From Halorarum halobium (lineage in GTDB: Archaea > Halobacteriota > Halobacteria > Halobacteriales > Haloferacaceae): 64,000 nucleotides of DNA. How positions within the stretch are numbered: the stretch's first letter is position 1; every line of letters begins with the position of its first letter. Below, piece by piece: positions 1-64,000 of this stretch. Made by a program: the position numbers and the translations under genes. The DNA lies in contig NZ_CP134950.1 in NCBI RefSeq assembly GCF_032116555.1, positions 62,001 through 126,000 on the forward strand, in the 5' to 3' direction. A model generated the notes under the pieces. The model worked only from the letters and a program-made list of their open reading frames with translations. It was not told the origin of the DNA and did not search any database.

Positions 1-595
1 AGGAGCGACGACAGCAGAACTTCAGATCCTCTTCAAATCCGGCGGGTCCTACGATACTGGTGAATACGAATTGGTGGCCGTCAAGGGCGAATCTACCGAC
101 TCGATGGCGATCGAACTCCGTCCGGAGATCAACGTTGTTGATGTCGAACCGGAACTTGACGAAGACGACCGGAACAGTACCGGCCGGCTATTCGTCACGG
201 TCGAGAATACGGGCTCTGGACCAACGTGGGTCTACAACATCGGGTTCCGAAACGCCCCCTATGCGAACGCCCCAGATGTAATTGAGGGCAATGGTGTCGT
301 TGATACGAAGTTTGAACGTCCTCAGGACCCCCAAGAAGAGTTCCTTCAGCCCAATGAGGAACAGAGATTCCTGAAAGGACGAGGGGTGCTGATCATCAGC
401 GATGACGATGCAGTTTCGTGTGAGGGAGGCACTGTCGAGATAACCATTGTCGTCCAAACCCCACACGAGGATATTGAACAGCCGATTCGCGCTGGCCTAT
501 CTGGTGGGTACCATATCGATGACCAGGCCGCCATTCAGCATCCCTGCAAGAACATCGACATTGTGCTACTGAGTGGAGGTGGTGACGATGCGTAG
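1..595 (+). CDS. Exported/lipoprotein-like hypothetical protein of the transfer operon (probably 5'-truncated by the window edge)
   Basis: Acidic beta-rich ORF; stop overlaps the ATG (588) of the next gene, which has a GGAGGTG SD. Confidence 0.6.
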   Translation, partial: GATTAELQILFKSGGSYDTGEYELVAVKGESTDSMAIELRPEINVVDVEPELDEDDRNSTGRLFVTVENTGSGPTWVYNIGFRNAPYANAPDVIEGNGVVDTKFERPQDPQEEFLQPNEEQRFLKGRGVLIISDDDAVSCEGGTVEITIVVQTPHEDIEQPIRAGLSGGYHIDDQAAIQHPCKNIDIVLLSGGGDDA

Positions 596-1946
596 TGTTC
601 GTCGACGAATGCTCTCCGCCGTCGCGGAACTCGTCGGGATCCTTGCTCTCGGATCAGTTCCGGTAGCTGCACAGAGTAACGGAGGGGTCGGTGGTGCCCT
701 CGGTGATATCATTATCGGGGCGATCCAGGAATTGCTCCGAATTCTGTTTAGCCCCATCCGGACTGTTATCGAGAATCACGGCGATGCGGTTCTGCGAACT
801 GTCGTAGGAACCCCGCATCCCGATTCTGTGTTCAGCGCTCCCTCGAACGGTGCCTGGCCCAGAATCTACGATTTCTATTGGGAGACGATGATCCCGCTCA
901 CCCTCACGCTGTATGGACTCTCTATCGGAATTGTGATTTTCCTCGAGTCGACGAGCCACCTGTTCAACGGCTACCACCGCTCAAAGCTCAAGAAGCGGGC
1001 CTTCTCAGGCCTGCTTGGTATCCTGTCATGGTGGTGGATCACAGCTCTCTCACTCCGATTTATGGACGCTTTGGCGGGATTCCTTGTGCCCTCCGTCTCG
1101 AATATCACGCTCTTCCAGACCTTGTCATTCTCGACGATGGGGGTCCTCGGCATAATCGTCGCCCTGTCGGCGAACTTCATCCTGTTCGTCCTCATCGGTC
1201 TGATCTATCTCGCTCGCCACCTCGCACTCTACCTGTTCGTCTTTCTGATGCCACTGCTCATTGTCTTCTGGATCCCTGGAGTCGGTCCCTTCACCTTGGT
1301 TTCGAAGTTCATGAAGAAGCTGGCCGGCTTCTACGTGCCGTTCTTGTTTATGACGGTTCCAGTAGCCATTCTGTTCCGCCTTGGTGACATCCTCGGGACG
1401 AGTTTCGGTGTCTCTGCCGGCGGGTTCGGAGCGTGGCTGACGGCACTCATCATCCCGCTGGCTGCGGTAGCGTCGCCGTTCATACTCTTCTGGCAGGCGG
1501 GAGCCCTGTTCTTCGTCGCCGATCGGGCGGCACGACACGTTTCCGCACAGAAGGCCCGGGGAAGGCTGTCGAGAGGCCGGGAACGGGTACAGTCGGCGAA
1601 GCAGGGCGGGAAGAACTTCGTGCGAGGAATGCGCGACGAGCCAGCCGTCAAGAGTGGCGGGCAGTACGTGTTGGGCTCCGGTGACTCTAGAGCGCACGCT
1701 ACCGGACAGCGGCTCAACACGACCGGGTCCCGTCTTCGCGACGCGATTACGGACGGCGTCGAAGACAGTGACCGAGGCGGTTCCGGTGGCGACGGTGATG
1801 GCTCTACCGCCAGTGCCGGCTCTCGTGAGGATGACGGCGACAACGAAGGAAGTGGAGGGACCGAGCGAGACGACGCTCTCCGCGATCCCCCGTCCCAGAG
1901 ACAGGAGCGGGAGTCGAGAGACGATCCGCCTCGATACATTCAGTAA
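588..1946 (+). CDS. VirB6/TrbL-like multi-pass membrane conjugation protein
   Basis: N-terminal signal-like segment, about 6-7 hydrophobic helices, Gly/Asp-rich disordered tail; directly upstream of PrgI-like and VirB4 genes. Confidence 0.7.
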   Translation: MRSVRRRMLSAVAELVGILALGSVPVAAQSNGGVGGALGDIIIGAIQELLRILFSPIRTVIENHGDAVLRTVVGTPHPDSVFSAPSNGAWPRIYDFYWETMIPLTLTLYGLSIGIVIFLESTSHLFNGYHRSKLKKRAFSGLLGILSWWWITALSLRFMDALAGFLVPSVSNITLFQTLSFSTMGVLGIIVALSANFILFVLIGLIYLARHLALYLFVFLMPLLIVFWIPGVGPFTLVSKFMKKLAGFYVPFLFMTVPVAILFRLGDILGTSFGVSAGGFGAWLTALIIPLAAVASPFILFWQAGALFFVADRAARHVSAQKARGRLSRGRERVQSAKQGGKNFVRGMRDEPAVKSGGQYVLGSGDSRAHATGQRLNTTGSRLRDAITDGVEDSDRGGSGGDGDGSTASAGSREDDGDNEGSGGTERDDALRDPPSQRQERESRDDPPRYIQ

Positions 1947-1949
1947 ACC

Positions 1950-2963
1950 ATGAGCTCAGCAACTGACCCCGAAAAACGAATTCCGAAGTCGCTCGGTACC
2001 GACACCCAATTCCTTGGGAAGTACTCGTTGACGGACCTCGCTGTCGCAGGAGTTCCCGGCGTACTGGTAGTCCTGGTGACGCAAGTCGTTATCCCACCGT
2101 CGCTCACCGTCCGTGGCATTCGGGTGTCTGCCCTCACAATCCCATTCGCAGCGATTGCGATCGCCTTTGGTGGGCTGTTCGTCTATCTCACGCCCGGCTA
2201 CACCAACAGTCTCGACTGGCTCGGCCTGTTCGTGAACTTCCACCGTAGCGAGACGGAGATTGCCCACGAGGAGGCGAAGGAATACACCCACGTCGAGCGC
2301 GTCTACCCGCGACACGACGCCATCGAGCGGACGGATCGAGCACTCGTCGGGGCGGTGCAGGTGTCGCCGCCGACGATGGCGCTCGCCACCGACGAGGAGT
2401 GGGGCCAGAAGACAGAAGCCTTCCAGGACTTCGTCAATACGACGGTCGAGTTCCCGATCCAGATCTATTCTACGACGCAGTCGTTCCCCGCCGACGAGTA
2501 CGTCGGGCGGTACGAAGACCGGTTGAGCGACCCGGACGTCAAATTCAACGAGAAACTCCAGGCACTCATCGAACACTACATCGACTGGTACGACCGGGAG
2601 CTGGCGCAGCGCCAAATGACCATTCGCGACCACTACGTCTTGATCCCGGTACGGTCCGAGGAGGTCCGGTACGAACGGGCCAGCATCCTCGAAAAGCTCG
2701 CTGGGATCCCCGTACTGGGAATCCCTATCCAGATTGTTACGGCGCCGCCGGAGGAGGAAGAACGAGCTGCGATACTAGAGGAATTGGACGAGCGGCGCCG
2801 GCGGGTCGAGCGCGGCCTCCGTGGTATCGAGGGATGTGACACGCGCCCCGTCGATGCGGCCGAACTCACCCGCCTCATCGCGGAATACTGGACCGGCACA
2901 GAAATCGAGTACGGCGACCCTGAACAGGTGCTCCGCACGTCCCCCGTCATCACCAAATCATGA
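1950..2963 (+). CDS. PrgI/VirB3-like membrane protein with soluble C-terminal domain
   Basis: Two N-terminal TM helices; ATGA overlap with virB4. Confidence 0.6.
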   Translation: MSSATDPEKRIPKSLGTDTQFLGKYSLTDLAVAGVPGVLVVLVTQVVIPPSLTVRGIRVSALTIPFAAIAIAFGGLFVYLTPGYTNSLDWLGLFVNFHRSETEIAHEEAKEYTHVERVYPRHDAIERTDRALVGAVQVSPPTMALATDEEWGQKTEAFQDFVNTTVEFPIQIYSTTQSFPADEYVGRYEDRLSDPDVKFNEKLQALIEHYIDWYDRELAQRQMTIRDHYVLIPVRSEEVRYERASILEKLAGIPVLGIPIQIVTAPPEEEERAAILEELDERRRRVERGLRGIEGCDTRPVDAAELTRLIAEYWTGTEIEYGDPEQVLRTSPVITKS

Positions 2964-5047
2964 TTCGAGACAAACTTCCCTTCATCGGCTCGGATAGTTC
3001 GGAAACTGACGACGAGACGACGGCAGACGAGGCACCCGATGACCAGAGAACGGACGATGCCGAACCACAGCTTACCGTGGACTACGAAGCCGACGGTGAG
3101 GCGGTCGACGGCATCCCCGAGATCCACCAGACCGTCGTCTCACCGTCGAGTATCGAGCGGACGCCCAGCGCCCTCCGGACTGACAACCAGTGGGCACAGA
3201 GTCTGTGGGTTGGCGAGTACCCCGATGCGCCGATGGATGGCTTCCTCGAAAAGCTGTACGCGGCCGCCGAAACCCAGCAGACGGATGTCAGCATTCACAT
3301 CGATCCTCGTGACACGCGAGAGACGCTGGATTCGCTGGAGAACAAGATCGAGGACCTCGAAGCAGATTATGAGTATCTGACCGAGAAGCACCGTGCGAGC
3401 GCGCGGGGCGTCGAAAAGGATCTCGAGGACCATCAGGAGATGTACGACGTCCTCCGGAACACGACGATGCAGGCGTTTGACGTCTCGATGTACCTCACGG
3501 TCCGGGGGAACGATCGCGAGAACATCGATACCGAGTCGGTGTCGACGACGGCCCGACAGGCCCCCGCGAATCTGACGCCGGTGACGCCCCGGTGGTCCCA
3601 GCTGAAGACCTTCACGTCGGCGAGCCCGATCGCTCTCGATCAGTTCAACGAGACGCTCGACAGCAAGACGCCGATGCTCGGCGGGGCTGTCGGCGCGATG
3701 TTTCCCTTTGTTTCCGGTGCGTTTGCGGAACCCGGCATCGAGTACGGGACGTACGCGCTGAATTCGAGCCCACTCATCCTCGACCGCTTCAAGCGGCAAA
3801 CCGGCTACTGTATGATGGTTATCGGCCGGCTCGGCGCGGGCAAATCCTTCGCGACGAAGCTCCGGCTCGTCCGGCGGGCGATGTTCGACGAGGATACGGT
3901 CGTTATTATGCTCGACCCGATGCGGGGGTTCGCCGGCGTCAACGAGGCGCTCGATGGCGAGCGCATCACGGTCGGTGGCCGGCGAGGGCTGAACCCGCTG
4001 GAGATCAAGCCGACGCCCGACCACGTCCTGCAGGAGGTCGACGACATCGACCCGTGGGGCGAGCAGATCAACTGGGTGATGACCTTCTTCGCGACGTTCT
4101 TCGAGCACGTCGCGGACCACCCGCTCGGCGAGCGCAACCAGACGCTCCGGCGGGCCGTCCAGGAAACCTACGAGAAGCGCGGGATCACGCGCGACCCGGA
4201 GACACACACCCGGGACTCGCCCACCATCCACGACGTCATCACGGTCCTCGAGGAGATGGTCGAAGACCCCGAGGAGTACGGGTACGTCACTGAGGGCGAG
4301 CAGGAAGCCGTCCAGTCCGATGCCCAGTCGCTGCTGAAGGACCTCCGCCCCTCATTCCGTGAGGGCGGTGAACTCGAGAACCTTGCTCGCCCCTCCGAGT
4401 TCGACCTCGACTCGAAGGTCATCTACCTCGATCTCCACCAGGAGGAGGGCACCCGTGGCCGAGCGGAGACCAGCCTGATGATGCAGGTGCTGTTCAACAG
4501 CGTCTACGAGCGGGTCAAGCAGACCGACAAGCGCGTCGTCTTCTGTATCGACGAGGCGCACTACCTGATGAACGACGCCGTCTCGCTGGACTTCCTGGAG
4601 ACGGCCGTCCGGCACAGCCGCCACTTCGATCTGAGCCTCGAATTCATCACGCAAACGGGGGGTGAATTCGCGCTGACGCCGGAGGCGCGAACCATCGCGA
4701 ACCTCTGTTCGCTGACTGTCCTCCACCGCGTCAACGAAGAGAAAGAGAAGATCGCCAAGTGGTTCGACCTCAGTGAGCGGCAGGTGAACTGGGTCACCTC
4801 CGCGAAGGCCGGCGAGGACGAGGACGGCTACTCGGAGGCGCTCGTCGGCATCGACCAGGAGGGCTGGTTCCCGCTCCGAATTCGAGCCAGCGACTACGAG
4901 GCTCACGTCATCGACGGCGGCGCTGCGGACGTGGCCGAGCTTGAGCCCGAATCGCGCGCCAGCGTGACGAGTCCGGATAGCCGATCCGCCGGCACGCGTG
5001 CCGATGGCGGTGATCCAACCAGCACTTCCTCTCAGGAGGATGACTGA
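2960..5047 (+). CDS. virB4: VirB4-family conjugation ATPase
   Basis: Walker A GRLGAGKS, LDPMRGF, LNPLEI, Walker B FCIDEAH, VRHSRH and ITQ motifs. Confidence 0.9.
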   Translation: MIRDKLPFIGSDSSETDDETTADEAPDDQRTDDAEPQLTVDYEADGEAVDGIPEIHQTVVSPSSIERTPSALRTDNQWAQSLWVGEYPDAPMDGFLEKLYAAAETQQTDVSIHIDPRDTRETLDSLENKIEDLEADYEYLTEKHRASARGVEKDLEDHQEMYDVLRNTTMQAFDVSMYLTVRGNDRENIDTESVSTTARQAPANLTPVTPRWSQLKTFTSASPIALDQFNETLDSKTPMLGGAVGAMFPFVSGAFAEPGIEYGTYALNSSPLILDRFKRQTGYCMMVIGRLGAGKSFATKLRLVRRAMFDEDTVVIMLDPMRGFAGVNEALDGERITVGGRRGLNPLEIKPTPDHVLQEVDDIDPWGEQINWVMTFFATFFEHVADHPLGERNQTLRRAVQETYEKRGITRDPETHTRDSPTIHDVITVLEEMVEDPEEYGYVTEGEQEAVQSDAQSLLKDLRPSFREGGELENLARPSEFDLDSKVIYLDLHQEEGTRGRAETSLMMQVLFNSVYERVKQTDKRVVFCIDEAHYLMNDAVSLDFLETAVRHSRHFDLSLEFITQTGGEFALTPEARTIANLCSLTVLHRVNEEKEKIAKWFDLSERQVNWVTSAKAGEDEDGYSEALVGIDQEGWFPLRIRASDYEAHVIDGGAADVAELEPESRASVTSPDSRSAGTRADGGDPTSTSSQEDD

Positions 5048-8000
5048 ACAGAACCCGTCAGAACCCTCGGCTGCGAACAGCGGTGACGAGTACATCCGGA
5101 TCACTCCCTCCCGAAGCGACCTCGCGCCCGAGACCGTCGTCCGTCAGCTGGCCGGCCTCCACGGCCTTGCCGCCGGCAACGACGGACTATTCCCTAATAT
5201 CGGTCCCTTCGGCGACGCGCCACCAGTGTTCGAGTTCCTTGCAGTGAGTGAGGGGGCAGACGAGCCGGTGGAGTTCTATTACGGGGTCGACCGCCGGTTG
5301 GATGCCTTCGAGGAACGCCTCCGGACGCTGTATCCTGCGACCGTCACGTTCGAGCGGGTCACCCTTGACTTGGAAGCGAAGCTACTCCCGTCGACAACAG
5401 ACCCGCCTCATGACCACAGTGCCGGGGGAGACAATGGCCACGAAATGAACCCCCGGACAGCTGAGGAATCCTCCGGAGACTCGCAACCGGACTCCGAGCC
5501 CGCGACCCTCTTTAATTCGACCGGCCATGGCCCGGTCGGTGACGGCGGAAACATGCTGTCGGAGAGCTCTACGTCGCAGGATGATGACGAGATCCCGTTC
5601 AAGGCCGATTCGAGTGACGAGTCCACAGTGACTGGTCTGGCCGACTCCGAACTCGATGACGAACACCAGCCGGCTGATACACCATCGAACGTCGACGAGA
5701 CGACCGCGCTCGGAATCACTTGGCACGGGCAGGCTACCCGGCGCGAGGACTGGATGACGACATTACCCCAATTCACGAATACGGAAGACGACGATGACGA
5801 CCACGCCCGGGCCCCGCTCGCGTCACTCATCGATCAGCTGACCCGCGCCGAACACCCGATCGCGTTCCAGGTGCTCTTCCAGCGGAAGCCGGACTGGACA
5901 CACGAGGCACGGGAACGCCAGCGGAAGCTCCGTGAAGGCGAAGACCGGGTCGTCGACTGGTTCTTCGGAGAACTCCTCGGAAACACGGAGAACGAACCAC
6001 AGAGTCCGTCGAACACCGGACGACAGCGTCGGTATCTCGACATCGGTGGGCGGGAACGAGTCGAGGCCATCGACGAGAAGGAGCCACAGCACACGTTCAC
6101 GGTGAATATGCGGGCGCTTTCGCTCGTGACTTCCAACCGACAGCGCGAGCGCGTCGACCACCGCCTCGACGATATTGGGTCCGTGTTCGACCACCTGAAC
6201 GGGGCCCACTATCGGCTCCAACCGAAGCGCGTCCGCCGCGGGCTCCGAAAGGGTCGGCGGGCTAAGAAACACGCCGACCGCGTCTCCAACGCCGGCCTGA
6301 CGACCAAAAGCGACTGGCGGAAGACCCGCCCCGATCTCGTCCTCGGGCCGGGTGAGTTGGCGAACTTCGTGGTCGTCCCGCCGGCGACCGAGCTCACGAC
6401 CGAGGGCGGGCGGGGGTCCGACGCCGAACCCGAGAGCCGGACGCCCCTACCGCTCCCGGCGCAGGACCACATGGATGCGTTCACGAACTCCGGAATGGCG
6501 ATCGGCCGCGGTCTCGGGGAGGACGGCACGCCGACGCCGGAGCCGATGCGGATTCCGCCGCATCTCCTCCCGTTCCACGTCGGCCGGTTCGCGAAGAGCG
6601 GCGCCGGCAAATCAGTCGCGCTGATCAACGACGCGCTCTCCCTGTACGACCAGACCACTGGCCCCGTGTTCCTGATCGACTCCAAGGGCGGGAACCTCCC
6701 CGAGAACTATATGCGGGCTCACGCGAAGCGCTTCGGCACCGACGACCTCGAGGAGAACGTCCTCCACTTCTCGGTGCCCGACATCCTGCCTGGCTTCGCG
6801 TTCTTCGACATCACGCCGGCGCTGGAGGATGGGGTCCGTCGCGTCGACGCGATCCAGGACAAGGCCGACCACTACGAGGAACTCATCAAGCTCGTGATGG
6901 GGCCAGAGCGCTACGAGGACGCCATCGCCTCGCCGACGCTCATCAAGTACCTCATCAAGGCGATGTACGACGAGGAGTACGGCCTCGAGAACGGGCACTT
7001 CCGGCAGGACGTGGACTACTTCACGCACGACCAGCTCGAACACGCAGTCACGCAGTTCCACGCCGCCGGCCCACCAGAACCGACACCCGAGGATGCGCCG
7101 CAGGCGAGTGACCCGCAGGTCGCGGAGAAACTGGAGCGACATCTGCGCTCAAACCCGGCGACGTTCTCGAACGTCGTGAGCGGCATCAGTAACCGGATGG
7201 ACTACATCACGCAGGACGCCCACCTCCGGCGAATCTTCAACAACACCGAGTCGCAGTTCGACTTCCGCGACCTCCTCGACGAGAACAAAGTGGTCATCTT
7301 CGATCTCGGCGATCTCCGCGACGAGGCCGCTCGCGTGATGACCGGCGTCATTCTGACGCAACTCTACGACGCTGTCAAGCGTCGCGACGGGGACGAGCTG
7401 GCCCGCAAGCCGGACGACTACGTGGCGAACCTGCTCATCGACGAGGCGTCGTCCGTCGTCGTCTCGGATACGCTGACGACGCTGCTCGAAAAGGGGCGGG
7501 AGTTCCGGCTGTCCATCGAACTCGTGACGCAGTTCCCCGAACAGATGAAGGAAGCCGGCAACCGCGAGGTCTACCTGAACGTCCTGAACAACATCGGCAG
7601 TCCGCTCGTCGGGAAGATCGCCGTCGACGCCGACATCGCCGAGGCACTCGCACACGAGGCGATGGATCCCGTCGAGTTCAAGAATCGGATCAGTTCACTC
7701 CCGCGTGGTGAGTGGATCGCCCAGCTCCCGAGTCCTGAGTTCGGCGAAACCGGCCCTGACCCGTTCAGTATCGAACCCCTCTCAATTCCGCCCGGGCATC
7801 CCGATGGCGAGCAGCCACTGACCGGGGTGCAGGAAGAGCGGTTCCAAGACGCCCTGGAGGCTGTTCACGAGCATACCCGCGAGGAGTACGGTGTGGTCGG
7901 CGGGACGACCGTGGAGAGCCGTGACGCAGCGACTGACGTCGCTCTGGAAAACGCCGATGACCTGCCGTTGGAAGTCGCGATGGCCCGTGCGATCCGCTCC

Positions 8001-9407
8001 GTCCAGCTGTCGAACGATGTCCGTGAGACGAACGGCTGGGTGTCCGTCGAGGACGTCGACGAGGAACTACTCTCACGGATTGAGGAAGGCACCATCGAAG
8101 CACAGGGCTACGAGACGCTACCGGATGTGAGAAAGGCATCCTCGCTCATCGAGGTCGATCTCCCGGACGGGGCATCGTCGGTGCAGTGTCGGCTCACAGA
8201 CGAGGGTGAGCAGGCAGCAACGCCCGACACGTCGACGTCACCGACCGGCGGGGGCGAGCACCACGATGCAGTCCTCGAAACGGTCGAGCAGGCGCTCGCA
8301 GCGGCGGGATTCTCCGTGGAGGTCCTCGATCAGAACGGGGAGTCCCGCCCCGACGCCATCGCGACGTATTCGGACCTTGACTGGGAGCTCCAGGTCGAAG
8401 TCGAAACCACCACGCACGTCCGGCCGTCAAAGGTCCTCACGAACCTCCGGAAAGCCCAGGAACAGAAGCGAATCCCGCTATTCGTCGTCGCAGACCACGA
8501 CGATCAACCAGCCGCCGAGATCGCCGACAGGCTCGCGAAGATCCTCAGCGAGCCGCGAAATCAGCTCTCATCCGGGGAGACGCGGCTGTATACAATGAAT
8601 CACAACGTCACATTCAACGGCGGTGCGCGAGCCGCGGATGGGGTGACGGCCGTCCGACCGGCGACTGGCGGCAGTCGCCACACCCGCTGGTTCGAGCGGG
8701 ATGGGGCGTTCGTCCTCGAGGATAGTGCCGGGGACCAGCACGCCCAGGTCGACTCCTTCGACGCCGTGTCGAAAGATCAGTTCCCGGCGACGTACAGCTA
8801 CGACGCCGAGAGCGAGACATACACCGTCTTCAGGCCGGGAGAACTCCCCGAGTCCTACGAGTCCCGTGAGGCGTTCGAAGCGGAGTGGGTGCCTGTCAAG
8901 CGCCCGTTCGTGCCCAGTACCGACCTGCCCGTTCCGGACTACACGGAGCGCTCCTATGTGATCGCGACCATCGAGGGCGACCAGCCGCTCGAAATCCACG
9001 CGCCAACAACAGAGACGTCCACCGGAGTTCCGGCACTCGTAGATGCGGTCCAGGACGGACTCCATCCAGCAGGTGTGACCCCGACTGACTCGACCGATCC
9101 GGATTCCGATACGGAGGAGAATGACGAAGCGGACCCGTACGGCATTCAGGCATTCGTCCGGGGCCAACTCACCGAATCCGACGACGGGGTCGTCGCGGTC
9201 GCTGATGTCTACGATGCATACGAGCAGTATGCTGCGGCCGGAGAATATGACGTGAAGCCGAAAAACCGATTCACACAGGCGTTGCGCGACCACGCTCAGT
9301 TCGAGCGTGACAAGAAGTGGTTAGACGGACAGACGCGGCGCTGTTACGTCGGGATCGAGCTGCGTGACGACGGCGATGAGGAGGAATCGAGCGATGCCAG
9401 TGCGTAG
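5040..9407 (+). CDS. VirD4/TraD-like coupling ATPase fused to wHTH + PD-(D/E)xK nuclease and a C-terminal D5-primase-type winged helix
   Basis: Walker A AKSGAGKS, IDSKGG, Walker B LLIDEA, GREFR, TQFP; C-terminal CRLTDEG...EHH...RPD-x14-EVE; terminal VADVYDAYEQY...F..AL...YVGIEL; SD-like GGAGG at the ATG 5040 overlapping the virB4 stop. Confidence 0.8.
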   Translation: MTEQNPSEPSAANSGDEYIRITPSRSDLAPETVVRQLAGLHGLAAGNDGLFPNIGPFGDAPPVFEFLAVSEGADEPVEFYYGVDRRLDAFEERLRTLYPATVTFERVTLDLEAKLLPSTTDPPHDHSAGGDNGHEMNPRTAEESSGDSQPDSEPATLFNSTGHGPVGDGGNMLSESSTSQDDDEIPFKADSSDESTVTGLADSELDDEHQPADTPSNVDETTALGITWHGQATRREDWMTTLPQFTNTEDDDDDHARAPLASLIDQLTRAEHPIAFQVLFQRKPDWTHEARERQRKLREGEDRVVDWFFGELLGNTENEPQSPSNTGRQRRYLDIGGRERVEAIDEKEPQHTFTVNMRALSLVTSNRQRERVDHRLDDIGSVFDHLNGAHYRLQPKRVRRGLRKGRRAKKHADRVSNAGLTTKSDWRKTRPDLVLGPGELANFVVVPPATELTTEGGRGSDAEPESRTPLPLPAQDHMDAFTNSGMAIGRGLGEDGTPTPEPMRIPPHLLPFHVGRFAKSGAGKSVALINDALSLYDQTTGPVFLIDSKGGNLPENYMRAHAKRFGTDDLEENVLHFSVPDILPGFAFFDITPALEDGVRRVDAIQDKADHYEELIKLVMGPERYEDAIASPTLIKYLIKAMYDEEYGLENGHFRQDVDYFTHDQLEHAVTQFHAAGPPEPTPEDAPQASDPQVAEKLERHLRSNPATFSNVVSGISNRMDYITQDAHLRRIFNNTESQFDFRDLLDENKVVIFDLGDLRDEAARVMTGVILTQLYDAVKRRDGDELARKPDDYVANLLIDEASSVVVSDTLTTLLEKGREFRLSIELVTQFPEQMKEAGNREVYLNVLNNIGSPLVGKIAVDADIAEALAHEAMDPVEFKNRISSLPRGEWIAQLPSPEFGETGPDPFSIEPLSIPPGHPDGEQPLTGVQEERFQDALEAVHEHTREEYGVVGGTTVESRDAATDVALENADDLPLEVAMARAIRSVQLSNDVRETNGWVSVEDVDEELLSRIEEGTIEAQGYETLPDVRKASSLIEVDLPDGASSVQCRLTDEGEQAATPDTSTSPTGGGEHHDAVLETVEQALAAAGFSVEVLDQNGESRPDAIATYSDLDWELQVEVETTTHVRPSKVLTNLRKAQEQKRIPLFVVADHDDQPAAEIADRLAKILSEPRNQLSSGETRLYTMNHNVTFNGGARAADGVTAVRPATGGSRHTRWFERDGAFVLEDSAGDQHAQVDSFDAVSKDQFPATYSYDAESETYTVFRPGELPESYESREAFEAEWVPVKRPFVPSTDLPVPDYTERSYVIATIEGDQPLEIHAPTTETSTGVPALVDAVQDGLHPAGVTPTDSTDPDSDTEENDEADPYGIQAFVRGQLTESDDGVVAVADVYDAYEQYAAAGEYDVKPKNRFTQALRDHAQFERDKKWLDGQTRRCYVGIELRDDGDEEESSDASA

Positions 9408-9446
9408 TCGTTTCACTCCCACTCAGAAGGTGCAGGAGCACACGAG

Positions 9447-11471
9447 ATGACGCTCTCCGAATCAGCCATCCACAATCACTACCGTCGCGCCAAGCCCGTC
9501 TACGAGGCGCTGGCGACCGTCAAAGACTATCCTACGATTGGACTGAACGACTTTGTCGGGTGGTACATCAAGCGCGACCACGACGACGTCGAGGCGATCA
9601 AGGCCGGGTATCCGCAGCGCGGGCGGGTTGCCCGCCTGGATAGTGACTACGGCGAGATTCACAACCGCCTCGAACGGACCCTCTATGCGGTCACCACCTA
9701 CAAGACACCAACCGCCTTCCAGCGGTGGGAACCCTGTCGCTACGACGAGTCTGAGGGGACGACCGTCTGGCAGGATGAGCCTCCCACCCCTGGGTATGCC
9801 GACCTCCGGGCGGTCCCCGCCTGGGGCGACATCGACCTCGCCGACGACATCAAACCGCACCGTGGCGACCTCGATGCCGAGACGCAGTCGCTCGTCGAGC
9901 GTACGCTCGACGCCTACATCGAGGAGTATGCGACGCTCTACGGCACGCGGGACGCGGTGTATGCGTTGGACTCCGTCGGGGGTGCGTACGTCTTCGGGGC
10001 CCCAGAGGCCACGCTCCCGATTGCGGACCACTTCAGCGACGATCCGGATGCGCTCGAACGGGTGTTTGATGAGTTCCTCGACCGCTCGAACGCGTGGCTC
10101 CAGGAGGGAGAAGCCCGCGTGAACGAGGGCGTCGACGGCGCCGGCGACGTAATTCAGCCCGACTGGGTGAACAACAAGAATCGGCAGTACAAGCCGCCGC
10201 TGTCGGTTCACGCCGATCATGATGCCGTCGTCACGCCCCTCGCGACCGACGACGTCCGCTACGAACTCCGTCCGTTCGAGGCCGTCGACGATGCACTCAT
10301 CGAGCAGGCGGTCAGCTGGGCCGACGAGTTCACACGGGTTGAGCACACGGACTGCGTCGACTCACTGATCGCGACGCTCTGGCCGGATCTGTACGAGGAC
10401 CACGACGGGTGGCGGGCAACGCTTGAGGCGTGGGTCGAGGCGGAGCGCGAGCGGGAACGGGAGCGACAGCGACAGCGTGAGGCAGCGCTCCAACGACGCG
10501 AAGAGCGCCTGGCAGAACTCGACGGTGCCCTCGAAGGCCGACCTATTACGCCGTTCAAAGAGGACGTCTACGAGGCCGTTGAGAACGTCGATATCACCGA
10601 GATCGCCCGCCACTACGCGAGCGATGCCTACGATACGGATCCGAACCAGCCACGTCCCCAGTTCGACCCGTGCTGGCGTCACAGCGAGAGCGGGCAGTCC
10701 TGTTTCGTCGACGAGCAGGCCAACACCTTCGGCGATTCGAAGGTGAACGCCGGTGGCGGGCCGGCGAAACTGATAGCGCTCGCGACGGGGATTCTCTCCG
10801 ACGCCGATACAGACCTTGACGGGGAGGACTATTGGGTTGCCGTCGACGAACTGCGGAGCGCCGGCTTCGACATTCCAGTGTGGGTTCCAGAGGCCGGGGC
10901 AGACCGCGTCGACGGTGGGACCTACGACCAGATGCCCTTCTGGGCCGTTCGGAAAGCGGCTGTCGCACTCGATATTTGTCCCGAAGACGCGTTCGTCGAT
11001 CGCGAGGGAGAGGATGGGACCTACGAGGGATTCCCCGGGTACGAAACCTACAACGAAACGCTGGAAGCCATCGAAGAAGCGGGCCTGAACCACGGCCGAG
11101 AGCCAGTCACTCCCGAGGAGGACACAGCTGACGATGAATCGAAGTCACCCGCCGAATCTCCTCCGAGCGACGAGCGACCCGGTGACCTGGACCGGGCTCA
11201 TCTTCGCGAAAAGAACCGGCTGTTGACAGCGAAGGTCGAGCGTCTCGAGTCTGAACTGGAGGAGAGATCGGAGCGAATCGAGGATCTGGAAGCGGAGGTT
11301 GACCAGCTCCGAACGGAGCTCGCGACCGTCCGCTCCGAGCGTGACCGATTGGAGGCTGCTCTCGAAGAACGCGAATTCGAGCAGGAGGGAAGCGAAGAGA
11401 GAAAAACGGATGAAATCGATGAAAAATCATCCATTGACAAGGTGAGACAGCTTGTTTCATTTGACCGGTAG
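9447..11471 (+). CDS. Archaeo-eukaryotic primase (prim-pol)-like protein with degenerate Zn-finger-like domain and C-terminal coiled coil
   Basis: WGDIDLAD (DxD motif I), DSVGGAYVF (motif II-like), RQYKPPLSVH; heptad-rich C-terminus. Confidence 0.65.
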   Translation: MTLSESAIHNHYRRAKPVYEALATVKDYPTIGLNDFVGWYIKRDHDDVEAIKAGYPQRGRVARLDSDYGEIHNRLERTLYAVTTYKTPTAFQRWEPCRYDESEGTTVWQDEPPTPGYADLRAVPAWGDIDLADDIKPHRGDLDAETQSLVERTLDAYIEEYATLYGTRDAVYALDSVGGAYVFGAPEATLPIADHFSDDPDALERVFDEFLDRSNAWLQEGEARVNEGVDGAGDVIQPDWVNNKNRQYKPPLSVHADHDAVVTPLATDDVRYELRPFEAVDDALIEQAVSWADEFTRVEHTDCVDSLIATLWPDLYEDHDGWRATLEAWVEAERERERERQRQREAALQRREERLAELDGALEGRPITPFKEDVYEAVENVDITEIARHYASDAYDTDPNQPRPQFDPCWRHSESGQSCFVDEQANTFGDSKVNAGGGPAKLIALATGILSDADTDLDGEDYWVAVDELRSAGFDIPVWVPEAGADRVDGGTYDQMPFWAVRKAAVALDICPEDAFVDREGEDGTYEGFPGYETYNETLEAIEEAGLNHGREPVTPEEDTADDESKSPAESPPSDERPGDLDRAHLREKNRLLTAKVERLESELEERSERIEDLEAEVDQLRTELATVRSERDRLEAALEEREFEQEGSEERKTDEIDEKSSIDKVRQLVSFDR

Positions 11472-11484
11472 AAGAGAAAGAGCA

Positions 11485-12204
11485 CTATTTGCATGATGCG
11501 CGAACCGTGTATTCGGTCCGGAGTCCGTCTTCAGTATCGAAGTTCGCGAACACTGTTCCTCGTGGGAGGTTAATAAGCCGTCCAACATTGTAGAGGTCCA
11601 TACCTGAGGGGACAGCGTTGACCGCGAACATAATGGCTGCAGTTGCCGATATGAGACCGTCCGTCATCCACATCAAGCCACCACAGATCAGGCTTAGACA
11701 GACGAAAGGAGCGGCCAACATGAGGATATTTTCCCAGCGCTGGATGCCTTGAGTGTAGGCAACGACACTCGGGCTAGGAACACCGTAGAACGATGTCCAT
11801 TCGAATGAAGGATTGAGACCACGGAAGTAGCCAGTCACGTAATGAATCCCCTCATGAATTGCGATAATCGCAATAGATGAGGCGATTATCCAGCCACACA
11901 ATCCGCACAGTACTAGCGCGATATACGCGAACGGATGGTTCGACAGTCCGCTCTGTCCGAGAGCCTCCGCCCAACCTGTTAGCACCATCGTTCCCGAATC
12001 CAACGGTTGTTTGATTAGAGCCACTACAGGCGGAATAAGTAGAATAGCGATGCCGAGCCCCCAGCGCTCGTCACTCGTGTAGATTTTCGGTGGACTATAG
12101 CCTGTAGGAGGCCATCCATCTGGGTTCGACTCGTCCACCCCGGTTGTCGATATCGTTGCAATCACACTAGAACGACCTCCCATAATTAACCGTCCAAGAG
12201 GCAA
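11485..12204 (-). CDS. Membrane zincin metalloprotease (DUF3267-like)
   Basis: HEGIH in a TM helix, LAAPF and N...S..D motifs; lower GC. Confidence 0.7.
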   Translation of the reverse strand: MPLGRLIMGGRSSVIATISTTGVDESNPDGWPPTGYSPPKIYTSDERWGLGIAILLIPPVVALIKQPLDSGTMVLTGWAEALGQSGLSNHPFAYIALVLCGLCGWIIASSIAIIAIHEGIHYVTGYFRGLNPSFEWTSFYGVPSPSVVAYTQGIQRWENILMLAAPFVCLSLICGGLMWMTDGLISATAAIMFAVNAVPSGMDLYNVGRLINLPRGTVFANFDTEDGLRTEYTVRASCK

Positions 12205-12472
12205 GAATCCACAAACCGAGGACGATGTTTATTAGGAAAATTAGAACGTTCCATCCTGTAATTGGTGGAATCCACAACGGTAGAAGTGTTTCAATATAGA
12301 CTTCTACGACGACCGGAAGCATCTCCGTTCGCTGAGGTACACTACTGAAGACATCCAACCAGACGAGAAGAAGCTGGCCGGCTGTTGTGATGCCACCAGC
12401 AATCCCATATGCGTAGAGTGCCTGTCGGCTGAATAGACTGCCCAAGAAATAATTGACCGTTCGGGTTCTCAT
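12167..12472 (-). CDS. Small membrane protein
   Basis: Two hydrophobic segments in ORF 12167..12568; start uncertain (MRTRTV). Confidence 0.4.
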   Translation of the reverse strand: MRTRTVNYFLGSLFSRQALYAYGIAGGITTAGQLLLVWLDVFSSVPQRTEMLPVVVEVYIETLLPLWIPPITGWNVLIFLINIVLGLWILASWTVNYGRSF

Positions 12473-12686
12473 AGTTCCCTCCACATAGCCTCGAGTGTTT
12501 TGACGCCGGTCGGCCAAGCAGTCGTGTTCCTGAACATCGACATCGCAAGAGAAGTGTGGGAGAAACATATAAATGGGGGAAGTTTAAACTGAATTATGAT
12601 TTGCAGAGGGGTCTGCATATTTACGTTTCCGACGGTAGGTTCCTTGCATAGTGGCCTGCACAACCCCCTGCCCAAGTTCATAACAC

Positions 12687-13285
12687 ATGAGCGATCAATT
12701 AGACGAGTTTCAAACCGAATACGACCGGGCTGATCAAGATACAAAACGAGCGATTGGTGAATATCTATATCGACGCCCAGCACAGTGGGTCGCCAAGCAA
12801 GAGATCGCTGAGGTGTTCGAGATCGACCCGAGTGTTGCTGGTCGGCATATTGATGACTTCTATGAAGATGGATTCGTGGTCACAAGCACGGACAGAAACA
12901 CGCTCAATGGGACGGTCGAGGTGCCGGAGGGATTCGATATTGGTTACGAGAATTAGTTCCGCAGCAGCTTTGGATGGCAGGTAGCGAACTGCGCCCTCTA
13001 TTTACTTTAGAATCGCTTGGTGGGGCCTACGTGCCGACGTTACTGTTTGGTGTATTGGTCTTGATGGGGTTCATAACCGGTCTCTTCGCCGTACTCGTGG
13101 CCTATCTCCCAACAGACTCAGCACTAGGCGTGACAGTTACGGATTTGGTTTTTCTATCGGGGATTATTACAGTCATGGCATCAGTATTTCTACTTCTGGT
13201 GCCCTTTGCCAGATTGCTCGAAGTTGCCCTCGTGAAGGCTTGGAACTGGGGGGTAGTTCTGGCGAAAAATGAAAGTCAGGATTAA
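12687..13285 (+). pseudogene. Frameshifted winged-HTH + two-TM membrane regulator
   Basis: HTH (QEIAEVFEIDPSVAGRHIDDF) in one frame; the frame of the 12974 membrane ORF is open back to about 12866 (GQKHAQWDGRG...), so a shift near 12890 joins them. Confidence 0.55.
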
Positions 13286-13664
13286 TGGGGATCAGAGTTC
13301 CCAGACACCAGAGTCAAGATCCACATGACACCAGCCAAGGGACAGACTCATTCTGCACTACGAAACCACCTGACGGCAGCACTAGACAGCACTTGGCAGA
13401 CCAGTATGTTTCCAGTCAGCAGATCGAACCTGTGTCAGGTACTACCGTCTTGCGATTTTACGGAGAATTTAGCCACTAGACAGCAGGAAAATCAACCGAT
13501 ATATGGTGGGGGTGGCCGCCCAAAGTTGCGTTCGCGGCCACCTGGGCCGAGGTGCCAGGCCGCAGGCCAAGCGAGAGTAGGCTGCCACCCAGACGATGGC
13601 GTTGGGGCGTGGAGGGTGAGGGAGCAGGTCGACATCGTGCCTAAGAATTGATGACTGTGGTGAC

Positions 13665-13696
13665 TGTTTTTTCTGCCCCGGAATGGGGTGCGGGGC
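13665..13696 (+). promoter_or_regulatory. T-tract + GC hairpin upstream element, copy 1
   Basis: TGTTTTTTCT GCCCCG GAATGGGGTG CGGGGC, 26 nt before ATG 13722. Confidence 0.7.
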
Positions 13697-13721
13697 GGTT
13701 CCTGTGCTGCCCCTGATTCAT

Positions 13722-14012
13722 ATGCCTGGTCCGGATAGATACGACGATACGGCAGACGATCACGAACGGTTTGAGGCGGAATTGCTCGCTCAGGATCGGG
13801 ATGCGCGGTCACCATCGACGTCAGATCTCGACGACGAGACTGCCCGACAGCTGGTTCGAAAGCTACTCGATGCCGGAACGGTCACACCGATCGTCGACCA
13901 GCGGCTCCTCGTTCACGAGCCCAGCGACACAGCGTTCGAATCGATGCAGCAGCTCGCCGTCTTCCACACGGGCTGGACGGCCGCCCACGACGCCGGCGAG
14001 GCGGACGAATGA
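13722..14012 (+). CDS. Hypothetical protein
   Basis: Acidic ORF after the hairpin element; overlaps the next gene (ATGA). Confidence 0.7.
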   Translation: MPGPDRYDDTADDHERFEAELLAQDRDARSPSTSDLDDETARQLVRKLLDAGTVTPIVDQRLLVHEPSDTAFESMQQLAVFHTGWTAAHDAGEADE

Positions 14013-14338
14013 GGCAGCAGACGCTGGCCGGCTGTGCCTTCTGTGAGGCGCCACCCGGGACAGAGACCGGGATTTCCTACACGTGGGGGAAAGAAGAGCG
14101 GGTCAGCCACCCGATTTGTGTCGACTGTGCGATTCAGGAGACAGCAAATCCCGACGAGTGTGATCACTACGCCTGTGATAGCTGTGGCCTCGTCGTCGAC
14201 GCGCTCGCAGCGCTTGCACGGTTTCGGATCGAACTCGGCCATCTCGAAGGCCCGATACAGGTCTGTGCACGGTGTAGTCCAGGCGGGCCGGCAACGTACT
14301 GGACGCGCGACCTCGACGCGCACATCGTCACGAATTGA
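14009..14338 (+). CDS. Cys-rich zinc-finger protein
   Basis: Four CxxC pairs. Confidence 0.75.
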   Translation: MRQQTLAGCAFCEAPPGTETGISYTWGKEERVSHPICVDCAIQETANPDECDHYACDSCGLVVDALAALARFRIELGHLEGPIQVCARCSPGGPATYWTRDLDAHIVTN

Positions 14339-14486
14339 GGTGCTTGGCGGTCGTCCACACGAGTGGAACGGCCCCACGGCGGTAGATCCACAGCTGCCCG
14401 TGGCTACACCATCCTACGCCCCAACAGCGCTGTTTGTGTCGCTGTCCGGTCGCTCCGCTATCTTCAACAGACGGGCGCTCCTCGGG

Positions 14487-14843
14487 ATGACTATGGACTG
14501 CCCCGCGTGCGGGTCCCCAGTCACCCTCAAGGTCGGACCGGACCGGCCGCTTTCGACGTCGTTGTCCGACGCCGTCCTTGCAGCCGAAGAGGACGAGCAT
14601 ATCGAAGTGACCCGAGACTGTTGGGACTGTGGCTGGCACGAAACGCGGGCGCTTCGCGTCACATCGATCGACACGACCGCCGGCGACGAGACTGCCGTCG
14701 AGCGAGCCGCGTTCATCGACGAGATTACCGATGAGCTCGCGGCGATCGGGAGTGTGGATACGCTCGAGGAGACGCTGGCTGCGATCCGCCGGCAACGAGC
14801 AACGAACCCGGCGACGACCGATACGGACGACCCCACGGAGTGA
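14487..14843 (+). CDS. Zinc-ribbon protein (CPxCG)
   Basis: CPACG and CWDCG motifs. Confidence 0.7.
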   Translation: MTMDCPACGSPVTLKVGPDRPLSTSLSDAVLAAEEDEHIEVTRDCWDCGWHETRALRVTSIDTTAGDETAVERAAFIDEITDELAAIGSVDTLEETLAAIRRQRATNPATTDTDDPTE

Positions 14844-14849
14844 CCCGAC

Positions 14850-15179
14850 ATGCCTGATGCTGAGCCCTGCTATAACGTTCGTGAGCAAACCGGGAATCCC
14901 GAGCACGCATCGGTCGACGATGTGGTCGACCTCGTGATCCATCGGGCGCAGAACCCGCGAACCGAGCACGAGGATGCGCATTTCGATACGGCAGTCGCGG
15001 CTCTCGTCGACAGATACGGAACGGAGTCGGTCCGGACCGTCATCCACTGCATCCTCGTCGACGACGAGCCGTTCCGGACCGCCACGAACGGTCTTGAGAT
15101 GCGTAACATCGACGGCGTTCGGATCGGGACGGCAGCCAGCTGGTTCCTCGAGGAGCTGAACGCACAGGCCGACAGCTGA
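14850..15179 (+). CDS. Hypothetical protein
   Basis: Acidic ORF, operonic spacing. Confidence 0.7.
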   Translation: MPDAEPCYNVREQTGNPEHASVDDVVDLVIHRAQNPRTEHEDAHFDTAVAALVDRYGTESVRTVIHCILVDDEPFRTATNGLEMRNIDGVRIGTAASWFLEELNAQADS

Positions 15180-15263
15180 GGGGCCGTTTGAAAGCCCGCG
15201 ATGAGGGGCCTTCTATCCCCCATTTTTAACCCCTCTTCGCCCTACGTCCCCGTCGAGACTATA

Positions 15264-15524
15264 ATGGCGCCCTCCACTCCGAAAGGCTCAGATCCATCCC
15301 CCGATCTACTCGTTGAACTCGTCGAGATACTGGACGCCCACGGGTTGGCAGGTGATTCGTATCAGCTCCACGACGCCGTCGACGTCGACGCACTCGAACA
15401 GCTTCTTGCATCCTCGACCGGCGATGTCGAGATCCGGCTCACCGTTGAGGGGGTCCAACTCGTCATCACCCACGACGGCGTTGACGTCCTTCTTGACGAG
15501 TCGAACGGGGCACCGGACCAATAG
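15264..15524 (+). CDS. HalOD1 output-domain protein
   Basis: LHDAVDVDALEQLL...IRLTVEG...V...G pattern. Confidence 0.7.
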   Translation: MAPSTPKGSDPSPDLLVELVEILDAHGLAGDSYQLHDAVDVDALEQLLASSTGDVEIRLTVEGVQLVITHDGVDVLLDESNGAPDQ

Positions 15525-15557
15525 CACGATCGGAGTCTCCCACAACGACCCTCCCTG

Positions 15558-15670
15558 AAAGCCCTCGGCCGCTCGGCATCCCGCGACCACCGCTGCGCTC
15601 CTCGTGCCTGCGGTGCTTGCGGAGTCGGGGGACGACCGAGGCGGCCTCGCCCTTTCTGAGTCCGCCAGGG
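15558..15670. repeat. Haloarchaeal interspersed palindromic repeat (short mobile repeat/MITE-like)
   Basis: GAAAGCCC...GCTGCGCTCCTCG...TGCGGTGCTTGCG...CGCCCTTTC...GTCCGCCAGG, an imperfect palindrome of a type I recognise from haloarchaeal intergenic regions. Confidence 0.55.
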
Positions 15671-15699
15671 CAGTAGCTGGATCGCCGAGTGTCGCGGCC

Positions 15700-16200
15700 G
15701 GCTGGTCAAGGTGTGTATGTGACGGCCCGCACCGCTCGCCGCGTTCCGCCCTCCGCGTCGCTCGCGACCGACCATTCCGGGCTGCCTGCCTGCAGTAGCG
15801 GGCGGGCTGCCGGGCTAAAATGAATCTGGTCTCGACGCCAGCGGGTATCCCCGTCGGTTGCGCCCCTCGCGGGCTTTCGCGTTCCAGCGCTTTGTGCCGC
15901 CTGCGCTGTCGCGCGCCACACCGCGGCGCGCGTTCTCGGCGACAGTCGCGCTGGACACGGACCCGCAGTCCGGGCCGGACACGAGCGGGCATACTCCGCT
16001 GGCTGCTCGCTCCGGGCGGGTCGGCGCGCGGTGCTGGTTGGGGCCACCTCATGCAGGCGCGCTCTCGCTCGCGCCCGGGAGGGCGCTCGCGAAGGCGCGA
16101 GCGAGAGCGCGCAGTCGGTGCTATCGGTCGTCGACGTCGTCGGAAAACCGCGATGTAGTAGCATCGCGGTGGCGGCGCGCGAGCGCCTTCGGATCAGTGA
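15700..16200. other. Extremely GC-rich, multi-hairpin non-coding region (candidate oriT / single-strand origin / ssDNA promoter)
   Basis: No acidic ORF; perfect 19-bp stem 16057-16075/16094-16112 and several other stems; directly upstream of the SSB gene. Confidence 0.5.
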
Positions 16201-16206
16201 GATCCA

Positions 16207-17067
16207 ATGTCTAGTAAGAACTCGAGTCGCAAGGTCGTTACGGTCGATGAACAGGCATTCGAACGAACCGAAGACGCGGGCGTCGACGAGGACGGCTTCG
16301 AGGTCGTCGACGACCGGCCGGAGTTCCGGGCGACGGTCCAGCAAGAAACGCAGGCGAAGGTGGATTCCAACCACCCCGACGGCATCGTCCAGGACTTCTC
16401 GCACCTGCCCCTCGCGCAGGAAGAGAAGATTCGCGCCCGGGAGGCCGAACTGGAGCACATCAGCGCCCAGGCGGAACTCGGCACCCAAGAGGGCCGGGCG
16501 AAGCGAACCCGCGAAGTCGTCACCGAACAGCGGCAGCGCACGCGGGCGGAACGTACCCCGGATCGAACGGATCCGCGCGAGCGCCTCTCCCGGATGGAAC
16601 TGGCGAAGGTGAACCAGGAAGCAGACCGGATCGCACAGCGGCTTCGGACGGACCACAGTCGGGCGGCCGTCTCCCGGGTGCTTGCAAGACGGGTCGCACG
16701 GGGTCAGGACATCACCGAAGCGGTGTTCGCGACGATGGACGAACTGAAGGCGGCCCCCGGCGCGATCTGCCCGATCGAGGACGTCCCGGACGTGCAGACC
16801 GACGAGGTGAGCATCGAGGGGACCGTGATCGAACTTTGGGAGCCCAGCTCCCCAAAGATCGAACAAGTCGGCCTCATCGCAGACGAAACCGGGCGCACGA
16901 AGTTCACCAGCTGGGTGAAGTCCGATCCTCGGATTGTCCGTGAAGGAGAGAAAGTGCGGATGCGTGCAGTCAAGAAGAATTGGCATCAGGGGCGCTGTTC
17001 CTTGGCCGTGACCTACGACAGTATGATTGTCTTCCCAGAGCGCGACGACCGCTGGTGGGAAGAGTAG
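16207..17067 (+). CDS. RPA/SSB-like OB-fold single-stranded DNA-binding protein
   Basis: VSIEGTVIELWEP...QVGLIADETGRTKFTSW...EGEKVR OB-fold signature. Confidence 0.85.
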   Translation: MSSKNSSRKVVTVDEQAFERTEDAGVDEDGFEVVDDRPEFRATVQQETQAKVDSNHPDGIVQDFSHLPLAQEEKIRAREAELEHISAQAELGTQEGRAKRTREVVTEQRQRTRAERTPDRTDPRERLSRMELAKVNQEADRIAQRLRTDHSRAAVSRVLARRVARGQDITEAVFATMDELKAAPGAICPIEDVPDVQTDEVSIEGTVIELWEPSSPKIEQVGLIADETGRTKFTSWVKSDPRIVREGEKVRMRAVKKNWHQGRCSLAVTYDSMIVFPERDDRWWEE

Positions 17068-17087
17068 GGGCAACGCCCCTCCTTTTT
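17066..17087 (+). terminator. Hairpin + T-tract terminator after ssb
   Basis: AGGGGC-AAC-GCCCCT followed by CCTTTTT. Confidence 0.5.
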
Positions 17088-17276
17088 CTGGTGAGTGCCA
17101 GACCGGCCCAAGCCCCGCCGCCCCACCCACCGCTCCGTGCTCGCTCCCTGCGGTCGCTGCGCGCGCAGCCACAACCTCGGGTACGGGTCCAACATTTATC
17201 AGTAAAACCAGGGGGAATCGGTGCGCGAATCAGCGTGTCGTTTCACGCCAAAATGGATGTGGGCGCGTTCCCGACA

Positions 17277-17810
17277 TTACAGTTCCGGTTGTGCAAGCAT
17301 TCCCTCAAGCTCGCATTGGACGAACGCGTTCAGGATTACCTCCCGCGCTCGGTCGTCTTGGACTTCGCCCAGCACGTGCTGGTTGCGGGGGAAGTCCAAG
17401 AGTTCGAAGACCTCGGGGAAGGTGTCCTCCATCCCGGTGATCTCAGCGAAACGGTCGAACTGGAAGCATTTCAGCGTGATGTCGTCCTGATTGGTCTGTT
17501 CGATGGGGACGAACCGTACGGCCGGGACGAGGATGTGGCCGAGGAGAACGCGGTCCAGTTTTTTCTTGTGAAGGACGCCGTACCCGCCACGCGAGGACAG
17601 ATCCACGAGGTTGTTGATGGCTCCGCGACCTGACCGGTTCGAGGCGTCGATCTCCTCGCTGTCGAGCGATTCGTCTGTTCCGTAGTCTAGGGGGCCGATC
17701 CCGTCATTCAACAATTCGTCGATAACCGTATCCGAAACGCCGGGGTTCGCTCGGCTGGTGACGATCATCGGTTCCGTGCTGCCGGCGACGGCGGGGTGTT
17801 CGACGGACAT
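17277..17810 (-). CDS. Hypothetical protein
   Basis: Acidic 177-aa ORF with AT-rich divergent promoter region 17820-17995. Confidence 0.55.
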   Translation of the reverse strand: MSVEHPAVAGSTEPMIVTSRANPGVSDTVIDELLNDGIGPLDYGTDESLDSEEIDASNRSGRGAINNLVDLSSRGGYGVLHKKKLDRVLLGHILVPAVRFVPIEQTNQDDITLKCFQFDRFAEITGMEDTFPEVFELLDFPRNQHVLGEVQDDRAREVILNAFVQCELEGMLAQPEL

Positions 17811-17997
17811 CGCGTTCTGCCCTAACTATCCCTTTAATATTAATTCTTGCGGTAGAAGGGTCTAAAGTCCGTTCTAAGGTGTTCTCAATTTTTTAACTAC
17901 TCAAAACACCTTATAACGTGCTGAAGTCGTAGATAATTCGGAAATAGGGTTCAGGATATACCATATTTTTATGGGATACGGGGTGTTCTAGCCGTAT

Positions 17998-18627
17998 ATG
18001 CCGGTAGAACTTAGCTGGGAAGGGCTCCACGACCGGATCGCACGCCACGGCCTGTATTGGATGAACAGCGGCCATCCATCCCTGGACCGGGACGCCGTCC
18101 GGGAAGCCTGGGCCGACACGAGCACCATCACCATCTCCGACTGGGGAATCAAGGAGAACACTGGCCGCACACTCACTGAACCAGAGTTCCGCAACGACGA
18201 CGGAACCCTCAACCGCGACGCCGTCCGCAACATCCTGATCGAGAGCAGCTTCACCGACGACGAGGGGAACCCAGAGACGCGTCGCGCCGGACAGGTGGCC
18301 GGCGTCCTACTCCGGTTCTGTAACGACATGACGGAAGGAACGCCGGTCCTCGTCAACCTTCCCGAAGATACGTTCGGTGCCTGCGTTGTCACTGGCGACT
18401 GGGAGCTCGACGAAGACCACCCCGTGAGGGAAGAAGATGAACACCACATCTACGCCCGCCGCGTCAGCTGGCTACGCCACGACCGCAGCATCGCTCAGTT
18501 CGACCGAGACATCCTGCCGGAAAGCCTTCACAACATCCCCGACCTGACGAACGCCCAGATACGGGGGGACCGCCTCGACGACCTCGTCGACATCGCGCAG
18601 GTCACGGACTTCCTTGCGGCGGACTGA
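17998..18627 (+). CDS. Stand-alone Mrr/McrB N-terminal-like (PUA/EVE-like) domain protein
   Basis: I..WG...RFCNDMTEG.PV......GACVVTGDW......H...RRVSW pattern. Confidence 0.55.
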   Translation: MPVELSWEGLHDRIARHGLYWMNSGHPSLDRDAVREAWADTSTITISDWGIKENTGRTLTEPEFRNDDGTLNRDAVRNILIESSFTDDEGNPETRRAGQVAGVLLRFCNDMTEGTPVLVNLPEDTFGACVVTGDWELDEDHPVREEDEHHIYARRVSWLRHDRSIAQFDRDILPESLHNIPDLTNAQIRGDRLDDLVDIAQVTDFLAAD

Positions 18628-18663
18628 GCAGCGTCGACTTCGCCCTCGATTGGATGGCGTGAT

Positions 18664-19104
18664 TTACCCAAGCACGCCGCGACCGTCATGCCTGTAGGCC
18701 GCCATCTCCTCGAAGTTGCCCTCGTTGACGTTGAATTTGTTCGGTGACCCGGCAGTCGCGTACTGGTCTAGGGCGTCGTCCGGCAGCGCGTACCAGGTAA
18801 TCCGGGTGGCCGCTGCGGCGAGGTCGTCCTCGTGGGTCTCGACAAAGGTCTCGAAGGCGTCCTTCGTCTCGAGGACGAACAGGTGAATGAGTTGTCGGTC
18901 ATCCGCCGAGACGAGGTCATTTCGTGTCTGCTTCAACACGCCCGCAAAACCCTCGCCGGCGTGGTGGTACCAAACCCGGCAATCGTCACCGACAGCGTAG
19001 GTGTTCGCACGCGAACGGACATCGTCGTAATCGACAGGTTGGTCGGTGATGGCATCGACGAACTGTTCGTGCCGATCCGGTCCTACAATCTGGTCCAATC
19101 CCAT
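18664..19104 (-). CDS. Hypothetical protein
   Basis: Acidic 146-aa ORF. Confidence 0.65.
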   Translation of the reverse strand: MGLDQIVGPDRHEQFVDAITDQPVDYDDVRSRANTYAVGDDCRVWYHHAGEGFAGVLKQTRNDLVSADDRQLIHLFVLETKDAFETFVETHEDDLAAAATRITWYALPDDALDQYATAGSPNKFNVNEGNFEEMAAYRHDGRGVLG

Positions 19105-19320
19105 CGTTTCGGTTAGGGATGCATTCTTCGGGATTGTAAGTGCGAGCCTCGCTGCAACAGATGTTTTCTTCCGGCTAGTACGGTATGATGATCATTCCAT
19201 CCTCCGGCTAGTACTGGCTTCTCCGATGACGCTAGTAGAGACAGTATCATTGGCTAGTGCAAAATGTTCGTTCTGTTTGATACGCGCTGAACTAGCTGTG
19301 GAATAGGCGTACGAGCCGGT

Positions 19321-20475
19321 TTAGACGCCGCGCGGCGGAGTCCACCCATCATCATTGTAGAACGGGGACCCGTTGTTCCACCGGGCTTTCGTCCAAATCC
19401 GGTTCACCGGCTCCCGAAGCAGTTCTGGCGCAGAATTGTCGAAGCTGGATACCTCGACGGCTGGCGGCGCGTAGCTGTCCGTTCCGAATCCACCGCCGCC
19501 CATCGGGCTGTTCCCTTTGGAACTCTGCAGCTGGACATCCTTCACGTCCTGGACCGTCACGTAGAGATAGACCGGTGGGCTGACCTCCAGCGTCTTTAGA
19601 CAGCGGAGCGCACCTTTGAGGGTACGGGCGAGATCAACCTCCATGTGCTCGCCGGAGAGCACGACCTCGCCGGTCCGTGAATCCTGCATAAAGGGGGAGG
19701 TCCCTGCTGCTTCGAACCGGCCATGCTCGTCGAGCCGCGTGTAGCCCGGCTGCTCTTGGGAGGTGTCCCCCATGTATGAGAGCCTGTCACTTACAGAGTA
19801 GACGGCATCACCAATCTGAACCTGATCTACCCCTTTGTCCTTACCGTATATTGGTGGCAGCGGCAACTCTGAAGGGGTGTCAACGTAGCGGACTGTATCG
19901 TGGCCGTTCGGGAGCAAGTGCAGGGTGAGAACCGGTCCATCGGCGAGCGGGATGTCGAGCTGGTCGCGAGTGGCGATATTCTGGATGCAGTCCTCGTGAT
20001 AGTCGTCGATCTGCTGCTTCCCGTCGAGATAAGAGGCCCGTGGATCAACACCGAGATGGGAGGCTGCGAGTTCTGGTTCACTGCCCATGAGGAAGTTTCG
20101 GACGGTTTCGCGGTGCCAGATCTTGAGTTCCCAACCATATTCCTCGCGGTGGTCGTCAACTAAGTCATCAACAACCGCTCCACCGATTTTTTGATTGGTC
20201 ATAAAGACGAAGACATCGTAGTCCCGGTCGTGGGCTGCAGCCTTGTCTGCGTCTTTTTTTAGCTTGGACTTAGTGCGCGACTTCTTCCGCGTGGTGTAAT
20301 GAGCAATCCCGTCACGCCCACCGCGCGAAATTAAGGCATCTTTGCCGCCGTCTCCTCCGCTCCCCGTCGCTGTGGGCTTCACATCGTGGCCATCGGCTCG
20401 AAGAATGTCAGAGCAGAGTTGCTCCCAGTCATCAGCGTCAATATCGCGAATAGCATTTTCAACCTGCTCTTTCAT
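19321..20475 (-). CDS. Mrr-like restriction endonuclease domain fused to a C-terminal domain resembling that of AlbA_2/Schlafen proteins
   Basis: WEQLCSDIL...G..V...GSGGDGGKDA; C-terminal LTLHLLP...G.FEA...PPVY...IW...SPFY. Confidence 0.6.
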   Translation of the reverse strand: MKEQVENAIRDIDADDWEQLCSDILRADGHDVKPTATGSGGDGGKDALISRGGRDGIAHYTTRKKSRTKSKLKKDADKAAAHDRDYDVFVFMTNQKIGGAVVDDLVDDHREEYGWELKIWHRETVRNFLMGSEPELAASHLGVDPRASYLDGKQQIDDYHEDCIQNIATRDQLDIPLADGPVLTLHLLPNGHDTVRYVDTPSELPLPPIYGKDKGVDQVQIGDAVYSVSDRLSYMGDTSQEQPGYTRLDEHGRFEAAGTSPFMQDSRTGEVVLSGEHMEVDLARTLKGALRCLKTLEVSPPVYLYVTVQDVKDVQLQSSKGNSPMGGGGFGTDSYAPPAVEVSSFDNSAPELLREPVNRIWTKARWNNGSPFYNDDGWTPPRGV

Positions 20476-20662
20476 CGAACGGTGATATTGGAGTGACTAC
20501 TAAAGGCCTGTCGGGGTGCTAAGCTTCTATTCTGTACCAATCGTTTGTTGCCAGAATAGGTCCACTCCACCCCAGATGACCGTAGCTTGCCACGTATTTT
20601 GGATGGTGGTGGGAATCCCGGGTAGATGGAAATTTCTGGGTTCTGGAATACGTACCGTAGAT

Positions 20663-21098
20663 ATGTCCGACCGGGCGTTACTGCTGGTGAAGCCGGACGC
20701 CGTGGAGCGCGATCTTACCGGGGAGGTTCTGCACAGAGTGGAAGAGGCCGGCCTCTCCATCGAGCAGCTGCGGACGACGACCCCGAGCCGAGCACTGGTC
20801 GAGAAGCACTACGAGGAGCATCAGGAGGAGGATTTCTACCAGTCGCTCGTGGGATACATCGCGGAAAGCCGGGTACACGCCGCCATCGTGTCCGGCGAGA
20901 ACTCCGCGTCACGGCTACGTAGTGTGGCTGGGGAGACAGAGCCAGCCCGCGGACGAGGGCACGATCCGCGGCGACCTGGGTGACGATTCCTACGAAGCCA
21001 CCGACCAGGAAGACCGAGCGTTACGCAACCTGGTACATGCGTCGGAGCCAGGCGACGCCGAGGAAGAACTCCAGCTGTGGTTCCCGGAACAGGTCTAA
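20663..21098 (+). pseudogene. ndk: Nucleoside diphosphate kinase, frameshifted near 20948
   Basis: LLVKPDAVER...HYEEH...F in one frame; ADEGTIRGDLG...RNLVHASE...ELQLWFP-stop in the +1 frame. Confidence 0.85.
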
Positions 21099-22897
21099 AG
21101 CGGCCAGCCAACGGTCGAAGCTTCAATCAGGAGCCGGATAACGAGAACACCGCCCCCGGCGACTACACACCCAACCATGTACCGGTGGTCGAAATAGTCT
21201 TTTCTGGAGTGATACCGCTGGATGCCGATTAATCCGATTAGAGACGCTACGCCTACTGCAGCCTGCATACTGACAACCGCGTAGCCAACGAGGGACCAGA
21301 TGGCTAAACCGGCCCACGTAACCATCAGTAATCGGAATATCAAATCCAACCTGTCCTGCGCCCATCGCTCTTTCTTCTTGGCCATGCAGATGTAGGAATT
21401 CTTCCGTCCTTCTAACTCCTCGAAATCGAATATTTGCTCGCTAAACCGGCGGATTTCGGCTTCGTACATCTCATAGTCCTTTTCGACTTCCTGCCGCAGT
21501 TCGGACAGATCCTTGATGCGGTCCTGAATTAACGGGAAATAGAATCCGATCAGTACGGCGACGATGAACAGGCTGAACGGTGGGACGTAGGTCACGTTGT
21601 TCCAGCGGAGTACGAGAAAGAGATTCGCGATGATCGTCCCGATGAGGGTGAACAACAACGTTTGGATCTGTCGAGAGAGCTGTGTGGCTGCATCGGAGAC
21701 GCGGCTGGTCAGCCCGGTCATGAAGGAATGAATCTGCTGGACTGCGTCGCTCAAATCGTCGAAGTTCTCCTCGATCGCATCGACCTGGAGGTCCTCGTAA
21801 TAGTCTCGCACCGCCTCAACGTGGTCCGGCAAGTCAAGCAGATCGTCGCAGGTGTTGGCTATCGCGAGCCGCCAGAAGTCCCGGAACGCTGCTTTATCCT
21901 CGTGTTCTGCGTATATATCATATGCAGAAACGAGCCTATCGATCTCGGCTGATTCGTACTCACGACTTACTTCGTGCGGGTTCACCTGTTTCGCAAAGGT
22001 TGTCGGCTCGGAGGTGATGGTGAATTCTATCAGCCCGTTCAAGGATTCGACGGCCGAGGAAAACACTCCGAAGATACTGTATACCAGTACAGGGCGGAAC
22101 CCGGGGATTACGCCCCGGATCGGGATGACCGCGGCAGGAGGAACGGGGGACAGGTCGTCGTGCCAAACGGTTCCCGCCCGAGCACGCTGCATAGCTTCCT
22201 GATACCGGTCACGGCTATCAGCAAGTTCCTCGCCCTCCAGTTCGTCTATCTCCGCTAACGTGGTGACCACAGATGCGTCAAGAACGGTGGGTCCACTGCT
22301 TTCAAAGACGAATACTGGCAGTTTTTCGAACGCGAAGAATGCATCTACCACCTCGTTGATCGGCTGGTTCTCTACCCATCGACCCAGTGCTGACGGGTCT
22401 GGCCAGAGAAACACGTCGATCTCGTCCTGGAGGACGTTCGGAAAGGTCGAAACCAGCTCTGCTTCGATGGCTGGTTTATCGACGATGCCGGTGAGCGTGA
22501 CGCTGTGGCCATCATCGGTGTGCAGGTCATTGACCAGTGTATGGACGAATCCTGCTGCTTGCTCGATATCGGAGTCGCGGTATCTGTTGAATCCCTCTTC
22601 CGCTCGGTCATGGTCGGTGGATAGATCCAAGTCTGCGAGTTCTTCGAACCCATCACTGTGGGTTACGACGCCGGTCCCGCTTTTCCCGAAGAGCCGGATC
22701 GTTGGGCTGTCACATCGAAGTTCGAAGTCCCGGAACCAATCGGGGTGGCTGTGGACGGCTTCGATCACCCCGAAGAGACCATCCCTGGTTAGGTCCGCTG
22801 CCGTGGCAGTAAACCAGATGTCGCCGAGAGAAGTTTCTACCTCACCCTCGGACTCCAGAGAGCGGACCTGCCGCAGAACTCCAGCGACTTCAGACAT
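21095..22897 (-). CDS. Large protein with coiled coil and about 5 C-terminal TM helices; partner of the upstream YejK-like gene
   Basis: Hydrophobic segments after about residue 410; 6-nt gap to upstream gene. Confidence 0.75.
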   Translation of the reverse strand: MSEVAGVLRQVRSLESEGEVETSLGDIWFTATAADLTRDGLFGVIEAVHSHPDWFRDFELRCDSPTIRLFGKSGTGVVTHSDGFEELADLDLSTDHDRAEEGFNRYRDSDIEQAAGFVHTLVNDLHTDDGHSVTLTGIVDKPAIEAELVSTFPNVLQDEIDVFLWPDPSALGRWVENQPINEVVDAFFAFEKLPVFVFESSGPTVLDASVVTTLAEIDELEGEELADSRDRYQEAMQRARAGTVWHDDLSPVPPAAVIPIRGVIPGFRPVLVYSIFGVFSSAVESLNGLIEFTITSEPTTFAKQVNPHEVSREYESAEIDRLVSAYDIYAEHEDKAAFRDFWRLAIANTCDDLLDLPDHVEAVRDYYEDLQVDAIEENFDDLSDAVQQIHSFMTGLTSRVSDAATQLSRQIQTLLFTLIGTIIANLFLVLRWNNVTYVPPFSLFIVAVLIGFYFPLIQDRIKDLSELRQEVEKDYEMYEAEIRRFSEQIFDFEELEGRKNSYICMAKKKERWAQDRLDLIFRLLMVTWAGLAIWSLVGYAVVSMQAAVGVASLIGLIGIQRYHSRKDYFDHRYMVGCVVAGGGVLVIRLLIEASTVGWPL

Positions 22898-22903
22898 ACC
22901 CGG

Positions 22904-23869
22904 TCAGAAGAGGTCGCTGGGACGAGGCAGGTCGTCGATTTCATCGAACAGGCTCCGCTTGTTTCTCCCGGACCCGACGGTCATCTGTGGCTCTGTCCCT
23001 GATAGAACGACGTAGTACGTATTACCTTCCTTCGCCAGCTGAACGTTATCCTGCTGCTGGAATTCGCTCAGCGGTAGCTGGAATGACGTGTTCGCGATCT
23101 CAACAGAGACTGTCGCCTCCTGCCCGATGTCATCATCGAACTCCTCTGACGCATAGTCAACAAAGTCATCTAATGAGTCGAACGCGCCATCCTCTCCATC
23201 CAACCGCTGTCCGATGGAGTCTTCAACGAACTCGTCGGGATGCTTCTGCTCCTCGAGTCGAAGGAATCTCCACCAGTATTTCGCGTAGTGTTGGCTCCCA
23301 TACCGTTGATAGACGTGGGCCCGTGTTATGTCCGATTCATCCTCAAACTCGTCATAGAAGGGATAGATGATGCTCTTGTCCGTCTCTTCCCGGATGATAC
23401 GTTCATGCTCGACGAACACTTCCTCGGTGTCGATCTCATGAGCGTCGGGTAGGAACGGTGTCTTGATTACTGCGACGAACTCCCGATCATATTCCTCGAA
23501 CGGAGCAACAATAATCAGGTCCGAGCGAGATTGAATCTCCGTAATATACCAGTCTGCGATGCGTTCGCTGCAGGTTTCGATATCTCCATCGTTCCTGACC
23601 GCTTCAAGCACGTCGATAACTGACTCACCGTCTTCGGTCCTTTCAACTTCAGCCTCGGCGCTAAACCGGTGGTTACGGGCGCTCTTCGTCTCCCCATATT
23701 TCTTGTCAAGTGCTGTACCAATCAGTTCTTCGCAGATGCGGGAGGCCTCAGCGCCTGCGTCATCGGTAAGATCCTCGCTGTCGAGGACGCCTACCGTCGA
23801 AGGATCGGGGTTATCGTCATCCTCCGTTTTGACGCAGCTATAAACGCCGATACCCGTTACCTCAACCAT
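22904..23869 (-). CDS. YejK/NdpA- or KwaB-like nucleoid-associated-family protein
   Basis: SERIADWY...DLIIVAPF...FVAVIKT...DKSIIYP...AKYWWRFL pattern. Confidence 0.5.
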   Translation of the reverse strand: MVEVTGIGVYSCVKTEDDDNPDPSTVGVLDSEDLTDDAGAEASRICEELIGTALDKKYGETKSARNHRFSAEAEVERTEDGESVIDVLEAVRNDGDIETCSERIADWYITEIQSRSDLIIVAPFEEYDREFVAVIKTPFLPDAHEIDTEEVFVEHERIIREETDKSIIYPFYDEFEDESDITRAHVYQRYGSQHYAKYWWRFLRLEEQKHPDEFVEDSIGQRLDGEDGAFDSLDDFVDYASEEFDDDIGQEATVSVEIANTSFQLPLSEFQQQDNVQLAKEGNTYYVVLSGTEPQMTVGSGRNKRSLFDEIDDLPRPSDLF

Positions 23870-23980
23870 AGCGCAATTTCTTAGGAATATGTATTATACC
23901 TTGTGCGAACGTTCGGGGCACAGCATCGTATATCAATCTTCCCCGCCCCCAGTCAGGCACTTCAGTCCTGCGTAGAGTCT

Positions 23981-24004
23981 ATTATCCCCTCAATGGGTGA
24001 GGGG
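23981..24004 (+). promoter_or_regulatory. Hairpin upstream element before tfb
   Basis: ATTAT CCCCTCA ATGGG TGAGGGG. Confidence 0.55.
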
Positions 24005-24044
24005 CTCGCCGTATCGGCGGTTTTCCCAAACAGCGGTGAGAACA

Positions 24045-24965
24045 ATGGCAACCAGAGACATCTACGAGACTGGATTCGACGAAGACGCCCAGACAGACTC
24101 GAATACCAACCAATGTCCCGAGTGCGATGGATACGTCATCACGAACGTCAAGGAAACGGTCTGCGAGGACTGTGGCCTCGTCATCGAAGAGCAACGTCTC
24201 GATCACGGGCCGGAGTGGCGAGCGTACGATGAGGACGAGCGGGAACGGACGGGTGCTCCGCTGACGGCAGCGCGGCACGACCGAGGCCTCTCGACCGAGA
24301 TCGGCCACGGAACCGATGCACACGGGAATGAACTCTCTGGGCAGAAACGCCGGCGGCTGGCCCGGATGCGACGTGAACAGACCCGTGGTCGCTGGCAGTC
24401 CAAAGCGGAACGGAATCTGGCACACGGGTTGGGCGAGGTGCGCCGGCTAGCGAGTGCGCTCGAGCTCTCCGAGTCGCTTCGCGACCAGGCGTGCCAGCTC
24501 TTCCGGAGCGCCCAGAACGAGGATCTGCTTCGTGGCAGATCCATCGAAGCCATCGGCGCAGCGAGCATCTATGGTGCCTGCCGGTGTAACCAACACCCGC
24601 TCCTCCTCGAGGATGTCGTCGACGCCGCCCGAGTCGAGTCCACTCGTGTCACCAACGCCTACCGAATACTGAATCGCGAATTGGAGCTGCCGACACCACC
24701 AATGCGCCCGACGTCGTTCATTCCGCGCCTGATCTCGGAGCTGGAGTTGGACCACGACATTCGCCGACGCGCGAACGAACTCGCAGAACGCGCCGAGGGG
24801 ACAGCTCTCATGAACGGCTGTCAGCCATCAGGCATCGCGGCCGCCTGCGTCTATCTGGCCGCCCAGCAGCAGGGCGCGTGGATCACCCAATCCACCGTTG
24901 CGTCGGCAGCGGAGGTGTCAGTCGTGACGCTTCGTAGCCGGCGGGACGAACTCCAAGCGATCTGA
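24045..24965 (+). CDS. tfb: Transcription initiation factor IIB
   Basis: CPECD...CEDCG Zn ribbon, GPEWRAY B-reader, HDRGLST, ERNL, LRGRS and cyclin repeats. Confidence 0.95.
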   Translation: MATRDIYETGFDEDAQTDSNTNQCPECDGYVITNVKETVCEDCGLVIEEQRLDHGPEWRAYDEDERERTGAPLTAARHDRGLSTEIGHGTDAHGNELSGQKRRRLARMRREQTRGRWQSKAERNLAHGLGEVRRLASALELSESLRDQACQLFRSAQNEDLLRGRSIEAIGAASIYGACRCNQHPLLLEDVVDAARVESTRVTNAYRILNRELELPTPPMRPTSFIPRLISELELDHDIRRRANELAERAEGTALMNGCQPSGIAAACVYLAAQQQGAWITQSTVASAAEVSVVTLRSRRDELQAI

Positions 24966-25018
24966 GGCGCATCCGGTAGAGGAGTACCTACATACAGCCG
25001 GAGAGTCTACTACGGCGT

Positions 25019-25123
25019 ATGGACCTCGAAGAGACCCTCGAGTATCTGTCTGCAGAGCTCGATATCGAGCGTAGTGAACACGTTCGCGAGGTCGGTCAAG
25101 CAGTCGCCGAGCTCCGAGACTGA
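25019..25123 (+). CDS. Putative 34-aa acidic microprotein (MDLEETLEYLSAELDIERSEHVREVGQAVAELRD)
   Basis: ATG-to-TGA ORF with halophilic composition, below the ORF-track cutoff. Confidence 0.4.
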   Translation: MDLEETLEYLSAELDIERSEHVREVGQAVAELRD

Positions 25124-25228
25124 CTTCGTCTCAGGCAACCAAGTTTATCTCGTCGTCACCGAATCCGTCCCCGCAGTTCCTCACCCTTGAGTTTACATAC
25201 AAAACCGAAGGAAACGCGGAGCGAGTCG

Positions 25229-26098
25229 ATGACTGACCGCAACTCGGACCGAGACGCGTTCCAACCAGTCGGGGAAGGGGCTCTGGTGCCGGATCCAGCG
25301 CTGGATCAGCCAGCGGACGGCCAGCCAACCCGTCAGCGCGAAGCCTCACATTCGGGTGGGTATCCGGACGGAACAACCGACACAGACCGAGCCTGTGTCT
25401 CCTGTGGCGCATCGATCCCGACGTCGCAGCGAAAATGCCGGTTCTGTCTCGAACACGAACTCGAGACCGCGTCAGCGTCGGAAGCTGCGAGTTCCGAGCA
25501 GACACTCCGTGGTGTGATCCAGTTCCTCGTCGAATCAGGGACGTTCTACGGCGCCGTGGCAAAGGGAGCAGCCGCAGCGACACTTCTCACGTCAGGTCCC
25601 GACGAACCCATCGACGACTGTACGCTCATCTACGATCTCGACGACGAGCCCGCACCCCAGCTAACCGAACGCTGGCCTACGCTCCCCGCTGCTACCGAAG
25701 TGTCCTCAGCGGCTGGCGACGCGTTGCTAACAACGGCCTGTGAGCGGACACCGTGGGATGAGTGGAGCGATCGTCCTCAGACGGAGATCCCACGCGTCTA
25801 TGACGAGCGTGGCCAGGGAATCCGTGATAAGTCGTCGCTCGGGCACATTCTCAACGGCGGCGACCAGTTGTGGATCGTTCCAGCAATCGCTGTTGAAACA
25901 GTACCCCAGAAAACTAAATCCACCAGTACCGGAACCGAAATTCCGACCGTGACAGCCCTGGAGTGCCAGCACTGTACGAGTGAAACAGAACATCGGTTCA
26001 GTACACGCGAGTCGCTCCCTGACGAGACCTGGACCGGCCAGCCAATCTGGGAGTGCCAAGTGTGCGGCACAGGTCGCTACGGACCTGCTCCCGATTAG
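25229..26098 (+). CDS. Hypothetical protein with N- and C-terminal zinc fingers
   Basis: CVSCG...CRFC; CQHC...H...WECQVCG. Confidence 0.75.
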   Translation: MTDRNSDRDAFQPVGEGALVPDPALDQPADGQPTRQREASHSGGYPDGTTDTDRACVSCGASIPTSQRKCRFCLEHELETASASEAASSEQTLRGVIQFLVESGTFYGAVAKGAAAATLLTSGPDEPIDDCTLIYDLDDEPAPQLTERWPTLPAATEVSSAAGDALLTTACERTPWDEWSDRPQTEIPRVYDERGQGIRDKSSLGHILNGGDQLWIVPAIAVETVPQKTKSTSTGTEIPTVTALECQHCTSETEHRFSTRESLPDETWTGQPIWECQVCGTGRYGPAPD

Positions 26099-26118
26099 TG
26101 CGGGAAGACGCTCGCCGG

Positions 26119-26159
26119 TTAACCAACAAATCCCTGTGGAGATGGCTTCCGTTGGTTAA
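26119..26159. repeat. TTAACCAAC-N23-GTTGGTTAA inverted-repeat site 1
   Basis: Arms 26119-26127 and 26151-26159. Confidence 0.9.
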
Positions 26160-26234
26160 CACGGTGAGTACCCTCAAGTCCGACCACAGTCACGTGGAGT
26201 GTCTATCCGCGCCGGCGAGTGGTGAGGCGCTTCG

Positions 26235-26423
26235 ATGAATCAGCAAGTCGAACAGGGCTACCGGATGCATCGTGTACTCAGCAATCTCAGCCGGCTCGAC
26301 GTCGACCGGTTGGACGATACGGATCGAGAGCGAGTCGAGACCGCGAGAGACCTCCTGGAAGAAGTGAGTCTCCTCACGCGACCAGAGGACGGAAGCGGGC
26401 CAGACGCCCCAACAGACTCCTAA
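26235..26423 (+). CDS. Small hypothetical protein
   Basis: 62-aa acidic ORF with upstream GGTGA SD-like motif. Confidence 0.55.
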   Translation: MNQQVEQGYRMHRVLSNLSRLDVDRLDDTDRERVETARDLLEEVSLLTRPEDGSGPDAPTDS

Positions 26424-26511
26424 CCCGGCGTCGCCGTCCACGCTAGGGGCACCTCCAGAGTCGGTTTATTGTCCCCCAAGAGGAGTGCGGGGCTTCCCCG
26501 CGAGTCCAGAC

Positions 26512-26892
26512 ATGGCGACACTGCAAGCCGCGACGACGTCCACCGGCGCAATCGTATCGGATCCTCAGGCAGTCCGTGAACTCTGTGAGAGCTACTGCTT
26601 CGGGACGCTCAACTGGGAGGTCACCGACAAGGGCGAACTCACCATCTGGGGATATGATGACTTCGAAGTGTACGAGGCGCGCGAGAACGGCCTCCCGGAC
26701 TACGAGGGCGGCATCGTGACCCACGAATTCTTGCGAGAACTCGCCGACCACCTCGAAGTAGACGAGAAGCTCGACATCCAGACAGCCGGGTTCACAAAAT
26801 GTCGCTTCCCGGTGCTAGCGAAGCGGTACGTCGTTCGCGACGGCGAAGTCCTCCACGCGGACCTCAGTTCCCCCAACCCGATCGACGAGTAG
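26512..26892 (+). CDS. Hypothetical protein
   Basis: Acidic ORF after hairpin element 26464-26492. Confidence 0.75.
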   Translation: MATLQAATTSTGAIVSDPQAVRELCESYCFGTLNWEVTDKGELTIWGYDDFEVYEARENGLPDYEGGIVTHEFLRELADHLEVDEKLDIQTAGFTKCRFPVLAKRYVVRDGEVLHADLSSPNPIDE

Positions 26893-26961
26893 AGTTGTTC
26901 ATTCCCCGGGAGGGGTGCGGGGCGATCCAGTCGTGGGTCGCCCTGCGAGGTGATTGTTCAA

Positions 26962-27624
26962 ATGGGCCACCGCGCACTCGTTGCGTACGAACGAACCGAC
27001 GGACAGTACACGCTCCACTACTCTCATTGGGGTGCTGCGAACCTGAAGCTCAAGCACCGAATCTCGGCTAAGTCGCCGTTCGGTGGCGAGGATACCGACT
27101 CGAAGTGGGCGAAGCAGCTGCTGGCGGAACTGGCCGATGGCCTCGAGGCAGATGCGGTCGACGGCTACCTCGCTGACGAGGACCGACCGTCGACGGTCGT
27201 CGAGCCGAAGCCCCGCGCCACCGCGCTCACCCTCGACGAGATCGTCGCTGACCATCTCGACTACCTCCACCACGAGGCGTTCTTCGTGGTGTCGACGACG
27301 TTCGAGGTGACCGCCTACCGGACGCTGTGGTTCGGCCTGCAGTACGACTCGGAGACAGTCGAACAGGGAGAGACGGTCGGGAACGGCGCGCTCGCGACGG
27401 TGCGCTGGTACGACGGCGAGCCGGTCGGCGACGGCCACCTACAGGGACAGTTCGCGGCCCTCAAAGACGTCGTCGGCGACATGCTCGACAAGGGCGTCTT
27501 CACGCCGTCGACGGCGAGACAGTACCTAAAACGGAAGCTGGCCGAGCGGGTCGGAGACCGACAGGAGCTTCGCATTCCGACCGGGGAATCACCCTTCGAG
27601 AAGGCGAGCCTCGGCAAGACGTAA
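26962..27624 (+). CDS. Conserved haloarchaeal plasmid protein (DUF6735-like)
   Basis: MGHRALVAYER...YSHWG; after hairpin element 26895-26922 and GAGGTGA SD. Confidence 0.7.
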   Translation: MGHRALVAYERTDGQYTLHYSHWGAANLKLKHRISAKSPFGGEDTDSKWAKQLLAELADGLEADAVDGYLADEDRPSTVVEPKPRATALTLDEIVADHLDYLHHEAFFVVSTTFEVTAYRTLWFGLQYDSETVEQGETVGNGALATVRWYDGEPVGDGHLQGQFAALKDVVGDMLDKGVFTPSTARQYLKRKLAERVGDRQELRIPTGESPFEKASLGKT

Positions 27625-27661
27625 CACCAATCCCTTAGTGGATACCGGGAAACTCCCCAGT

Positions 27662-27946
27662 ATGTCAAATCAACCTAAAGGCGACATTCGTGTTTGGCTT
27701 GTCGAACGGACGTACTCCGATGATGAACAGAACCTGATTATCCTCACCTACGCAACACCCGATGGCGAACAGTACTATCGGAAGGAACGAGCACTAACCT
27801 CATTCACCGACGTCCGAGATACGACGGCAGCAGTCGACGCTGAACCCGACAATCTCGGCACGGTCAATGACTCCGACCTCCAAGAACAATACGCGGCCGA
27901 AGCGCAGCGAATGGAGGAGGTCCACGACCCGGACGACGTGATCTGA
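27662..27946 (+). CDS. Hypothetical protein
   Basis: Acidic 94-aa ORF. Confidence 0.7.
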   Translation: MSNQPKGDIRVWLVERTYSDDEQNLIILTYATPDGEQYYRKERALTSFTDVRDTTAAVDAEPDNLGTVNDSDLQEQYAAEAQRMEEVHDPDDVI

Positions 27947-28008
27947 GGTCCACTGGTCGACAACGCTGCAGGCCATGGGTTATGTCGTAGTAGGCCGTAC
28001 ACGAGGAT

Positions 28009-28758
28009 ATGCGCGAACTCGTCTTCGCCCTCGAATACGAGCCCGGCTGCAACAGGGTGGCGGACGCCCTCGCCGACCACCCCGACGCTCGCGTTCGCTC
28101 GCTCTCGCTGCACGCCACTGCCGAGCAGCTCTGGCGGGTCGACCACGCCACCGGAACTCCTGAGGCGCTCGACGCCATCGAGGACGCCTTTCTCAACGGC
28201 GATTACTACGCTGACTGTCTCGCCACCGAGGACTGCAACGCCACACAGACCACCCGCGTCCTCGACCGCACGGACGACGCGCTCATCCTCTACTCAGATT
28301 GGGAGCGCACCCCTACCTGCGCCTCAGTCCCCCACATCGCTCGCGACCACCTCGGCGACGGCGTGCTGTTCGAGACTCGTCACGAGGGTCGCCACTACAC
28401 GTGGCGGCTCATCCACTCCGGCAATGGCGACGTGGCGGCGTTCTTCGACGCGCTAGAGGTCGCCGTCGGGGAGTGTGCACAAATGGAGATGCTCCGCACA
28501 GCGGACACGACGACAGCAGCTGGGGGACGCGACGGGACACCGAGCGGCCTCCCGCCAGCCCAGGAGGCCGCGCTTCAGGCCGCGGTCGAACACGGCTACT
28601 ACGAGTCACCCCGCGAGGTCGACGTCGGCGAACTCGCCGAGCATCTCGACGTGCCGCGGTCAACACTCACCTACCGACTCCGTCGGGCGGAAGAACATTT
28701 GGCGAAGCAACACGTCGCCGGCGAGCGGGTCACGGAAGAACGGCTGGCATCGCGCTAA
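28009..28758 (+). CDS. Bat-like HTH-10 transcriptional regulator
   Basis: Q..AL.AAVEHGYYESPR...ELAEHLDV.RST...RLRRAE. Confidence 0.9.
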   Translation: MRELVFALEYEPGCNRVADALADHPDARVRSLSLHATAEQLWRVDHATGTPEALDAIEDAFLNGDYYADCLATEDCNATQTTRVLDRTDDALILYSDWERTPTCASVPHIARDHLGDGVLFETRHEGRHYTWRLIHSGNGDVAAFFDALEVAVGECAQMEMLRTADTTTAAGGRDGTPSGLPPAQEAALQAAVEHGYYESPREVDVGELAEHLDVPRSTLTYRLRRAEEHLAKQHVAGERVTEERLASR

Positions 28759-28818
28759 CGCACGGGTTTGGAATATTCCAACAAAGACATATCGAACTCC
28801 CGCTCCTACCGTAAGGTG

Positions 28819-31185
28819 ATGGCAGAGAACCCGGATGCGGATACAACGGGGCCAGCGAGCGGCGGCGGGCAGCGACGGGAGCTGACCGCCCGCCTCACCG
28901 TCCCCGAGATGGACTGTCCCTCGTGTGCCCAAAAGGTCGACAAGAGCCTCCAGCGCGTCGACGGTGTCGTCGACGCCACGCTCCAACCGACAACCGGGAC
29001 AGCCAGCGTCACCTACGATTCCGACCGCACGACCGAGGCGGAGGTTGTTCAGGCAATCGAGAACGCAGGCTACGAGGTCGTCAACGGTGGACACAACACC
29101 GAAGAGACATCGGAAGGCGGGATGGAGATTGCTCCCCCGTCAGAGGTGTGGACGAGCCCGCGAGCGAAGAAGACGTGGATTGGAGCGGCGTTCCTCACCG
29201 TCGGGCTCCTCTTCGAGTTCCTCCTCGCAGGACAGAACATCGCCATCGCAAGTGTCCTCAACTACCCGCTTCACATTGCGGACGTACTCTTCCTCGTGGC
29301 AACCGTCGCCAGCGGCGTCCCGGTCGTCCGTAGCGGGTACTACTCCGCGAAGAACCGAAGCCTCGACATCGACCTACTGATGGGGACGGCGATCATCGCG
29401 GCGACCGGTATAGGCTACTTCGTCGAGGCCGCTACGCTGGCCGTCCTATTCAGCATCGCCGAGCTCCTCGAGGACTACGCGATGGACAGGGCACGGGACT
29501 CCCTGCGCGAGCTGATGGAACTCTCACCCGACGAGGCGACCGTCCTTCGCGATGGTGAGGAAGTGACCGTTCCCGCCGAGGAGGTCGACGTTGGCGAGGC
29601 CGTCGTCGTCCGCCCCGGCGACAAGATTCCGCTCGACGGAACGGTTATCGAAGGCGAGAGTGCAGTCGACCAGTCGCCGATAACGGGCGAGAGCGTCCCC
29701 GTCGACAAGACTGCCGGCGACGAGGTCTACGCCGGCGCGATCAACGAAGAGGGGTACCTCGAGGTAGAGGTCACCTCGACCGCTGGCGATTCGACGCTCT
29801 CGCGCATCATCGAGATGGTCCAGGGCGCACAGGCGAAGAAGACCGAGTCCGAGCAGTTCGTCGACCGCTTCTCCGGCTACTACACACCCCTCGTCGTCGT
29901 GCTGGCAATCCTGACCGCCGCTATCCCGCCGCTGGTTATCGCCGACCCCATCTCGGTCGACCTAGCCGGATACGGGTTCACCTTCGCGAGCGACTGGCAG
30001 ACGTGGTTCATCCGGGGGCTCACTCTGCTGGTGATCGCCTGCCCGTGTGCGTTCGTCATCTCCACACCCGTCTCGGTGGTGTCGGGCATCACCAGCGCCG
30101 CGAAGAACGGCGTCCTGATCAAGGGCGGCAACTACCTCGAAGCGATGGGCGAAGTGGATGCCGTCGCGCTCGACAAGACGGGGACGCTCACGAAGGGCGA
30201 ACTCGCCGTCACCGACGTGGTCCCGGTCGGTGACACCACGGAGGACGATCTGCTCCGTCGCGCCGCCGGGCTGGAGCGTCGCAGTGAACACCCCATCGCT
30301 GCGGCGATTCTCACCCGTGCTGAGGAGGCGGGCGTGGGCGACCTGCCCGACCCGAGTGGCTTCGAGAGCCTCACCGGAAAGGGCATCAGCGGGGAGATTG
30401 ATGGCGAGACGTACTACGCGGGCAAGCCCGCGCTCTTCGAGGAGCTGGGCTTCGACCTCGCTCGAGCACGCCGCGAGACGGACGGCGGCGTCGTGGCGGA
30501 AGAGGCGGCCGAGGCCGACGACGGGGCGTTCGCCGAGAATGCACTCACCGCGCTGGAGCGGGAGGGCAAGACGGTCGTTATCGTCGGGACGGAGTCGGAA
30601 CTGCTGGGTGCGATCGCCATCGCCGACGAGGTGCGCCCGGCCTCGAAGTGGGCCGTCGAACGCCTGCACGAGCTGGGCGTCGAGCGCGTGGTGATGCTCA
30701 CCGGCGACAACGAGGGCACCGCCCGCGCCATCGCCGAGCAGGTCGGTGTCGATGAGTATCGCGCAGAACTCCTGCCCGACGAGAAGGTCGACGCTGTCGA
30801 GGAGTTACAGGCGGAGTACGGTGAGGTCGCGATGGTCGGTGACGGCATCAACGACGCGCCCGCGCTCGCCACCGCGGAGGTCGGCATCGCGATGGGCGCG
30901 GCCGGCACCGACACCGCTCTTGAGACGGCCGATATTGCGTTGATGGGCGACGACGTCGGGAAACTCCCGTATCTGTACGATCTGTCGCATACGGCCAACG
31001 GCGTGATCCGGCAGAACATCTGGGCGAGTCTCGGCGTGAAGTTCCTGCTCGCGCTGGGCGTGCCACTGGGGCTGGTCAGCGTTGCGTTGGCGGTCGTTGT
31101 CGGTGATATGGGGATGAGCCTCGGTGTCACTGGGAACGCGATGCGATTGTCGCGAATCGAGCCCGACCGGTTCTCCGACACCTGA
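28819..31185 (+). CDS. zntA: Heavy-metal (Zn/Cd/Pb) P1B-type ATPase
   Basis: MDCPSC HMA domain, TGES, CPC, DKTGT, SEHP, GDGINDAP. Confidence 0.93.
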   Translation: MAENPDADTTGPASGGGQRRELTARLTVPEMDCPSCAQKVDKSLQRVDGVVDATLQPTTGTASVTYDSDRTTEAEVVQAIENAGYEVVNGGHNTEETSEGGMEIAPPSEVWTSPRAKKTWIGAAFLTVGLLFEFLLAGQNIAIASVLNYPLHIADVLFLVATVASGVPVVRSGYYSAKNRSLDIDLLMGTAIIAATGIGYFVEAATLAVLFSIAELLEDYAMDRARDSLRELMELSPDEATVLRDGEEVTVPAEEVDVGEAVVVRPGDKIPLDGTVIEGESAVDQSPITGESVPVDKTAGDEVYAGAINEEGYLEVEVTSTAGDSTLSRIIEMVQGAQAKKTESEQFVDRFSGYYTPLVVVLAILTAAIPPLVIADPISVDLAGYGFTFASDWQTWFIRGLTLLVIACPCAFVISTPVSVVSGITSAAKNGVLIKGGNYLEAMGEVDAVALDKTGTLTKGELAVTDVVPVGDTTEDDLLRRAAGLERRSEHPIAAAILTRAEEAGVGDLPDPSGFESLTGKGISGEIDGETYYAGKPALFEELGFDLARARRETDGGVVAEEAAEADDGAFAENALTALEREGKTVVIVGTESELLGAIAIADEVRPASKWAVERLHELGVERVVMLTGDNEGTARAIAEQVGVDEYRAELLPDEKVDAVEELQAEYGEVAMVGDGINDAPALATAEVGIAMGAAGTDTALETADIALMGDDVGKLPYLYDLSHTANGVIRQNIWASLGVKFLLALGVPLGLVSVALAVVVGDMGMSLGVTGNAMRLSRIEPDRFSDT

Positions 31186-31307
31186 CTCTGCACGCGGAAA
31201 GTGCGGTCAGGACGCTCCTCTTTCGCGACTTTCCTTCGCTATATCGAGACAATTTGCAGTTTGTCTGGGGCAGTAGAGACTGAGCCCCTCCGTAGGCTCG
31301 TGATTGG

Positions 31308-31730
31308 ATGCCCGAGAAACCAGACGACGACCCATTCCACGATTGCGAGTTCGGTCCCGACGCAGTCCTCGGGACCCGCACCTTCCACGATGTCCTGTTC
31401 ACCGACGACACGGAGACACCGGTGAACGTGCTGACCGGCGAGACGCCCGCACATTCGCAAGCAACCGTCGAGGAAGCGAAGGCGTTCGCTGCGAGTATCG
31501 ATACGGACACACCACAAATCGCGCTCCCGGCCTCTGTCGAGACGCAGATCGAAACCCAGAGCAAACCCTACACCTCGGCTGCGTTCTTCCACTTCAAGGC
31601 GACCGGGTCGCTCGAACTGCACCGTGCCTACCACGCCGCCTACGACTCCGACGCGTTTAGCGTCGACTTCGAGGCCGACTACGAGTCGGGCGACCTGACG
31701 ATCACCGTCGAGCAGACAGGCGATTCCTGA
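31308..31730 (+). CDS. Hypothetical protein
   Basis: Acidic 140-aa ORF. Confidence 0.7.
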   Translation: MPEKPDDDPFHDCEFGPDAVLGTRTFHDVLFTDDTETPVNVLTGETPAHSQATVEEAKAFAASIDTDTPQIALPASVETQIETQSKPYTSAAFFHFKATGSLELHRAYHAAYDSDAFSVDFEADYESGDLTITVEQTGDS

Positions 31731-31837
31731 ACGCGATCTCGCGAAGCGAGTTTTTCGAGCGCCGGCGATGGGTGCCGGCGCACCGAACAGACAGTGTCGA
31801 GCAGCGCCCGGTGAGTCGGCGTTCCGAGGTGAACCAG

Positions 31838-32338
31838 ATGCATATGGTCATCTACGCGTTAGTCGAGGCACCGACACAGCACGACGCCCTGGTCGAAGGA
31901 AAAGCAGTCTTCGACCGTCTCGTCGGCGCGAATCCCCACGGCTGCGCCGTGTTTGATTACTACTGCACCTTCGACGAAGAGGATACCACGGTAGCTGGGA
32001 AGGCTCGCTGGGGAGACCTACCGACTGCAGCACCCATCAATTCAGAGGAGGGCGGTGAACTGCTCGATCGAGCCTGGAACGCCACAAAGGAAGAGTTCCA
32101 GCGGAATCTCGACCGCGTGAAGGAGGCGCTCGACGAGCTCAGCGACGAGGCGATCATGCGCGACGAGGACCTCGCCCGCCACGCCTTCCACCAGGTCGGC
32201 GCGTACGACGGGCCCTCCATCCCGATGTACGACCAGCACGCGATGGGGATTCGCCACCGCGATCAGCTCGATCGTGTCCTCGAGGAAGTCGAGGACAGCC
32301 AGACGCTCTGGATCGTCCCCGCAGACGTTCACTTCTGA
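31838..32338 (+). CDS. Hypothetical protein
   Basis: MHMVIYALVEA...VPADVHF; GAGGTGA SD; hairpin element 31750-31781. Confidence 0.75.
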   Translation: MHMVIYALVEAPTQHDALVEGKAVFDRLVGANPHGCAVFDYYCTFDEEDTTVAGKARWGDLPTAAPINSEEGGELLDRAWNATKEEFQRNLDRVKEALDELSDEAIMRDEDLARHAFHQVGAYDGPSIPMYDQHAMGIRHRDQLDRVLEEVEDSQTLWIVPADVHF

Positions 32339-32344
32339 TTGACA

Positions 32345-32710
32345 ATGCCCAGAATCACCAACTGGTCCCGGGAGAGTCGTACGCCAACACTTGCGTATCG
32401 TAACACCGAGACCGGTGCCCGAGCCGTGCTACACCGGGCTCCGGACTCCTATCGATACAAGTGGCGGGGAGCGATCCTCGTCGACGGCTATCCGGTCTGG
32501 TCGCGAGGCTTCGAGACGAAGGAGGCGACAACGTTCCGGGATGCGCTTCGAGAGCGGCCAGCGCCCGAACTGAACTGTTCGGAGTGTCCGAACAACGACG
32601 TCCTCGTCGGCGAGAAGGCAGCAGACGGGGCGAAGGTCCAGCGCTGGTACAACTGCCCGGACTGTGGGTACGAAGCCCCCTCACGTATCGTCTACGGCCC
32701 TGAACGCTGA
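32345..32710 (+). CDS. Zinc-ribbon hypothetical protein
   Basis: CSEC...CPDCG. Confidence 0.7.
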   Translation: MPRITNWSRESRTPTLAYRNTETGARAVLHRAPDSYRYKWRGAILVDGYPVWSRGFETKEATTFRDALRERPAPELNCSECPNNDVLVGEKAADGAKVQRWYNCPDCGYEAPSRIVYGPER

Positions 32711-32782
32711 AAACGGACGCACGTAGGGTGTTTTTCGGCCGGGGCGGAGAGAGTGACCCGGTCGAACCGGGTCGGCCCAACA

Positions 32783-33178
32783 ATGAGTCTTGAAGTACTC
32801 GACCGACACAGCGAGGCACTGTTCGAGTTCCTCTGGTGCCCCGTCTGCGGTCAGGAATTGTTCACCCACATTCCCTTCGAGGGAGTGTTCTGCAAGAACT
32901 GCAATACGCAGGTCGTCCTCCGAGAGTCCCAAGAAAACCGTGGCTACGAGGAGGCTGTGCTCGCGTGCTTCGACACCGACTCGACGTGGAACCTTCACGT
33001 CGACGAGAAGCTCCGTCGCGACCTGCCTGACGGCTCGGCACGGGTGAAAATCCTCGGCGCACCGGGGGCCTACAAAGTCGACTGGTGGAGTCCAGCACCT
33101 GGGGAGGATTGGGAGCCGGTCAAGCGCGGAGAGTTCGACGATGTCGAGGAGCCTAAGGAGGTCTCCCACCTAGCGTAA
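32783..33178 (+). CDS. Zinc-ribbon hypothetical protein
   Basis: CPVCG...CKNC; hairpin element 32729-32764. Confidence 0.75.
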   Translation: MSLEVLDRHSEALFEFLWCPVCGQELFTHIPFEGVFCKNCNTQVVLRESQENRGYEEAVLACFDTDSTWNLHVDEKLRRDLPDGSARVKILGAPGAYKVDWWSPAPGEDWEPVKRGEFDDVEEPKEVSHLA

Positions 33179-33244
33179 CGAGAAAATTTTCGTTGTGAGA
33201 TTGAGAGGACCACTTATCGGAGTAGAGGGTGTAAGTGGGAGTGT

Positions 33245-33565
33245 ATGCCTGAAGAAGTCCTGTTCAAATCCGAGAGTGCCCAGAACCGAGACGAAATCGC
33301 GTCGTACCTTCGGAACGTCGCCGAAAAGCTCGAGCAAGGAGATTCCATCACCCTGAGGGCGGGGGAAGAGTCCGTCACGATGGACCCCCCGGGACGTCCG
33401 ACATTCGAAGTCAAAGCCGAACGGGAAGGGCCGGCCGATGGCCCCGGTGAGCTAAGCATCGAATTCGAACTCGAATGGGATGAGAACAGTAAGAGTGCTG
33501 AGGGGGCTCAGATAGTCTCGAGATCGAATAAACACAGGAAGACCAACGCAACCGGCTACGACTGA
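33245..33565 (+). CDS. Amphi-Trp domain protein
   Basis: R.EIA.YLR.VA..L...LSIEFELEW. Confidence 0.8.
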   Translation: MPEEVLFKSESAQNRDEIASYLRNVAEKLEQGDSITLRAGEESVTMDPPGRPTFEVKAEREGPADGPGELSIEFELEWDENSKSAEGAQIVSRSNKHRKTNATGYD

Positions 33566-34425
33566 TCGTGGACGGTGATAACCGGCACAGGTGCTGATCG
33601 GACCGTCTTTTCCGCGACACTCCCGAGAAGAACTCGATCGACGCCACGGCGGCCACTAGCCCCCATCACGACGGCATGGACCTCATTCGTTTCAATATGT
33701 TCACGGATCATTTCCGCAGGCGACCCATGTTCGACGTACGTTTGGACGGATGCCAGATCGTGTTCATCGGCTTTCGTGGCCACCTCCTCGACAGCCTCTA
33801 CTGCCGGTCGCTCGAGTTCGTCATCTGAAAGCACAGAGCGCACGTCAGGGCCCAGCGATGTAACATCCACGACAGAAAGGATGTGGACAGTGGCGTCAAG
33901 CGCCGCCGCAAGTGTCAGCCCATGCTTGGCGGCAGCAGTCGAAGCAGGACTCCCATCGGTCGGGATAAGAATATTCTCGTACGGGAATGCTAGCTGCTCA
34001 TCAGATTGCATTCGAGCGGTCAGAACGGGGACATCGGACAAGCGCACCACTTTCTCCGTGACGCTTCCAAGGAGATAGCGTGAGATGCCGGTCCGGCCGT
34101 GGGTGGGCAAGACGATTAGGTCGTGGTCGTATCGCTCGGCGTAGTCGACAATTGTTGGTGCTGGGCTGCCCTGAACGACGTCGGTGTCGTGCTCGACACC
34201 GAGAGTTTCGAGCGTCTCCGCGACATCCGCGACGATCGTCTCTCCCTCCTGTTCCAGTGCATCAACGACGGTCCCGTCGACAACAGTGACGCTGTCCTGA
34301 GTCGTATCGGCAACGAACAGCAGCTGAATCGTCGTCCCGGTCCACTGCGCGAGCTCGGCCGCATGATGGACGATTTTGGCTGCGTGTTCGCTGCCGTCAA
34401 CTGGGAGGAGAATCGAATCGTACAT
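33556..34425 (-). CDS. Universal stress protein, two USP domains
   Basis: ILLPVDGS / ILIPTDGS, G..GR.G..R.LLGSV.EK.VR twice. Confidence 0.93.
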   Translation of the reverse strand: MYDSILLPVDGSEHAAKIVHHAAELAQWTGTTIQLLFVADTTQDSVTVVDGTVVDALEQEGETIVADVAETLETLGVEHDTDVVQGSPAPTIVDYAERYDHDLIVLPTHGRTGISRYLLGSVTEKVVRLSDVPVLTARMQSDEQLAFPYENILIPTDGSPASTAAAKHGLTLAAALDATVHILSVVDVTSLGPDVRSVLSDDELERPAVEAVEEVATKADEHDLASVQTYVEHGSPAEMIREHIETNEVHAVVMGASGRRGVDRVLLGSVAEKTVRSAPVPVITVHDQS

Positions 34426-34786
34426 GTCACTACCGGCCGCTACGGTGAACAGTCACAAAGGAGTTCCCACGGCACGTACCTTACCGGTGACCGACAGACA
34501 TCACCTGCATTCGGCAACAGAGCGGCGAGAATCGTTCTACGATGTAGTCCCCACTGGGGACCCATACACAGTTGATTCAGTGACGAGTGGGCTCTCCAAT
34601 CTCGAACTGCCGACTTCGTCACGTCTCCAGCAACACCAATGGAGCTCCGGACTCTCTCGACGTGTTCATCGTACGCCCTATCATCGCCGTAGCGAGAAAG
34701 GGACAAGATCCTAACGGGTGCCGTGAAGGCGCCTGTTTATTCTGCGCCGGCGATGGGTGCCGGCGCACACGCGCCGGCGAGTACCG

Positions 34787-35356
34787 ATGTCGACACGGAG
34801 CCAACTCCGATTCGTCCAACGAGTCGAACAGCCCGGTGAGACGGATGGCGGCGCCGACCGCGTCGCGCAGGTGTATCGGCATTCGGATGGCTACCCGGGG
34901 AGCGTCCTCCGGGACCTCGCACAGCTGAAAGAGCTGCTCGATGCGACCCGTGCCGAGCGCGGACCGGGCTACACGGCCGCGACGTTCGTGTTCCTCGACA
35001 AGCTCTCGACGGTCGGCCTCTATCTGGATGGCGACCCAGAGCGAACGATCGACGCAGCCCAGCCCGCTGACCTCCTCGAGCCGGCCAACATGGAGCATCT
35101 CGACCAGCCGCTGTTCCTGCTGGGCCACGGTATCGAGGCTCCTGCTGACGGCATTCACGGCGACGAGGAGTACCTCTATGTGGTGGAGCTCCCGACGGAG
35201 AACCCGTTCGACGAGCCCGCCGAGTGGACCGTCAAGGTGAGCGGTCACTCTGCATTCCCCCGCTGGGACGGGCCGACTGACGAGGCTTTCGAACGGGCAA
35301 CCTGGCAATTCCGCGGCCCGCTCGAGGACGCACTCACCGACCTCGTCACCGAATAG
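34787..35356 (+). CDS. Hypothetical protein of the YxHxDGYP family
   Basis: MSTRSQLRF...VYRHSDGYP...HGDEEYLY; hairpin element 34734-34767. Confidence 0.75.
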   Translation: MSTRSQLRFVQRVEQPGETDGGADRVAQVYRHSDGYPGSVLRDLAQLKELLDATRAERGPGYTAATFVFLDKLSTVGLYLDGDPERTIDAAQPADLLEPANMEHLDQPLFLLGHGIEAPADGIHGDEEYLYVVELPTENPFDEPAEWTVKVSGHSAFPRWDGPTDEAFERATWQFRGPLEDALTDLVTE

Positions 35357-35417
35357 GAACTTCGTAAACCTAAATACAGAAACGTATTTATACGAGTGGG
35401 TGTTAGAGTATACACAG

Positions 35418-36368
35418 ATGATTTCGAAGGCCGGACTCGCTGTGATCGACGCCCTGAGTACCGGTCGCGAGGCGACACCAGGAGCCCTCGCAACAGAAAC
35501 CGGGTATTCACAGCCACACATCTACGAGGTGCTCGATGACTTGCTGGACGCGGGGCTCGTGGTCGAACGCCGTGGCCCCAACAACCAGCGGCACGTCCGT
35601 GTCGCCGACCACCCGGTCATTGAAGCGTACCGGACGCTGCAGTCGGAACTCAGCCACGTTGATTGGGCTGCCCTCCTCTCGCCTGCCACCCTCCAGGTGT
35701 GCTGGTTTCTCGACGAGCCCCGCCGCGTCTCCGCGATTGCAGCACGACTCGAGATTACGCGACAAGGCGTTCACAAAGCGCTGTCACCGCTCAAAAATCG
35801 GGCGATGCTGTCCCCGTCCGGCCCCGAGTATGCGGTGAGCGAGGACCTCGCACCGCTGCTGGCGTTCGCGCAGGCCGTCGTGACCCACGAGCACCGAACG
35901 CGAGCCCGAAAGCTCGCGCCGAGCGCAACTGTCGAATGGTGCGACCCGAAGCGTGCGCTCGTCCGCGTGCAGACCGCCGAGGATACAGACGCACTACTGG
36001 ACGCCCCTGAGTGGCAGGTGTCCGGACTCGGTCGCTTCGAGGAGTACGGCCTGCAGTTCTTCCTTGCAGGTGAGCCCGCGTTCTGGTATGCACCCGACGA
36101 GGAACTCACGCCCACCGACGTGGTGTGTCACACGCTCGTCCTCGATAGCGGCTCCCGCCGCGTTAGTTATGCAATGCTGTTGATCGAAAAGCTGGACATC
36201 GACCAGGAGACGCTCACAGACACTGCAACGTGGTACGATCTGGAATCTACGATCGCGGCGATGTACCAGGCACTGCAGGGAGGGGTTGAGGACGCGGATG
36301 AGTTCCCTGTCGTCCTTCCAAGTGAAACAGAATTTATGGCGCTCAAAGAGCAGTACGGGGTCGTATGA
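35418..36368 (+). CDS. Double winged-HTH protein, putative antitoxin/regulator of an AbiE-like pair
   Basis: Two HTH segments; ATGA overlap with nucleotidyltransferase. Confidence 0.7.
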   Translation: MISKAGLAVIDALSTGREATPGALATETGYSQPHIYEVLDDLLDAGLVVERRGPNNQRHVRVADHPVIEAYRTLQSELSHVDWAALLSPATLQVCWFLDEPRRVSAIAARLEITRQGVHKALSPLKNRAMLSPSGPEYAVSEDLAPLLAFAQAVVTHEHRTRARKLAPSATVEWCDPKRALVRVQTAEDTDALLDAPEWQVSGLGRFEEYGLQFFLAGEPAFWYAPDEELTPTDVVCHTLVLDSGSRRVSYAMLLIEKLDIDQETLTDTATWYDLESTIAAMYQALQGGVEDADEFPVVLPSETEFMALKEQYGVV

Positions 36369-37234
36369 CTGTATTCACGGGTGGCGAGGCGATCAAAGAG
36401 TTCCTCGAGGAGTTCGATAGCTGGCTGTCGGAGTCCGCGACGGTGTATCTCCTTGGCGGATCGGCGATGACGGTCCGAGGATTGAAAGATCAAACCGAAG
36501 ATATCGATCTCGCAGTGGGTGTAGTGTCCGAATTCGAGCACGTCTACCAGACGCTCACGTCGCAGGGATTCACGGTTGTCGACGAACCAACGGAGTCGTT
36601 CGAAGGCGTCGGAAAAACCGTCGAACTGCATTACGAAGATCGCGGGTTTCGGATCGACCTCTTCGAACGGCAGATCGTCGGGAAAGTCTGGATCACCGAC
36701 CGGATGCACGACCGGGCCGAAGAGTTCTGGACCGGGCGTTACGTAACTGCGTTCATTCTCTCGGATGAGGATATGTTCCTGCTGAAAGCAGTCTCCGGCG
36801 GGGACCTCGCGAGTGGCCGGCGCCGCGACATCGAGGATATGCGGAAATACGCCCAGCGTGGGCTGGACTACGAATCGATTCTGACCGAGATCGACGAACA
36901 GCGACCATTCAACACCGGATCCACGGAAGCACAGCAGATCCGTGATCGTTCGCATCCGCTGTTCACGGTCGAGATGGCGGTGAATTCGCTCTCGGGACTG
37001 CCGAACACATTCACCTCCCGTATCGAAGCATTTGCGACAGAGTTCGAGATCGAATACACTGTTCTGGGAGCAGTCGACGACGGCATCGACACCGTCGACG
37101 CCATCCGGGAGCGAGTCCTTGCGAATGTGCGAGCGTTGTCGGACGACCAGGAAGATGCCGTCAACGACGCGATAGACCGACTCGTTGCAAAGAAGGTTCT
37201 CAAGCGCGACGGGGATACGATTCAGCTTCGGTAA
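36365..37234 (+). CDS. DUF6036/AbiEii-like nucleotidyltransferase (putative toxin) with C-terminal wHTH
   Basis: LLGGSAM...TEDIDL...IDLF...LLKA...RDIED. Confidence 0.8.
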   Translation: MTVFTGGEAIKEFLEEFDSWLSESATVYLLGGSAMTVRGLKDQTEDIDLAVGVVSEFEHVYQTLTSQGFTVVDEPTESFEGVGKTVELHYEDRGFRIDLFERQIVGKVWITDRMHDRAEEFWTGRYVTAFILSDEDMFLLKAVSGGDLASGRRRDIEDMRKYAQRGLDYESILTEIDEQRPFNTGSTEAQQIRDRSHPLFTVEMAVNSLSGLPNTFTSRIEAFATEFEIEYTVLGAVDDGIDTVDAIRERVLANVRALSDDQEDAVNDAIDRLVAKKVLKRDGDTIQLR

Positions 37235-37310
37235 GACGACACGCCGACTCCGGAGTGTATTTTCCCGTCCCACAAGGGGTGCGGGACGGCACGACCGTCC
37301 CGGGTCATCG

Positions 37311-37757
37311 ATGAGTTCTGCAAGCGACAGCGAAAACGCACCTGATCACTGGTGGCTGTATCGCCGAACAGACGACGAGCACTTCGTCTTCGCATACGAG
37401 TTCTCGAAGTCCGTCCTCTGCCACGTTCAGCGACCCTCGGACTGGCTGGTCCGGGTCGACCGGGCTGATGGGACGATCCTCTTCAGCCAGCACGACCTCC
37501 AGTCGCGAGCAGCGGCGTTCGACCTCGCCGAGAGCGTCATGGAGCTCTGTACGATGCTTCATCGGGAGGTCGTCACGGAGCGGAGCCAAGCGCGAAAGCC
37601 GATGTACGTCGGTCCCCGACCAGCGGGGGGTGCAAACGCGAGGACTTGGGGGACTGGCCATAGTCCAGACACCGCCCATCGTCCATCCGATTCCCGTCCA
37701 CGGCATCCACCGGGGCGACCGAAAGAATTCGGACGGCGATGGAGTGGCTACCGATGA
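37311..37757 (+). CDS. Hypothetical protein; 3' end possibly frameshifted in a G-run near 37625
   Basis: ATG after hairpin element 37256-37289; C-terminal part loses acidic composition. Confidence 0.5.
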   Translation: MSSASDSENAPDHWWLYRRTDDEHFVFAYEFSKSVLCHVQRPSDWLVRVDRADGTILFSQHDLQSRAAAFDLAESVMELCTMLHREVVTERSQARKPMYVGPRPAGGANARTWGTGHSPDTAHRPSDSRPRHPPGRPKEFGRRWSGYR

Positions 37758-38308
37758 CTGCCGGCCGAGCATACCGAGGTGAGCGCTGTATGGGCGGACA
37801 GCTGGTGTACACGCCCGATGGCGATGTGCTGGACAAGCACCTCCACGTCCTGCGGCGCGCCCCTGGTGGATTCGACTGGGGGCCGGAGGCCGACGAGGCA
37901 CGCATCGATCAGCTCGCGATAGCACTGCTGGCCGATTCAGCGACGAAGAACATCGCGCTCGACCACTACAAGGAGTTCGCTCAGTACCTGCGTGAAGAGC
38001 TCGCGGGTGACGAGTGGCGACTCCCAACTAGCGACATTTCGTCAGATACCTGGTCGCGAGCCATCCACGTCGCCGATGAGATGCCGTCACCGGAGGACGT
38101 CGACATCACGGCGGTCGATTTCGACGGGATAACCTTCGCGGTCGAGCGAGCGCTCTGCGAGAAGCACGACATCAGCGTCCACCAGAGCGTCGACAATCGC
38201 CGCGAGAAACTGGTGGCCGCTCGCCAGGCAGTCCAATCAGAAACCACCGACTCGGAGGAGTCACGGAGCGACACTGACGGCTTCGAGTTCCCCGCAGCTA
38301 GCCAGTAG
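37754..38308 (+). CDS. DUF6166-like protein, paralog 1
   Basis: PGGFDWG...QLAIALLAD. Confidence 0.65.
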   Translation: MTAGRAYRGERCMGGQLVYTPDGDVLDKHLHVLRRAPGGFDWGPEADEARIDQLAIALLADSATKNIALDHYKEFAQYLREELAGDEWRLPTSDISSDTWSRAIHVADEMPSPEDVDITAVDFDGITFAVERALCEKHDISVHQSVDNRREKLVAARQAVQSETTDSEESRSDTDGFEFPAASQ

Positions 38309-38386
38309 GGACGGTGAGGGCGTTTCCGGTTCTGTTTGTAGAACCCCCGAGAGGGGTGCGGGGGTTACCACTCCCGCGACGTACCG

Positions 38387-39073
38387 ATGAACGGGAACGC
38401 ACGACGCCCCACGTCGAACGTAGTCCAGACAGAAGCGCTCGCTAACCGTCGCGACGACTCCGTCGAATACGTCGGCTTTCGCGTTGACGGCCACGCCGTC
38501 GTTCTGAATCTCTCCGAACACCAGTGTCTCACTCCTGATCGAAGTCTCGATCTGGTCAACCACAGCCCGACAGGCTTCGAGTGGGGATATGCTGGAAGCG
38601 GGCCCGCACAGCTCGCTTGTGGGCTCCTCCTCGACTACTACGACGACGCCCGGATCGCCCGAGAACACTACATCGGGTTCCGAAATCGCGTGATCAGCCA
38701 GCTCAAGTGTGATGGGGCCGCGGCGTGCTGGCACCTCACCGGCGAAGAAATCGACGCGGCGATGGCGACGATCACCGACGACGTCGTCGCCCTTCCCGAC
38801 GGCGGGCAGCTGTCACCGTCACTCCCCGAGAACTGGCGAACGGTCACTCGCCCCGACCGGCGAGTCTTCCAGCGGGCTGATCACGACCACTACATCGTGC
38901 TCGGGGAGGGAACCGACGGCTGGCTGGCCGTCCTCTGCAGTCAGGGCGATCGCGCCTATCCGGCACCCCTGGCAAGCCGGACGGTTTCGGACGATGCCGA
39001 TGTCGAGCGGGCCATCCGTGCCCTCGTCGACGAGAGCAACGACCTCATCGAGCCACCGGAGGGGGAGTACTGA
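38387..39073 (+). CDS. DUF6166-like protein, paralog 2, with extra C-terminal domain
   Basis: NHSPTGFEWGYAGSGPAQLA; hairpin element 38333-38366. Confidence 0.75.
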   Translation: MNGNARRPTSNVVQTEALANRRDDSVEYVGFRVDGHAVVLNLSEHQCLTPDRSLDLVNHSPTGFEWGYAGSGPAQLACGLLLDYYDDARIAREHYIGFRNRVISQLKCDGAAACWHLTGEEIDAAMATITDDVVALPDGGQLSPSLPENWRTVTRPDRRVFQRADHDHYIVLGEGTDGWLAVLCSQGDRAYPAPLASRTVSDDADVERAIRALVDESNDLIEPPEGEY

Positions 39074-39204
39074 TGGAGAGGCTTCGACTGTCGCGAGCCA
39101 CCCACCAGCTGCTCGAACGCGGGGTCGAGGCACTCGAGAAAATCGGTCGCGAACTGGAACGGTACAACGATCGGCAAGAGCAGACTGACGGCACTGACTC
39201 GTGA
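39073..39204 (+). CDS. 43-aa microprotein (MERLRLSRATHQLLERGVEALEKIGRELERYNDRQEQTDGTDS)
   Basis: TGATG coupling upstream and GTGA overlap downstream. Confidence 0.6.
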   Translation: MERLRLSRATHQLLERGVEALEKIGRELERYNDRQEQTDGTDS

Positions 39205-39866
39205 CTCAGACACGTTCTCCCGGCCAGCGGCGGAGTACCGGGTTCCAGTACACGCGCACTCCCGAGGGGTGCTCGTGTCCCATTCATCGCGACGGCCAGC
39301 CGGTCACGGCGCCGCTCGGGTTGCGGTTCGCAGAGCGCGTCCATATCGAATCGATCCCGCGGCACGTCGCCGGCGCGATCTACGAAGCCCATCATTCCTA
39401 TATGGACAGTGTTCCCCGGACGAACCTCGTTCATCACGGGCTCTGTTACCAGGACCAGCTACTGGGTGCGATTACGTGGCGCTATCCGCTGATTCGCTCG
39501 CTGGAGTACGACGGGACGCGATACGAGGGTGACGAGATCGTCGAGGCAGCACGGATCTGCATCGGCGTCGACTTCCCGAACCTCGCCTCTGCTGCCCTCG
39601 CCCGGTCGATGGAACGGTTCGTGCGTCGGCACGGCCGGCGGCGAGGCGTTCGCCTTCTGCTGACGTTCGTGCGAGCTGACTTCGATGGCTCGATGATCAA
39701 AGCGCTCAGAGACAAGGGCTGGCACTATGCCGGAAAAACGGAGCCCGGACAGGCAGGTAACCGACCCGACAAGCAAATCCGAGAGCGGCCAAAGTGGCGG
39801 TTCCTCTGTGAAGTTCCTGATGAGTCTGAGCGGGAACAGTCCTCACTCGGACGGTGGGCTCCGTGA
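39201..39866 (+). CDS. Mom-like GNAT-fold DNA-modifying protein
   Basis: HHSY...G..Y...LLGAI...EAARI...NLAS..L...LLTFV...G...KA...GW...GKT...KWRF pattern of the Mu Mom family. Confidence 0.6.
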   Translation: MTQTRSPGQRRSTGFQYTRTPEGCSCPIHRDGQPVTAPLGLRFAERVHIESIPRHVAGAIYEAHHSYMDSVPRTNLVHHGLCYQDQLLGAITWRYPLIRSLEYDGTRYEGDEIVEAARICIGVDFPNLASAALARSMERFVRRHGRRRGVRLLLTFVRADFDGSMIKALRDKGWHYAGKTEPGQAGNRPDKQIRERPKWRFLCEVPDESEREQSSLGRWAP

Positions 39867-40405
39867 CTACGAATGCTCGTCTCGATGAGTTCACAGCAGA
39901 GGAAAACTCGGACAACCAGCCGGAGCGCGATCCATGTGTAGTCGAGCGACTGTTGGACCCGATATCACCGGCCCAGGGGCTGCGACTCATCTCCGGCCAG
40001 GGTGACCCGGTGTACCTCCAAAACAGGGGAACTGAACGCTACCTGTTCCGGGATGCCCACGAGCGGTGGTTCATCCTCCAGCCCTCGGCCAAGGAGTCGG
40101 TCGACGACTTCGTTCGCTGGGTGTATCTCCCCGACGGCAAACCCGCCGAGATCGCCCAGACTGCGATCCGTCAACGGACGGTTCGCGGCTACCGGTACGT
40201 TCAGCGAAGCGGAGCTCCCGAGCCGGTTGGGACGACGGTGACAGCGATGTACGTCAGTGAGCCCTGGCCCGACGATGTCTACGAGTGTGGATCCTGCGGA
40301 GCCGAGTTCGAGTCGCCCCGTGCTCACGCCCTTCACTGCTGGGAGGACCATCCCTGGGTTCCGAACCCGGAGCAGGTTCGGCTACGCCGCTCCAGCACCG
40401 AGTAA
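39863..40405 (+). CDS. Hypothetical protein with C2H2-type zinc finger
   Basis: YECGSCGAEF...H..HC...H. Confidence 0.7.
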   Translation: MTTNARLDEFTAEENSDNQPERDPCVVERLLDPISPAQGLRLISGQGDPVYLQNRGTERYLFRDAHERWFILQPSAKESVDDFVRWVYLPDGKPAEIAQTAIRQRTVRGYRYVQRSGAPEPVGTTVTAMYVSEPWPDDVYECGSCGAEFESPRAHALHCWEDHPWVPNPEQVRLRRSSTE

Positions 40406-40438
40406 CGACAGTGCGACAGTTTCCCGACGGTGGGTCGA

Positions 40439-40479
40439 TTAACCAACAGACAGCCCCTTCCTAGGTCAGTGTTGGTTAA
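40439..40479. repeat. TTAACCAAC-N23-GTTGGTTAA site 2
   Basis: Arms 40439-40447 and 40471-40479. Confidence 0.9.
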
Positions 40480-40571
40480 CGTGGTGTTGTTGTTGCGCCC
40501 GGCAGAGGGGCGCAGGGCGCGAGACGATGCAGGCAGCCGTCGATGAGCGTTCCTGCGTCGGGGTGACTACG

Positions 40572-41732
40572 ATGAAAGACCCAGAGTCGAGAACCATCTT
40601 CGCTGGCGTCGATGGACGTACCGACACCGAACTACCCGAGTGGTATCGTCAGCGTCACGGCGGCAAAGACACCGTGAGCTTCGCTGAGGCGATCCGCGAC
40701 CTCCCGCAGGCCGTCGAGTCAACCGTGGCCTACAAGAATCCGTACACCGACGAGTGGGTCGAGACGGAGCGGTTCAACGCGCTCGTCGAGCCGAGTCGCG
40801 CTCGAGAGCAGGCCCGTGAGGAGGACGCCGAAACGGATTCCTTGTTCCATATTCCGACCGACTCGTACTCGATCATCAACCCGGTCGACGTCTACGGCCC
40901 TCTGGAGGAGGTCCTTCGGGAGGAGACTATCGACGGAACGCCGCTGGGTGACGTGATGTTCGGCGAGATTCGTCGCTACCGGGGCGGCGGCGAGGTCCAT
41001 ATGGACATCATGTTCGACGGCCTCGAGGTGCGCCTCCCCGGCCGGTCGGACCCGATCACGATGGGCGTCACGTCGGGCTACGACTTCTTCGGCGAGCACG
41101 CCGTCTACGTGGAGGGATTCGCCCAGGACGGGTACTGCTCGAATACAATGCGCTCGCTCACCGACAAGGAGGTCATCAAGCACGTCGGCGACGTGCGGAA
41201 TTTCCGAACCTGGTGGGAAGAGATTCTCGCACAGGTCGAACTCGTGGCTGACGACCTCTTCGAGTTCATCCGTGACGCCCAGGACATCGAACTCGACTTC
41301 TCGGAGCTCCCGTTCACCGTCACGGAGTTCTACAGTCTGCTGGGCTTCCCGGACTACCTGGCCGAGCGCGCTGCGAGCGATGCCGAGGCCAACGCGGCCT
41401 CACCCGTCGAGATCGATATGTGGACGCTCCATTCCGGCGCGACGTACGCGCTCACTCACTTCTTCCAGGGCAAGGAGGGTGCGTCGCTGGACGGCTACGT
41501 CCGCACGGCCAACGACATCCTGTTCAACCCTGAGGGTACCATCGAGCGGGTTGAACGCGCCTACGAGGAGCAGCTGGAGGCGGACGGCGACGACGGGTCG
41601 CAGGCGTCGCTCGCCGGTGAGCGGGCACTCGCGAGCATCGAGCGCGTCAGCGACGATCTACAGGAGAAGGTCAATCAGTTCGAGGAGCGTGAGGACGCAC
41701 TCCGTGAGCGGTTCCAGGACGCGATGGCCTGA
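40572..41732 (+). CDS. DUF932-like plasmid/phage protein
   Basis: TDSYSIINP...YCSNTM...KHVG...W.L...TY...H pattern; hairpin element 40485-40520. Confidence 0.6.
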   Translation: MKDPESRTIFAGVDGRTDTELPEWYRQRHGGKDTVSFAEAIRDLPQAVESTVAYKNPYTDEWVETERFNALVEPSRAREQAREEDAETDSLFHIPTDSYSIINPVDVYGPLEEVLREETIDGTPLGDVMFGEIRRYRGGGEVHMDIMFDGLEVRLPGRSDPITMGVTSGYDFFGEHAVYVEGFAQDGYCSNTMRSLTDKEVIKHVGDVRNFRTWWEEILAQVELVADDLFEFIRDAQDIELDFSELPFTVTEFYSLLGFPDYLAERAASDAEANAASPVEIDMWTLHSGATYALTHFFQGKEGASLDGYVRTANDILFNPEGTIERVERAYEEQLEADGDDGSQASLAGERALASIERVSDDLQEKVNQFEEREDALRERFQDAMA

Positions 41733-41798
41733 CGCCGTGACGGTGACGTAGTCGTCTGTTCTGTCTTTCTCCCCCTTCAGGGGTGGAGGGCGATAGAG

Positions 41799-42020
41799 AT
41801 GGAGAAATCAGCGGACAACAGCGGGGCTGACGACGAATTCCCACCCGAGAAGCGCCTCGAAGCACCGAACTACCGACTGGTCAAGGCCGGGATCGCGACG
41901 ATCCCCGATATGGAGACACTCCGTGAGTGTGTCGCCTACGAAAACGCCCACCAGAATCGGACGCAGATTCTGCGTCGGCTCCAGTGGAAGGCCGAAAAGC
42001 TGCGTGAGGATGAGGAGTAG
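41799..42020 (+). CDS. Small hypothetical protein
   Basis: YENAHQNRTQILRRL; weak hairpin element 41763-41790. Confidence 0.7.
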   Translation: MEKSADNSGADDEFPPEKRLEAPNYRLVKAGIATIPDMETLRECVAYENAHQNRTQILRRLQWKAEKLREDEE

Positions 42021-42029
42021 CGATCATTC

Positions 42030-42071
42030 TTAACCAACAATCGGAGTCAGCCAACACCTCGTGTTGGTTAA
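42030..42071. repeat. TTAACCAAC-N24-GTTGGTTAA site 3
   Basis: Arms 42030-42038 and 42063-42071. Confidence 0.9.
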
Positions 42072-42144
42072 CGGTGAGAGTACTCCGTTTTTCGGGCCCC
42101 TGAATGGGTGCGGGGCGACCAGCACCCCCCTCGCGAGTTCAGTC

Positions 42145-43146
42145 ATGTCCTTCGATTTGAGTCCAGACTCCAGCACGGCTAGCGACATCGATGCCGCCAG
42201 ACAAGCGGACCATGTGGCGTTCCTCCATCGAGTTCCATTCGTCGCTGATGCGTTGGCCCTCGGATTTCTTCCCGGGTTTCGAGAAGACTGTGGGTATCAG
42301 TCAGACCAGTACCTAAACCTCGAGATTCCTGTGGGGATGCTCGATAACGACTTCCGCAATCCCGACCTGGAACGCTTCGTCGATCGATTCTTCGAGCACG
42401 AGCCACAGGTCGGTGTCATCGGCGACATCTTCGAACCAGATGCCGTCGACGCCCACGTCGCTGCCGCTCGCGAAATCCGAGCGAGCTACCCCGAGGCCGA
42501 GCTCATCGTCGTTCCGAAGTCGCGGGCGGTGATCGACGCGATACCCAATACCCTCGTCCTCGGGTATTCACGGGGATACGCCGACCGCCTGGCCCACGAG
42601 TTCTCCGACCCAGCCGATTGGAGAGGGCGACGCGTCCACATCCTCGGCGGGAGTCCGCCCAAGCAGCTCAACGCCATTCGACAGCTGACCAGACCGACTC
42701 TCACGGACGAGCCACCAGCCGACATCGTCGGCGTCGACTGGAACGGGCTGCATCGCGGCGCACAGTTCGGCGAGTTCTGGACGGCCGACGGCTGGGACGA
42801 CAGCGGTCGCGACGCCGACCACGTCACTGTCCGAAAGACGGTGCGTCACAGCCTCGCCCGGGTCCGCGAGTTCTGGCAGCAACACGGAGTCTGGCCTGAA
42901 TCGACACCGCAAGACGAGGGGCTGACCGTCGAGTACGAGGGTCCGAGTCCTGCCGATCTCGAGGACGCCGCCTGTACCGAGTGCGGGACGAACGTCTGGC
43001 GAACTCGCCGCGGCCCGTACGTCGCCGAATACGATACCGGCGCAATCTGTGGATACTGCAGTTACGAGTGCTACTTCAGCCACCGTCATCGAAACAACCT
43101 GGAGGAGATCGCCGGTGAGCAGAGCGTCTACCTCCCGCCGGCGTGA
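42145..43146 (+). CDS. DUF6610-like protein, possible TGT/DpdA-related barrel, with C-terminal zinc finger
   Basis: MLDND, VHILGGSP, VGVDWN; CTECG...CSYEC; hairpin element 42087-42116. Confidence 0.6.
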   Translation: MSFDLSPDSSTASDIDAARQADHVAFLHRVPFVADALALGFLPGFREDCGYQSDQYLNLEIPVGMLDNDFRNPDLERFVDRFFEHEPQVGVIGDIFEPDAVDAHVAAAREIRASYPEAELIVVPKSRAVIDAIPNTLVLGYSRGYADRLAHEFSDPADWRGRRVHILGGSPPKQLNAIRQLTRPTLTDEPPADIVGVDWNGLHRGAQFGEFWTADGWDDSGRDADHVTVRKTVRHSLARVREFWQQHGVWPESTPQDEGLTVEYEGPSPADLEDAACTECGTNVWRTRRGPYVAEYDTGAICGYCSYECYFSHRHRNNLEEIAGEQSVYLPPA

Positions 43147-43217
43147 CTTTGCGACCTGTTTTTCGTGCCCCCCGAGAGGGCGAGGGCTCCTTCGAAAGCT
43201 CTCAGAGGTGACTTCCA

Positions 43218-43580
43218 GTGAGTCAACAACAGAGTCCCGACAACGTCTCGATCGACGACATCCCAGTCGATATCGCAAACACGCAATCAGAGAAGATCAA
43301 TCCCGCCGATGTCCCCGACGAGATAGAGTCTATCACCCGTGGGCTCGCCGGTGAGCAGCCGCCGACGAATCCCATAGTGGTTCTCAAAGCGGCTCGCTGG
43401 TGGTATCTACACGGCAAGGGCGGGTCGGATCCCGCCTTCCAGTGGGCTATCGAGTGGGCACGTCACCTTGCGACCGACACGCCTAGCGACGTCGAGCAGT
43501 TCGACGAGTTCCTCGAGTACCTTGTTTCCCTTGACTTCGCGCAGAATCGGCAGACACTTCGAGGAAGAGCAAACGACTGA
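43218..43580 (+). CDS. Hypothetical protein
   Basis: GAGGTGA SD; hairpin element 43158-43187. Confidence 0.7.
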   Translation: MSQQQSPDNVSIDDIPVDIANTQSEKINPADVPDEIESITRGLAGEQPPTNPIVVLKAARWWYLHGKGGSDPAFQWAIEWARHLATDTPSDVEQFDEFLEYLVSLDFAQNRQTLRGRAND

Positions 43581-43610
43581 TTCACCAGATACGTCAAGAG
43601 ATTCGGATTG

Positions 43611-44069
43611 CTATTCCTCCAGATCGTCAGCAGTAACAAGTCCATCAGGCGTTTCCGCCGGCGTGTAACTCTGATCCTCGCCCATTTTATTCTCCTCAGA
43701 GAGTGAATTCTCGAAGTAGCTCCCGTACTCTGCCTCCATATCGGGAGCGAGTTTAGTAAGGCGTTCATGGGCTTTCTGATATGCTCGGCGGCTGGCTTCG
43801 TCATCAGACAGATCTTCTGGTGCCTCGAAATCCTTTGCCGAGTCCCACACGATCTGCCATCTATCCCCCGTATGGTCGACCGCGATCAATCCACGATTCG
43901 GGAGATTCAGTAATAACTGAATTACGACCGGGCTGTCGTTCGTGTAGTATCCACGCACCGCGACAACCTGCTCGAACATATCATGCTCCGCCAAACTATT
44001 GACAATCTCACCAGAAAGCGGTTGGTCTGGGAGCGATTCAAGTACTCGTGAATCATCAGTTTCGGTCAT
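43611..44069 (-). CDS. Hypothetical protein
   Basis: Acidic ORF, lower GC, co-oriented with the phosphoesterase. Confidence 0.65.
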   Translation of the reverse strand: MTETDDSRVLESLPDQPLSGEIVNSLAEHDMFEQVVAVRGYYTNDSPVVIQLLLNLPNRGLIAVDHTGDRWQIVWDSAKDFEAPEDLSDDEASRRAYQKAHERLTKLAPDMEAEYGSYFENSLSEENKMGEDQSYTPAETPDGLVTADDLEE

Positions 44070-44103
44070 CTGATGGGATGTTACCTCCCCCAGTATTTAA
44101 CAG

Positions 44104-45003
44104 TCAATCCCAACGCACGAATTTCCCGTCATCATTCCGAACGAGCGGTCCGAGTGGATCAGGCCGATCACTTGATAGATACTCAGCGAATTCCTCCTGA
44201 AATCCAGGTGGTGGAGACTCCCATAGCCCGATTGCGTACTCAATCAGTTCATCCTCTGCTGCGAAATCTCGATTCGTCTCCGTGGTAACACCATAGAACG
44301 CTGCGCTCGCCATCTCTCGCATCAGTAGAATTGGCTGCCAGCAATACATACAGCTGTGGTAGTCTGGGCCGATTAGAATCCCTCGTTCCTGGTGTTGTTG
44401 ACAGACAGTAGTATCGAGTCGCCCAATATTTCGGAGGTCAATGTCGAACGGGGGTTCGTCCTCAACGGTCACCACGAAATAGCCACCATAGATAGCTGAA
44501 TCGGCCTTTGAGTCGTCACGGTACAGAAACGCCGAGTTGAGCATCCGCTCCTTGTATCGGCCCGTATGCGTATGGCCACAGAAGTAGGCACGACCGGGAA
44601 AATGGTCAATCATTCCCGTCTCTTCCCAATGAGTGACGAGTATTCCGTCGCTCGATACCGCTTCCGGGTCTTGGGTGAACTGTTGCCCGCCAACCGTGAC
44701 GACGTCGTCCGAGGGGATATGCGTCCCAACGCTCAGATCGTATTCAAGCTCGCCGTAGTAATCTCGATTGCCATAGACGTAGAGAAGCCCGTTTTCAGCG
44801 CGGTTAGCGAGGGTTTCAAGATATGGCTCTACAGCTTGGAGCTGTTCAACACCGGCATCTTCCCCTTCGTTATGAGCATTTGTGAAGTCTCCCACGTGAA
44901 TGATGAAGTCGAAACGTTCATCTTCCGTTTCAGCAGCTACCCGTCTCAGAGCTTCTGTATTTCCGTGATTATCCCCCATTACGAGGAACTGTTGTGTCGA
45001 CAT
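44104..45003 (-). CDS. Calcineurin-like metallophosphoesterase with C-terminal Cys/His extension
   Basis: GDNHG, HVGDF, GNRD, VTH, GHTH motifs. Confidence 0.85.
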   Translation of the reverse strand: MSTQQFLVMGDNHGNTEALRRVAAETEDERFDFIIHVGDFTNAHNEGEDAGVEQLQAVEPYLETLANRAENGLLYVYGNRDYYGELEYDLSVGTHIPSDDVVTVGGQQFTQDPEAVSSDGILVTHWEETGMIDHFPGRAYFCGHTHTGRYKERMLNSAFLYRDDSKADSAIYGGYFVVTVEDEPPFDIDLRNIGRLDTTVCQQHQERGILIGPDYHSCMYCWQPILLMREMASAAFYGVTTETNRDFAAEDELIEYAIGLWESPPPGFQEEFAEYLSSDRPDPLGPLVRNDDGKFVRWD

Positions 45004-45205
45004 AGCATTCGATTTGATTCTTGAGTATATGACTGCGGTGTTGTGAAATCACGCTCAACACCAGAACAACGGCTACGTCTCCATCTCTAATCGAATCCCT
45101 GCTAGCTATTCAGTCGCCCCATTGAGCAACCGCCGATGTGTTTTTTGGCCCCCGAAGGGTGCGGGGCGCTCATCCGGACGTGAGCGTCGCCTGAATTGAG
45201 TGATA

Positions 45206-46132
45206 ATGTTATCGAGTGCCAATTCGCGGGTTAGCTTCGGTGATTCGGATACCCGACACGATCAGATGCATAGTACCATCGAACAGTGGATCGACGACCT
45301 CGTCGCCGGCGTCGACGACGCGCAGGCCAGCGCGGAGTTCCAGGAGTGGCTTGACGTCCAGAGTCGCTTTCACGACTATTCCTACCGGAACACGCTCCTC
45401 ATCAAGCGGCAGTGTCCCGAGGCGAGCCGGGTGGCGGGCTACCGGACGTGGCAGGAGGAGTTCGATCGCCACGTCACGGAGGGTGAGTCGGCCATCTGGA
45501 TCTGGGCACCGATCATCACCAAGCAGTGCCCGGAGTGCGAGAACTCCCCGAGCTACCACGAGGACAGCGACTGTGAGTACGATGAGACCCCGCCCGAGGA
45601 GTGGTCCGAGGGCCTGGTCGGGTTCAAGCCCGCGCCGGTGTTCGATGTCTCCCAGACCGAGGGCGAGCCGCTTCCTGATCTCGACACGGAAGCGACCGGG
45701 GACACCGGCGACCTCGTCGAGCAGTTGACTGCCGCCGCTGATGACCTCGGCGTGACGGTGCGGATCGTTCCAGCCGAGGAGTGGACCCACGGCGAGGCGA
45801 AGGGCATCTGCGAGCAGCTGAGCCTCGTCGACGTCCAGCCGCTCGTCGAGGTGCGTGATCGGGAGAACGAGGCCGACCTCGCGCGGACGCTAATTCACGA
45901 GTACGCCCACGCTCTGCTCCACTTCGACATCGACGACGACACCGAGCGAGCGAAACGCGAAGTCGAGGCCGAGGCCGTCGCGTACGTCGTCGGGCGGTAC
46001 TGTGGACTGGATACTAGCGGGTCGGCGTTCTACCTCGCTGCGTGGGAGTCGGACGATTCCGAGGTCGTTCGCGACCGACTCGGGCGGATCAGTCGGACGG
46101 CAGAGGAACTCATCGACGTTCTCGAAGGCTGA
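45206..46132 (+). CDS. ardC: ArdC-like ssDNA-binding/antirestriction protein with zincin domain
   Basis: FHDYSYRNTLLI..Q...VAGYRTW...R.V..GE.AI.I.AP, VFDVSQT, HEYAH, EVEAE; hairpin element 45138-45167. Confidence 0.8.
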   Translation: MLSSANSRVSFGDSDTRHDQMHSTIEQWIDDLVAGVDDAQASAEFQEWLDVQSRFHDYSYRNTLLIKRQCPEASRVAGYRTWQEEFDRHVTEGESAIWIWAPIITKQCPECENSPSYHEDSDCEYDETPPEEWSEGLVGFKPAPVFDVSQTEGEPLPDLDTEATGDTGDLVEQLTAAADDLGVTVRIVPAEEWTHGEAKGICEQLSLVDVQPLVEVRDRENEADLARTLIHEYAHALLHFDIDDDTERAKREVEAEAVAYVVGRYCGLDTSGSAFYLAAWESDDSEVVRDRLGRISRTAEELIDVLEG

Positions 46133-46150
46133 GCAGCTGACTTCGCGGGT

Positions 46151-46190
46151 TTAACCAACAGATTCGTCGGTCACTCACTTTGTTGGTTAA
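46151..46190. repeat. TTAACCAAC-N22-GTTGGTTAA site 4
   Basis: Arms 46151-46159 and 46182-46190. Confidence 0.9.
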
Positions 46191-46242
46191 GTTTTTCAGC
46201 GCCCGCCGAAGGGCGGAGGCGCATCTCACCCTCCGTCAAACC

Positions 46243-47058
46243 ATGACTGATCGATATCTCACGGCAGTTCTCGAGGAAGCCGAGCGCGTCGCAGAGCAGC
46301 ACAATCAAGTCGCGCAATCGGCGGACAACCAGGCCCACGAGTACCTCCGATACGCTGTCCTCCGACTCCTCGAAGGCGAGACCGGAGAACGACCTCACGC
46401 CTTGCAACTCGACGGGGTAACCGTCGGATACGGGAGCGACGAAGCGATGTTCGACAGCTGGAGTGACGCCGTCGAGTGGTGGGACCATATTCCGCCGCAA
46501 GAAGGGTGCACTCGGTTCCGCATTTTCTATCCTGCCGAGTACGAGACGGTTCCTCGAACCATCGTCGACGCGATGGGAGCACTCGGCGCATGGCGCGTCT
46601 GGTCCGGTGACGCTGCCGCCTGCGGGTCCTATGACCACCGAGACCGTCGCGAAGTCCACTACCTGTGGCGAGAGGGGCATCCGATCGAAGCCCGGCTGGT
46701 TGACCGGCTGCAGAGCCCTGACGCCGCTACGCCTGACGGGGGCCAGACAGGAGATATGCGTGATCGGATGGTCGTCGCAGAGTCTTCTTCTCAAAGCGAC
46801 GATCTCGATCCCCGAACGAGGCGAGCCGTCACCGAGGAAATGTCGATTTCGTTGCTCGAAAAAGGCGGTCGGTATGAGGTGCGATCCGGGTCGGGAAACC
46901 GATACGAAGTCGACGTCGTCAGTGAGTCGTGTTCCTGTCCCGACTGGCAGCAGCGAGCACCCGATGGAGGATGCAAGCATCTGCGGAGAGTCGATCTCGA
47001 GATCAAGCGCGGCAGTGTTCCACGGCCCGACGGGCGACTCCCAAAGACATCGATTTGA
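46243..47058 (+). CDS. Two-domain protein with C-terminal SWIM zinc finger
   Basis: YEV...CSCPDW......CKHL; hairpin element 46191-46222. Confidence 0.8.
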   Translation: MTDRYLTAVLEEAERVAEQHNQVAQSADNQAHEYLRYAVLRLLEGETGERPHALQLDGVTVGYGSDEAMFDSWSDAVEWWDHIPPQEGCTRFRIFYPAEYETVPRTIVDAMGALGAWRVWSGDAAACGSYDHRDRREVHYLWREGHPIEARLVDRLQSPDAATPDGGQTGDMRDRMVVAESSSQSDDLDPRTRRAVTEEMSISLLEKGGRYEVRSGSGNRYEVDVVSESCSCPDWQQRAPDGGCKHLRRVDLEIKRGSVPRPDGRLPKTSI

Positions 47059-47201
47059 GGCCTTTTCGCCGAGGGACCGTTTTTTCGGAGCATATCGTCT
47101 ACCTCGGAACGTCGTCTACTCCCGTCGCTGCAATCCACTTGTTCGGTTCGTTCTCCAGGATGTCCCCAATGTAGAAGGACACGTACGACATTAGTCGAGC
47201 T

Positions 47202-47969
47202 ATGGAATTCTTCACGGCGGCCGACGTTCTCAGCCACAGAACGGCCGCGACACCAGATGAGCCCGTAACTGTCGATCTGGATGACTCGATTCAGAATGCC
47301 TTGACGCTCATGCTGGAACACGATTTTGACCAGCTCCCAGTGGTGAGCGATGATGGTGTTGAGGGTACAGTCACGTACAAATCGGTCGCAAAATACGTGA
47401 AGTCAATGGACGATCCGCGGGTCGAGGAGACCTCCGTCAAAATCGCCCTGAATACGAATCCCGAGTTCGTGGACCGAGACCACGATATTTTCGAGTTGTT
47501 CGATACGCTTGCCGAGGATGACTATGTCCTGATTGGCGACCAAGATGGCCTGGACGGGATCCTGACCCGCTACGATATCCTCTATTTCCTCGAACATCAG
47601 GTCGAACCGTTCCTCCAGATTGGCGAGATCGAGGAAAGTCTCCGCCACCTGTTCCGTGCATCCTTTGATGACCTAGACCAGGCTATCGACGAGACGTTCG
47701 CCGATCGCGCTGAGCATGACGAGAGCTATGAGACGCCTGATTGCCCCGAAGACTTCTCGTTCGATGACTATCGGATGTTCATAATGCGAAACCTCGATCA
47801 CCTGCCACCACGCCTCTCACAGGAACGCGATATGGTCGAAAGCCTGCTTGAAGATATTCGCGAGACGCGGAACGCGCTTCTCCATTTCCGGGCCGAAGCC
47901 GATGAGGTTGATCGGGACCAGCTAGATATGGCCCATGGGTACTTCACTGGCATTGCAAGTACCGTGTAG
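47202..47969 (+). CDS. CBS-pair + HEPN (Swt1-like) protein
   Basis: MLEHDFDQLPVV...G.VT / GILTRYD CBS pair; IEESLR...RNALLH (Rx4H). Confidence 0.75.
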   Translation: MEFFTAADVLSHRTAATPDEPVTVDLDDSIQNALTLMLEHDFDQLPVVSDDGVEGTVTYKSVAKYVKSMDDPRVEETSVKIALNTNPEFVDRDHDIFELFDTLAEDDYVLIGDQDGLDGILTRYDILYFLEHQVEPFLQIGEIEESLRHLFRASFDDLDQAIDETFADRAEHDESYETPDCPEDFSFDDYRMFIMRNLDHLPPRLSQERDMVESLLEDIRETRNALLHFRAEADEVDRDQLDMAHGYFTGIASTV

Positions 47970-48067
47970 GGCACCACCAAGTCCACCGAACTTCACCGGT
48001 ACTCTCAATCACTGACAGAGATTAAATATCGAGTCTACAATGGGCAATTGTAGAGGTAGCTCTCGTT

Positions 48068-49567
48068 ATGGATTGGCCGTATTTAACGCAGACGTCCGGA
48101 CCTTCGCCCGATGCGAGCGAAAACCAGTATTTCACGATCGAGGGCAACGTCCGGAACCACTATGTGGACTTCCCGAACCATCTCGTCGACGCGTTCTTCT
48201 CGAAGGTACTGCACGAAGTGCCCGAAGCCTATCCGAATGATCCCGAGAACCAGTACAAGACGGCGCTCGAAGTCACAGAGCGATATAATGAGGCACTTGA
48301 TGAGATGGGGCTGGACTTCCTCCAGCTCCGAATTGTTGACCGGTCCTCATCACGCCCCCAGCCGTACTATGGGCTCCAAATCCATGGACTGGATAGCTCC
48401 AAGTTCGATGCCTTTCTCGACTCGTTCGCAGAGACAGACGAAGCGACGCTAGAGGAGAAATACCACTATCTCCACGGCTCAAAATACCCGGTCTCGGAAG
48501 TGGCCAGCAAATCGCAATCGGATTCAATTGCGTCGAGAAAGCAGGTGCAGGAGGCTGTCAAAGCGCGAGTTGAATCGGAGAAGGACTCGATCACAAAGAC
48601 GACGGAGACGTTGCTCTCCAAGATCGACGAATGGCGTGACGAACTCCAAACGTACTGGCGGCGGACGACGTGGCAACGGTTCAATACCTTCCCCGCAGTG
48701 CATCTCTACCTGCTGGAGATGGAAAGCATCATCACCAATATCGATGTGCTTGCAGACCGCGGTTCGATCCCGCCGTGCTACCGAGAACTACGGAAGCTCT
48801 TGGAGAATTTGAGCTGGTCGGTGTTCGACGATCTCCTGTTCATCAACGCAGAGTACGCTACCATCTACGATGACTCCTCAGTACCGGCGCATACCCCGCC
48901 ACGTCCATTCTTGTCCGCTAATCAGCAATGGTATGACTGGGTTAGAGGTCGACAGACTCCGAGTTTTGAGACACAGCGCAGTCAGCTCCGGGACCGTCTC
49001 TACGACCACAGTACCCGGTCACGACTCAGCTACGACGACAAGTACGGCATCACCAAGGGTACCATCACCGAAGTGCTCAAGACGAACCTCTCCTACCCGC
49101 TCTACATCGCGCTGGCAGGACTCGAAGTAGAGACCACCGAGTCGGTCGAATCGTTCGTGACTCCTGTCAACCCTGCCCATCTCAAGCCTGGCGTTCGCCG
49201 CACGATACAGAATGTCGTCCGATCACTGAAAGAGGGGCGACGGCTTGGCCAGCTTGACGAGGAGTTCATCGATACTCTCACCGACGAACTACTTGACATC
49301 AAAGCCAACTACCTCGTACCGCCGTTCCCATCCAACAATCACGTCATCGGTTACTTGGATTCGCTCTGGCACCACGAGCTTCCCTCCCGCCTCGATGACT
49401 TCTACGGCGAGTACAGCTTTTTCATTCACTCATATCCGTCTTCGTGGCAGATCCACCCTCACTCTTCCATCCTCGAGTTCAAGATTCTCGCTCACGAGAT
49501 TGATCGATTCAGCCACGCGGTTTCTACCCTCATCGAACAGTATCTCACAACGTACCATCGGAATTGA
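48068..49567 (+). CDS. Hypothetical helical protein, possibly HEPN-like
   Basis: RELRKLLE...Y..YS.FIH pattern reminiscent of DUF5677-type HEPN. Confidence 0.55.
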   Translation: MDWPYLTQTSGPSPDASENQYFTIEGNVRNHYVDFPNHLVDAFFSKVLHEVPEAYPNDPENQYKTALEVTERYNEALDEMGLDFLQLRIVDRSSSRPQPYYGLQIHGLDSSKFDAFLDSFAETDEATLEEKYHYLHGSKYPVSEVASKSQSDSIASRKQVQEAVKARVESEKDSITKTTETLLSKIDEWRDELQTYWRRTTWQRFNTFPAVHLYLLEMESIITNIDVLADRGSIPPCYRELRKLLENLSWSVFDDLLFINAEYATIYDDSSVPAHTPPRPFLSANQQWYDWVRGRQTPSFETQRSQLRDRLYDHSTRSRLSYDDKYGITKGTITEVLKTNLSYPLYIALAGLEVETTESVESFVTPVNPAHLKPGVRRTIQNVVRSLKEGRRLGQLDEEFIDTLTDELLDIKANYLVPPFPSNNHVIGYLDSLWHHELPSRLDDFYGEYSFFIHSYPSSWQIHPHSSILEFKILAHEIDRFSHAVSTLIEQYLTTYHRN

Positions 49568-49580
49568 GGGAGGCCGGTGA

Positions 49581-49621
49581 TTAACCAACAATCTATGGCT
49601 CTGGCGAGTTGTGTTGGTTAA
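49581..49621. repeat. TTAACCAAC-N23-GTTGGTTAA site 5
   Basis: Arms 49581-49589 and 49613-49621. Confidence 0.9.
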
Positions 49622-49635
49622 TACGAAGGGTCCCA

Positions 49636-49956
49636 ATGTCCTACGAGCCACCGACGCCGCCGGCAGACCTTCCGGCGGACATCGTCGACACCCTCAACGA
49701 ATACTCCTCAGACCAACTCCGCCACGTATCACGCTATGCGGAAGCGTTGGCCGAGTACAAAGAGCGAACGGACCGTCTCGAGTCGGACAACGACGACGAG
49801 GACGAAGAGCGCCCACCCGATCTCCCGGACGACGTCCTTACCAAGGCAACGATCACGATCAAGGAAATCAACGATAACCGCTACTACTACTGGCAGTGGC
49901 GAGAGGGCGAAACGGTAACCTCCAAATACAAAGGTCCAGTCAAGCCGGGCGACTGA
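49636..49956 (+). CDS. Small conserved haloarchaeal protein (YYYWQWR motif)
   Basis: KEINDNRYYYWQWREG...SKYKGP. Confidence 0.75.
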   Translation: MSYEPPTPPADLPADIVDTLNEYSSDQLRHVSRYAEALAEYKERTDRLESDNDDEDEERPPDLPDDVLTKATITIKEINDNRYYYWQWREGETVTSKYKGPVKPGD

Positions 49957-50438
49957 ACCGATCGGGGCCACCCGCCCGATAGCAATGTGTTCGCTCACTA
50001 AGACGAAATCAAATCAGGGAATCACACCCTACGTTACGCAGAGCGCCGGTTTGACCGCGCAGAGCGGACGTCGGCACCGTCGCGGAGTTTGTCCGGACAG
50101 TACGGACACACCCGTGGCGTATCGACATTATCCGGGGTAAACACACGAGCATACTGTGCAGTAACGAAGGACCCGCAGTTCTGGCATTCGGGCATACTAC
50201 GGACGCTATACTATACTGATATAGGCTTTCTGACCGAACGGGCCGTCTGAGCAACGAAGCACTCGTGAACTAGGACAGCACCAGTGATGCCCTGCTGCAC
50301 AATACCCGACTGCGTCCGAAATGACGGAATGAGAGACTTCCGTCTGTATCCATGAGCCTCAGAAGGCGGCGATCGACTCCGTTCGCAGTAGCGGGACAGA
50401 CCACAGCCGTGGCGACGGGACGAAGTGAAGAAGGAGTG

Positions 50439-50849
50439 TCAGCGCTCGGGTCGCGGGGCAGTCTCGTACCGTTTGATGTCGTCGGTCTTCTCGACCCGGT
50501 CGTAGATTTCTCGAAGCGTGTCTTGTGCGCGGAGGAGCTTGTGGTCCTCGAGGAACTGCCGGCCGCTCTCACTGATCCCGTAGAACTTGTACGGGAGGTC
50601 GTTCTGCCGGCGGTCCTCGGGCAAGAGCACCTCCTCGACGACGCCGGCGTCGACGAGCTGCTGGAGGTGCTGGCGAATCGTCGTCTGGCTCTTGCTCGGG
50701 TTGACGTAGTCGAGTTCCTTCAGCGTCGGTAGTTCCGACGGATGCCCGAGGATGTCCTGGAGGAGCGCGAACCGCGTCTCCTGGGTGACGACGTTGAGTC
50801 GCTCCCGTACGGAATCGAGATCGCTTGGCGGCTGATCGGAGGTACTCAT
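50439..50849 (-). CDS. ArsR-like winged-HTH regulator
   Basis: TR..LLQDIL...LKEL...TIRQHLQQLVDAGVV...FYGISESG. Confidence 0.8.
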   Translation of the reverse strand: MSTSDQPPSDLDSVRERLNVVTQETRFALLQDILGHPSELPTLKELDYVNPSKSQTTIRQHLQQLVDAGVVEEVLLPEDRRQNDLPYKFYGISESGRQFLEDHKLLRAQDTLREIYDRVEKTDDIKRYETAPRPER

Positions 50850-50970
50850 TACTTCGTTGTTCGGGTGGTGCGTGCAAAAGCGTTTCGCCCTAATACGAAT
50901 CGGGTAGGAGCGAATCGGTCTATGATGAGGTCGCCACATTAAAGCACGCTATCCGAGTATGCACGGGTAG

Positions 50971-51546
50971 ATGAGTGAGGATCCAGTCACTGTTGATGAA
51001 CTCGCTGCGAAGGCCGAGGAGTATCTTCACGAGACCTCACTCACGCCGGCGGAGTACGAAGCGCTGAAACAGAGTGTTGCGGAGCTCACGCCGATCTTCT
51101 CGGCTGAGCATTCGTACTTTGTCCTCGGCAGCTATGGTCAACCCGAGATTCGCCGTCTCCAACTCGTGAAAGATCGCCTCAATCGGCGGGCCGGCGCGTA
51201 TGCATTTTTGATGGTCGACATCAGAAGTGAGTGGACGAATACCTATCTCAAGTTCCGTCTGCTCGCTGATTATACGGATACGATCGTCGGTGTCGCCGAA
51301 CACGCCCAGGGAGGATTTCTGGTCGAACAGGGGTATTTCACGGCCCTGGAGGAATATTTCGCGAAAACGCACGTATTCAAGCGCGAATACGAACCACTCG
51401 ACCTGGAGGACGTTGAGACCGGAGTGACGAGTGAGAATCCGTATAGTGGTATGCAGACGGCGATTTTTGAGATGTTGGACGATGGCGGTCGGTTATGCCG
51501 GTGGACTACTGAAGACGAGCTCGTCGAGTGTGTTGCCACCCTCTGA
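50971..51546 (+). CDS. Hypothetical protein (possible TIR/NDT-like Rossmannoid fold)
   Basis: YFVLGSY...GGFLVEQG; divergent from the HTH gene. Confidence 0.65.
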   Translation: MSEDPVTVDELAAKAEEYLHETSLTPAEYEALKQSVAELTPIFSAEHSYFVLGSYGQPEIRRLQLVKDRLNRRAGAYAFLMVDIRSEWTNTYLKFRLLADYTDTIVGVAEHAQGGFLVEQGYFTALEEYFAKTHVFKREYEPLDLEDVETGVTSENPYSGMQTAIFEMLDDGGRLCRWTTEDELVECVATL

Positions 51547-51647
51547 GCGGACACCTGTGACCTGACGTTCGCTGGCGAAGTCGGCTGGTATTCGATAGCC
51601 CAGTACCCGATTGGCGATGGCTGCAGAATGTCGTGGACGAAAGGGGT

Positions 51648-52157
51648 CCCCCCGGAGTGTGAATGGGACCCGTCAGTCCGACACCCCTCGGTGTGAATGG
51701 GCAGCCACCCTCCTCAACACGGCGTTCCATTTCGTCATTGGAAGACGAGGCAAAGCGGTGCCAGCGAAACGGTTTGGCGGATATCCCACCCCCACACCCC
51801 TCAGTGTGAATGGTCCCACCACGTGGGGCACCACGATTAAGCTGCTCCTAATAGCGGAACCCGACCAGCGCGGACGCCCCTCCGCCTCCGCGCTGGCGCG
51901 TCGGCTTCGGCACAAGTGCCTTGCCTTTAAACAGGATACTACTCGGAGGACTGTTTAGACTCGTGTGTATTAAAATTATCTATTACTGCGGTGCGACACA
52001 CTAGCCAACCACTGCAAACAGCCAATTTTACCGTATTACCCGCTCTACGGGTTGTTTCAACCTCACGAGACTGCTAACGGCTCTCCAACGACACCAGCGT
52101 CATCTAAACAGCTGCCATCCCCTATGCCATACCATTCACACCGAGGGGTGGGGGTGT
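51648..52157. other. Putative replication origin: ORB-like repeats flanking an AT-rich unwinding element
   Basis: CCATTCACAC(T/C)..GGGG repeats at 51648-51666, 51681-51700, 51793-51813 (minus) and 52132-52157 (plus); AT-rich 51925-52040. Confidence 0.7.
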
Positions 52158-53425
52158 CACCATCCCATCAACGTCTGGAGCTCCGGTGTCGAATTGATCA
52201 GCCCAGTTCGAGTGCTCTCGACGTCACCCTGGAGTGAGTACGATCTGAACTTTCCTTGATCGCCGCCTTCCTTCTTCTTGGATTCGAGAACGCCAGTCGT
52301 CACGTGTTTGTTCAGGAGTTCAAGTGCGCGATTGTACCCCTTCGGCTCCACTTCAACATCTCTTGCGACTGTTTGGTACACCTCGTGGATCTCGGACGTA
52401 CGGAACCACTCCTTCTCCGGGTTGTTCCGATCAAGTCGTGTGAGTGCAAAGAGGAGTAACTTCCCGGACAACGGCGTCCCTTTCACCATTTCCATAAAGA
52501 GTTCGACCTCGACGAGTTCGTCGGCCTCGTGGACGTGCTCAGCGGTCACGATGTCGTCTCCTTCCTCGTCGGCAATTTCACCCGCATTGCGGAACAATCG
52601 AACTGCGCGTCGAGCGTCTCCGTGTTCTTCAGCTGCGAGTTCGGCTGTTGTTGGTATCACTTCGTCATCGAGGACTCCGTCGTAAAACGCGTCGCGGCGA
52701 TTCTCGAGGATCGCGATAAGCTGATCTTCTTCGTACGGCGTGAACGTTCGGTGTTCCGGTTGGAGTGTGGATTGCACCCGGGACTCGATTTCGCCTTTGA
52801 ATTCGATGTCGTTTGAAATCCCGATCGTGAGGACTGGGAAATCCACGTCGTCTTTCGATTGTGTCCGTGAAAGCGTGTAGAGTACTTCGTTGACCTCGCC
52901 GTGCTTGTCGATTTCGTCGATAATGACGACGAGCCCACCCGAGAATTCCCGCTGAACGACGGGCCACAACTTCTGATCCCGGTAGTGTTCTGCTGAAAGG
53001 CCCTGATAGGGAACTTCAAGCGGGTTTTCCGCTTTGGCGTTCACCTGTTCTGCAATCTTTCGGAAGGTGGAGGTATACGTAGAAATCGGGTCCGGGTTAA
53101 TGTAGGCTGTAACGATGGGCGAATCCGTCCCGTCCGTTGCTGCTTCGAGGCGCTCACAGACGTGCCTTGCAACTAGTGTCTTCCCTGTCCCGGTTTCACC
53201 CCACTCTAGAACGTTGTCCGGAACGCTGTTCGTCCGCATTTTCCGGAGATTCTTCGCCAAGAACGTGATGTGGTCGTCACGGCCGACGATCCGGTTGGCG
53301 TCTGGTACGTTATCGATTTCGAGCAGCCACGGTTTTTCAAAAATATTCGATTCGTCTTCTTCGTTGTCCTCGTCGACATTCAAGATCTCGTCGACGGTCG
53401 TTTGCGTGGATTCGTTGTTTGGCAT
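52157..53425 (-). CDS. cdc6: Orc1/Cdc6 replication initiator
   Basis: IVGRD, GETGTGKT, IIDEID, ISND, F.PY, GDARRA, C-terminal wHTH. Confidence 0.95.
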   Translation of the reverse strand: MPNNESTQTTVDEILNVDEDNEEDESNIFEKPWLLEIDNVPDANRIVGRDDHITFLAKNLRKMRTNSVPDNVLEWGETGTGKTLVARHVCERLEAATDGTDSPIVTAYINPDPISTYTSTFRKIAEQVNAKAENPLEVPYQGLSAEHYRDQKLWPVVQREFSGGLVVIIDEIDKHGEVNEVLYTLSRTQSKDDVDFPVLTIGISNDIEFKGEIESRVQSTLQPEHRTFTPYEEDQLIAILENRRDAFYDGVLDDEVIPTTAELAAEEHGDARRAVRLFRNAGEIADEEGDDIVTAEHVHEADELVEVELFMEMVKGTPLSGKLLLFALTRLDRNNPEKEWFRTSEIHEVYQTVARDVEVEPKGYNRALELLNKHVTTGVLESKKKEGGDQGKFRSYSLQGDVESTRTGLINSTPELQTLMGW

Positions 53426-53489
53426 AGCCGGACCAATTCATCCCATTCACATATAGGTTGTCCACCCACGGTGTGATTGATTTCAAATC

Positions 53490-53616
53490 CCATTCACACT
53501 GAGGGGGGTGTAACTGATCCAGGGTACTCCCCCCTCAGTGTGAATGGATTCGGCTTAGAGAAAGAGATTCACAATATGAATACATATCACTCCACCATTC
53601 ACACTCCGGGGGGTGT
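53490..53616. promoter_or_regulatory. ORB-like repeats upstream of cdc6
   Basis: CCATTCACACTGAGGGGGGTG at 53490-53511, inverted copy at 53529-53547, variant at 53595-53616. Confidence 0.75.
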
Positions 53617-53752
53617 CGACGTTGTCGCCCACTTGTGGTTTTTTCTCACCGAAGACGATCTCCGTCCATTGACCCATGTATCTCATGGGTCCATCTATCG
53701 ATAAAACCGAAATATGGTGGTAAAGAGCCGCTATCGGCATCTCAGAACAAGG

Positions 53753-55918
53753 TCATCCATTCCAGGTCATTGTAAAATCGGTCAACTCTACCTCTCGTGT
53801 CTCGGCGAGACTCCGTCGAATATCCGTCTGATCCCAACCCAAGGGCGAGAGGACGCTTTCGACAGCGCGGACGAGTTGTGTCTCGTAATACGATGGATCG
53901 TATGTTTCGACCTCTTCGTGGGCGAGTACGACGCGTTCCCGTGAGGATTTCTCGTCATCAACCACGACGTACTCAATATCTTGCCCGGGATGGACAGCGA
54001 GGTCCTGGTCGCGAGCCCGTTTCAGCGCTGCGACGTTCTGTGTGTTCTGGGTATAGCCGTCGAGTGGTTTGGAGACACGATTCCGTTCGACGAGTCGCTC
54101 CACCGCTACCTCACCGGCATGGAGTTTCGAGACTGCACGGTCGAGACAGCTGAGGACTGCCTCTGGTGACTGCGTCGTATCGAGGCGATCGAGGCATTCT
54201 CGCTGGACGTCCTCAATAAATGGTGGCGTCGACCGCTGGCGGGCTTCGATGCCTCTGATCTTGAACTCGTCCTCATCGACGACCTTTCCGAAATACTTCG
54301 TTAGTGCGCCGGCGTCGCTCTCGCGTTGTGGGACGAACGCCACCCAGTCATAGTGCGATTCATACTCGAGGCGGATGTCGACTGCTTCGGTGATCTCGGT
54401 CGCGAGGGCCTCGAGGGACTCGCGGTCCTCGTCGTCGACGTCGGGGTTTGGGGTCACCCAGATGGAGTCGACGATGCCGTGGACGACACGCCAGCCGCCG
54501 GCTTCGAGGCGTTGCTTCGCCGTCAACAAAATCTCGCGCGCGAACGCATTGATTGCCTCGTGGCACTCGATGCGCCCGTATTTGGCGTTGTTAAAGCCTT
54601 GGTACCCAAAGCAGGCGACGAGGATCCACTTCAGCGCCCCCGACCGCCCTTCGAGTTCGTCGAGGCGCTCCTCATCAGGCTCGTCACGCTCTTGTTCGCG
54701 ACGGATGGCGGCTTTGATCTCGTCGCGCGCATCGATGATCGGCTGGAGGACGTCGACGAGGTAGCCCCGGTCGTCACAGATCGAGTACCCGAGTCCGGGG
54801 ACGTCCTCGCGGTCGCGATGGCACTCGCAGCGAATCACGTCCGGCGAGACGTTGTGCGTGCAGATGATGTTCGGATACAACGAGGAGAAATCGAGTTCGT
54901 GGACATCCTCGTGGAGTCCGACCTCAGGTGCGAAGATGAACCCACCACGATCGGCATCGTGGAGCACCCCTGTTGATTTGAATTTCTCGTGGCGCCAGGA
55001 GTGCCACGGGACGAGGACGCCGCGTTCGTGGGCTTCACAGATCTGGATGGCTGTGAGGATGTTGCCGATCGACGCCCAGGCTGCCTCCTGTATCGGCTTG
55101 CGCGACCGCGAGACCAGGTCGAGGACGCCGTCGATGTTGGTCTCGCCAAAGAAGAACGTGTTCGATCGGTCGATGATTGCTCTTCCGGGCACGTTGTAGC
55201 GCGCCGGCGAGTGCCCGACGCGGCCGTAGCTCGCGTAGGTCGAGCGGCTCGCGAGCTGCTGGAAATCGCCCTCTGGGGTCCGGCTCAACGAGAAATTGTC
55301 GGCGCCATTGCTGGCAGCCATCTCGTACAGGGTCGGGACGATCTCGCTCGTCGAGCAGACGAGGACGTCCGGATCGTGGTCGTCAAGCGCAGCTTGGACT
55401 GTCGTCAGGATATCTGCTGGCGGGCCCGTGACCGTCTCGCCGCCGACGGCAAGTTCGGTATACGCATCGCCTGTTGTCTCTGTGAGTGGGACGTCGAGTC
55501 GCAGCGTCGAGAGATCGCTCGTTGGCGTCGGATCTACATCGTTCTCGAGACAGTACCGAAACTCCCGCGAGAGATCGACATTGAAGCAGGCGAGATCCCC
55601 CACAGGGTACTCGGACAGCTGGCGTGCCTGTCGAGCCAGCGAGGTGATCCGATCGATGTGGACAACGTCGACGGCGAGGACGTCCTCGTCGTCGCGACGG
55701 AAGCCTGGCCGCCGGGCGACGATATCGGTCGCGACGACGTCCGGGTGCCGTTCGTACACGCTGCGGAGTCTCGTGAGGTCGATCTCGTCATCTGGTGCGC
55801 GGGATGCGACGTAGAAGCGCGGCGAGTAGTCTTCGCGTTCGGTCGCGACGGCGCCGTCAGCCGTCGTCTCCCATTCGAGGACACGGCCATCATCAAGGAA
55901 ATCGAATGTGAATGGCAT
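53753..55918 (-). CDS. polB2: Family B DNA polymerase, PolB2-type with degenerate motifs
   Basis: LDFSSLYPNII, KWILVACFGY, HGIVDS in place of YGDTDS; no clear exonuclease motifs. Confidence 0.85.
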   Translation of the reverse strand: MPFTFDFLDDGRVLEWETTADGAVATEREDYSPRFYVASRAPDDEIDLTRLRSVYERHPDVVATDIVARRPGFRRDDEDVLAVDVVHIDRITSLARQARQLSEYPVGDLACFNVDLSREFRYCLENDVDPTPTSDLSTLRLDVPLTETTGDAYTELAVGGETVTGPPADILTTVQAALDDHDPDVLVCSTSEIVPTLYEMAASNGADNFSLSRTPEGDFQQLASRSTYASYGRVGHSPARYNVPGRAIIDRSNTFFFGETNIDGVLDLVSRSRKPIQEAAWASIGNILTAIQICEAHERGVLVPWHSWRHEKFKSTGVLHDADRGGFIFAPEVGLHEDVHELDFSSLYPNIICTHNVSPDVIRCECHRDREDVPGLGYSICDDRGYLVDVLQPIIDARDEIKAAIRREQERDEPDEERLDELEGRSGALKWILVACFGYQGFNNAKYGRIECHEAINAFAREILLTAKQRLEAGGWRVVHGIVDSIWVTPNPDVDDEDRESLEALATEITEAVDIRLEYESHYDWVAFVPQRESDAGALTKYFGKVVDEDEFKIRGIEARQRSTPPFIEDVQRECLDRLDTTQSPEAVLSCLDRAVSKLHAGEVAVERLVERNRVSKPLDGYTQNTQNVAALKRARDQDLAVHPGQDIEYVVVDDEKSSRERVVLAHEEVETYDPSYYETQLVRAVESVLSPLGWDQTDIRRSLAETREVELTDFTMTWNG

Positions 55919-56104
55919 TTTCTATCTATCGTCCTCCAGCATAGGCACGCCAACGTACGCTCACCCGATAATCGGCAGTGTGTTGCTTCCGGAGTTCAGG
56001 GAATCTGTGTGACACGGCTGCGAAGGGCGTGGAACGCGAATTTGGGGCTTTCCATCCATTTTCCACAAACACTTCCGGGGCGCTGATCCCCTTCTCCGTC
56101 CATC

Positions 56105-56145
56105 TTAACCAACAAAACCCACGCTTGCTACGGGATGTTGGTTAA
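56105..56145. repeat. TTAACCAAC-N23-GTTGGTTAA site 6
   Basis: Arms 56105-56113 and 56137-56145. Confidence 0.9.
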
Positions 56146-56187
56146 GTCTACTAATTACGGTACTGAGGCGCTGTATTCGATACAAAT

Positions 56188-56565
56188 TCATTCGAGAACC
56201 TCGAGATCCTCGAGTCCCAGGGCATGGAGAGTATAGTGACCGGGACTATCTTCGATCAGCTGTTTGAATGTCAGCCGAAGTGTGTTCTCCTGCTCCATCC
56301 GATGTGCAGTTTTCAACACGATGCGATCAGGCGGCACGATCTCGTCAGGTGCATCGAGACGCACTGTCCGATGAAATTCGATATGTCGGACCTCATCTCC
56401 CTTCCGGGGGTCCTTTCTCTCTTCGTGTACGCTTCCGACGGAGGTCTCCCACGGATTCTGAAACGTCACACCGCCAGCCTCAACCGGACCGTCTCCGGTA
56501 AGGTGGATTCGAATTCGATCACCTGATTCCAAGTCGTTGATTCTCTGAAAACGATCCGTTGCCAT
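56188..56565 (-). CDS. Hypothetical beta-rich protein within the polB2 operon
   Basis: 125-aa ORF. Confidence 0.65.
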   Translation of the reverse strand: MATDRFQRINDLESGDRIRIHLTGDGPVEAGGVTFQNPWETSVGSVHEERKDPRKGDEVRHIEFHRTVRLDAPDEIVPPDRIVLKTAHRMEQENTLRLTFKQLIEDSPGHYTLHALGLEDLEVLE

Positions 56566-56597
56566 ACGAACGGTCTAGTACCCCGTACTAAAAACCA

Positions 56598-56918
56598 TCA
56601 GTACAATCCGTCCTCCGTTGTACCTGCCTCGGAGTGTTGTTGCCGATCGTCCGCCTCGTTGAGTGCGTTTTCGAGTTCAGCGAGGCGGTCTTCGTGTTCA
56701 TCGAGTCGGGCTTCCTGTTCGAGATCGATGCTGATCAGCGCCGGCAACAGCGGGTTTTGGTGGTTCAACAGGCCACTCGCGTCGGCGTGCTCGCGAGCGT
56801 ACTCGAACAGCTGGTCGAAGCGCGGTTGGTCGCGACGACGGAGCGCCCGACGGAAATCCGTCCATCGCTCCTCGATAGTTCGCAGCGCATCCCGATACGT
56901 CGGATTGGTGCGCCCCAT
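56598..56918 (-). CDS. PolB2-associated small helical protein
   Basis: MGRTNPTYRD...W..FRRALR..DQ..FD.L signature. Confidence 0.8.
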   Translation of the reverse strand: MGRTNPTYRDALRTIEERWTDFRRALRRRDQPRFDQLFEYAREHADASGLLNHQNPLLPALISIDLEQEARLDEHEDRLAELENALNEADDRQQHSEAGTTEDGLY

Positions 56919-56920
56919 TA

Positions 56921-57865
56921 CTATCGCCCTCCAGCACTCGTCCAGGCATCGAGTAGTGGGTTCGCAGTGAGTGATGCGGTCGTTCCGTTGGCCGTCATCC
57001 CCGTTCCGACGCCGTCGGAGGTCGTGGTCGGGGTGGAGGGCGAGGCCGGTTCCAGCCCGACCTGTTCGGCACGTGCGCCGAGTACCTGACGCCAGTAGGT
57101 AAACGTCGTCTGGTAGTATGCCCCATCGTCGACGGGATAGACGAGCGTCTCGAACTCCTCACCCGTGAACCGTGGCCCCATCCGGGTCTGCTCGCACTCG
57201 AGACGGCGATCAGCGGCTGTCGCGACCGGCGCCGCGAACTCGTCCGCTTTGCTGCGAGTAACGAGCACCGGCACCTCGTACCCATCCGCGTAGGTCGCCA
57301 GTCGAGCGAGCGTTCGCGCTTGGAGTGTCCCGGCGTGGGCGTCTCCGAGCGTGTCGTCAGTGCGGTACTGCGCATCGACTGCCGGGGCGACGATGAGCGA
57401 CGGGGTGTGCGAGGACGCGTCCTCGTTGCGAGCCGTCGACTGTCGACTGCTCGTCCCGGTGTCTGCGGTAGATCTCCGGATAGATTGGTTCACCGCCGTC
57501 GGGAGATCGCAGACGGTGCCGTAGTGCTGGTAGGCGGTGAACCCGCGCGCGACGTGGATCCGGTTGAGCAACCGCTGGCTGGGGGCGATTTGGGCGAGCG
57601 TGGTCGTCGTCGCGTGGCCGTTCGCGTCGACCCAGAAGGCGGGCCCGTCGTGCAAAAGGAGATGGTCGAGCACGAGCGATTGCAAGATTGGGACGCCGCG
57701 GCCTCCCTCGACGTCGAGCAGCGTGATGCCGTCCTCAAGTGACGGCAACAGCATCTTCTCCGTGGTTGGGTCGGCTTGATCGGCAAGGGTTCGATTGCGG
57801 TTAGCGTCCCGGGTCGGTTGATCCACCGCTAATTGGTTTGATATCGATGTAGAGTGCTTGGGCAT
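56921..57865 (-). CDS. Inactivated RadA/RecA-like protein (ImuA-like) of the polB2 operon
   Basis: WVDANG...LLNRIHVARGFTAYQH; no intact Walker A. Confidence 0.75.
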   Translation of the reverse strand: MPKHSTSISNQLAVDQPTRDANRNRTLADQADPTTEKMLLPSLEDGITLLDVEGGRGVPILQSLVLDHLLLHDGPAFWVDANGHATTTTLAQIAPSQRLLNRIHVARGFTAYQHYGTVCDLPTAVNQSIRRSTADTGTSSRQSTARNEDASSHTPSLIVAPAVDAQYRTDDTLGDAHAGTLQARTLARLATYADGYEVPVLVTRSKADEFAAPVATAADRRLECEQTRMGPRFTGEEFETLVYPVDDGAYYQTTFTYWRQVLGARAEQVGLEPASPSTPTTTSDGVGTGMTANGTTASLTANPLLDAWTSAGGR

Positions 57866-58143
57866 ACTCGACTAGATGGCCATATTCCCGATAAGCTGCG
57901 GCGTGTCGCTTCCGCGTTTCCGGGAAGGTTTGGGACAAATTTAGAACCGGCTCCGTCACCGGATTTCTACTATGTTTCGTCTGTTTCTGGGAATGTTTCC
58001 AGAACGGTCTTTCAACCCTCAAGTAGTGATCGACCTTTGGCTGTACTGAATACACAGCGCGCATCTCGAATATTGATGGATGAGATCAACATGTTCCGGT
58101 AATTCGACACATCTAACCATACTGGTATGTAATCAGTTATCAA

Positions 58144-58692
58144 ATGGAAATTTCGGTCGACGAAATCGTAACCGCGGCGGCCGCAATCCTCATCGCCTCC
58201 CTACTCCAGCCACTTCTCCCAAAGACCATTACTGATATCGACCCTCTCACTTTCCTGAACAACCCGTATCTCCGGGTCGTGCTGATCGCCATAATTGCGT
58301 TCGCTCTGCTCTGGTGGCTCCTGTCCTGGGCCCGGAACACGTTCGGTAACAGTGGTAGTAGTGGCCGGTCCGCCGCATTCGTCGCCACGGCTCGAGGGAA
58401 GCCTCGGCGCGATGTCTCCGAGTGGGAGGTCGATAAGTTCGGCGTGAAATGGCGAGTGCTGCACGGCCGCCAGCGCAGTCTTGGTGACGCCTACGCGTAT
58501 GCTGACTCACCGGTCTGTCCGGAGTGCGGTACCGATCTGATGACAGACACGAAATCGCGGCGATTCCGGGATGACAAGCCGATCTGGAAGTGTCCCGGCT
58601 GCGGGTTCACGCAGGGGCGGCCATCACGGTTCTTGTATGAGGAGTCGGATGCGGTAGAGCGCGAGGTCGAACGGGAAGCCCGTAGTTCGTGA
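58144..58692 (+). CDS. Two-TM membrane protein with C-terminal zinc ribbon
   Basis: Hydrophobic N-terminus; CPECG...WKCPGCG. Confidence 0.75.
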   Translation: MEISVDEIVTAAAAILIASLLQPLLPKTITDIDPLTFLNNPYLRVVLIAIIAFALLWWLLSWARNTFGNSGSSGRSAAFVATARGKPRRDVSEWEVDKFGVKWRVLHGRQRSLGDAYAYADSPVCPECGTDLMTDTKSRRFRDDKPIWKCPGCGFTQGRPSRFLYEESDAVEREVEREARSS

Positions 58693-58761
58693 TCCTGTGA
58701 TACAACCGGTCTACTAGTTGATCCGGTATTTTATGACAGATCACGGCCCAACTACGTGGTA

Positions 58762-59988
58762 ATGAGACGGCGACAATCAGTTGACCATCTCTTCTCCGAC
58801 CAATCAATCCACGAGTACAGGCGGGAGCAAGAGACAGCGCTGAAGGACGAAATCAAGGGACTGTCCAACGACGAGCTGCAGGACAGCACCGACCTCCTGA
58901 CCCTGATATTCACGTCAAGATACATACCGTCCCCGATCCAGCTCAACGACTACGATTTGGAACAGGTCGGCGAGGTCGAGAAAGAGGTCCCGCGTGGCCA
59001 AGGCCTGCCCGGCCTCAATCAGCGCGGTCGGCCTACTAAAACGTACCAGCGGATCCGTGTGAAGCTGCCGTTCGACGGCGACAGCGACCTCCTGCAGATC
59101 AATCCTAGCTCCTCAAAGCTGAACAAACCGCGCTACAATGAATTGAACCGGAACGAGGTCGTCTACCACGTTGACTACACAATCGGGAATAAGGATGCGG
59201 AACAGGTCCAAGCCGAAATTCAGTCAGAGGTTGACGAATGGGTGGATAAGGTGGCGTGGTTCGTGGAACAGCTTGAGGATGATATCGCGGAGATGGAGGA
59301 GCAGCTGCGGCGAACCGCCCGCCGCTCGATTGAGGAACGGCGGGAGATCGTTGATACAAACCATGCGGTGATGGCCGAACTGGGTGTCGACACCGGTGAC
59401 ACCGCGGAACCTGGATATGTAGTGCCGGAGAAAAAGCGAGAGATTGAGCTACCGTCACCGGCTGCGGACAGTGATGACGAGGTGCTCCAGGACCGGACCT
59501 TTATCGAGGTCTTGGATCTGCTTGACGACTTAGGACGTGATCTGGAACGATCCGCCACGCCGGTCCGGGGTCTGGATGAGGAGTCGCTACGGGATATTTT
59601 CCTGATGGGGATTAATTCGCATTACTCCGGGTTCGCGACCGGAGAAACGTTCAACCGCGGTGGGAAGACGGATATCCTGCTCCGGTATGATAACGAGAAC
59701 CTGTTCATCGCGGAGTGCAAATTCTGGGATGGACCATCTGTGTATACGGACGCGGTTGACCAGCTCCTAAACAACCTGACTGTCCGGGATTCACACGCTG
59801 CACTCTTGATCTTCTCACGGCGCCAGGACTTCGGGACGGTTGAAGACCGGATACGGGAGGCGACGATGGCGCACGACCGGTACGTTTCTGAGGTGCCGGA
59901 GATTGCAGATCACGGCGTATATCGACTGGAGTCGGAGAGTGGGTATCCGGTCCGTGTCGCGGTGAAAGCATTCGATGTCCGGGAATAG
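58762..59988 (+). CDS. Coiled-coil protein with C-terminal PD-(D/E)xK nuclease (putative defence effector)
   Basis: EESLRD...GE..N..GKTDILL......IAECKFW. Confidence 0.75.
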   Translation: MRRRQSVDHLFSDQSIHEYRREQETALKDEIKGLSNDELQDSTDLLTLIFTSRYIPSPIQLNDYDLEQVGEVEKEVPRGQGLPGLNQRGRPTKTYQRIRVKLPFDGDSDLLQINPSSSKLNKPRYNELNRNEVVYHVDYTIGNKDAEQVQAEIQSEVDEWVDKVAWFVEQLEDDIAEMEEQLRRTARRSIEERREIVDTNHAVMAELGVDTGDTAEPGYVVPEKKREIELPSPAADSDDEVLQDRTFIEVLDLLDDLGRDLERSATPVRGLDEESLRDIFLMGINSHYSGFATGETFNRGGKTDILLRYDNENLFIAECKFWDGPSVYTDAVDQLLNNLTVRDSHAALLIFSRRQDFGTVEDRIREATMAHDRYVSEVPEIADHGVYRLESESGYPVRVAVKAFDVRE

Positions 59989-60237
59989 GCATAGTACGGC
60001 TGAGCCACTGGAGCACGAGCAATCGGGCCTCGGCGAGTTCAGTGCCTGATTGGTGGCGGCGTCACGGTCGCTGCATCGGCGACGTAGCTACCGAATCGAC
60101 GAGCGAGTACTCTCGATCCCGGATGGTACCTTCTGCCGTGAGGCGGTCTTCGAGATGCTTACGCTCGGTCTTATCCGAGTGTGCCTTCCGCTGAGAGAGC
60201 ATACGTACTATGCGAGGATGACCCGTCTGTTATCGGG

Positions 60238-61638
60238 CTAGCACCCATCCTGTTCATCTGATTCCGTGTCCGATGGCCATGTTGGGCCCTCTGGGCGGGG
60301 GATCTCATCTACCAAATCCTTCTCGAACTGCGAAGCTCTCCAGGCTATCACGTTCTCCTTCCGCTGGACGTACTTTTCGTCGGTATCCAGCCACCGGGCA
60401 ATCTCCTCGTACCTGTGACCAGCACAGAGCAGCACCATCAACGCGAAATCGAAGCGATCGAGATTGCTCTCGTTTGCATCAGCATCAATCCGGTCGAGGA
60501 ACGCCTTTGAGGCATCACCGACGAACTCCATCAGTATCTCATACCGCTCTTCGTCATCAAATCCATCAAATGTGAATCCCTCCGTGATGTTGTTCCTAGG
60601 GTCACTCTCTTCGGTATCCCAGCGAATTTCTTCGAGGGTTGCTCTTTCACAGTCGTGAAGTCTCGATAGGCGCTCTGGATTCTCCTGTTCCCAGGTTGTG
60701 ATTGTGTCGGCTACTGCTTCAGATTGAGCGTGTTCGATATAGGGCTCACACCCTCGCTTCGCGATGACTGACTCGATGTTCTTTCCCGAGATCGTCAGTA
60801 GGACGGACGCACATCGATCAGTCTGTTCGAGGATCTGTGCGACTTCACGACGCGATTCGAGTTCGTCAAGGCCTGCACGTTTCTGCGCGTCGTGGACGAG
60901 GTTGTTTCTGCGTTCTTTGACCTCGACAAGCGATCCGTGGTCACCTCCGGTCAGTATTTGGATATCACAGAGTTTCTCTAATCGCTTCGCGTGCCCCATA
61001 CTCCGAACGTGCTCGGTGATGCTGTCGAGACGAGCTTCCTCGCGAAAGAGTTCGTTGAGGACCGTTTCTGTCGTCAGCTCTTCGATGAGTGCCGAGGCGA
61101 GGAGGAGATACGAAAAGAATGACCGCTCAACGTCGCTGTCGATCTCGTCGGTGGACCGGAGTTTTTCAGCGATTTCAGCACGCTGTTCGAGATAATACTC
61201 GAGGACGTTGTCTGCGTGCCCGACGAGAGAGTTTTGGCGTTCTACGTAGGCAACTTGGAGGAGTAATTCCTTCTCGAAAGGGGTGCTCTCACTCAGCTTC
61301 TGGCACTTCTGGAGCGAACTTGTGGGGAGATGGCGAGTCAAATAATCGATGTCGTCGTAGACGAGCGGCGTATTCGTCGGGCAATTGTCTACGATTGACT
61401 GAAAGTCGTCGTTGTCAGCGAGCTCGCTGAGTGCAGCACGTATCTCGTCGACACTAAGTTCCCGAACATCTTCTGACGCCTCTGAGTCTTCACCGACCGG
61501 AACAACGCGGTACGACGCATCTCCAACGATGACGACCGGCCCTTCCAGATCGAGAACCTGATATTCCCCGATAGGGCTCAGAGAGACTGTCTCTGCGTCT
61601 ATTTCGAACGATAAATCGAGATTAGTATCGTCGCCCAC
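60238..61638 (-). CDS. Putative HEPN-domain protein with C-terminal HTH
   Basis: IEE...RRNNLVH (Rx4H); YEEIARWLDT...V. Confidence 0.55.
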   Translation of the reverse strand: MGDDTNLDLSFEIDAETVSLSPIGEYQVLDLEGPVVIVGDASYRVVPVGEDSEASEDVRELSVDEIRAALSELADNDDFQSIVDNCPTNTPLVYDDIDYLTRHLPTSSLQKCQKLSESTPFEKELLLQVAYVERQNSLVGHADNVLEYYLEQRAEIAEKLRSTDEIDSDVERSFFSYLLLASALIEELTTETVLNELFREEARLDSITEHVRSMGHAKRLEKLCDIQILTGGDHGSLVEVKERRNNLVHDAQKRAGLDELESRREVAQILEQTDRCASVLLTISGKNIESVIAKRGCEPYIEHAQSEAVADTITTWEQENPERLSRLHDCERATLEEIRWDTEESDPRNNITEGFTFDGFDDEERYEILMEFVGDASKAFLDRIDADANESNLDRFDFALMVLLCAGHRYEEIARWLDTDEKYVQRKENVIAWRASQFEKDLVDEIPRPEGPTWPSDTESDEQDGC

Positions 61639-61936
61639 GCGTCAAAAACTGCAAAGGGCTCTATTCGACTTGGGCTTCGTACTCGTCCCAAAGCGTGTCG
61701 ATGTCCGTGCCGGTCTCCTCAGAGATATGGCGCAGCAACTGCGCCCTGTTCTCGAACCGACGGAGCTGGCCCTTTGCGCTCATAGTAGGACATAATCGCT
61801 CCTGCAGTAATAAATCACGGGGGTGCATTCTCTCGGTCAACAAAACGAGACCTACCAGTTCTCTAATCACCTCGTAGACGACGCGCTGGTGCGAAATGAT
61901 CGAGTCGATGCCCTTCTGGCAATGGGCACTGATTTG

Positions 61937-63184
61937 CTATTGCTCTTCTGAGGCGGTGTCTGAGCCGTCTGAAAGTGACTGATTCTGTAATCGACCAGCA
62001 GGATAGTACCGACCCTCGTCTTTGCTGTAGAGGTAGGTCTGGATCGGTCTAAGAGTGTTTGAGTTTCGCCCGAAGAGAAAGGCGAGCCCCATCGGGCCAG
62101 CTATGAAGAGATGAATAGTCGATGTTTTTGATAGTTCTTTGATTGCGTCTCGTACCTTGGTACGGAAAACACCTGCAGCATGGGCTGCCTGTGCCGGGGA
62201 CAATTCCACACCAGGCCCATCTTCCGGTGTCAATCTGAGAATACCGTTGAAATCCGGAAGGTCGTTATGCATTTGGTCGATCTCCGGTTGCACATCGGCA
62301 GCGATGTTGACGAGCACCGCCAGCTCCGCTCCGTGATTCGGTTGTCGCTGGAGATCTCCTTCTAACCCGCTTTCCTCTTCGTCGATATCGAGTCTCCATT
62401 CTGTCATCCCGGCAGGACCGGTGGGTTGCATCCACGTTGCTTGGATACGACGTGTGGTTGGAAGACAGTAACCGGCCGCGAACGCAGCGGGAAGATGCGT
62501 TCGGCCACGGAATCGGAGGGTGCGGCCCGATGCGTTTTGAATGAGACTGTCCGTTACCGTAGTTAACGCCGGGAGTAGACGCTGGTTCCATACTTCTTGG
62601 GATGGTGGACCATGTTCGAACGATCTCGACCAGTCAATAGCAATCGCTGGATCGTTGTCGTGAGCGGGCGATTCGTAGGTATCAAGTGAACATTCGAGGG
62701 GCTCACCGTCCGGCAAATACCCATCTATCCGCTCGATGCGCTCTGATAAGACGGCCTGGACGATCTCTGTAGCTTTGTCAGACGTGGTCTCCTCTAGGGG
62801 GAGCATTTTCCAGGCGGAAAAGTCGTGGAGGATCGGTGCCTCGTTGAGTATCGATTTGGCTTCTCCAACGCTGATATCGGGACATGGCACAACGACCACG
62901 AAAAACTCGTCATCCTCGTCCCAGCGCTTGTTGAATCCCGGCAACTCGTCGTTGAGAATGATGTCGGAGTCGGCTACGCCCTCACTGACGAGCGCAATAC
63001 CACTGGCCGTTTCCGGGTTCTCCAACTGGTCGATAATCTCATCTCTGAGTGGCTCTGGCTTCAAATCGAAGATATCCCGCCAAATCGGCACCCCGTGTCG
63101 CTCGAGTTCCGTTTGCAGGAAGTTGGCGATGTCCGTCTGTTCGTGCTTATAGCTGAGAAATACACGGCCAGTTGGATCAGTCAT
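61937..63184 (-). CDS. TIR-SAVED effector (CBASS-type)
   Basis: RVFLSYKH...L...GVPIWRD...ILNDEL TIR; C-terminal IHLFIAGPMGLAFLFGR SAVED. Confidence 0.88.
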   Translation of the reverse strand: MTDPTGRVFLSYKHEQTDIANFLQTELERHGVPIWRDIFDLKPEPLRDEIIDQLENPETASGIALVSEGVADSDIILNDELPGFNKRWDEDDEFFVVVVPCPDISVGEAKSILNEAPILHDFSAWKMLPLEETTSDKATEIVQAVLSERIERIDGYLPDGEPLECSLDTYESPAHDNDPAIAIDWSRSFEHGPPSQEVWNQRLLPALTTVTDSLIQNASGRTLRFRGRTHLPAAFAAGYCLPTTRRIQATWMQPTGPAGMTEWRLDIDEEESGLEGDLQRQPNHGAELAVLVNIAADVQPEIDQMHNDLPDFNGILRLTPEDGPGVELSPAQAAHAAGVFRTKVRDAIKELSKTSTIHLFIAGPMGLAFLFGRNSNTLRPIQTYLYSKDEGRYYPAGRLQNQSLSDGSDTASEEQ

Positions 63185-64000
63185 ATATCGTCACCGACGT
63201 TGAGAGTTGTAGCTGCATCTGGGTTGTCAATCCGTTCTAACTGCTCGTATTCCTTACTATCATGGAATAGATAGGCGTTGATCGTGAATTGACCTTCTTC
63301 GTCCTGTCCAACGATGAAGAGGAGCGGATGCGGACAGTCGTAGCCGTCGTCGTTGGCGATGTCATTCATCGCAGTCCGATCGACCCGACTGAGATCGGGT
63401 GAAGCGCCGGGATGGTAGTGCCATTCACCGAGATAGTCGATGCCAATGCTCTCCCTGGCGTCTTTGAGCCACTCCTCGACTTTGTCGGTTCCGCGGAGGA
63501 ATCGAGTTGGTTCTTGAATGGAGTCCCGCGGTGGGTCGCGGGCATTCACCACCAGTGCTGGCCCATCGAGACGGTCGGTTCCAGCGAGAATACCGCCCGT
63601 TTCACAGGGGTGTTCTTCCCGACAGCGCTCATACATCGCTTCAAGACACGTGGCCGGAATCTGTACGGTGATTGGTGATTCCGGTGCTCGCCATATAGTT
63701 CCGTCCTGGAAGGGAGGTGTGGCCTGTGAAATGGTCGGCAGCTCGTCGCCACTACCGGTCTCGAGTACGGTGAAGTGATTCTCGCGCAGGCTCAATGCCG
63801 TCGCCTGATCGAGAAGTCGTGTCACTGTCCCTGCCCACGTCATCACCCGGTCCGTTCGGATAACTGATGCTGGGTGCCAGCAGCCGACTCGCTCGGGGAT
63901 GGCATCCTCGTCTTCGTCCCATTCGATCTGTTCTTGCAACCGCCATGGATCGAACGCTTCGTTGTAATCGCTGTACGGAAAGGTATGTGAGTAAGCTGTG
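63181..64000 (-). CDS. C-terminus of an E1(Cap2-like)-JAB(Cap3-like) fusion, 5'-truncated by the window edge
   Basis: Frame open to the window end; GCWHP then ETGGIL...YLGEWHYHP...S..D JAMM motif. Confidence 0.8.
   Translation of the reverse strand, partial: TAYSHTFPYSDYNEAFDPWRLQEQIEWDEDEDAIPERVGCWHPASVIRTDRVMTWAGTVTRLLDQATALSLRENHFTVLETGSGDELPTISQATPPFQDGTIWRAPESPITVQIPATCLEAMYERCREEHPCETGGILAGTDRLDGPALVVNARDPPRDSIQEPTRFLRGTDKVEEWLKDARESIGIDYLGEWHYHPGASPDLSRVDRTAMNDIANDDGYDCPHPLLFIVGQDEEGQFTINAYLFHDSKEYEQLERIDNPDAATTLNVGDDI

Follow-up and report, generated by a model that had tools for sequence, protein, structure and literature searches.

A nuclease-fold domain inside the coupling ATPase of a haloarchaeal plasmid, a candidate nickase for archaeal conjugation

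Which enzyme cuts the DNA when archaeal plasmids are transferred by conjugation? Two reviews published in 2025 give the relaxase of archaeal conjugation as unknown (PMC12282955; PMC12857230). We addressed this question at a tra gene cluster on a 158.6-kb plasmid contig of a haloarchaeon, of which a stretch of 64,000 nucleotides (the window) was analysed. The cluster comprises:

573-1946, plus strand: VirB6/TrbL-like membrane protein, 457 aa (PF19590 TrbL_3, E 6e-14; hydrophobic segments)
1950-2963, plus strand: membrane-anchored conserved tra protein, 337 aa (NF041427 TrsD, E 5.5e-5, below cut-off)
2960-5047, plus strand: VirB4-like ATPase, 695 aa (PF19044; NF045975, E 3e-51, and NF045971, E 8e-46, both below cut-off)
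5040-9407, plus strand: coupling protein with fused nuclease, 1455 aa, no transmembrane segment
9447-11471, plus strand: primase-like gene, 674 aa, directly 3′ of the coupling gene (Atlas look-alikes)

The 337-aa protein has a counterpart in 16/16 related loci and is fused to VirB4 in some relatives. Phmmer found a relative of the primase-like protein 3′ of the coupling gene in 15 of the 16 loci, and a profile search added the last one; its Atlas look-alikes, at 0.91-0.93 (Zn_ribbon_DnaG; 'putative DNA primase/helicase'), provide a lead only. The plasmid also encodes two tyrosine recombinases, two Cdc6/Orc proteins and one PolB, and defence genes are abundant on it. Among 85 plasmids with a match, 84 are classed as non-mobilizable.

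The coupling gene ends at 9407; read from its ATG at 5040 it encodes 1455 aa, and read from the GTG at 4998 it encodes 1469 aa. Its domains are:

6489-7889, plus strand: VirD4-like ATPase domain, residues about 484-950 (PF02534, PF01935, PF12696)
7962-8225, plus strand: winged helix-turn-helix, residues about 975-1062, ending in CRLTDEG (AlphaFold model)
8226-8555, plus strand: PD-(D/E)XK-fold nuclease domain, residues about 1063-1172, with H1075, D1105, E1120 and E1122 (structure comparison; conservation)
8562-8939, plus strand: beta-rich domain, an insertion ahead of the final strand of the nuclease fold (model pLDDT 93)
9153-9353, plus strand: C-terminal D5-like winged helix, residues 1372-1438 (PF03288, E 7e-5)

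The ATPase domain matched PF02534 with E 3.3e-4 and 20.1 bits, a score equal to the cut-off, and relatives of the protein exceed the cut-offs of PF10412 and PF12696. Walker A (residues 518-525, nt 6591-6614) and Walker B (residues 797-803, nt 7428-7448) are intact and common to homologues. As for bacterial type IV coupling proteins (VirD4, TrwB, TraD, TraG), a P-loop ATPase with both Walker motifs is encoded together with VirB4 and VirB6; unlike these, the haloarchaeal protein carries a long C-terminal DNA-processing tail and lacks a membrane anchor. No N-terminal anchor was found in the 1455-aa protein (top 19-residue hydropathy 1.2, none above 1.6), such an anchor being a usual, not universal, trait of VirD4-like coupling proteins.

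A sequence-only reading of this DNA had proposed that the ATPase is followed at 7980-8560 by a winged-helix-like segment, CRLTDEG, EHH and RPD-x14-EVE, and both translation and an AlphaFold model bore this out. Positions 7980-8561 of the plus strand translate without a stop codon, with CRLTDEG at residues 1050-1056 (nt 8187-8207), EHH at residues 1073-1075, and RPD-x14-EVE supplying D1105, E1120 and E1122 (nt 8352-8405). In the model (pLDDT 83), a winged helix precedes a helix-strand-strand-strand-helix-strand core; D1105 precedes strand 136-139 of the model, E1120 lies within strand 146-151, and E1122 directly follows it. The winged helix (model residues 3-93) aligned with known winged helices at Z 9.3-7.9, with 75-86 residues aligned at an rmsd of 2.7-3.8. 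The order of a VirD4-like coupling ATPase, then a winged helix, then a PD-(D/E)XK-fold domain was thus confirmed at the level of the model.

The nuclease domain itself had been predicted to adopt the PD-(D/E)xK fold, and structure comparison agreed. Its neighbours were AF1548 (Z 8.8, rmsd 3.2, 100 residues aligned), PaqCI (Z 8.7, rmsd 3.9, 124 aligned), NucS (Z 8.1, rmsd 3.3, 98 aligned) and Hjc (Z 7.2, rmsd 3.1, 94 aligned). Of the check proposed earlier, the AlphaFold half supplied the fold, and the Foldseek half returned no match at E ≤ 0.001, the best being FokI at E 0.002. As modelled, the core fold and the placement of the acidic residues assign the domain to the PD-(D/E)XK superfamily. 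It shares the core fold with the stand-alone nucleases Mrr, AF1548, NucS, Hjc, PaqCI and FokI (Z 7-9) and differs from them in that Glu replaces Lys and in its fusion to a conjugation ATPase. Neither Pfam nor NCBIfam placed the domain in a nuclease or relaxase family, and the nuclease profile found no meaningful match among PDB sequences. A B12-binding match (E 3e-4) was rejected as generic alpha/beta similarity. The Atlas look-alikes of the domain were unnamed archaeal clusters at 0.90-0.91 and, as a lead only, a Replic_Relax cluster at 0.82 (11% of members).

The acidic residues, whose conservation had also been anticipated, are kept almost without exception. H1075, D1105, E1120 and E1122 are invariant in 76/76 homologues; among 150 family representatives (50% identity), D1105 is present in 149, E1120 in all 150 and E1122 in 149. 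Beyond these three, no acidic consensus column exceeded 60%, the next best reaching 82/137 and 74/136, and D, E and E recur in 87/87 thermophile-type homologues. A dead or metal-binding DNA-recognition module, with a tyrosine recombinase or a host nuclease as the cutter, would draw on the tyrosine recombinases of the plasmid and on the relationship of MOBM relaxases to such recombinases (PMC12857230). We regard it as very improbable: exactly three acidic residues are near-perfectly kept in the 150 + 87 divergent proteins, and paralogues that do lack the nuclease motifs look very different.

The primase-like gene and the two domains beyond the nuclease, as well as the conserved non-coding site described below, go beyond the sequence-only reading. 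For the beta-rich domain the best Z was 3.7, with no Foldseek match at E ≤ 0.001; its resemblance to the TraI translocation signal (Z 3.4-3.5) was discarded as background, since it fell amid Tudor/SH3-like domains. The C-terminal winged helix, scanned as a fragment, reached 23.6 bits against PF03288 (cut-off 21.4), and 'primase-like DNA-binding domain' labels arise from this domain.

Is there a conventional relaxase elsewhere? The earlier observation that no HUH relaxase is visible in the window extended to the whole replicon. In the six-frame genome (99.9% complete), no match exceeded its cut-off for the seven relaxase Pfam families searched, PF13814 and six of the HUH, MOBH and MOBT kinds. 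None of these six (PF03432, PF08751, PF03389, PF01076, PF07514 and PF02486) matched anywhere in the genome at E ≤ 0.1, and each was detected above its cut-off in one or more control genomes. The one PF13814 match in this genome (E 0.0074) contains an internal stop, covers the helix-turn-helix part only and was rejected; no PF13814 match over the cut-off was found in 301 genomes of the phylum. Of the observations that the sequence-only reading had said would count against it, those that can be computed did not turn up.

That reading had likened the domain to MOBC/Replic_Relax relaxases. The likeness stood, in that MOBC was the best-scoring relaxase family and, judged by profiles, appears closest to the module. 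Profile comparison with the haloarchaeal nuclease family gave 93.6/93.3%, the winged helix, His, PD and ExE of MOBC relaxases (TraX of pAD1, MobC of CloDF13; PF13814, NF041423) falling in the same order and register and the His lying in both 15 residues before a conserved Gly. The winged-helix-plus-nuclease profile matched MOBC at 89.7% in one direction and 2.8% in the other. This comparison was built on MobC relatives alone; since mobC is frameshifted in the CloDF13 record, an intact natural relative took its place, and two frameshift-derived rows were left out of the MobC alignment. MOBC relaxases carry the signature D-x(6-17)-E-x-E. The D-to-ExE spacing is 14 in the window protein; 60/150 relatives fall within 6-17 and 90 have an insertion.

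Filing the domain as a member of MOBC/Replic_Relax, in contrast, failed on sequence grounds: it probably lies outside, being below the family cut-offs and lacking the conserved tyrosine. The window protein matched neither PF13814 (Pfam, E ≤ 10) nor NF041423 (NCBIfam), none of 23 members of the family alignment matched, and a single relative (L071) reached NF041423 at E 0.0045 and 16 bits against a cut-off of 200. Tyrosine Y181 of TraX is conserved and essential (PMC6736028). Its kind is absent here: no invariant Tyr follows the triad in the family alignment or the 150 representatives, and Y172, invariant in the MobC alignment, aligns with K. MOBC proteins are stand-alone (~240 aa) and encoded adjoining the coupling protein, the coupling gene and mobC overlapping end to start in a CloDF13-like plasmid, whereas the haloarchaeal domain is fused inside a 1455-aa ATPase, followed after ExE by P-x-K-x-L-x-N and accompanied by the beta-rich and D5-like domains.

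The same comparisons bear on a different role in transfer, in which the nuclease makes a double-strand break, degrades the non-transferred strand or resolves branched DNA at the pump. Translocase-coupled nucleases such as HerA-NurA and the RecB/AddAB type are known. Type IIS enzymes, NucS and Hjc are among the closest structural neighbours; the domain has no catalytic tyrosine; and a generic Mrr profile on the nuclease core alone scored 79/89%, close to MOBC. Double-stranded transfer has been suggested for Sulfolobus plasmids (PMC6563490). On the other hand, the triad is ExE as in MOBC, as opposed to (D/E)xK in Hjc and Mrr, and the Hjc profile matched at 5-27% only. We consider such a role unlikely, though a serious contender.

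We examined how widely the nuclease and the pump are joined. Among the representatives with at least 350 residues upstream of the nuclease, 107/109 carry the ATPase fusion; in 17 of 118 fused representatives there is no room for the winged helix before the nuclease, and four loci carry the nuclease without any ATPase. The nuclease domain was matched in 132 of 301 genomes of the haloarchaeal class, a single-sequence scan of genome contigs having returned 10 close relatives only. With a related 587-aa query, among the matches listed (60 of 163 plasmid records), at least 8 covered more than 80% and all of these were archaeal; bacterial rows among the same listed matches ended in coverage at the end of the ATPase. 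The same tail is present on VirD4 of pT33-3 and in 8/8 Sulfolobales plasmids examined. TraG/VirD4 of archaeal conjugative plasmids (pNOB8, 1025 aa; pING1; pARN3; pMGB1; pAH1; pTC; pT33-3, 1370 aa) share the order ATPase, winged helix, PD..ExE, and the literature annotation found for them is of the ATPase only. Their tail matched the haloarchaeal family at 92.9/94.7% (reversed controls <1%), with no direct match of the haloarchaeal profile to pT33-3, no direct match to MOBC (0.6/1.1%) and none to either the beta-rich or the D5-like domain. Sulfolobales and pT33-3 lack the His that precedes the PD motif in the haloarchaeal protein and have a His after ExE instead. MOB-suite assigns a relaxase of type 'MOB_Unknown' to pNOB8, pING1 and pKEF9. 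The pT33-3 VirD4 gene is required for transfer (PMC12857230). This distribution supports the view that the fusion is ancient and nearly obligatory.

Such constancy also bears on whether the nuclease might be toxic or defence cargo, cleaved off or delivered by the secretion system. PD-(D/E)XK domains are common toxins, and the plasmid is rich in defence genes. We nevertheless find this the least probable explanation, as a single nuclease family sits at the same internal position all the way from haloarchaea to Sulfolobales, flanked by other conserved domains, with no swapped cargo seen.

Aligning the gaps of distant loci with one another revealed a conserved non-coding motif 578-839 bp downstream of the coupling/nuclease genes on the same strand in 73/85 hits (control pattern 0). 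Blastn of the distant loci against the window had found no such site. The window copy spans 13303-13528:

13303-13486, no strand: four degenerate 9-nt repeats (13303, 13384, 13414, 13478), the last abutting the core
13488-13528, plus strand: conserved non-coding core, candidate oriT or oriV/priming site (gapless alignment to the main-clade motif)

Four repeat copies were reached in 0/40 shuffles, likewise in 7/7 relatives; an exact 7-mer repeat test on the window was null (184/200 shuffles). The core occurs once each in 7/301 genomes, those with the closest coupling proteins, and element-specific repeats precede the motif in other loci. With the main-clade weight matrix, the window site ranked third in the genome (12.8 bits) and best on the plasmid. 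The main-clade inverted repeat, with compensatory change in 2/5 pairs, is not kept in the window's clade, and no Rfam family matched the motif (3 loci). The linkage of element-specific repeats favours sequence-specific action and so speaks against the break, degradation and resolution roles above.

In 7/9 Sulfolobales plasmids, too, a repeat-bearing non-coding region lies 3′ of the TraG/VirD4 gene, at 452-725 bp. The haloarchaeal core was absent from the scanned stretches of Sulfolobales, pT33-3 and other thermophile types, and the string shared with the Sulfolobus repeat, at 7 nt, is too short for homology to be asserted. The Sulfolobus region has been published as a putative replication origin (PMC4390865), which favours a role in vegetative replication or maintenance: the site would be an oriV or a priming site used with the primase, and nuclease and winged helices an initiator or terminator. 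The primase-like gene is next in 16/16 loci; where the motif was hit without a nuclease gene (12 cases), it remains in front of a primase gene or remnant in 8 and may thus be the primase's own; the winged helix at the C-terminus is of the D5-like kind; and ATPase-less forms of the nuclease exist. We hold this role to be quite improbable, since the contig already has its Cdc6/Orc and PolB genes, since almost all long representatives are ATPase-fused, including clades without an adjoining primase match, and since in the window's clade the motif follows the primase gene and is hence not its promoter. The site is a candidate oriT; alternatively, it may serve the adjacent primase in replication or priming.

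Alongside the observed domain order, fold, acidic triad, operon context and linkage to a conserved cis site stands our prediction, with a probability of about 0.55, that the nuclease module is the built-in, non-piloting nickase of the haloarchaeal coupling ATPase. The winged helices would bind the element-specific repeats; TraX likewise binds to direct repeats that lie apart from the position it nicks (PMC12857230). The D..ExE centre, with a divalent metal, would then cut the plasmid hydrolytically, as MOBC enzymes seem to do, at the conserved core or close to it, acting like a MOBC relaxase without belonging to that family. No covalent intermediate has been seen for TraX or CloDF13 MobC (PMC12857230, PMC6736028). 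Since a non-covalently bound enzyme cannot pilot DNA, fusion to the pump would take over the coupling role played in bacteria by a piloting relaxase: within the one polypeptide, the ATPase would feed the cut strand into the VirB4/VirB6 channel, and the adjacent primase would make the complementary strand.

More tentatively, and at somewhat less than even odds, archaeal conjugation in haloarchaea, Thermococcales and Sulfolobales may use a single polypeptide to recognise, cut and pump the plasmid; repeats plus core would be the oriT, the putative Sulfolobus replication origin a site of the same type, and dozens of haloarchaeal plasmids typed non-mobilizable would be self-transmissible. What is new here is a conserved non-coding site with element-specific repeats just downstream of the coupling/nuclease genes. 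Enzyme and site together provide a candidate, testable yet unproven, for the start of archaeal conjugation, with three residues and one DNA site named as mutation targets and the same domain available in pT33-3 VirD4. If true, this would explain why searches for a separate relaxase gene have failed and would provide a mechanism of coupling without a covalent pilot protein; the domain would serve as a marker for conjugative elements, and the site as an oriT for mobilisable vectors in haloarchaea.

The window is part of contig C2 (158,620 bp; G+C 58% vs 68% for contig C1), which reads as a haloarchaeal plasmid from the ParA, Cdc6/Orc, PolB and defence genes on it. The coupling protein is encoded within a tra operon:

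573-1946, VirB6-like gene, in the operon with the coupling gene
1950-2963, gene for a 337-aa protein, in the same operon
2960-5047, VirB4-like gene, in the same operon
5040-9407, + strand, coupling-protein ORF, last gene of the tra operon

The sequence-only reading had placed the motifs CRLTDEG, EHH and RPD-x14-EVE in this 1455-aa ORF, and all three are present. Walker A and Walker B are both intact, and no membrane segment was found in the protein.

Elsewhere in the window, plasmid-borne TFIIB, Cdc6/Orc and family B polymerase genes lie at 23997-24965, 52157-53425 and 53753-55918; passages of PMC6563490 likewise report thaumarchaeal conjugative elements with TFIIB genes. A Mom-like protein, a DUF6610 protein and an ArdC-like/M78 protein (39201-39866, 42061-43146 and 45200-46132) are possible DNA-modification and anti-restriction functions of the transfer region. 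A CBASS-like operon (SMODS cyclase, E2-ThiF-JAB protein, TIR-SAVED effector) occupies 61937-63939 and positions 184-3650 of stretch L015. The defence cluster of the same plasmid (L015:6143-17775; stretch L016:27-2555 and 10007-11728) comprises GmrSD, two Thoeris-like TIR genes, a PLD-SNF2 helicase and a SIR2 protein, together with an Eco57I-like methylase in pieces.

We modelled residues 971-1322 of the coupling protein with AlphaFold (14 sequences, pLDDT 83). The model opens with a winged helix; next come a helix that begins at the His and a set of three strands, with D1105 preceding the second strand and E1120 on the third, and then one more helix and strand. In a wide structural search, with Z values that are middling on the tool's own scale, its first part matched winged helices (Z up to 9.3) and its second part PD-(D/E)XK nucleases: AF1548 (Z 8.8, rmsd 3.2, 100 aligned), PaqCI (Z 8.7, rmsd 3.9, 124 aligned) and NucS (Z 8.1, rmsd 3.3, 98 aligned). 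Foldseek with the nuclease-region model returned nothing at E <= 0.001. We make the PD-(D/E)XK assignment because of fold, motif placement and conservation taken together. The beta-rich domain encoded at 8562-8939 gave a confident model to which no fold could be matched, and the C-terminal end of the protein is a D5-like winged helix.

H1075, D1105, E1120 and E1122 were unchanged in 76/76 homologues; since these were retrieved with the same region, the contrast to adjacent columns is the informative part. A profile of 23 diverse domains collected 464 clusters at E <= 0.001. Among the best 150 of these, D, E and E were retained in 149, 150 and 149 and the His in 148/148, with no other acidic column above 60%. 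The triad was also invariant in 87 further thermophile-type homologues, 84 of which carry the ATPase; their conserved His lies C-terminal to ExE, whereas that of the haloarchaeal family lies N-terminal to PD. Alongside this conservation, we consider an inactive nuclease domain very unlikely.

The coupling ATPase was present on 107 of the 109 representatives in which 350 or more residues precede the nuclease domain, 41 others being too short to judge and left out of the count. That the domain is a toxin is very unlikely. The nuclease region was found in 132/301 genomes of the class, and its profile in 35/401 genomes of the phylum, one non-halophile family among them. Twenty divergent loci were fetched, 18 with ATPase and nuclease and two with the nuclease alone; those scanned, part of the set, are situated in VirB2/VirB6/VirB4 operons. 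The 587-aa relative at locus L071 matches VirD4 of Thermococcus plasmid pT33-3 and of Sulfolobales plasmids across 85-97% of its own length, and bacterial matches end at residue 365 (among the matches listed, 60 of 163). Winged helix, PD and EIES are present in all nine plasmid proteins (pT33-3 and eight Sulfolobales). The haloarchaeal profile matched 8/8 Sulfolobales proteins (iE 6.5e-6 to 0.014, in a set of 14); it gave no direct match to the pT33-3 protein, which is 44% identical to that of pNOB8 in the region. Pooled, the nine scored 92.9/94.7% against the 150-sequence profile. The fusion is real and conserved, and its function is a prediction.

Several variants were observed. Proteins of 730-794 aa carry the nuclease domain without the ATPase (L055:8181-10370, L056:2649-5018, L073:8584-10899, L074:8658-11039), and in 4/4 loci they are followed by a distant paralogue with a marginal match to the nuclease profile or none; the two genes read as an active/inactive pair. 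In a clade of short coupling proteins (626-759 aa; L047, L048, L052, L053, L054, L078) the nuclease abuts the ATPase without an intervening winged helix and a cysteine-rich tail forms the end; in L049-L051 a winged-helix-like segment takes the place of this tail. One non-halophile genome, G343, holds two different coupling-nuclease genes ~10 kb apart (L071:8614-10374 and L072:7225-10050), and a sequence close to the Sulfolobus origin repeat lies 51 bp past the former.

The nuclease domain had been proposed as a candidate hidden relaxase of MOBC/Replic_Relax type, and its placement in that family was not supported: neither PF13814 nor NF041423 recognised the window protein. Against an alignment of CloDF13-type MobC, a 23-sequence profile scored 72% and the 150-sequence profile 93.6/93.3%, compared with 79/89% for Mrr, 5/27% for Hjc and <1% for reversed-alignment controls. 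With the winged helix included, MOBC aligned across 137 columns with wing, His, PD and ExE in register (89.7% in one direction, 2.8% in the other), and Mrr fell to 8/32%. The Sulfolobales set gave no direct match to MOBC. TraX needs a tyrosine, as stated in passages of PMC6736028, and alignment revealed no counterpart in the nuclease family. With profile scores in favour, and the two family models and the missing tyrosine against, MOBC is therefore the nearest relaxase family tested, but the window protein is not placed within it; shared descent is plausible. A nuclease that makes double-strand cuts at the pump or degrades a strand, a reading for which the Mrr scores speak, seems unlikely.

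The sequence-only reading saw no HUH relaxase in the window. Seven relaxase families, MOBM, MOBB and MOBL not among them, gave no match over cut-off anywhere in the genome; the plasmid carries two tyrosine recombinases. Plasmids matching the nuclease region at E <= 1 were typed non-mobilizable in 84/85 cases, and pNOB8, pING1 and pKEF9 as having an unknown relaxase. According to passages of PMC4390865, some pING plasmids carry hypothetical relaxase ORFs, but pSOG1 and 2 are transferred without these.

We identified a conserved non-coding site downstream of the coupling gene. The motif AAAACCAACTAGTATAGA, then a G run, occurs in the gap after this gene in 14/14 main-clade loci that have such a gap. 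On either side stand the arms of a 5-bp inverted repeat, in which two changes are compensatory, and ahead of it come repeats that vary between elements (count reached in 0-7/200 shuffles). Across 301 genomes, the 14 source loci included, the pattern gave 85 hits in 63 genomes and a control pattern 0; 73 hits have a same-strand nuclease match 578-839 bp upstream of them, counting the 105 listed matches without 52 weaker ones. Eight of the remaining 12 lie ahead of a primase gene or remnant, three of these with coupling-gene remains upstream, and four have neither. Motifs without primase or coupling gene in the fetched stretch (L146, L151 with two sites, L154) are possibly oriT-only hitchhikers or remnants. 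The window's clade has its own variant:

13488-13515, window-clade variant of the motif, aligning without gaps to the main-clade motif

Four repeats precede it (0/40 shuffles), and one copy occurs in each of the seven genomes with the closest coupling proteins, four of which supplied the pattern; the remaining 294 have none. The main-clade matrix scores the window site weakly, and the main-clade inverted repeat is not preserved in this clade. A low-G+C insertion (53%; 11485-13285), not in loci L001 and L002, separates the primase gene from the repeats; it carries a small HTH gene and one for a zincin-like membrane protein. Since the window site lies past the primase gene, it is not that gene's promoter.

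A primase-like gene follows the coupling gene in 16/16 loci. In 7/9 Sulfolobales plasmids, a repeat of the 'putative replication origin' described in passages of PMC4390865 lies 452-725 bp past TraG. Repeats separate from a conserved core are found in the TraX oriT (passages of PMC12857230), and equally in iteron origins. The site may thus serve as oriT, as oriV or, together with the primase-like gene, in priming; that the nuclease module acts in replication seems quite unlikely. The reading we favour, at a probability of roughly 0.55, is that the winged helices would bind the repeats, the D..ExE centre would nick DNA by hydrolysis, the fused ATPase would pump the strand and the primase would restore the second strand. 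Anatomy, conservation and linkage were observed; binding, cutting, strand choice and transfer we infer.

Archaeal relaxases are stated to be unknown or undetected in passages of PMC12282955, PMC12857230, PMC9905601, PMC3548315 and PMC6563490. The literature searched, mostly open-access main texts without supplements, so that an earlier mention is possible, yielded no description of the coupling ATPase-nuclease fusion or the haloarchaeal motif. The fusion offers a direct handle on the question of which relaxase serves archaeal conjugation.

What the first reader, a model, noticed from the sequence alone, without database searches (positions are those of the whole stretch)
13665..46222. About 15 copies of a T-tract + covarying GC hairpin (GGGTG-type loop) heading leading-region genes: candidate archaeal ssDNA-promoter/establishment system
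Seen, all on + and about 10-60 nt before a start codon: 13675 GCCCCG-gaatggggtg-CGGGGC; 23986 CCCCTCA-atggg-TGAGGGG; 26473 CCCC-caagaggagtgc-GGGG; 26904 CCCCG-ggaggggtg-CGGGG; 31759 GCGCCGGC-gatgggt-GCCGGCGC; 32736 CGGCCGGG-gcggagagagtga-CCCGGTCG; 34743 TGCGCCGGC-gatgggt-GCCGGCGCA; 37265 CCGTCCC-acaaggggtgc-GGGACGG; 38342 AACCCCCG-agaggggtg-CGGGGGTT; 40495 GCGCCC-ggcagaggggcgca-GGGCGC; about 41770 (weak); 42096 GCCCC-tgaatgggtgc-GGGGC; 43167 GCCC-cccgagagggcga-GGGC; 45148 GCCCC-cgaagggtgc-GGGGC; 46199 GCGCC-cgccgaagggcgga-GGCGC. Each follows a T-rich tract such as TGTTTTT. Stem sequences differ but stay paired while the purine-rich loop is kept, the signature of a structure acting in ssDNA or RNA. 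I saw no such element before the cargo genes (zntA, usp, TA pair, phosphoesterase). Known: bacterial leading regions use Frpo ssDNA promoters, pKM101 CUP elements and pLS20 EGeRS to express ssb/ard genes on entry. Inference: an archaeal counterpart, not described to my knowledge, controlling tfb, ardC, Mom-like and DUF932-like genes.
Basis: partly seen in the sequence, partly recalled or inferred. Interest (0 to 1): 0.9.

Follow-up and report, generated by a model that had tools for sequence, protein, structure and literature searches.

The report
Haloarchaeal plasmid leader RNA switch
A short T-rich box followed by a GC hairpin is repeated before about 15 gene groups on a haloarchaeal conjugative-type plasmid; it looks like an undescribed foldable mRNA leader tied to the start codon, not a single-stranded-DNA promoter.

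Summary
All 15 sites exist, all on the + strand. A covariance model built from 7 of them recovers the other 8. The window lies on a 158.6-kb, 58% GC replicon with T4SS-like genes. The element occurs in 75 of 151 genomes of the family and co-occurs with a VirB4-like gene. Rfam has no match.

Each copy has five parts:
- a T-box (GTT, then T-rich);
- 2-4 nt of spacer;
- a GC hairpin (seg1:seg2) whose stems covary;
- a loop with a near-invariant A.GGG(T/C)G, which resembles a Shine-Dalgarno sequence;
- a third segment (seg3) downstream, new here, that also pairs with seg2.

The seg2:seg3 helix tolerates G.T but not A.C, so it folds in the sense strand. It covaries across gene families and ends 6-11 nt before the ATG in 14 of 23 families.

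My best reading (about 0.5) is a bistable mRNA leader that sets translation of a plasmid "establishment" regulon. The trigger is unknown and the role of the T-box is unresolved.

The Frpo-like ssDNA-promoter reading is not supported. A promoter reading (T-box as TATA box) remains the main rival. No transcript 5' ends could be obtained.

The parts
13663..13724 (+). Element copy 1: T-box, hairpin 13675-13696, seg3, ATG 13722
   Evidence: R1 38.7 bits; seg2:seg3 helix ends 8 nt before the ATG
23974..24047 (+). Element copy 2, before the plasmid tfb gene (ATG 24045). The hairpin stem is CCCCTCA/TGAGGGG. A canonical GGTGA Shine-Dalgarno (SD) sequence precedes the ATG.
   Evidence: R1 22.2 bits; TFIIB Pfam match; the same hairpin sits before two chromosomal tfb paralogs
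26198..26237 (+). Candidate 16th, degenerate copy before a 62-aa ORF (ATG 26235)
   Evidence: R1 8.0 bits, E 7.5; sequence read
26461..26514 (+). Element copy 3, ATG 26512
   Evidence: R1 36.2 bits; helix 2:3 ends 9 nt before the ATG
26891..26964 (+). Element copy 4, before the DUF6735 gene (ATG 26962). A canonical GAGGTGA SD follows seg3.
   Evidence: R1 41 bits; helix 2:3 is 95% paired in 12 orthologs, against 34-64% when slid
31747..31831 (+). Element copy 5 (stem GCGCCGGC/GCCGGCGC), ATG 31829, canonical SD
   Evidence: R1 19.4 bits and R2 33.7 bits; gap of 15 nt containing the SD
32725..32785 (+). Element copy 6, before the DUF7567 gene (ATG 32783). It is the weakest model match.
   Evidence: R1 10.5 bits, E 1.8; hairpin and a second helix read
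34732..34789 (+). Element copy 7, first gene after the divergent usp gene (ATG 34787)
   Evidence: R2 36.5 bits; helix 2:3 ends 7 nt before the ATG; the 1:2 and 2:3 folds are -23.6 and -23.4 kcal/mol
37254..37313 (+). Element copy 8 (stem CCGTCCC/GGGACGG), ATG 37311
   Evidence: R1 38.1 bits; gap 8 nt; folds -21.1 and -20.9 kcal/mol
38331..38389 (+). Element copy 9, before a DUF6166 gene (ATG 38387)
   Evidence: R1 38.4 bits; gap 8 nt
40483..40574 (+). Element copy 10. Candidate starts are ATG 40527 or the SD-preceded ATG 40572.
   Evidence: R1 12.4 bits and R2 27.8 bits; orthologs keep the downstream SD-preceded ATG
41760..41801 (+). Element copy 11, short-leader class. GGAGG lies inside the 3' arm, 9 nt before ATG 41799.
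   Evidence: R1 24.3 bits; sequence
42084..42147 (+). Element copy 12, before the DUF6610 gene (ATG 42145)
   Evidence: R1 39.9 bits; gap 9 nt
43155..43220 (+). Element copy 13, GTG 43218 with a canonical GAGGTGA SD
   Evidence: R1 17.0 bits
45135..45208 (+). Element copy 14, before the ArdC-N/M78 gene, first gene after a divergent gene. The start is GTG 45200 or ATG 45206.
   Evidence: R1 34.1 bits; Pfam ArdcN and Peptidase_M78
46188..46245 (+). Element copy 15, ATG 46243
   Evidence: R1 14.1 bits and R2 21.9 bits; folds -17.1 and -16.7 kcal/mol

Best explanation
The element is the 5' part of an mRNA leader, either 5'-UTR or intercistronic, shared by many operons of a haloarchaeal T4SS-type plasmid family.

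Its RNA has three segments. Seg2 can instead pair with seg3, which sits about 7-10 nt upstream of the start codon or directly against a canonical SD. The two helices exclude each other, and selection keeps both. The leader is therefore a bistable switch that sets access to the ribosome-binding region.

Shown:
- both helices exist and covary;
- folding is in the sense strand;
- the structure is in register with the start codon.

Inferred:
- the molecule is RNA rather than + strand ssDNA;
- the output is translation.

Open:
- which state is 'on';
- what flips the switch. Candidates are a protein or the 30S subunit reading the invariant GUU and the loop, delayed co-transcriptional refolding, or an upstream ribosome.
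- what the T-box does. It could be a U-rich recognition or landing site, a leaky penta-U terminator or processing site for the upstream unit, or additionally a TATA box.
For: Hairpin 1 covaries: 87.6% of cells paired against 66.4% in shuffles, and 116 double-change cells against 39, with 0 of 500 shuffles reaching either value.

Seg2 has a second partner downstream.
- 59 of 120 distinct copies have a helix of at least 6 Watson-Crick pairs, against 22-35 in 20 shuffles.
- 25 of the 36 internal non-Watson-Crick pairs are G.T and 2 are C.A. In shuffles 67 of 356 are G.T.
- Across 23 gene-family representatives, a family's own leader complements its own seg2 better than other families' leaders do: score 17.35 against 13.34, with 0 of 20000 permutations as high.
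- The helix ends 6-11 nt before the ATG in 14 of 23 families. The shuffle mean is 6.4 (sd 2.05), and 1 of 2000 shuffles reaches 14.
- In 12 DUF6735 orthologs helix 2:3 is 95% paired, against 34-64% when slid. It shows 11 one-sided changes that keep pairing.

Energies: four families are near iso-energetic between the two folds, within 0.2-1.6 kcal/mol.

Three short-leader families carry GGAGG inside the 3' arm, 7-9 nt before the ATG.

The loop GGGGUG pairs with the 16S 3' end, GGATCACCTCCT.

Conservation starts 2-3 nt before GTT and runs on into the downstream gene, while the upstream context changes.

In an RNA library, 3 contigs run across the T-box of copy 9 and 1 contig covers hairpin 1 of copy 4. 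This is weak, because DNA carry-over is not excluded.
Against: - No transcript 5' or 3' end was obtained, so it is not shown that the hairpin is transcribed.
- No TATA-like AT peak exists anywhere from -70 to -1 upstream of the T-box in 80 distinct contexts. Unit-initial genes (copies 2, 7 and 14) then need promoters that I could only guess at, or the T-box itself is the TATA box. In that case the RNA would lack seg1 and most of seg2.
- The T-box to GGGTG spacing is fixed at mostly 21-23 nt whatever the stem and loop lengths. That also fits recognition on double-stranded DNA.
- Hairpin 1 itself shows no clear G.T excess over A.C.
- CCCC-type copies favour the 2:3 fold by 4-12 kcal/mol, so they are not balanced switches at equilibrium.
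- Several families show weak or no seg3: ardC copy 14, L045:1284 and L041:15511.
- Families with a canonical SD after seg3 do not obviously need the switch.
- RNAalifold on MAFFT alignments chose other folds.
- Orthologs are not independent, so the counts overstate support.
Confidence: 0.5

Rival explanations
1. Dedicated promoter module. The T-box is the TATA box. The hairpin fills the spacer between TATA box and start site. A.GGGTG is a proximal promoter element about 10 bp upstream of a start site just after seg2. It would be read by the plasmid's own TFB, or bound by a regulator, so that each gene group has its own promoter and tfb regulates itself.
For: - The T-box is the only T/A-rich block within 70 nt upstream in 80 contexts.
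- It contains TTWT-like cores: GTTTTT in 47 and GTTTAT in 17 of 114 distinct copies. Haloarchaeal TATA boxes are TTWT centred at -27/-28 (Brenneis 2007, PMC2151090, passages read).
- The module boundary lies at the T-box.
- All three gene blocks that follow a divergent gene start with an element.
- One element stands per operon-like group.
- The T-box to GGGTG spacing is a fixed 21-23 nt, about two helical turns.
- The plasmid encodes a TFB whose own gene carries the element.
- Operator-like inverted repeats lie 0-15 nt upstream of three T-boxes.
Against: - A start site about 27 nt after the T-box centre falls at the end of seg2. Such an RNA could not form helix 2:3, which is supported by covariation, G.T wobbles and its register with the ATG.
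- The BRE position is G-rich, not CGAAA, and positions -10/-11 would be GG, not WW.
- GTTGTT (23 of 114) and GTTGCT are poor TATA boxes, and the near-invariant G before TT is not a TATA feature.
- A GC-only stretch would have to melt.
- One DNA-binding protein cannot explain covarying stems.
Confidence: 0.22
2. RNA element for operon segmentation rather than translation. The T-box is a leaky penta-U terminator or cleavage site that makes the 3' end of the upstream mRNA. Hairpin 1, directly behind it, caps and protects the 5' end of the downstream RNA, or blocks a 5'-to-3' exonuclease from chasing the polymerase.
For: - The longest T run is 5 or more in 57 of 114 distinct copies.
- Haloarchaeal 3' ends carry a penta-U, often after a stem-loop, with 3'-UTRs of 13-154 nt (PMC2151090, passages read).
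- Upstream stop codons lie mostly 10-34 nt before seg1.
- In 3 window copies a 10-bp inverted repeat precedes the T-box.
- The hairpin starts 2-4 nt after the T-box in all copies.
Against: - The element travels with the downstream gene, not the upstream one, and occurs after divergent genes where nothing needs terminating.
- Half of the T-boxes are poor U-tracts.
- This reading does not explain the invariant loop, seg3 or its fixed distance to the ATG.
Confidence: 0.15
3. One reading: an archaeal counterpart of Frpo ssDNA promoters. The hairpin forms in the transferred single strand and drives early transcription of establishment genes.
For: Single orientation in all 21 sources (150 aligned matches). 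The element is linked to T4SS-type elements and heads ardC and other non-cargo genes. Structure is conserved while stems vary.
Against: - No BRE/TATA-like sequence lies inside the stem, and the T-box would stay single-stranded.
- The hairpin is only about 20-25 nt long.
- G.T, not A.C, wobbles place the fold on the sense strand, which cannot be the template.
- The structure is in register with the start codon.
- On the chromosome the element keeps its orientation relative to its gene, not relative to the VirB4-like gene.
Confidence: 0.04
4. An ssDNA or DNA-level site unrelated to expression. Options are a priming signal for complementary-strand synthesis, a REP-like hairpin with a conserved 5' head, or a recombination hot spot that shuffles gene cassettes.
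For: Invariant GTT head plus hairpin. Copies recur every 0.3-10 kb on one strand. Upstream contexts are swapped exactly at the element boundary. The coupling protein carries a D5-like C-terminal match.
Against: Placement is tight before start codons, and seg3 is in register with the ATG. SD sequences lie inside or beside the structure. No inverse core partner for GTT lies on the other side of the hairpin.
Confidence: 0.04

Closest known systems
EGeRS1 / EGeRS2 establishment-gene regulatory sequences of the pLS20 plasmid family (Val-Calvo et al. 2021, PMC8708921; abstract and section 4.1 read)
   Same: A conserved regulatory sequence is repeated before several establishment operons, ardC included, of a conjugative plasmid. 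The transfer genes lie in a separate operon without it. In both cases an ssDNA-promoter reading was considered and judged unlikely.
   Different: EGeRS1 is 400-600 bp long with many inverted repeats, and its mechanism is unknown. EGeRS2 is a repressor-controlled promoter. The present element is about 35-90 nt, archaeal, with a three-segment alternative fold tied to the start codon. There is no sequence relation.
Frpo-type ssDNA promoters of F and ColIb-P9 (as summarised in PMC8708921 section 4.1)
   Same: A strand-specific folded element upstream of early genes of a conjugative element.
   Different: In Frpo, folding rebuilds a double-stranded promoter on the transferred template strand. Here no promoter element lies in the stem, and the folded strand is the sense strand.
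Regulons of mRNA leaders with a G-rich, SD-like hairpin loop read by one RNA-binding regulator, and leaders that work by delayed or alternative folding (bacterial CsrA/RsmA GGA loops, phage translational operators, MS2 maturation-gene kinetic trap, T4 gene 38 hairpin-bridged ribosome-binding site). All recalled; no call supports them.
   Same: Many unrelated genes share a hairpin with a purine-rich, SD-like loop next to the ribosome-binding region. Mutually exclusive helices decide access to the start codon.
   Different: No such regulon is known to me in archaea. No binder has been identified. The invariant GUU box 2-4 nt upstream has no counterpart in those systems.
Haloarchaeal basal promoter and penta-U terminator signals (Brenneis et al. 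2007, PMC2151090, passages read; Babski et al. 2016, PMC4983044, passages read)
   Same: The T-box resembles both the TTWT TATA core and the penta-U terminator.
   Different: There is no CGAAA BRE and no WW at -10/-11. A G precedes TT in 111 of 114 copies. Half of the copies have no run of five T.

Membership tests
Frpo-like ssDNA promoter | Folding of the single strand rebuilds the double-stranded core promoter elements (for archaea, BRE and TATA box) inside the stem | tested here: not met
   Stems are GC-only, and the sole T-rich block lies 2-4 nt outside the hairpin
Frpo-like ssDNA promoter | The folded strand is the template strand of the downstream genes | tested here: not met
   The seg2:seg3 helix has 25 G.T against 2 C.A, so the sense strand folds. 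Hairpin 1 alone is uninformative.
Frpo-like ssDNA promoter | Active on single-stranded but not double-stranded template | not testable with these tools
   Needs in vitro transcription
Haloarchaeal basal promoter | TTWT TATA core centred at -27/-28 from a mapped start site | tested here: inconclusive
   TTWT-like cores occur in most T-boxes, but GTTGTT occurs in 23 of 114. No start site was mapped.
Haloarchaeal basal promoter | CGAAA BRE upstream of the TATA box and WW at -10/-11 | tested here: not met
   Positions -6 to -2 before GTT are G-rich. The would-be -10/-11 positions are G in 82-85% of 80 contexts.
Haloarchaeal intrinsic terminator | Penta-U at the transcript 3' end, often after a stem-loop | tested here: inconclusive
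   A T run of 5 or more occurs in 57 of 114 copies. A preceding 10-bp inverted repeat occurs in 3 of 15 window copies. No 3' ends were mapped.
Any Rfam 15 family | Covariance-model match | tested here: not met
   0 matches at gathering score over the window, and 0 at E<=5 over 23900-46400
Cis-regulatory RNA switch (alternative-helix leader) | Two mutually exclusive helices, each kept by selection | tested here: met
   Hairpin 1 covariation. Helix 2:3 cross-family permutation, 0 of 20000 as high. Pair-preserving changes in orthologs.
Cis-regulatory RNA switch (alternative-helix leader) | The structure is coupled to an expression platform (ribosome-binding region or terminator) | tested here: met
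   Helix 2:3 ends 6-11 nt before the ATG in 14 of 23 families; 1 of 2000 shuffles reaches that. GGAGG lies in the 3' arm in short-leader families.
Cis-regulatory RNA switch (alternative-helix leader) | The element is transcribed, and an effector shifts the fold | not testable with these tools
   Only assembled RNA-library contigs were available. No binder was identified.
Integron attC site | Paired inverse-core and core sites (RYYYAAC ... GTTRRRY; consensus recalled) flanking an imperfect hairpin | tested here: not met
   GTT is followed by pyrimidines, and no complementary partner lies 3' of the hairpin

The most novel reading that the evidence does not exclude
Archaeal conjugative-type plasmids run a post-transcriptional 'establishment regulon'. 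One RNA-binding factor, plasmid- or host-encoded, or the 30S subunit itself through the SD-like loop, reads the invariant GUU box and the A.GGG(U/C)G loop of a bistable leader placed before 10-18 operons. In this way it times a burst of translation of anti-restriction, DNA-modification and tfb genes after entry into a new cell. This would be the first regulon-wide RNA switch described on an archaeal mobile element.
Probability: 0.3. Interest if true: 0.8.

Novelty: new variant of a known kind. Interest (0 to 1): 0.62.

Why it matters
Almost nothing is known about how archaeal T4SS-type plasmids express their genes. In the 2026 paper on this plasmid family (PMC13532300) my term look-up found no occurrence of 'promoter'.

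A short, easily searched motif marks the regulated operons in many genera of Halobacteria. It therefore defines a candidate establishment regulon made mostly of proteins of unknown function, and it offers a handle for finding anti-defence genes in archaea.

Structured cis-regulatory mRNA leaders are rare in archaea. A three-segment switch with a fixed register to the start codon can be tested directly with reporters in Haloferax or Halobacterium. It also bears on the open question of how leadered haloarchaeal mRNAs without an SD start translation.

Tried and rejected
- **RNA evidence.** One run search found only small-share holders kept as assembled contigs. Laying four of them showed no places where molecules begin or end, so no start site or 3' end could be read. 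Parts without cover mean nothing.
- **Earlier notes of this scan.** Three look-ups, all empty.
- **RNAalifold on MAFFT alignments.** On the 15 sites it gave only 3 pairs, because MAFFT does not align the arms. On two ortholog families it chose other folds: a mini-hairpin plus a G.U-rich long-range helix, and seg1:seg3 in the palindromic GCGCCGGC family. I therefore tested named helices directly.
- **Structural seed alignment for helix 2:3.** It came out inconsistent in its columns. No third model was built, and a permutation test replaced it.
- **Translational coupling by a terminating upstream ribosome as the general trigger.** Upstream stop codons lie within about 12 nt of seg1 in only a minority of copies; most lie 10-34 nt away and many further.
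- **T-box pairing with the loop or the 3' flank.** No consistent complementarity was seen by eye.
- **K-turn or K-loop, tRNA-like or BHB motifs.** Not evident. This was judged by eye against recalled consensus sequences and not tested further.
- **A hidden TATA box upstream of the T-box.** No AT peak.
- **Haloarchaeal viruses as carriers.** 1 match among IMG/VR contigs.
- **Model organisms with published start-site maps.** Published dRNA-seq tables could therefore not be used.
- **NCBIfam naming of the element-led proteins.** It added nothing beyond TFB.

Full report
**Setting.** The window is G000:C2:62001-126000. C2 is a 158.6-kb replicon at 58% GC, beside a 3.32-Mb chromosome at 68% GC. Pfam places a T4SS-like block at 573-11471. 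It holds a TrbL/VirB6-like gene, a TraG/VirB4-like ATPase, and a 1469-aa coupling-protein-like gene with a D5-like C-terminal match. After it comes a long run of mostly + strand small genes: a TFB (23997-24965), DUF6735, DUF7567/7568, two DUF6166, a Mom-like gene, DUF6610 and an ArdC-N/M78 gene. Cargo is interspersed: zntA with an HTH regulator, usp on the minus strand, and a metallophosphoesterase on the minus strand. An Orc/Cdc6 gene and a PolB gene lie further on. A 2026 paper describes a haloarchaeal plasmid family with VirB4/VirD4 homologs and ArdC. My term look-up in it found 'promoter' 0 times (PMC13532300, passages).

**Observation.** All 15 listed sites are there.
- A covariance model built from 7 of them found the other 8 on the + strand. 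The best minus-strand match had E 0.84. Only site 32725 (E 1.8) ranks below any minus-strand match.
- Genome-wide there were 14 matches at E<=1. Eleven lie in this window and 3 on the chromosome. Two of the chromosomal three sit before tfb paralogs with the same hairpin as the plasmid tfb. The chromosome also holds a VirB4-like gene with an internal stop at C1:2708443-2710335, so an integrated relative is likely.
- In 151 genomes of the family, 75 have a match at E<=0.01, covering 28 of 41 genera.
- Presence tracks a VirB4-like gene: 63 both, 12 element only, 14 VirB4 only, 62 neither. Related genomes are not independent.
Of the 80 rows shown, 69 are Halobacteria of many genera, several on named plasmids, and 11 are unrelated bacteria.
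- IMG/VR gave 1 match. Rfam gave none.
- In 20 fetched loci plus the window, 150 aligned matches lie on one strand within every source.

**Anatomy.** The 114 distinct copies share this order.
- A T-box: G (111 of 114), T (113), T (103), then [T/G][T/A]T[C/T].
- 2-4 nt of spacer.
- A GC stem of about 5-9 bp whose sequence differs between gene families (for example CCCCC, GCGCCGGC, CCGTCCC, CCCCTCA).
- A loop with near-invariant A (107 of 114), GGG (105-108), T/C, G (108).

The distance from GTT to GGGTG is mostly 21-23 nt, whatever the stem and loop lengths. Stem covariation is strong. Conservation begins 2-3 nt before GTT and continues into the downstream gene, while the upstream sequence changes; one family has six different upstream contexts. 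The element therefore belongs to the gene behind it. In the window it stands once per operon-like group of closely spaced genes, and it heads all three + strand blocks that follow a divergent gene.

**New finding: a third segment.** The 3' arm (seg2) is also complementary to a stretch downstream (seg3).
- 59 of 120 distinct copies have a helix of at least 6 Watson-Crick pairs, against 22-35 after shuffling the leader.
- Of 36 internal non-Watson-Crick pairs, 25 are G.T and 2 are C.A. In shuffles 67 of 356 are G.T. The fold is therefore on the sense strand.
- Across 23 representatives of different downstream genes, each seg2 fits its own leader better than other leaders: 17.35 against 13.34, with 0 of 20000 permutations as high.
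- The helix ends 6-11 nt before the ATG in 14 of 23 families, with no canonical SD in between. The shuffle mean is 6.4, and 1 of 2000 shuffles reaches 14.
- In another 5 families it ends 13-17 nt before the ATG; this group includes the DUF6735 and 31747-type leaders, where a canonical GAGGTGA follows seg3 directly.
- In 12 DUF6735 orthologs the helix is 95% paired, against 34-64% when slid. All one-sided changes are GC/GU or UG/UA.
- Three short-leader families have no seg3 but carry GGAGG inside seg2, 7-9 nt before the ATG.
- With Turner parameters, four families are near iso-energetic between the two folds. The CCCC-type copies prefer a mini-hairpin (seg1 with the loop G-run) plus helix 2:3 by 4-12 kcal/mol.
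- The loop GGGGUG can pair with the 16S 3' end, GGATCACCTCCT, including one G.U pair.

**Reading.** Two mutually exclusive helices, both conserved, on the sense strand and in register with the start codon, are the signature of a leader RNA that controls translation. I cannot tell which fold is 'on'. One possibility is that helix 2:3 loops out and brings the SD-like G-run to a canonical distance from the AUG, so that hairpin 1 is 'off'. That would agree with the short-leader families, where hairpin 1 sequesters GGAGG. The families with their own SD still keep the invariant loop, which argues for a common reader of GUU plus loop. The trigger is open.

**The T-box is the weak point.** It resembles the haloarchaeal TTWT TATA core and also the penta-U terminator (PMC2151090, passages; PMC4983044, passages).
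- No other AT-rich block exists upstream in 80 contexts, which favours a promoter role.
- A start site about 27 nt downstream of it would exclude seg1 and seg2 from the RNA, which contradicts the helix 2:3 evidence.
- BRE and WW signals are absent.
- Half of the T-boxes lack five T in a row.

So either long read-through transcripts carry the leaders, or two transcript forms exist.

**The ssDNA-promoter idea fails** on anatomy and on strand. The closest described analogues in concept are the EGeRS sequences of pLS20-family plasmids (PMC8708921, abstract and section 4.1).

**Is it in print?** I found no description in four full-text searches, judged from their listings only, nor in Rfam.

**Limits.** There are no transcript ends. 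Orthologs inflate the counts. The main alignment was fitted by the model. Start codons are inferred from ORFs and ortholog conservation.

Noticed in passing
window 26119-26159, 40439-40479, 42030-42071, 46151-46190, 49581-49621, 56105-56145: A second repeat family. Six inverted-repeat pairs read TTAACCAACA - 21-22 nt - TGTTGGTTAA at constant spacing. The 9-mer occurs 12 times against 0.11 expected. The arm sequence is invariant, which looks like an operator. The repeats lie just after stop codons, and three of them end 0-15 nt before a T-box. They are also seen before T-boxes in other genomes.
   Followed up: partly
G000:C1:2708443-2710335, with C1:2714810, C1:2745888 and C1:2433857: The chromosome holds a VirB4-like gene (40% identity, one internal TGA) and three element copies, two of them before tfb paralogs. 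This is probably a decayed integrated relative of the plasmid.
   Followed up: partly
window 4998-9407: A 1469-aa protein combines weak matches (all below Pfam's cut-offs) to the T4SS coupling protein and HerA with a C-terminal poxvirus D5-like match. No relaxase or oriT was recognised in the window.
   Followed up: no
window 23997-24965, 52157-53425, 53753-55918: The plasmid encodes its own TFB, an Orc1/Cdc6 and a family B DNA polymerase.
   Followed up: no
window 31250-31307: Before the gene at 31308 there is a T-rich box followed by a hairpin of reversed polarity (G-rich arm first). It is not matched by the models.
   Followed up: no
window 17234-17266: A weak + strand model match (10.8 bits) with a T-box-like GTCGTTTC and a short hairpin, possibly a decayed copy.
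   Followed up: no
L033, L035, L041, L049 (10 matches each): Related elements in other genera carry up to 10 copies within 15-20 kb. One genome (G113) had 18 matches spread over several contigs.
   Followed up: partly

Follow-up and report, generated by a model that had tools for sequence, protein, structure and literature searches.

The six inverted-repeat sites in the window (the whole stretch of 64,000 nucleotides that was analyzed) belong to a site family found across Halobacteria, and our best reading of this family is an autoregulated plasmid repressor with dispersed operators, which would work much like Reg576 or KorB and is a member of neither family. We propose, with confidence somewhat better than even, that the sites are bound by the plasmid's own DUF6788 protein and that this protein represses nearby backbone genes as well as its own, thereby limiting itself. 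Of the three roles suggested in the initial annotation (operator, parS-like site or recombination site), that of an operator fares best, but it is clear only for the copy linked to DUF6788. Our literature search found no papers on DUF6788 and no description of the site family.

Geometry and spread of the site family

An exact scan recovered all six sites with the coordinates and spacer lengths first annotated (Table 1), versus none in 100 dinucleotide shuffles of the window; with one mismatch tolerated, the window holds the 12 site arms and one stray arm match. The sites are indeed intergenic and lie shortly past a stop codon (20, 33, 9, 18, 13 and 42 nt by our gene calls), and the T-run/GC-hairpin motif described directly after three of them is present (at 40495, about 42087 and 46199). 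In the genome (3.68 Mb) all 16 exact half-sites are paired, forming seven sites on contig C2 and one on contig C1, and there are no pairs with one or two mismatches at spacers of 21 to 25. The spacers are unrelated within the replicon, as annotated, but orthologous sites of relatives have common spacers by descent.

Table 1. Sites and genes discussed in the text, in window coordinates
Feature	Coordinates	Strand	Description
Site 1	26119..26159	none	Spacer 23; between 289-aa gene (25229-26098) and 62-aa gene (26235)
Site 2	40439..40479	none	Spacer 23; between 180-aa gene and conserved 386-401-aa backbone gene
Site 3	42030..42071	none	Spacer 24; between 73-aa gene and DUF6610 (42145-43146)
Site 4	46151..46190	none	Spacer 22; between ArdC-like (45206-46132) and 271-aa SWIM-like-motif gene (46243-47058)
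Site 5	49581..49621	none	Spacer 23; expected to span the DUF6788 promoter
Site 6	56105..56145	none	Spacer 23; between 125-aa insert gene (56188-56565, minus) and family B polymerase upstream region
DUF6788 gene, 106 aa	49636..49956	+	Probable site-binding protein; modelled as helical hairpin, acidic linker and three-stranded sheet
Type IV secretion-like genes (TrbL/VirB6-like, VirB4-like, VirD4-like)	609..9407	+	Mark the plasmid family; VirB4-like matches below cut-off
Orc1/Cdc6	52157..53425	-	Genes of this type often have DUF6788 genes and sites next to or around them
Family B DNA polymerase	53753..55918	-	Labelled PolB2-type in this analysis; candidate target gene

By pattern search, 211 of 301 Halobacteria genomes (about 70%) contain the site, with at most 30 copies per genome. 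Among 328 exact half-sites in 42 regions, 312 have an exact partner, 11 have a partner with one mismatch and five are alone; exact partners stand at spacers of 22 to 26 in 312 cases (23 or 24 in 290 of these) and at a spacer of 11 in two. The spacer is AT-rich at its center and GC-rich at its shoulders (differences of 0.21 and 0.26 in two sets of 91 non-redundant spacers, reached in 0 of 2,000 shuffles), and the AT center is equally strong in convergent gaps. Covariation at the inner spacer pairs 2-8 is at shuffle level, rising slightly above it at the tenth arm base and at outer pairs 4-5, and centroid folds mostly give an arm stem of 10-13 bp (longer at site 1 only). A spacer held at 23-24 bp, phased AT content and the lack of hairpin covariation together argue for a protein-bound duplex, and the protein-recognized geometry first suggested is thus upheld by arm pairing, near-fixed spacing and the phasing of the spacer.

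Other accounts of the repeat were tried and rejected. A hairpin or single-stranded structure finds no covariation past the arms save the small excess noted above, and a TATA box in every spacer is contradicted by the lack of asymmetry in 96 oriented sites and by the unchanged AT center in convergent gaps. Acquisition of spacers from foreign DNA was dismissed because matches in 6.1 Mb are at shuffle level (those above it are one-mismatch sites hitting themselves and a single related site). A MITE or other short mobile repeat does not fit, because unrelated sites have about 27% of spacer positions in common and, among the junctions listed, orthologous junctions lacking the site have decayed in place; nor, among the same junctions, is there an empty target for de novo insertion at TTAA. 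Bacterial genomes gave three matches among the 80 listed, which we set aside because this equals the chance estimate of 3-4. Rfam gave no match in the window at the gathering score.

The site-bearing contig is a type IV secretion plasmid. It resembles the pHdsl9-3-like haloarchaeal plasmid family, for which the available part of PMC13532300 describes Orc1/Cdc6, SSB, TFB, ArdC-like, type IV secretion and XerA-type genes; that part of the paper differs in mentioning neither the repeat nor DUF6788. The sites are distributed along the backbone of this large family, and one such record (CP183372.1) contains the site.

DUF6788 proteins and their linked sites

The initial annotation had pointed to the protein at 49636, and the link is supported by co-occurrence, by arm types that track DUF6788 clades and by promoter overlap in Haloferax volcanii. 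All 120 homologs listed for this protein contain PF20586 (DUF6788); the window protein itself gives no match to the DUF6788 profile. Of the 84 genomes with a close DUF6788, 83 have three sites or more, versus 4 of 51 without a DUF6788 match, and genomes with more DUF6788 copies tend to have more sites (rho 0.58). In 42 of 48 loci the DUF6788 gene is preceded by an exact site. In a DUF6788 tree of 39 rows, 29 have an arm pair ending at most 17 nt from the start, with five arm types in all; three supported clades each have one arm type and one spacer class, and one clade of eight rows lacks the arm pair. Multiple copies of a variant arm are found mainly in the presence of the corresponding DUF6788 subfamily, and spacers linked to DUF6788 are conserved in their left half (38 distinct spacers). 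At non-halobacterial DUF6788 loci (23/29 loci examined) there is no convincing repeat, arms being at most 7 bp. The co-occurrence may instead reflect common plasmid ancestry of sites and DUF6788, which counts against the repressor.

The DUF6788 model has two helices followed by three strands (mean pLDDT 76). Foldseek (E > 0.3), structure comparison with VIA (best Z 4.9 and 3.9) and comparison with PDB sequences (best E 0.054) all failed to give a clear match, and the Atlas gave only DUF6788 or unnamed clusters; the protein may still have a known fold. None of these comparisons connects DUF6788 with an established DNA-binding domain, which counts against our reading.

The most direct view of a linked site comes from H. 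volcanii, whose plasmid pHV4 carries two DUF6788 genes and several sites. Transcription of the DUF6788 gene HVO_A0256 (mapped start from the supplement of PMC4983044) begins 4 nt past the right arm, and its TATA box, at -28, falls within the spacer; by analogy we predict a TATA-like stretch in the left spacer half of site 5 and a transcription start near 49625. Across HVO_A0050-A0063 of pHV4 no primary start is listed, which is consistent with repression, although silent genes need not be repressed.

In the mechanism that we favor, a DUF6788 dimer would be held together by its N-terminal helices and would seat one C-terminal three-stranded domain on each 10-bp arm, with the arms three helical turns apart from center to center, bending the spacer. 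At its own gene the protein would cover the TATA region. At the remaining copies neighboring promoters would be damped, and the time that a newly entered plasmid needs to make enough protein would give a burst of establishment-gene expression. Identical arms may occasionally act as crossover points, as a side effect.

Positions of the sites and competing explanations

Sites keep fixed distances to particular genes. An exact site is present at the site 1 junction in 10 of 11 loci and upstream of DUF6610 in 17 of 20, and several backbone genes have one 47-190 nt upstream; the backbone gene beside site 2 has no firm Pfam match, and we label it 'DUF932-like'. Where the usual partner is absent, the site is kept with the upstream gene in 8 of 15 cases for ArdC and 6 of 12 for the 73-aa gene, and with the downstream DUF6610 in 6 of 6. 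Of the intergenic gaps in plasmids, a site is present in 24 of 196 where genes converge (12%), in 109 of 649 in tandem arrangement and in 49 of 232 where they diverge (21%); in viruses, 7 of 16 convergent gaps have one. Sites cluster past stop codons (median 26 nt), they are closer to the upstream stop than to the downstream start in 69 of 96 tandem cases, and one locus has its two facing stop codons within the arms.

Several of these observations tell against a simple repressor: sites between convergent genes, which our best reading leaves unexplained, stop-proximal sites, oriented spacers with no TATA pattern, sites that stay with upstream genes too, and ArdC with a site upstream in only 1 of 42 loci. 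HVO_A0256 is, moreover, transcribed despite its site, and 38 of 40 virus records with the site have no DUF6788 match.

A broader role is improbable though worth stating: DUF6788 could be a plasmid-encoded architectural clamp and not a plain repressor, marking module boundaries, blocking read-through and joining arms for module swaps, with an arm code specific to each plasmid lineage, and haloarchaeal viruses lacking DUF6788 would carry the sites in order to exploit or detect DUF6788 made by a plasmid in the same host. Slightly less probable is a two-way roadblock or insulator, in which DUF6788 on the sites would stop read-through between modules and around origins and repression of its own promoter would be a feedback loop only. 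The stop-proximal clustering and the occurrence of sites between tightly convergent genes agree with this, as do sites on both sides of orc1/cdc6 genes in three G003 loci and within viral head operons, but plasmid convergent gaps are the least occupied, and no RNA 3' end is listed at three pHV4 sites (a weak test, because the genes there look silent).

We consider it unlikely that the sites are recombination joints, at which DUF6788 would join arms and a plasmid tyrosine recombinase or host repair would swap modules in the manner of pdif sites or cassettes. Among 217 non-independent pairs with a common left and an unrelated right flank, the change point falls at the arm in 87 and mid-spacer in 11, but outside the site in 119. 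Contigs of relatives join or diverge at sites, a two-gene module begins at the right arm in two different contexts, and cargo between ArdC and the SWIM-like gene is bounded by two sites in several loci (few cases, probably two or so independent events). Against this, the gene neighbors at nine site-bearing gene ends are no more diverse than those at 41 site-free ends (0.68 versus 0.63, p = 1.0); spacers drift like the adjacent 20 nt (0.88/0.88, 0.81/0.85 and 0.75/0.79), the junctions listed include no clean 41-bp empty target, and interruptions relative to pNG600 fall at or near a site in only two of six. C2 does carry two tyrosine recombinases, which match XerC/XerA/XerD models only and score far below cut-off, but both are encoded at least 28 kb from any site. 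Cassette shuffling, as first suggested, thus keeps the ends of homology at arms and the two-site cargo but fails on junction variability, spacer exchange and empty targets.

There is little to recommend position-independent plasmid maintenance, with the sites as centromere-like or DNA-organizing anchors of DUF6788: all gap orientations are used at similar rates, site number follows DUF6788 copy number, and one variant site lies between DUF6788 and a divergent ParA operon and is common to both, but the fixed distances to particular genes speak against it, and the parS-like site of the initial annotation is not borne out, since neither the window protein nor its 120 listed homologs match a ParB domain and the ParA pair of C2 lies at least 40 kb from any site. 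Least probable of all is that the sites are recognized by some other protein, of plasmid or host, and that DUF6788 is simply always included in the regulon of that protein: DUF6788 is missing from most viruses that carry the site, and of 51 genomes with no DUF6788 match 12 still contain one site or more, but arm types track DUF6788 clades and coexist in one host, which a host factor would not explain, and the families common to site-bearing viruses and C2 are generic ones only.

Comparison with known systems and significance

The closest parallel in working to an autoregulated DUF6788 repressor is Reg576, the regulator of the Bacillus conjugative plasmid p576, which, according to the available part of PMC6294495, is likewise a small plasmid protein with repeated operators in a region containing ardC and other establishment genes. 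Both have an operator on their own promoter (here the start and TATA box of HVO_A0256 and the upstream sites in 29 of 39 tree rows), and transient expression after transfer, demonstrated for Reg576, would be expected for DUF6788. Reg576 differs in being a ribbon-helix-helix protein that recognizes two direct copies of a 7-bp motif next to the -35 box. DUF6788 sites are inverted 10-bp arms 21-24 bp apart, the predicted fold is different, and many copies lie away from promoters, with none upstream of ardC.

The OB sites of KorB are dispersed over the IncP-1 backbone. KorB is described as a global regulator of IncP-1 plasmids (PMC7022226, available part), and the two systems are alike in pairing one plasmid protein with strictly conserved backbone palindromes, about ten of them and some far from promoters; C2 carries seven. 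KorB, however, belongs to the ParB proteins and its palindrome is short and uninterrupted, in contrast to DUF6788 with its bipartite site.

Integron attC sites form an extended hairpin maintained by compensatory change, and pdif modules hold cargo between two sites whose junctions are preferred points of gene exchange. The present sites share with these and with Xer/dif conserved arms and variable middles at gene boundaries, occasional cargo between two sites, and stop codons often within or just before the left arm. They differ in having no extended covarying hairpin, no excess of shuffling at site junctions and no IntI (no integron-integrase model among the matches of the two C2 recombinases); moreover, the site stays with downstream and upstream genes alike, where an attC site would travel with the upstream gene. 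The annotated distinction from XerA dif holds, as exact partners occur at spacers of 22-26 and not at the 6 nt that separate the two 11-nt inverted repeats of archaeal dif (PMC8371274, available part). The operator of SNJ2 Orf4 was rejected on its different sequence (available part of PMC10123103), and the site arms are absent from the main text on Haloquadratum PATE/SMR repeats (PMC3119063).

If our reading is right, the uncharacterized DUF6788 gains a specific DNA target, along with five variants of specificity that occur in nature, and a plasmid family spread across Halobacteria gains its first candidate backbone regulator. The sites in viruses lacking DUF6788 suggest a connection between plasmids and viruses for which a simple operator model does not account. 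Plasmid pHV4 makes the system directly testable in H. volcanii, and orthogonal protein-site pairs could serve as archaeal genetic switches.

Anatomy and distribution of the paired-arm site

All six copies of the site (two inverted, exact arms of 9-10 bp around a spacer of 22-26 bp) that the initial annotation had claimed for the window are present at the positions tabulated below, with none in 100 shuffles. An exact search of the whole genome returned seven sites on C2, the plasmid-like contig that holds the window at positions 62001-126000 (158.6 kb; GC 58% versus 68% in the main contig), and one further on contig C1; every one of the genome's 16 exact half-sites has its partner. At the level of the class, 211 of 301 genomes carry the site, with up to 30 copies per genome (the reversed control pattern gave one match); viral contigs supply 70 site loci, and Halobacteria make up 77 among the first 80 loci listed from a scan of part of GTDB. 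The site is a real and widespread feature. Only unrelated papers were among the matches listed for the arm sequence in a literature text search, no papers were found for DUF6788 or HVO_A0063 in a search mostly of non-subscription papers, and the motif itself was absent from topical results drawn chiefly from such papers and few supplements.

Site anatomy was examined in 42 regions (1.32 Mb) picked for containing sites or a SWIM-like gene. Exact partners were found for 312 of 328 exact half-sites (11 have one mismatch, five are lone), with spacers of 22 (10), 23 (158), 24 (132), 25 (8) and 26 bp (4), and at the tenth arm position A accounts for 88% and G for 11%. An exact site lies 5' of DUF6788 in 42 of 48 loci, of the SWIM-like gene in 26 of 38 and of DUF6610 in 17 of 20 (zero or one at each of six control gene ends); at fixed junctions the site is either perfect or absent. 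No covariation was found at inner spacer positions. The spacers are AT-rich at the centre and GC-rich at the shoulders, a phasing that none of 2000 shuffles reached (91 23-mers and 91 24-mers) and that is equally strong at sites in convergent gaps. From this pattern in the sequence we infer a bent duplex that would be held at both arms, with arm centres about three turns apart. Two perfect-arm sites near insertion-sequence-like genes are natural spacing mutants.

Pfam matches in the window comprise T4SS-like genes, TFB, DUF6610, ArdC, Orc1/Cdc6 and a family B polymerase. Gene calls beyond named records are our own, by amino-acid score, and some family labels, SWIM-like, DUF932-like and PolB2 among them, are in part what we take these families to be. 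Many backbone genes have another repeated element on their 5' side, a T-run and then an imperfect palindrome rich in GC, which may serve the plasmid's own TFB as a promoter module. Where cargo has parted the polymerase gene from its operon, the gene has its own copy of the operon's promoter-like element, and in many cases a site lies 139-186 nt upstream of that copy. One conserved backbone gene matches NCBIfam MBSP1 ('biosurfactant protein 1'; 400.6 bits, cut-off 320), an odd label for a plasmid protein with a cysteine motif. The repeats on both sides of orc1/cdc6, joined to each other in relatives' contigs, are probably origin recognition boxes. This gene content agrees with the plasmid family described in PMC13532300.

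Features of the window and related loci (window coordinates unless a locus is named)
Feature	Coordinates	Strand
Paired-arm site	26119, 40439, 42030, 46151, 49581, 56105	
Perfect-arm sites with 9-bp and 11-bp spacers	L286:29802-29828 (pHV4, before HVO_A0063); G085:C3 near 88844	
T-run/GC-palindrome repeat	13675, 26904, 38344, 40495, 41771, ~42087, 43167, 45147, 46199	+
T-run immediately 3' of a site's right arm	46191	
Conserved promoter-like element 5' of 314-aa gene heading polymerase operon (also in relatives)	55919-56104, 57866-57930	
Gene matching MBSP1	25229-26098	
TIR-SAVED and JAB genes with unassigned 466-aa gene, possibly a CBASS-like defence locus	60238-63843	-
Repeats flanking orc1/cdc6	51648-51813, 53483-53616	

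DUF6788 as candidate binder

Homologs of the 106-aa protein encoded at 49636, the candidate binder, contain DUF6788 (PF20586). Its co-occurrence with the site, suggested as a check by the initial annotation, is borne out: among 160 genomes, at least three sites are present in 83 of the 84 that have a close homolog, in 6 of the 25 whose homolog is distant and in 4 of the 51 that lack one, a correlation that shared plasmid ancestry alone could explain. Distant homologs found by protein search have other arms in the same geometry, directly before the start codon. In 29 of 39 tree rows an arm pair with no more than one mismatch ends 17 nt or less from the start, and the same holds for 18 of the 28 rows obtained by protein search, the other 11 rows coming from named or site-selected loci; the tree comprises halobacterial loci, less nine fragmentary ones. 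Variants TTACCCCAC (spacer 21), TTATGTAAC (spacer 25-26) and TTAACCAAC (short spacer) each correspond to one supported clade, rows with CTAACCAAC form no single supported clade, TTACCAAAC is one row on a long branch, and sites are missing from a clade of eight rows whose C terminus is shortened. Multi-copy variant sites occur for TTACCCCAC in 3 of 40 genomes, CTAACCAAC in 7 of 40 (four of these with 23, 15, 13 and 6 copies), TTACCAAAC in 1 of 5 and TTATGTAAC in 2 of 5; three genomes whose DUF6788 gene has a one-mismatch TTATGTAAC site lack an exact copy. The protein is predicted to have two helices and three strands, joined by an acidic linker that is modelled at low confidence.

In the start-site table for Haloferax volcanii (PMC4983044), transcription of HVO_A0256, the DUF6788 gene neighbouring orc1/cdc6 on pHV4, begins 4 nt past the right arm, and its TATA box at -28 lies in the left half of the spacer, a half conserved in 38 distinct DUF6788-linked spacers. 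Two further starts there lie 26 and 40 nt past a right arm; at the four exact sites between 25 and 70 kb of pHV4 no start is listed within 70 nt after an arm, and for HVO_A0050-A0063 only internal or antisense starts are listed. No RNA 3' ends at three pHV4 sites were among the rows listed from the PMC7237163 supplement. Pairing of the site with DUF6788, as putative binding, together with autoregulation, is likely.

By our own reading of translations, DUF6788 genes in non-halobacterial archaea (L370, L375, L386) adjoin transposase-like ORFs. Genes for orc1/cdc6 lie between two sites in L341, L342, L343 (G003:C2), L353 and L354.

Roles of the dispersed copies

For the dispersed copies we lean cautiously towards putative repression of backbone genes, the best reading overall, which we rank above a role as roadblock, in recombination or in maintenance. 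In loci selected for having sites, the site occupies 49 of 232 gaps between divergent genes, 109 of 649 between tandem genes and 24 of 196 between convergent genes in plasmids or genomes, and 2 of 23, 18 of 142 and 7 of 16, respectively, in viruses; in tandem gaps it is closer to the stop than to the start in 69 of 96, one site contains both facing stop codons, and sites are retained with upstream and downstream genes alike. DUF6788 matches occur in 2 of 40 site-bearing virus records (1 of 16 near-complete), and a motif scan of 15 virus records (11 in full, the other four up to 40 kb) found none. Gap use, stop proximity, two-sided retention and viruses without DUF6788 fit a plain operator poorly.

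In the terminase-portal operon of related viruses the site stands at differing junctions; in L155, L168 and L224 it either precedes the large terminase subunit or separates the portal from the Mu-F-like gene, never both. One DUF6788-matching record encodes a DUF6788 protein identical to one of phage ChaoS9, in whose gene table sites fall at boundaries of shared and unique genes; the arms are absent from the text of the ChaoS9 paper.

The initial annotation also proposed the sites as recombination joints for gene shuffling, and some observations fit this: some junctions change at the arms, and cargo lies between sites in some loci. ArdC-site-SWIM arrangements exist alongside ArdC-site-cargo-site-SWIM; change points in 217 non-independent pairs sharing one flank fall at the near arm (67), far arm (20), mid-spacer (11) or outside the site (119); and among the top matches listed, relatives' metagenome contigs (other strains) connect 40416 to 49576 or 39107 to 40479, or diverge at 46179-46182. 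However, neighbour diversity is alike at nine site-bearing and 41 site-free gene ends (0.68 versus 0.63, p = 1.0; rank correlation 0.25, p = 0.064), spacers diverge as much as adjoining non-coding DNA, and the site is present in 1837 of 1911 flank-pair matches, the other 74 having, among those listed, same-length one- or two-mismatch or decayed copies. Moreover, only two of six interruptions relative to pNG600 are at or near a site, and C2's two recombinases are remote from sites and not IntI. Repeat-mediated deletion, as described between 4-20 bp direct repeats in Haloquadratum (PMC3119063), could account for the arm crossovers with no need for a dedicated enzyme. In G003:C1-C3 the 23 CTAACCAAC sites have a further, inner motif in common, which flanks an AT-rich centre of 5-6 bp on both sides; this arrangement resembles a recombinase core.

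In tests of membership, the site system fell outside the dif, attC and MITE families. Its proposed mode of action resembles that of Reg576 or KorB, but it belongs to neither family. To the description of this system the present analysis adds a mapped promoter overlap, a five-variant tree, negative shuffling tests and site-bearing viruses without a DUF6788 gene.
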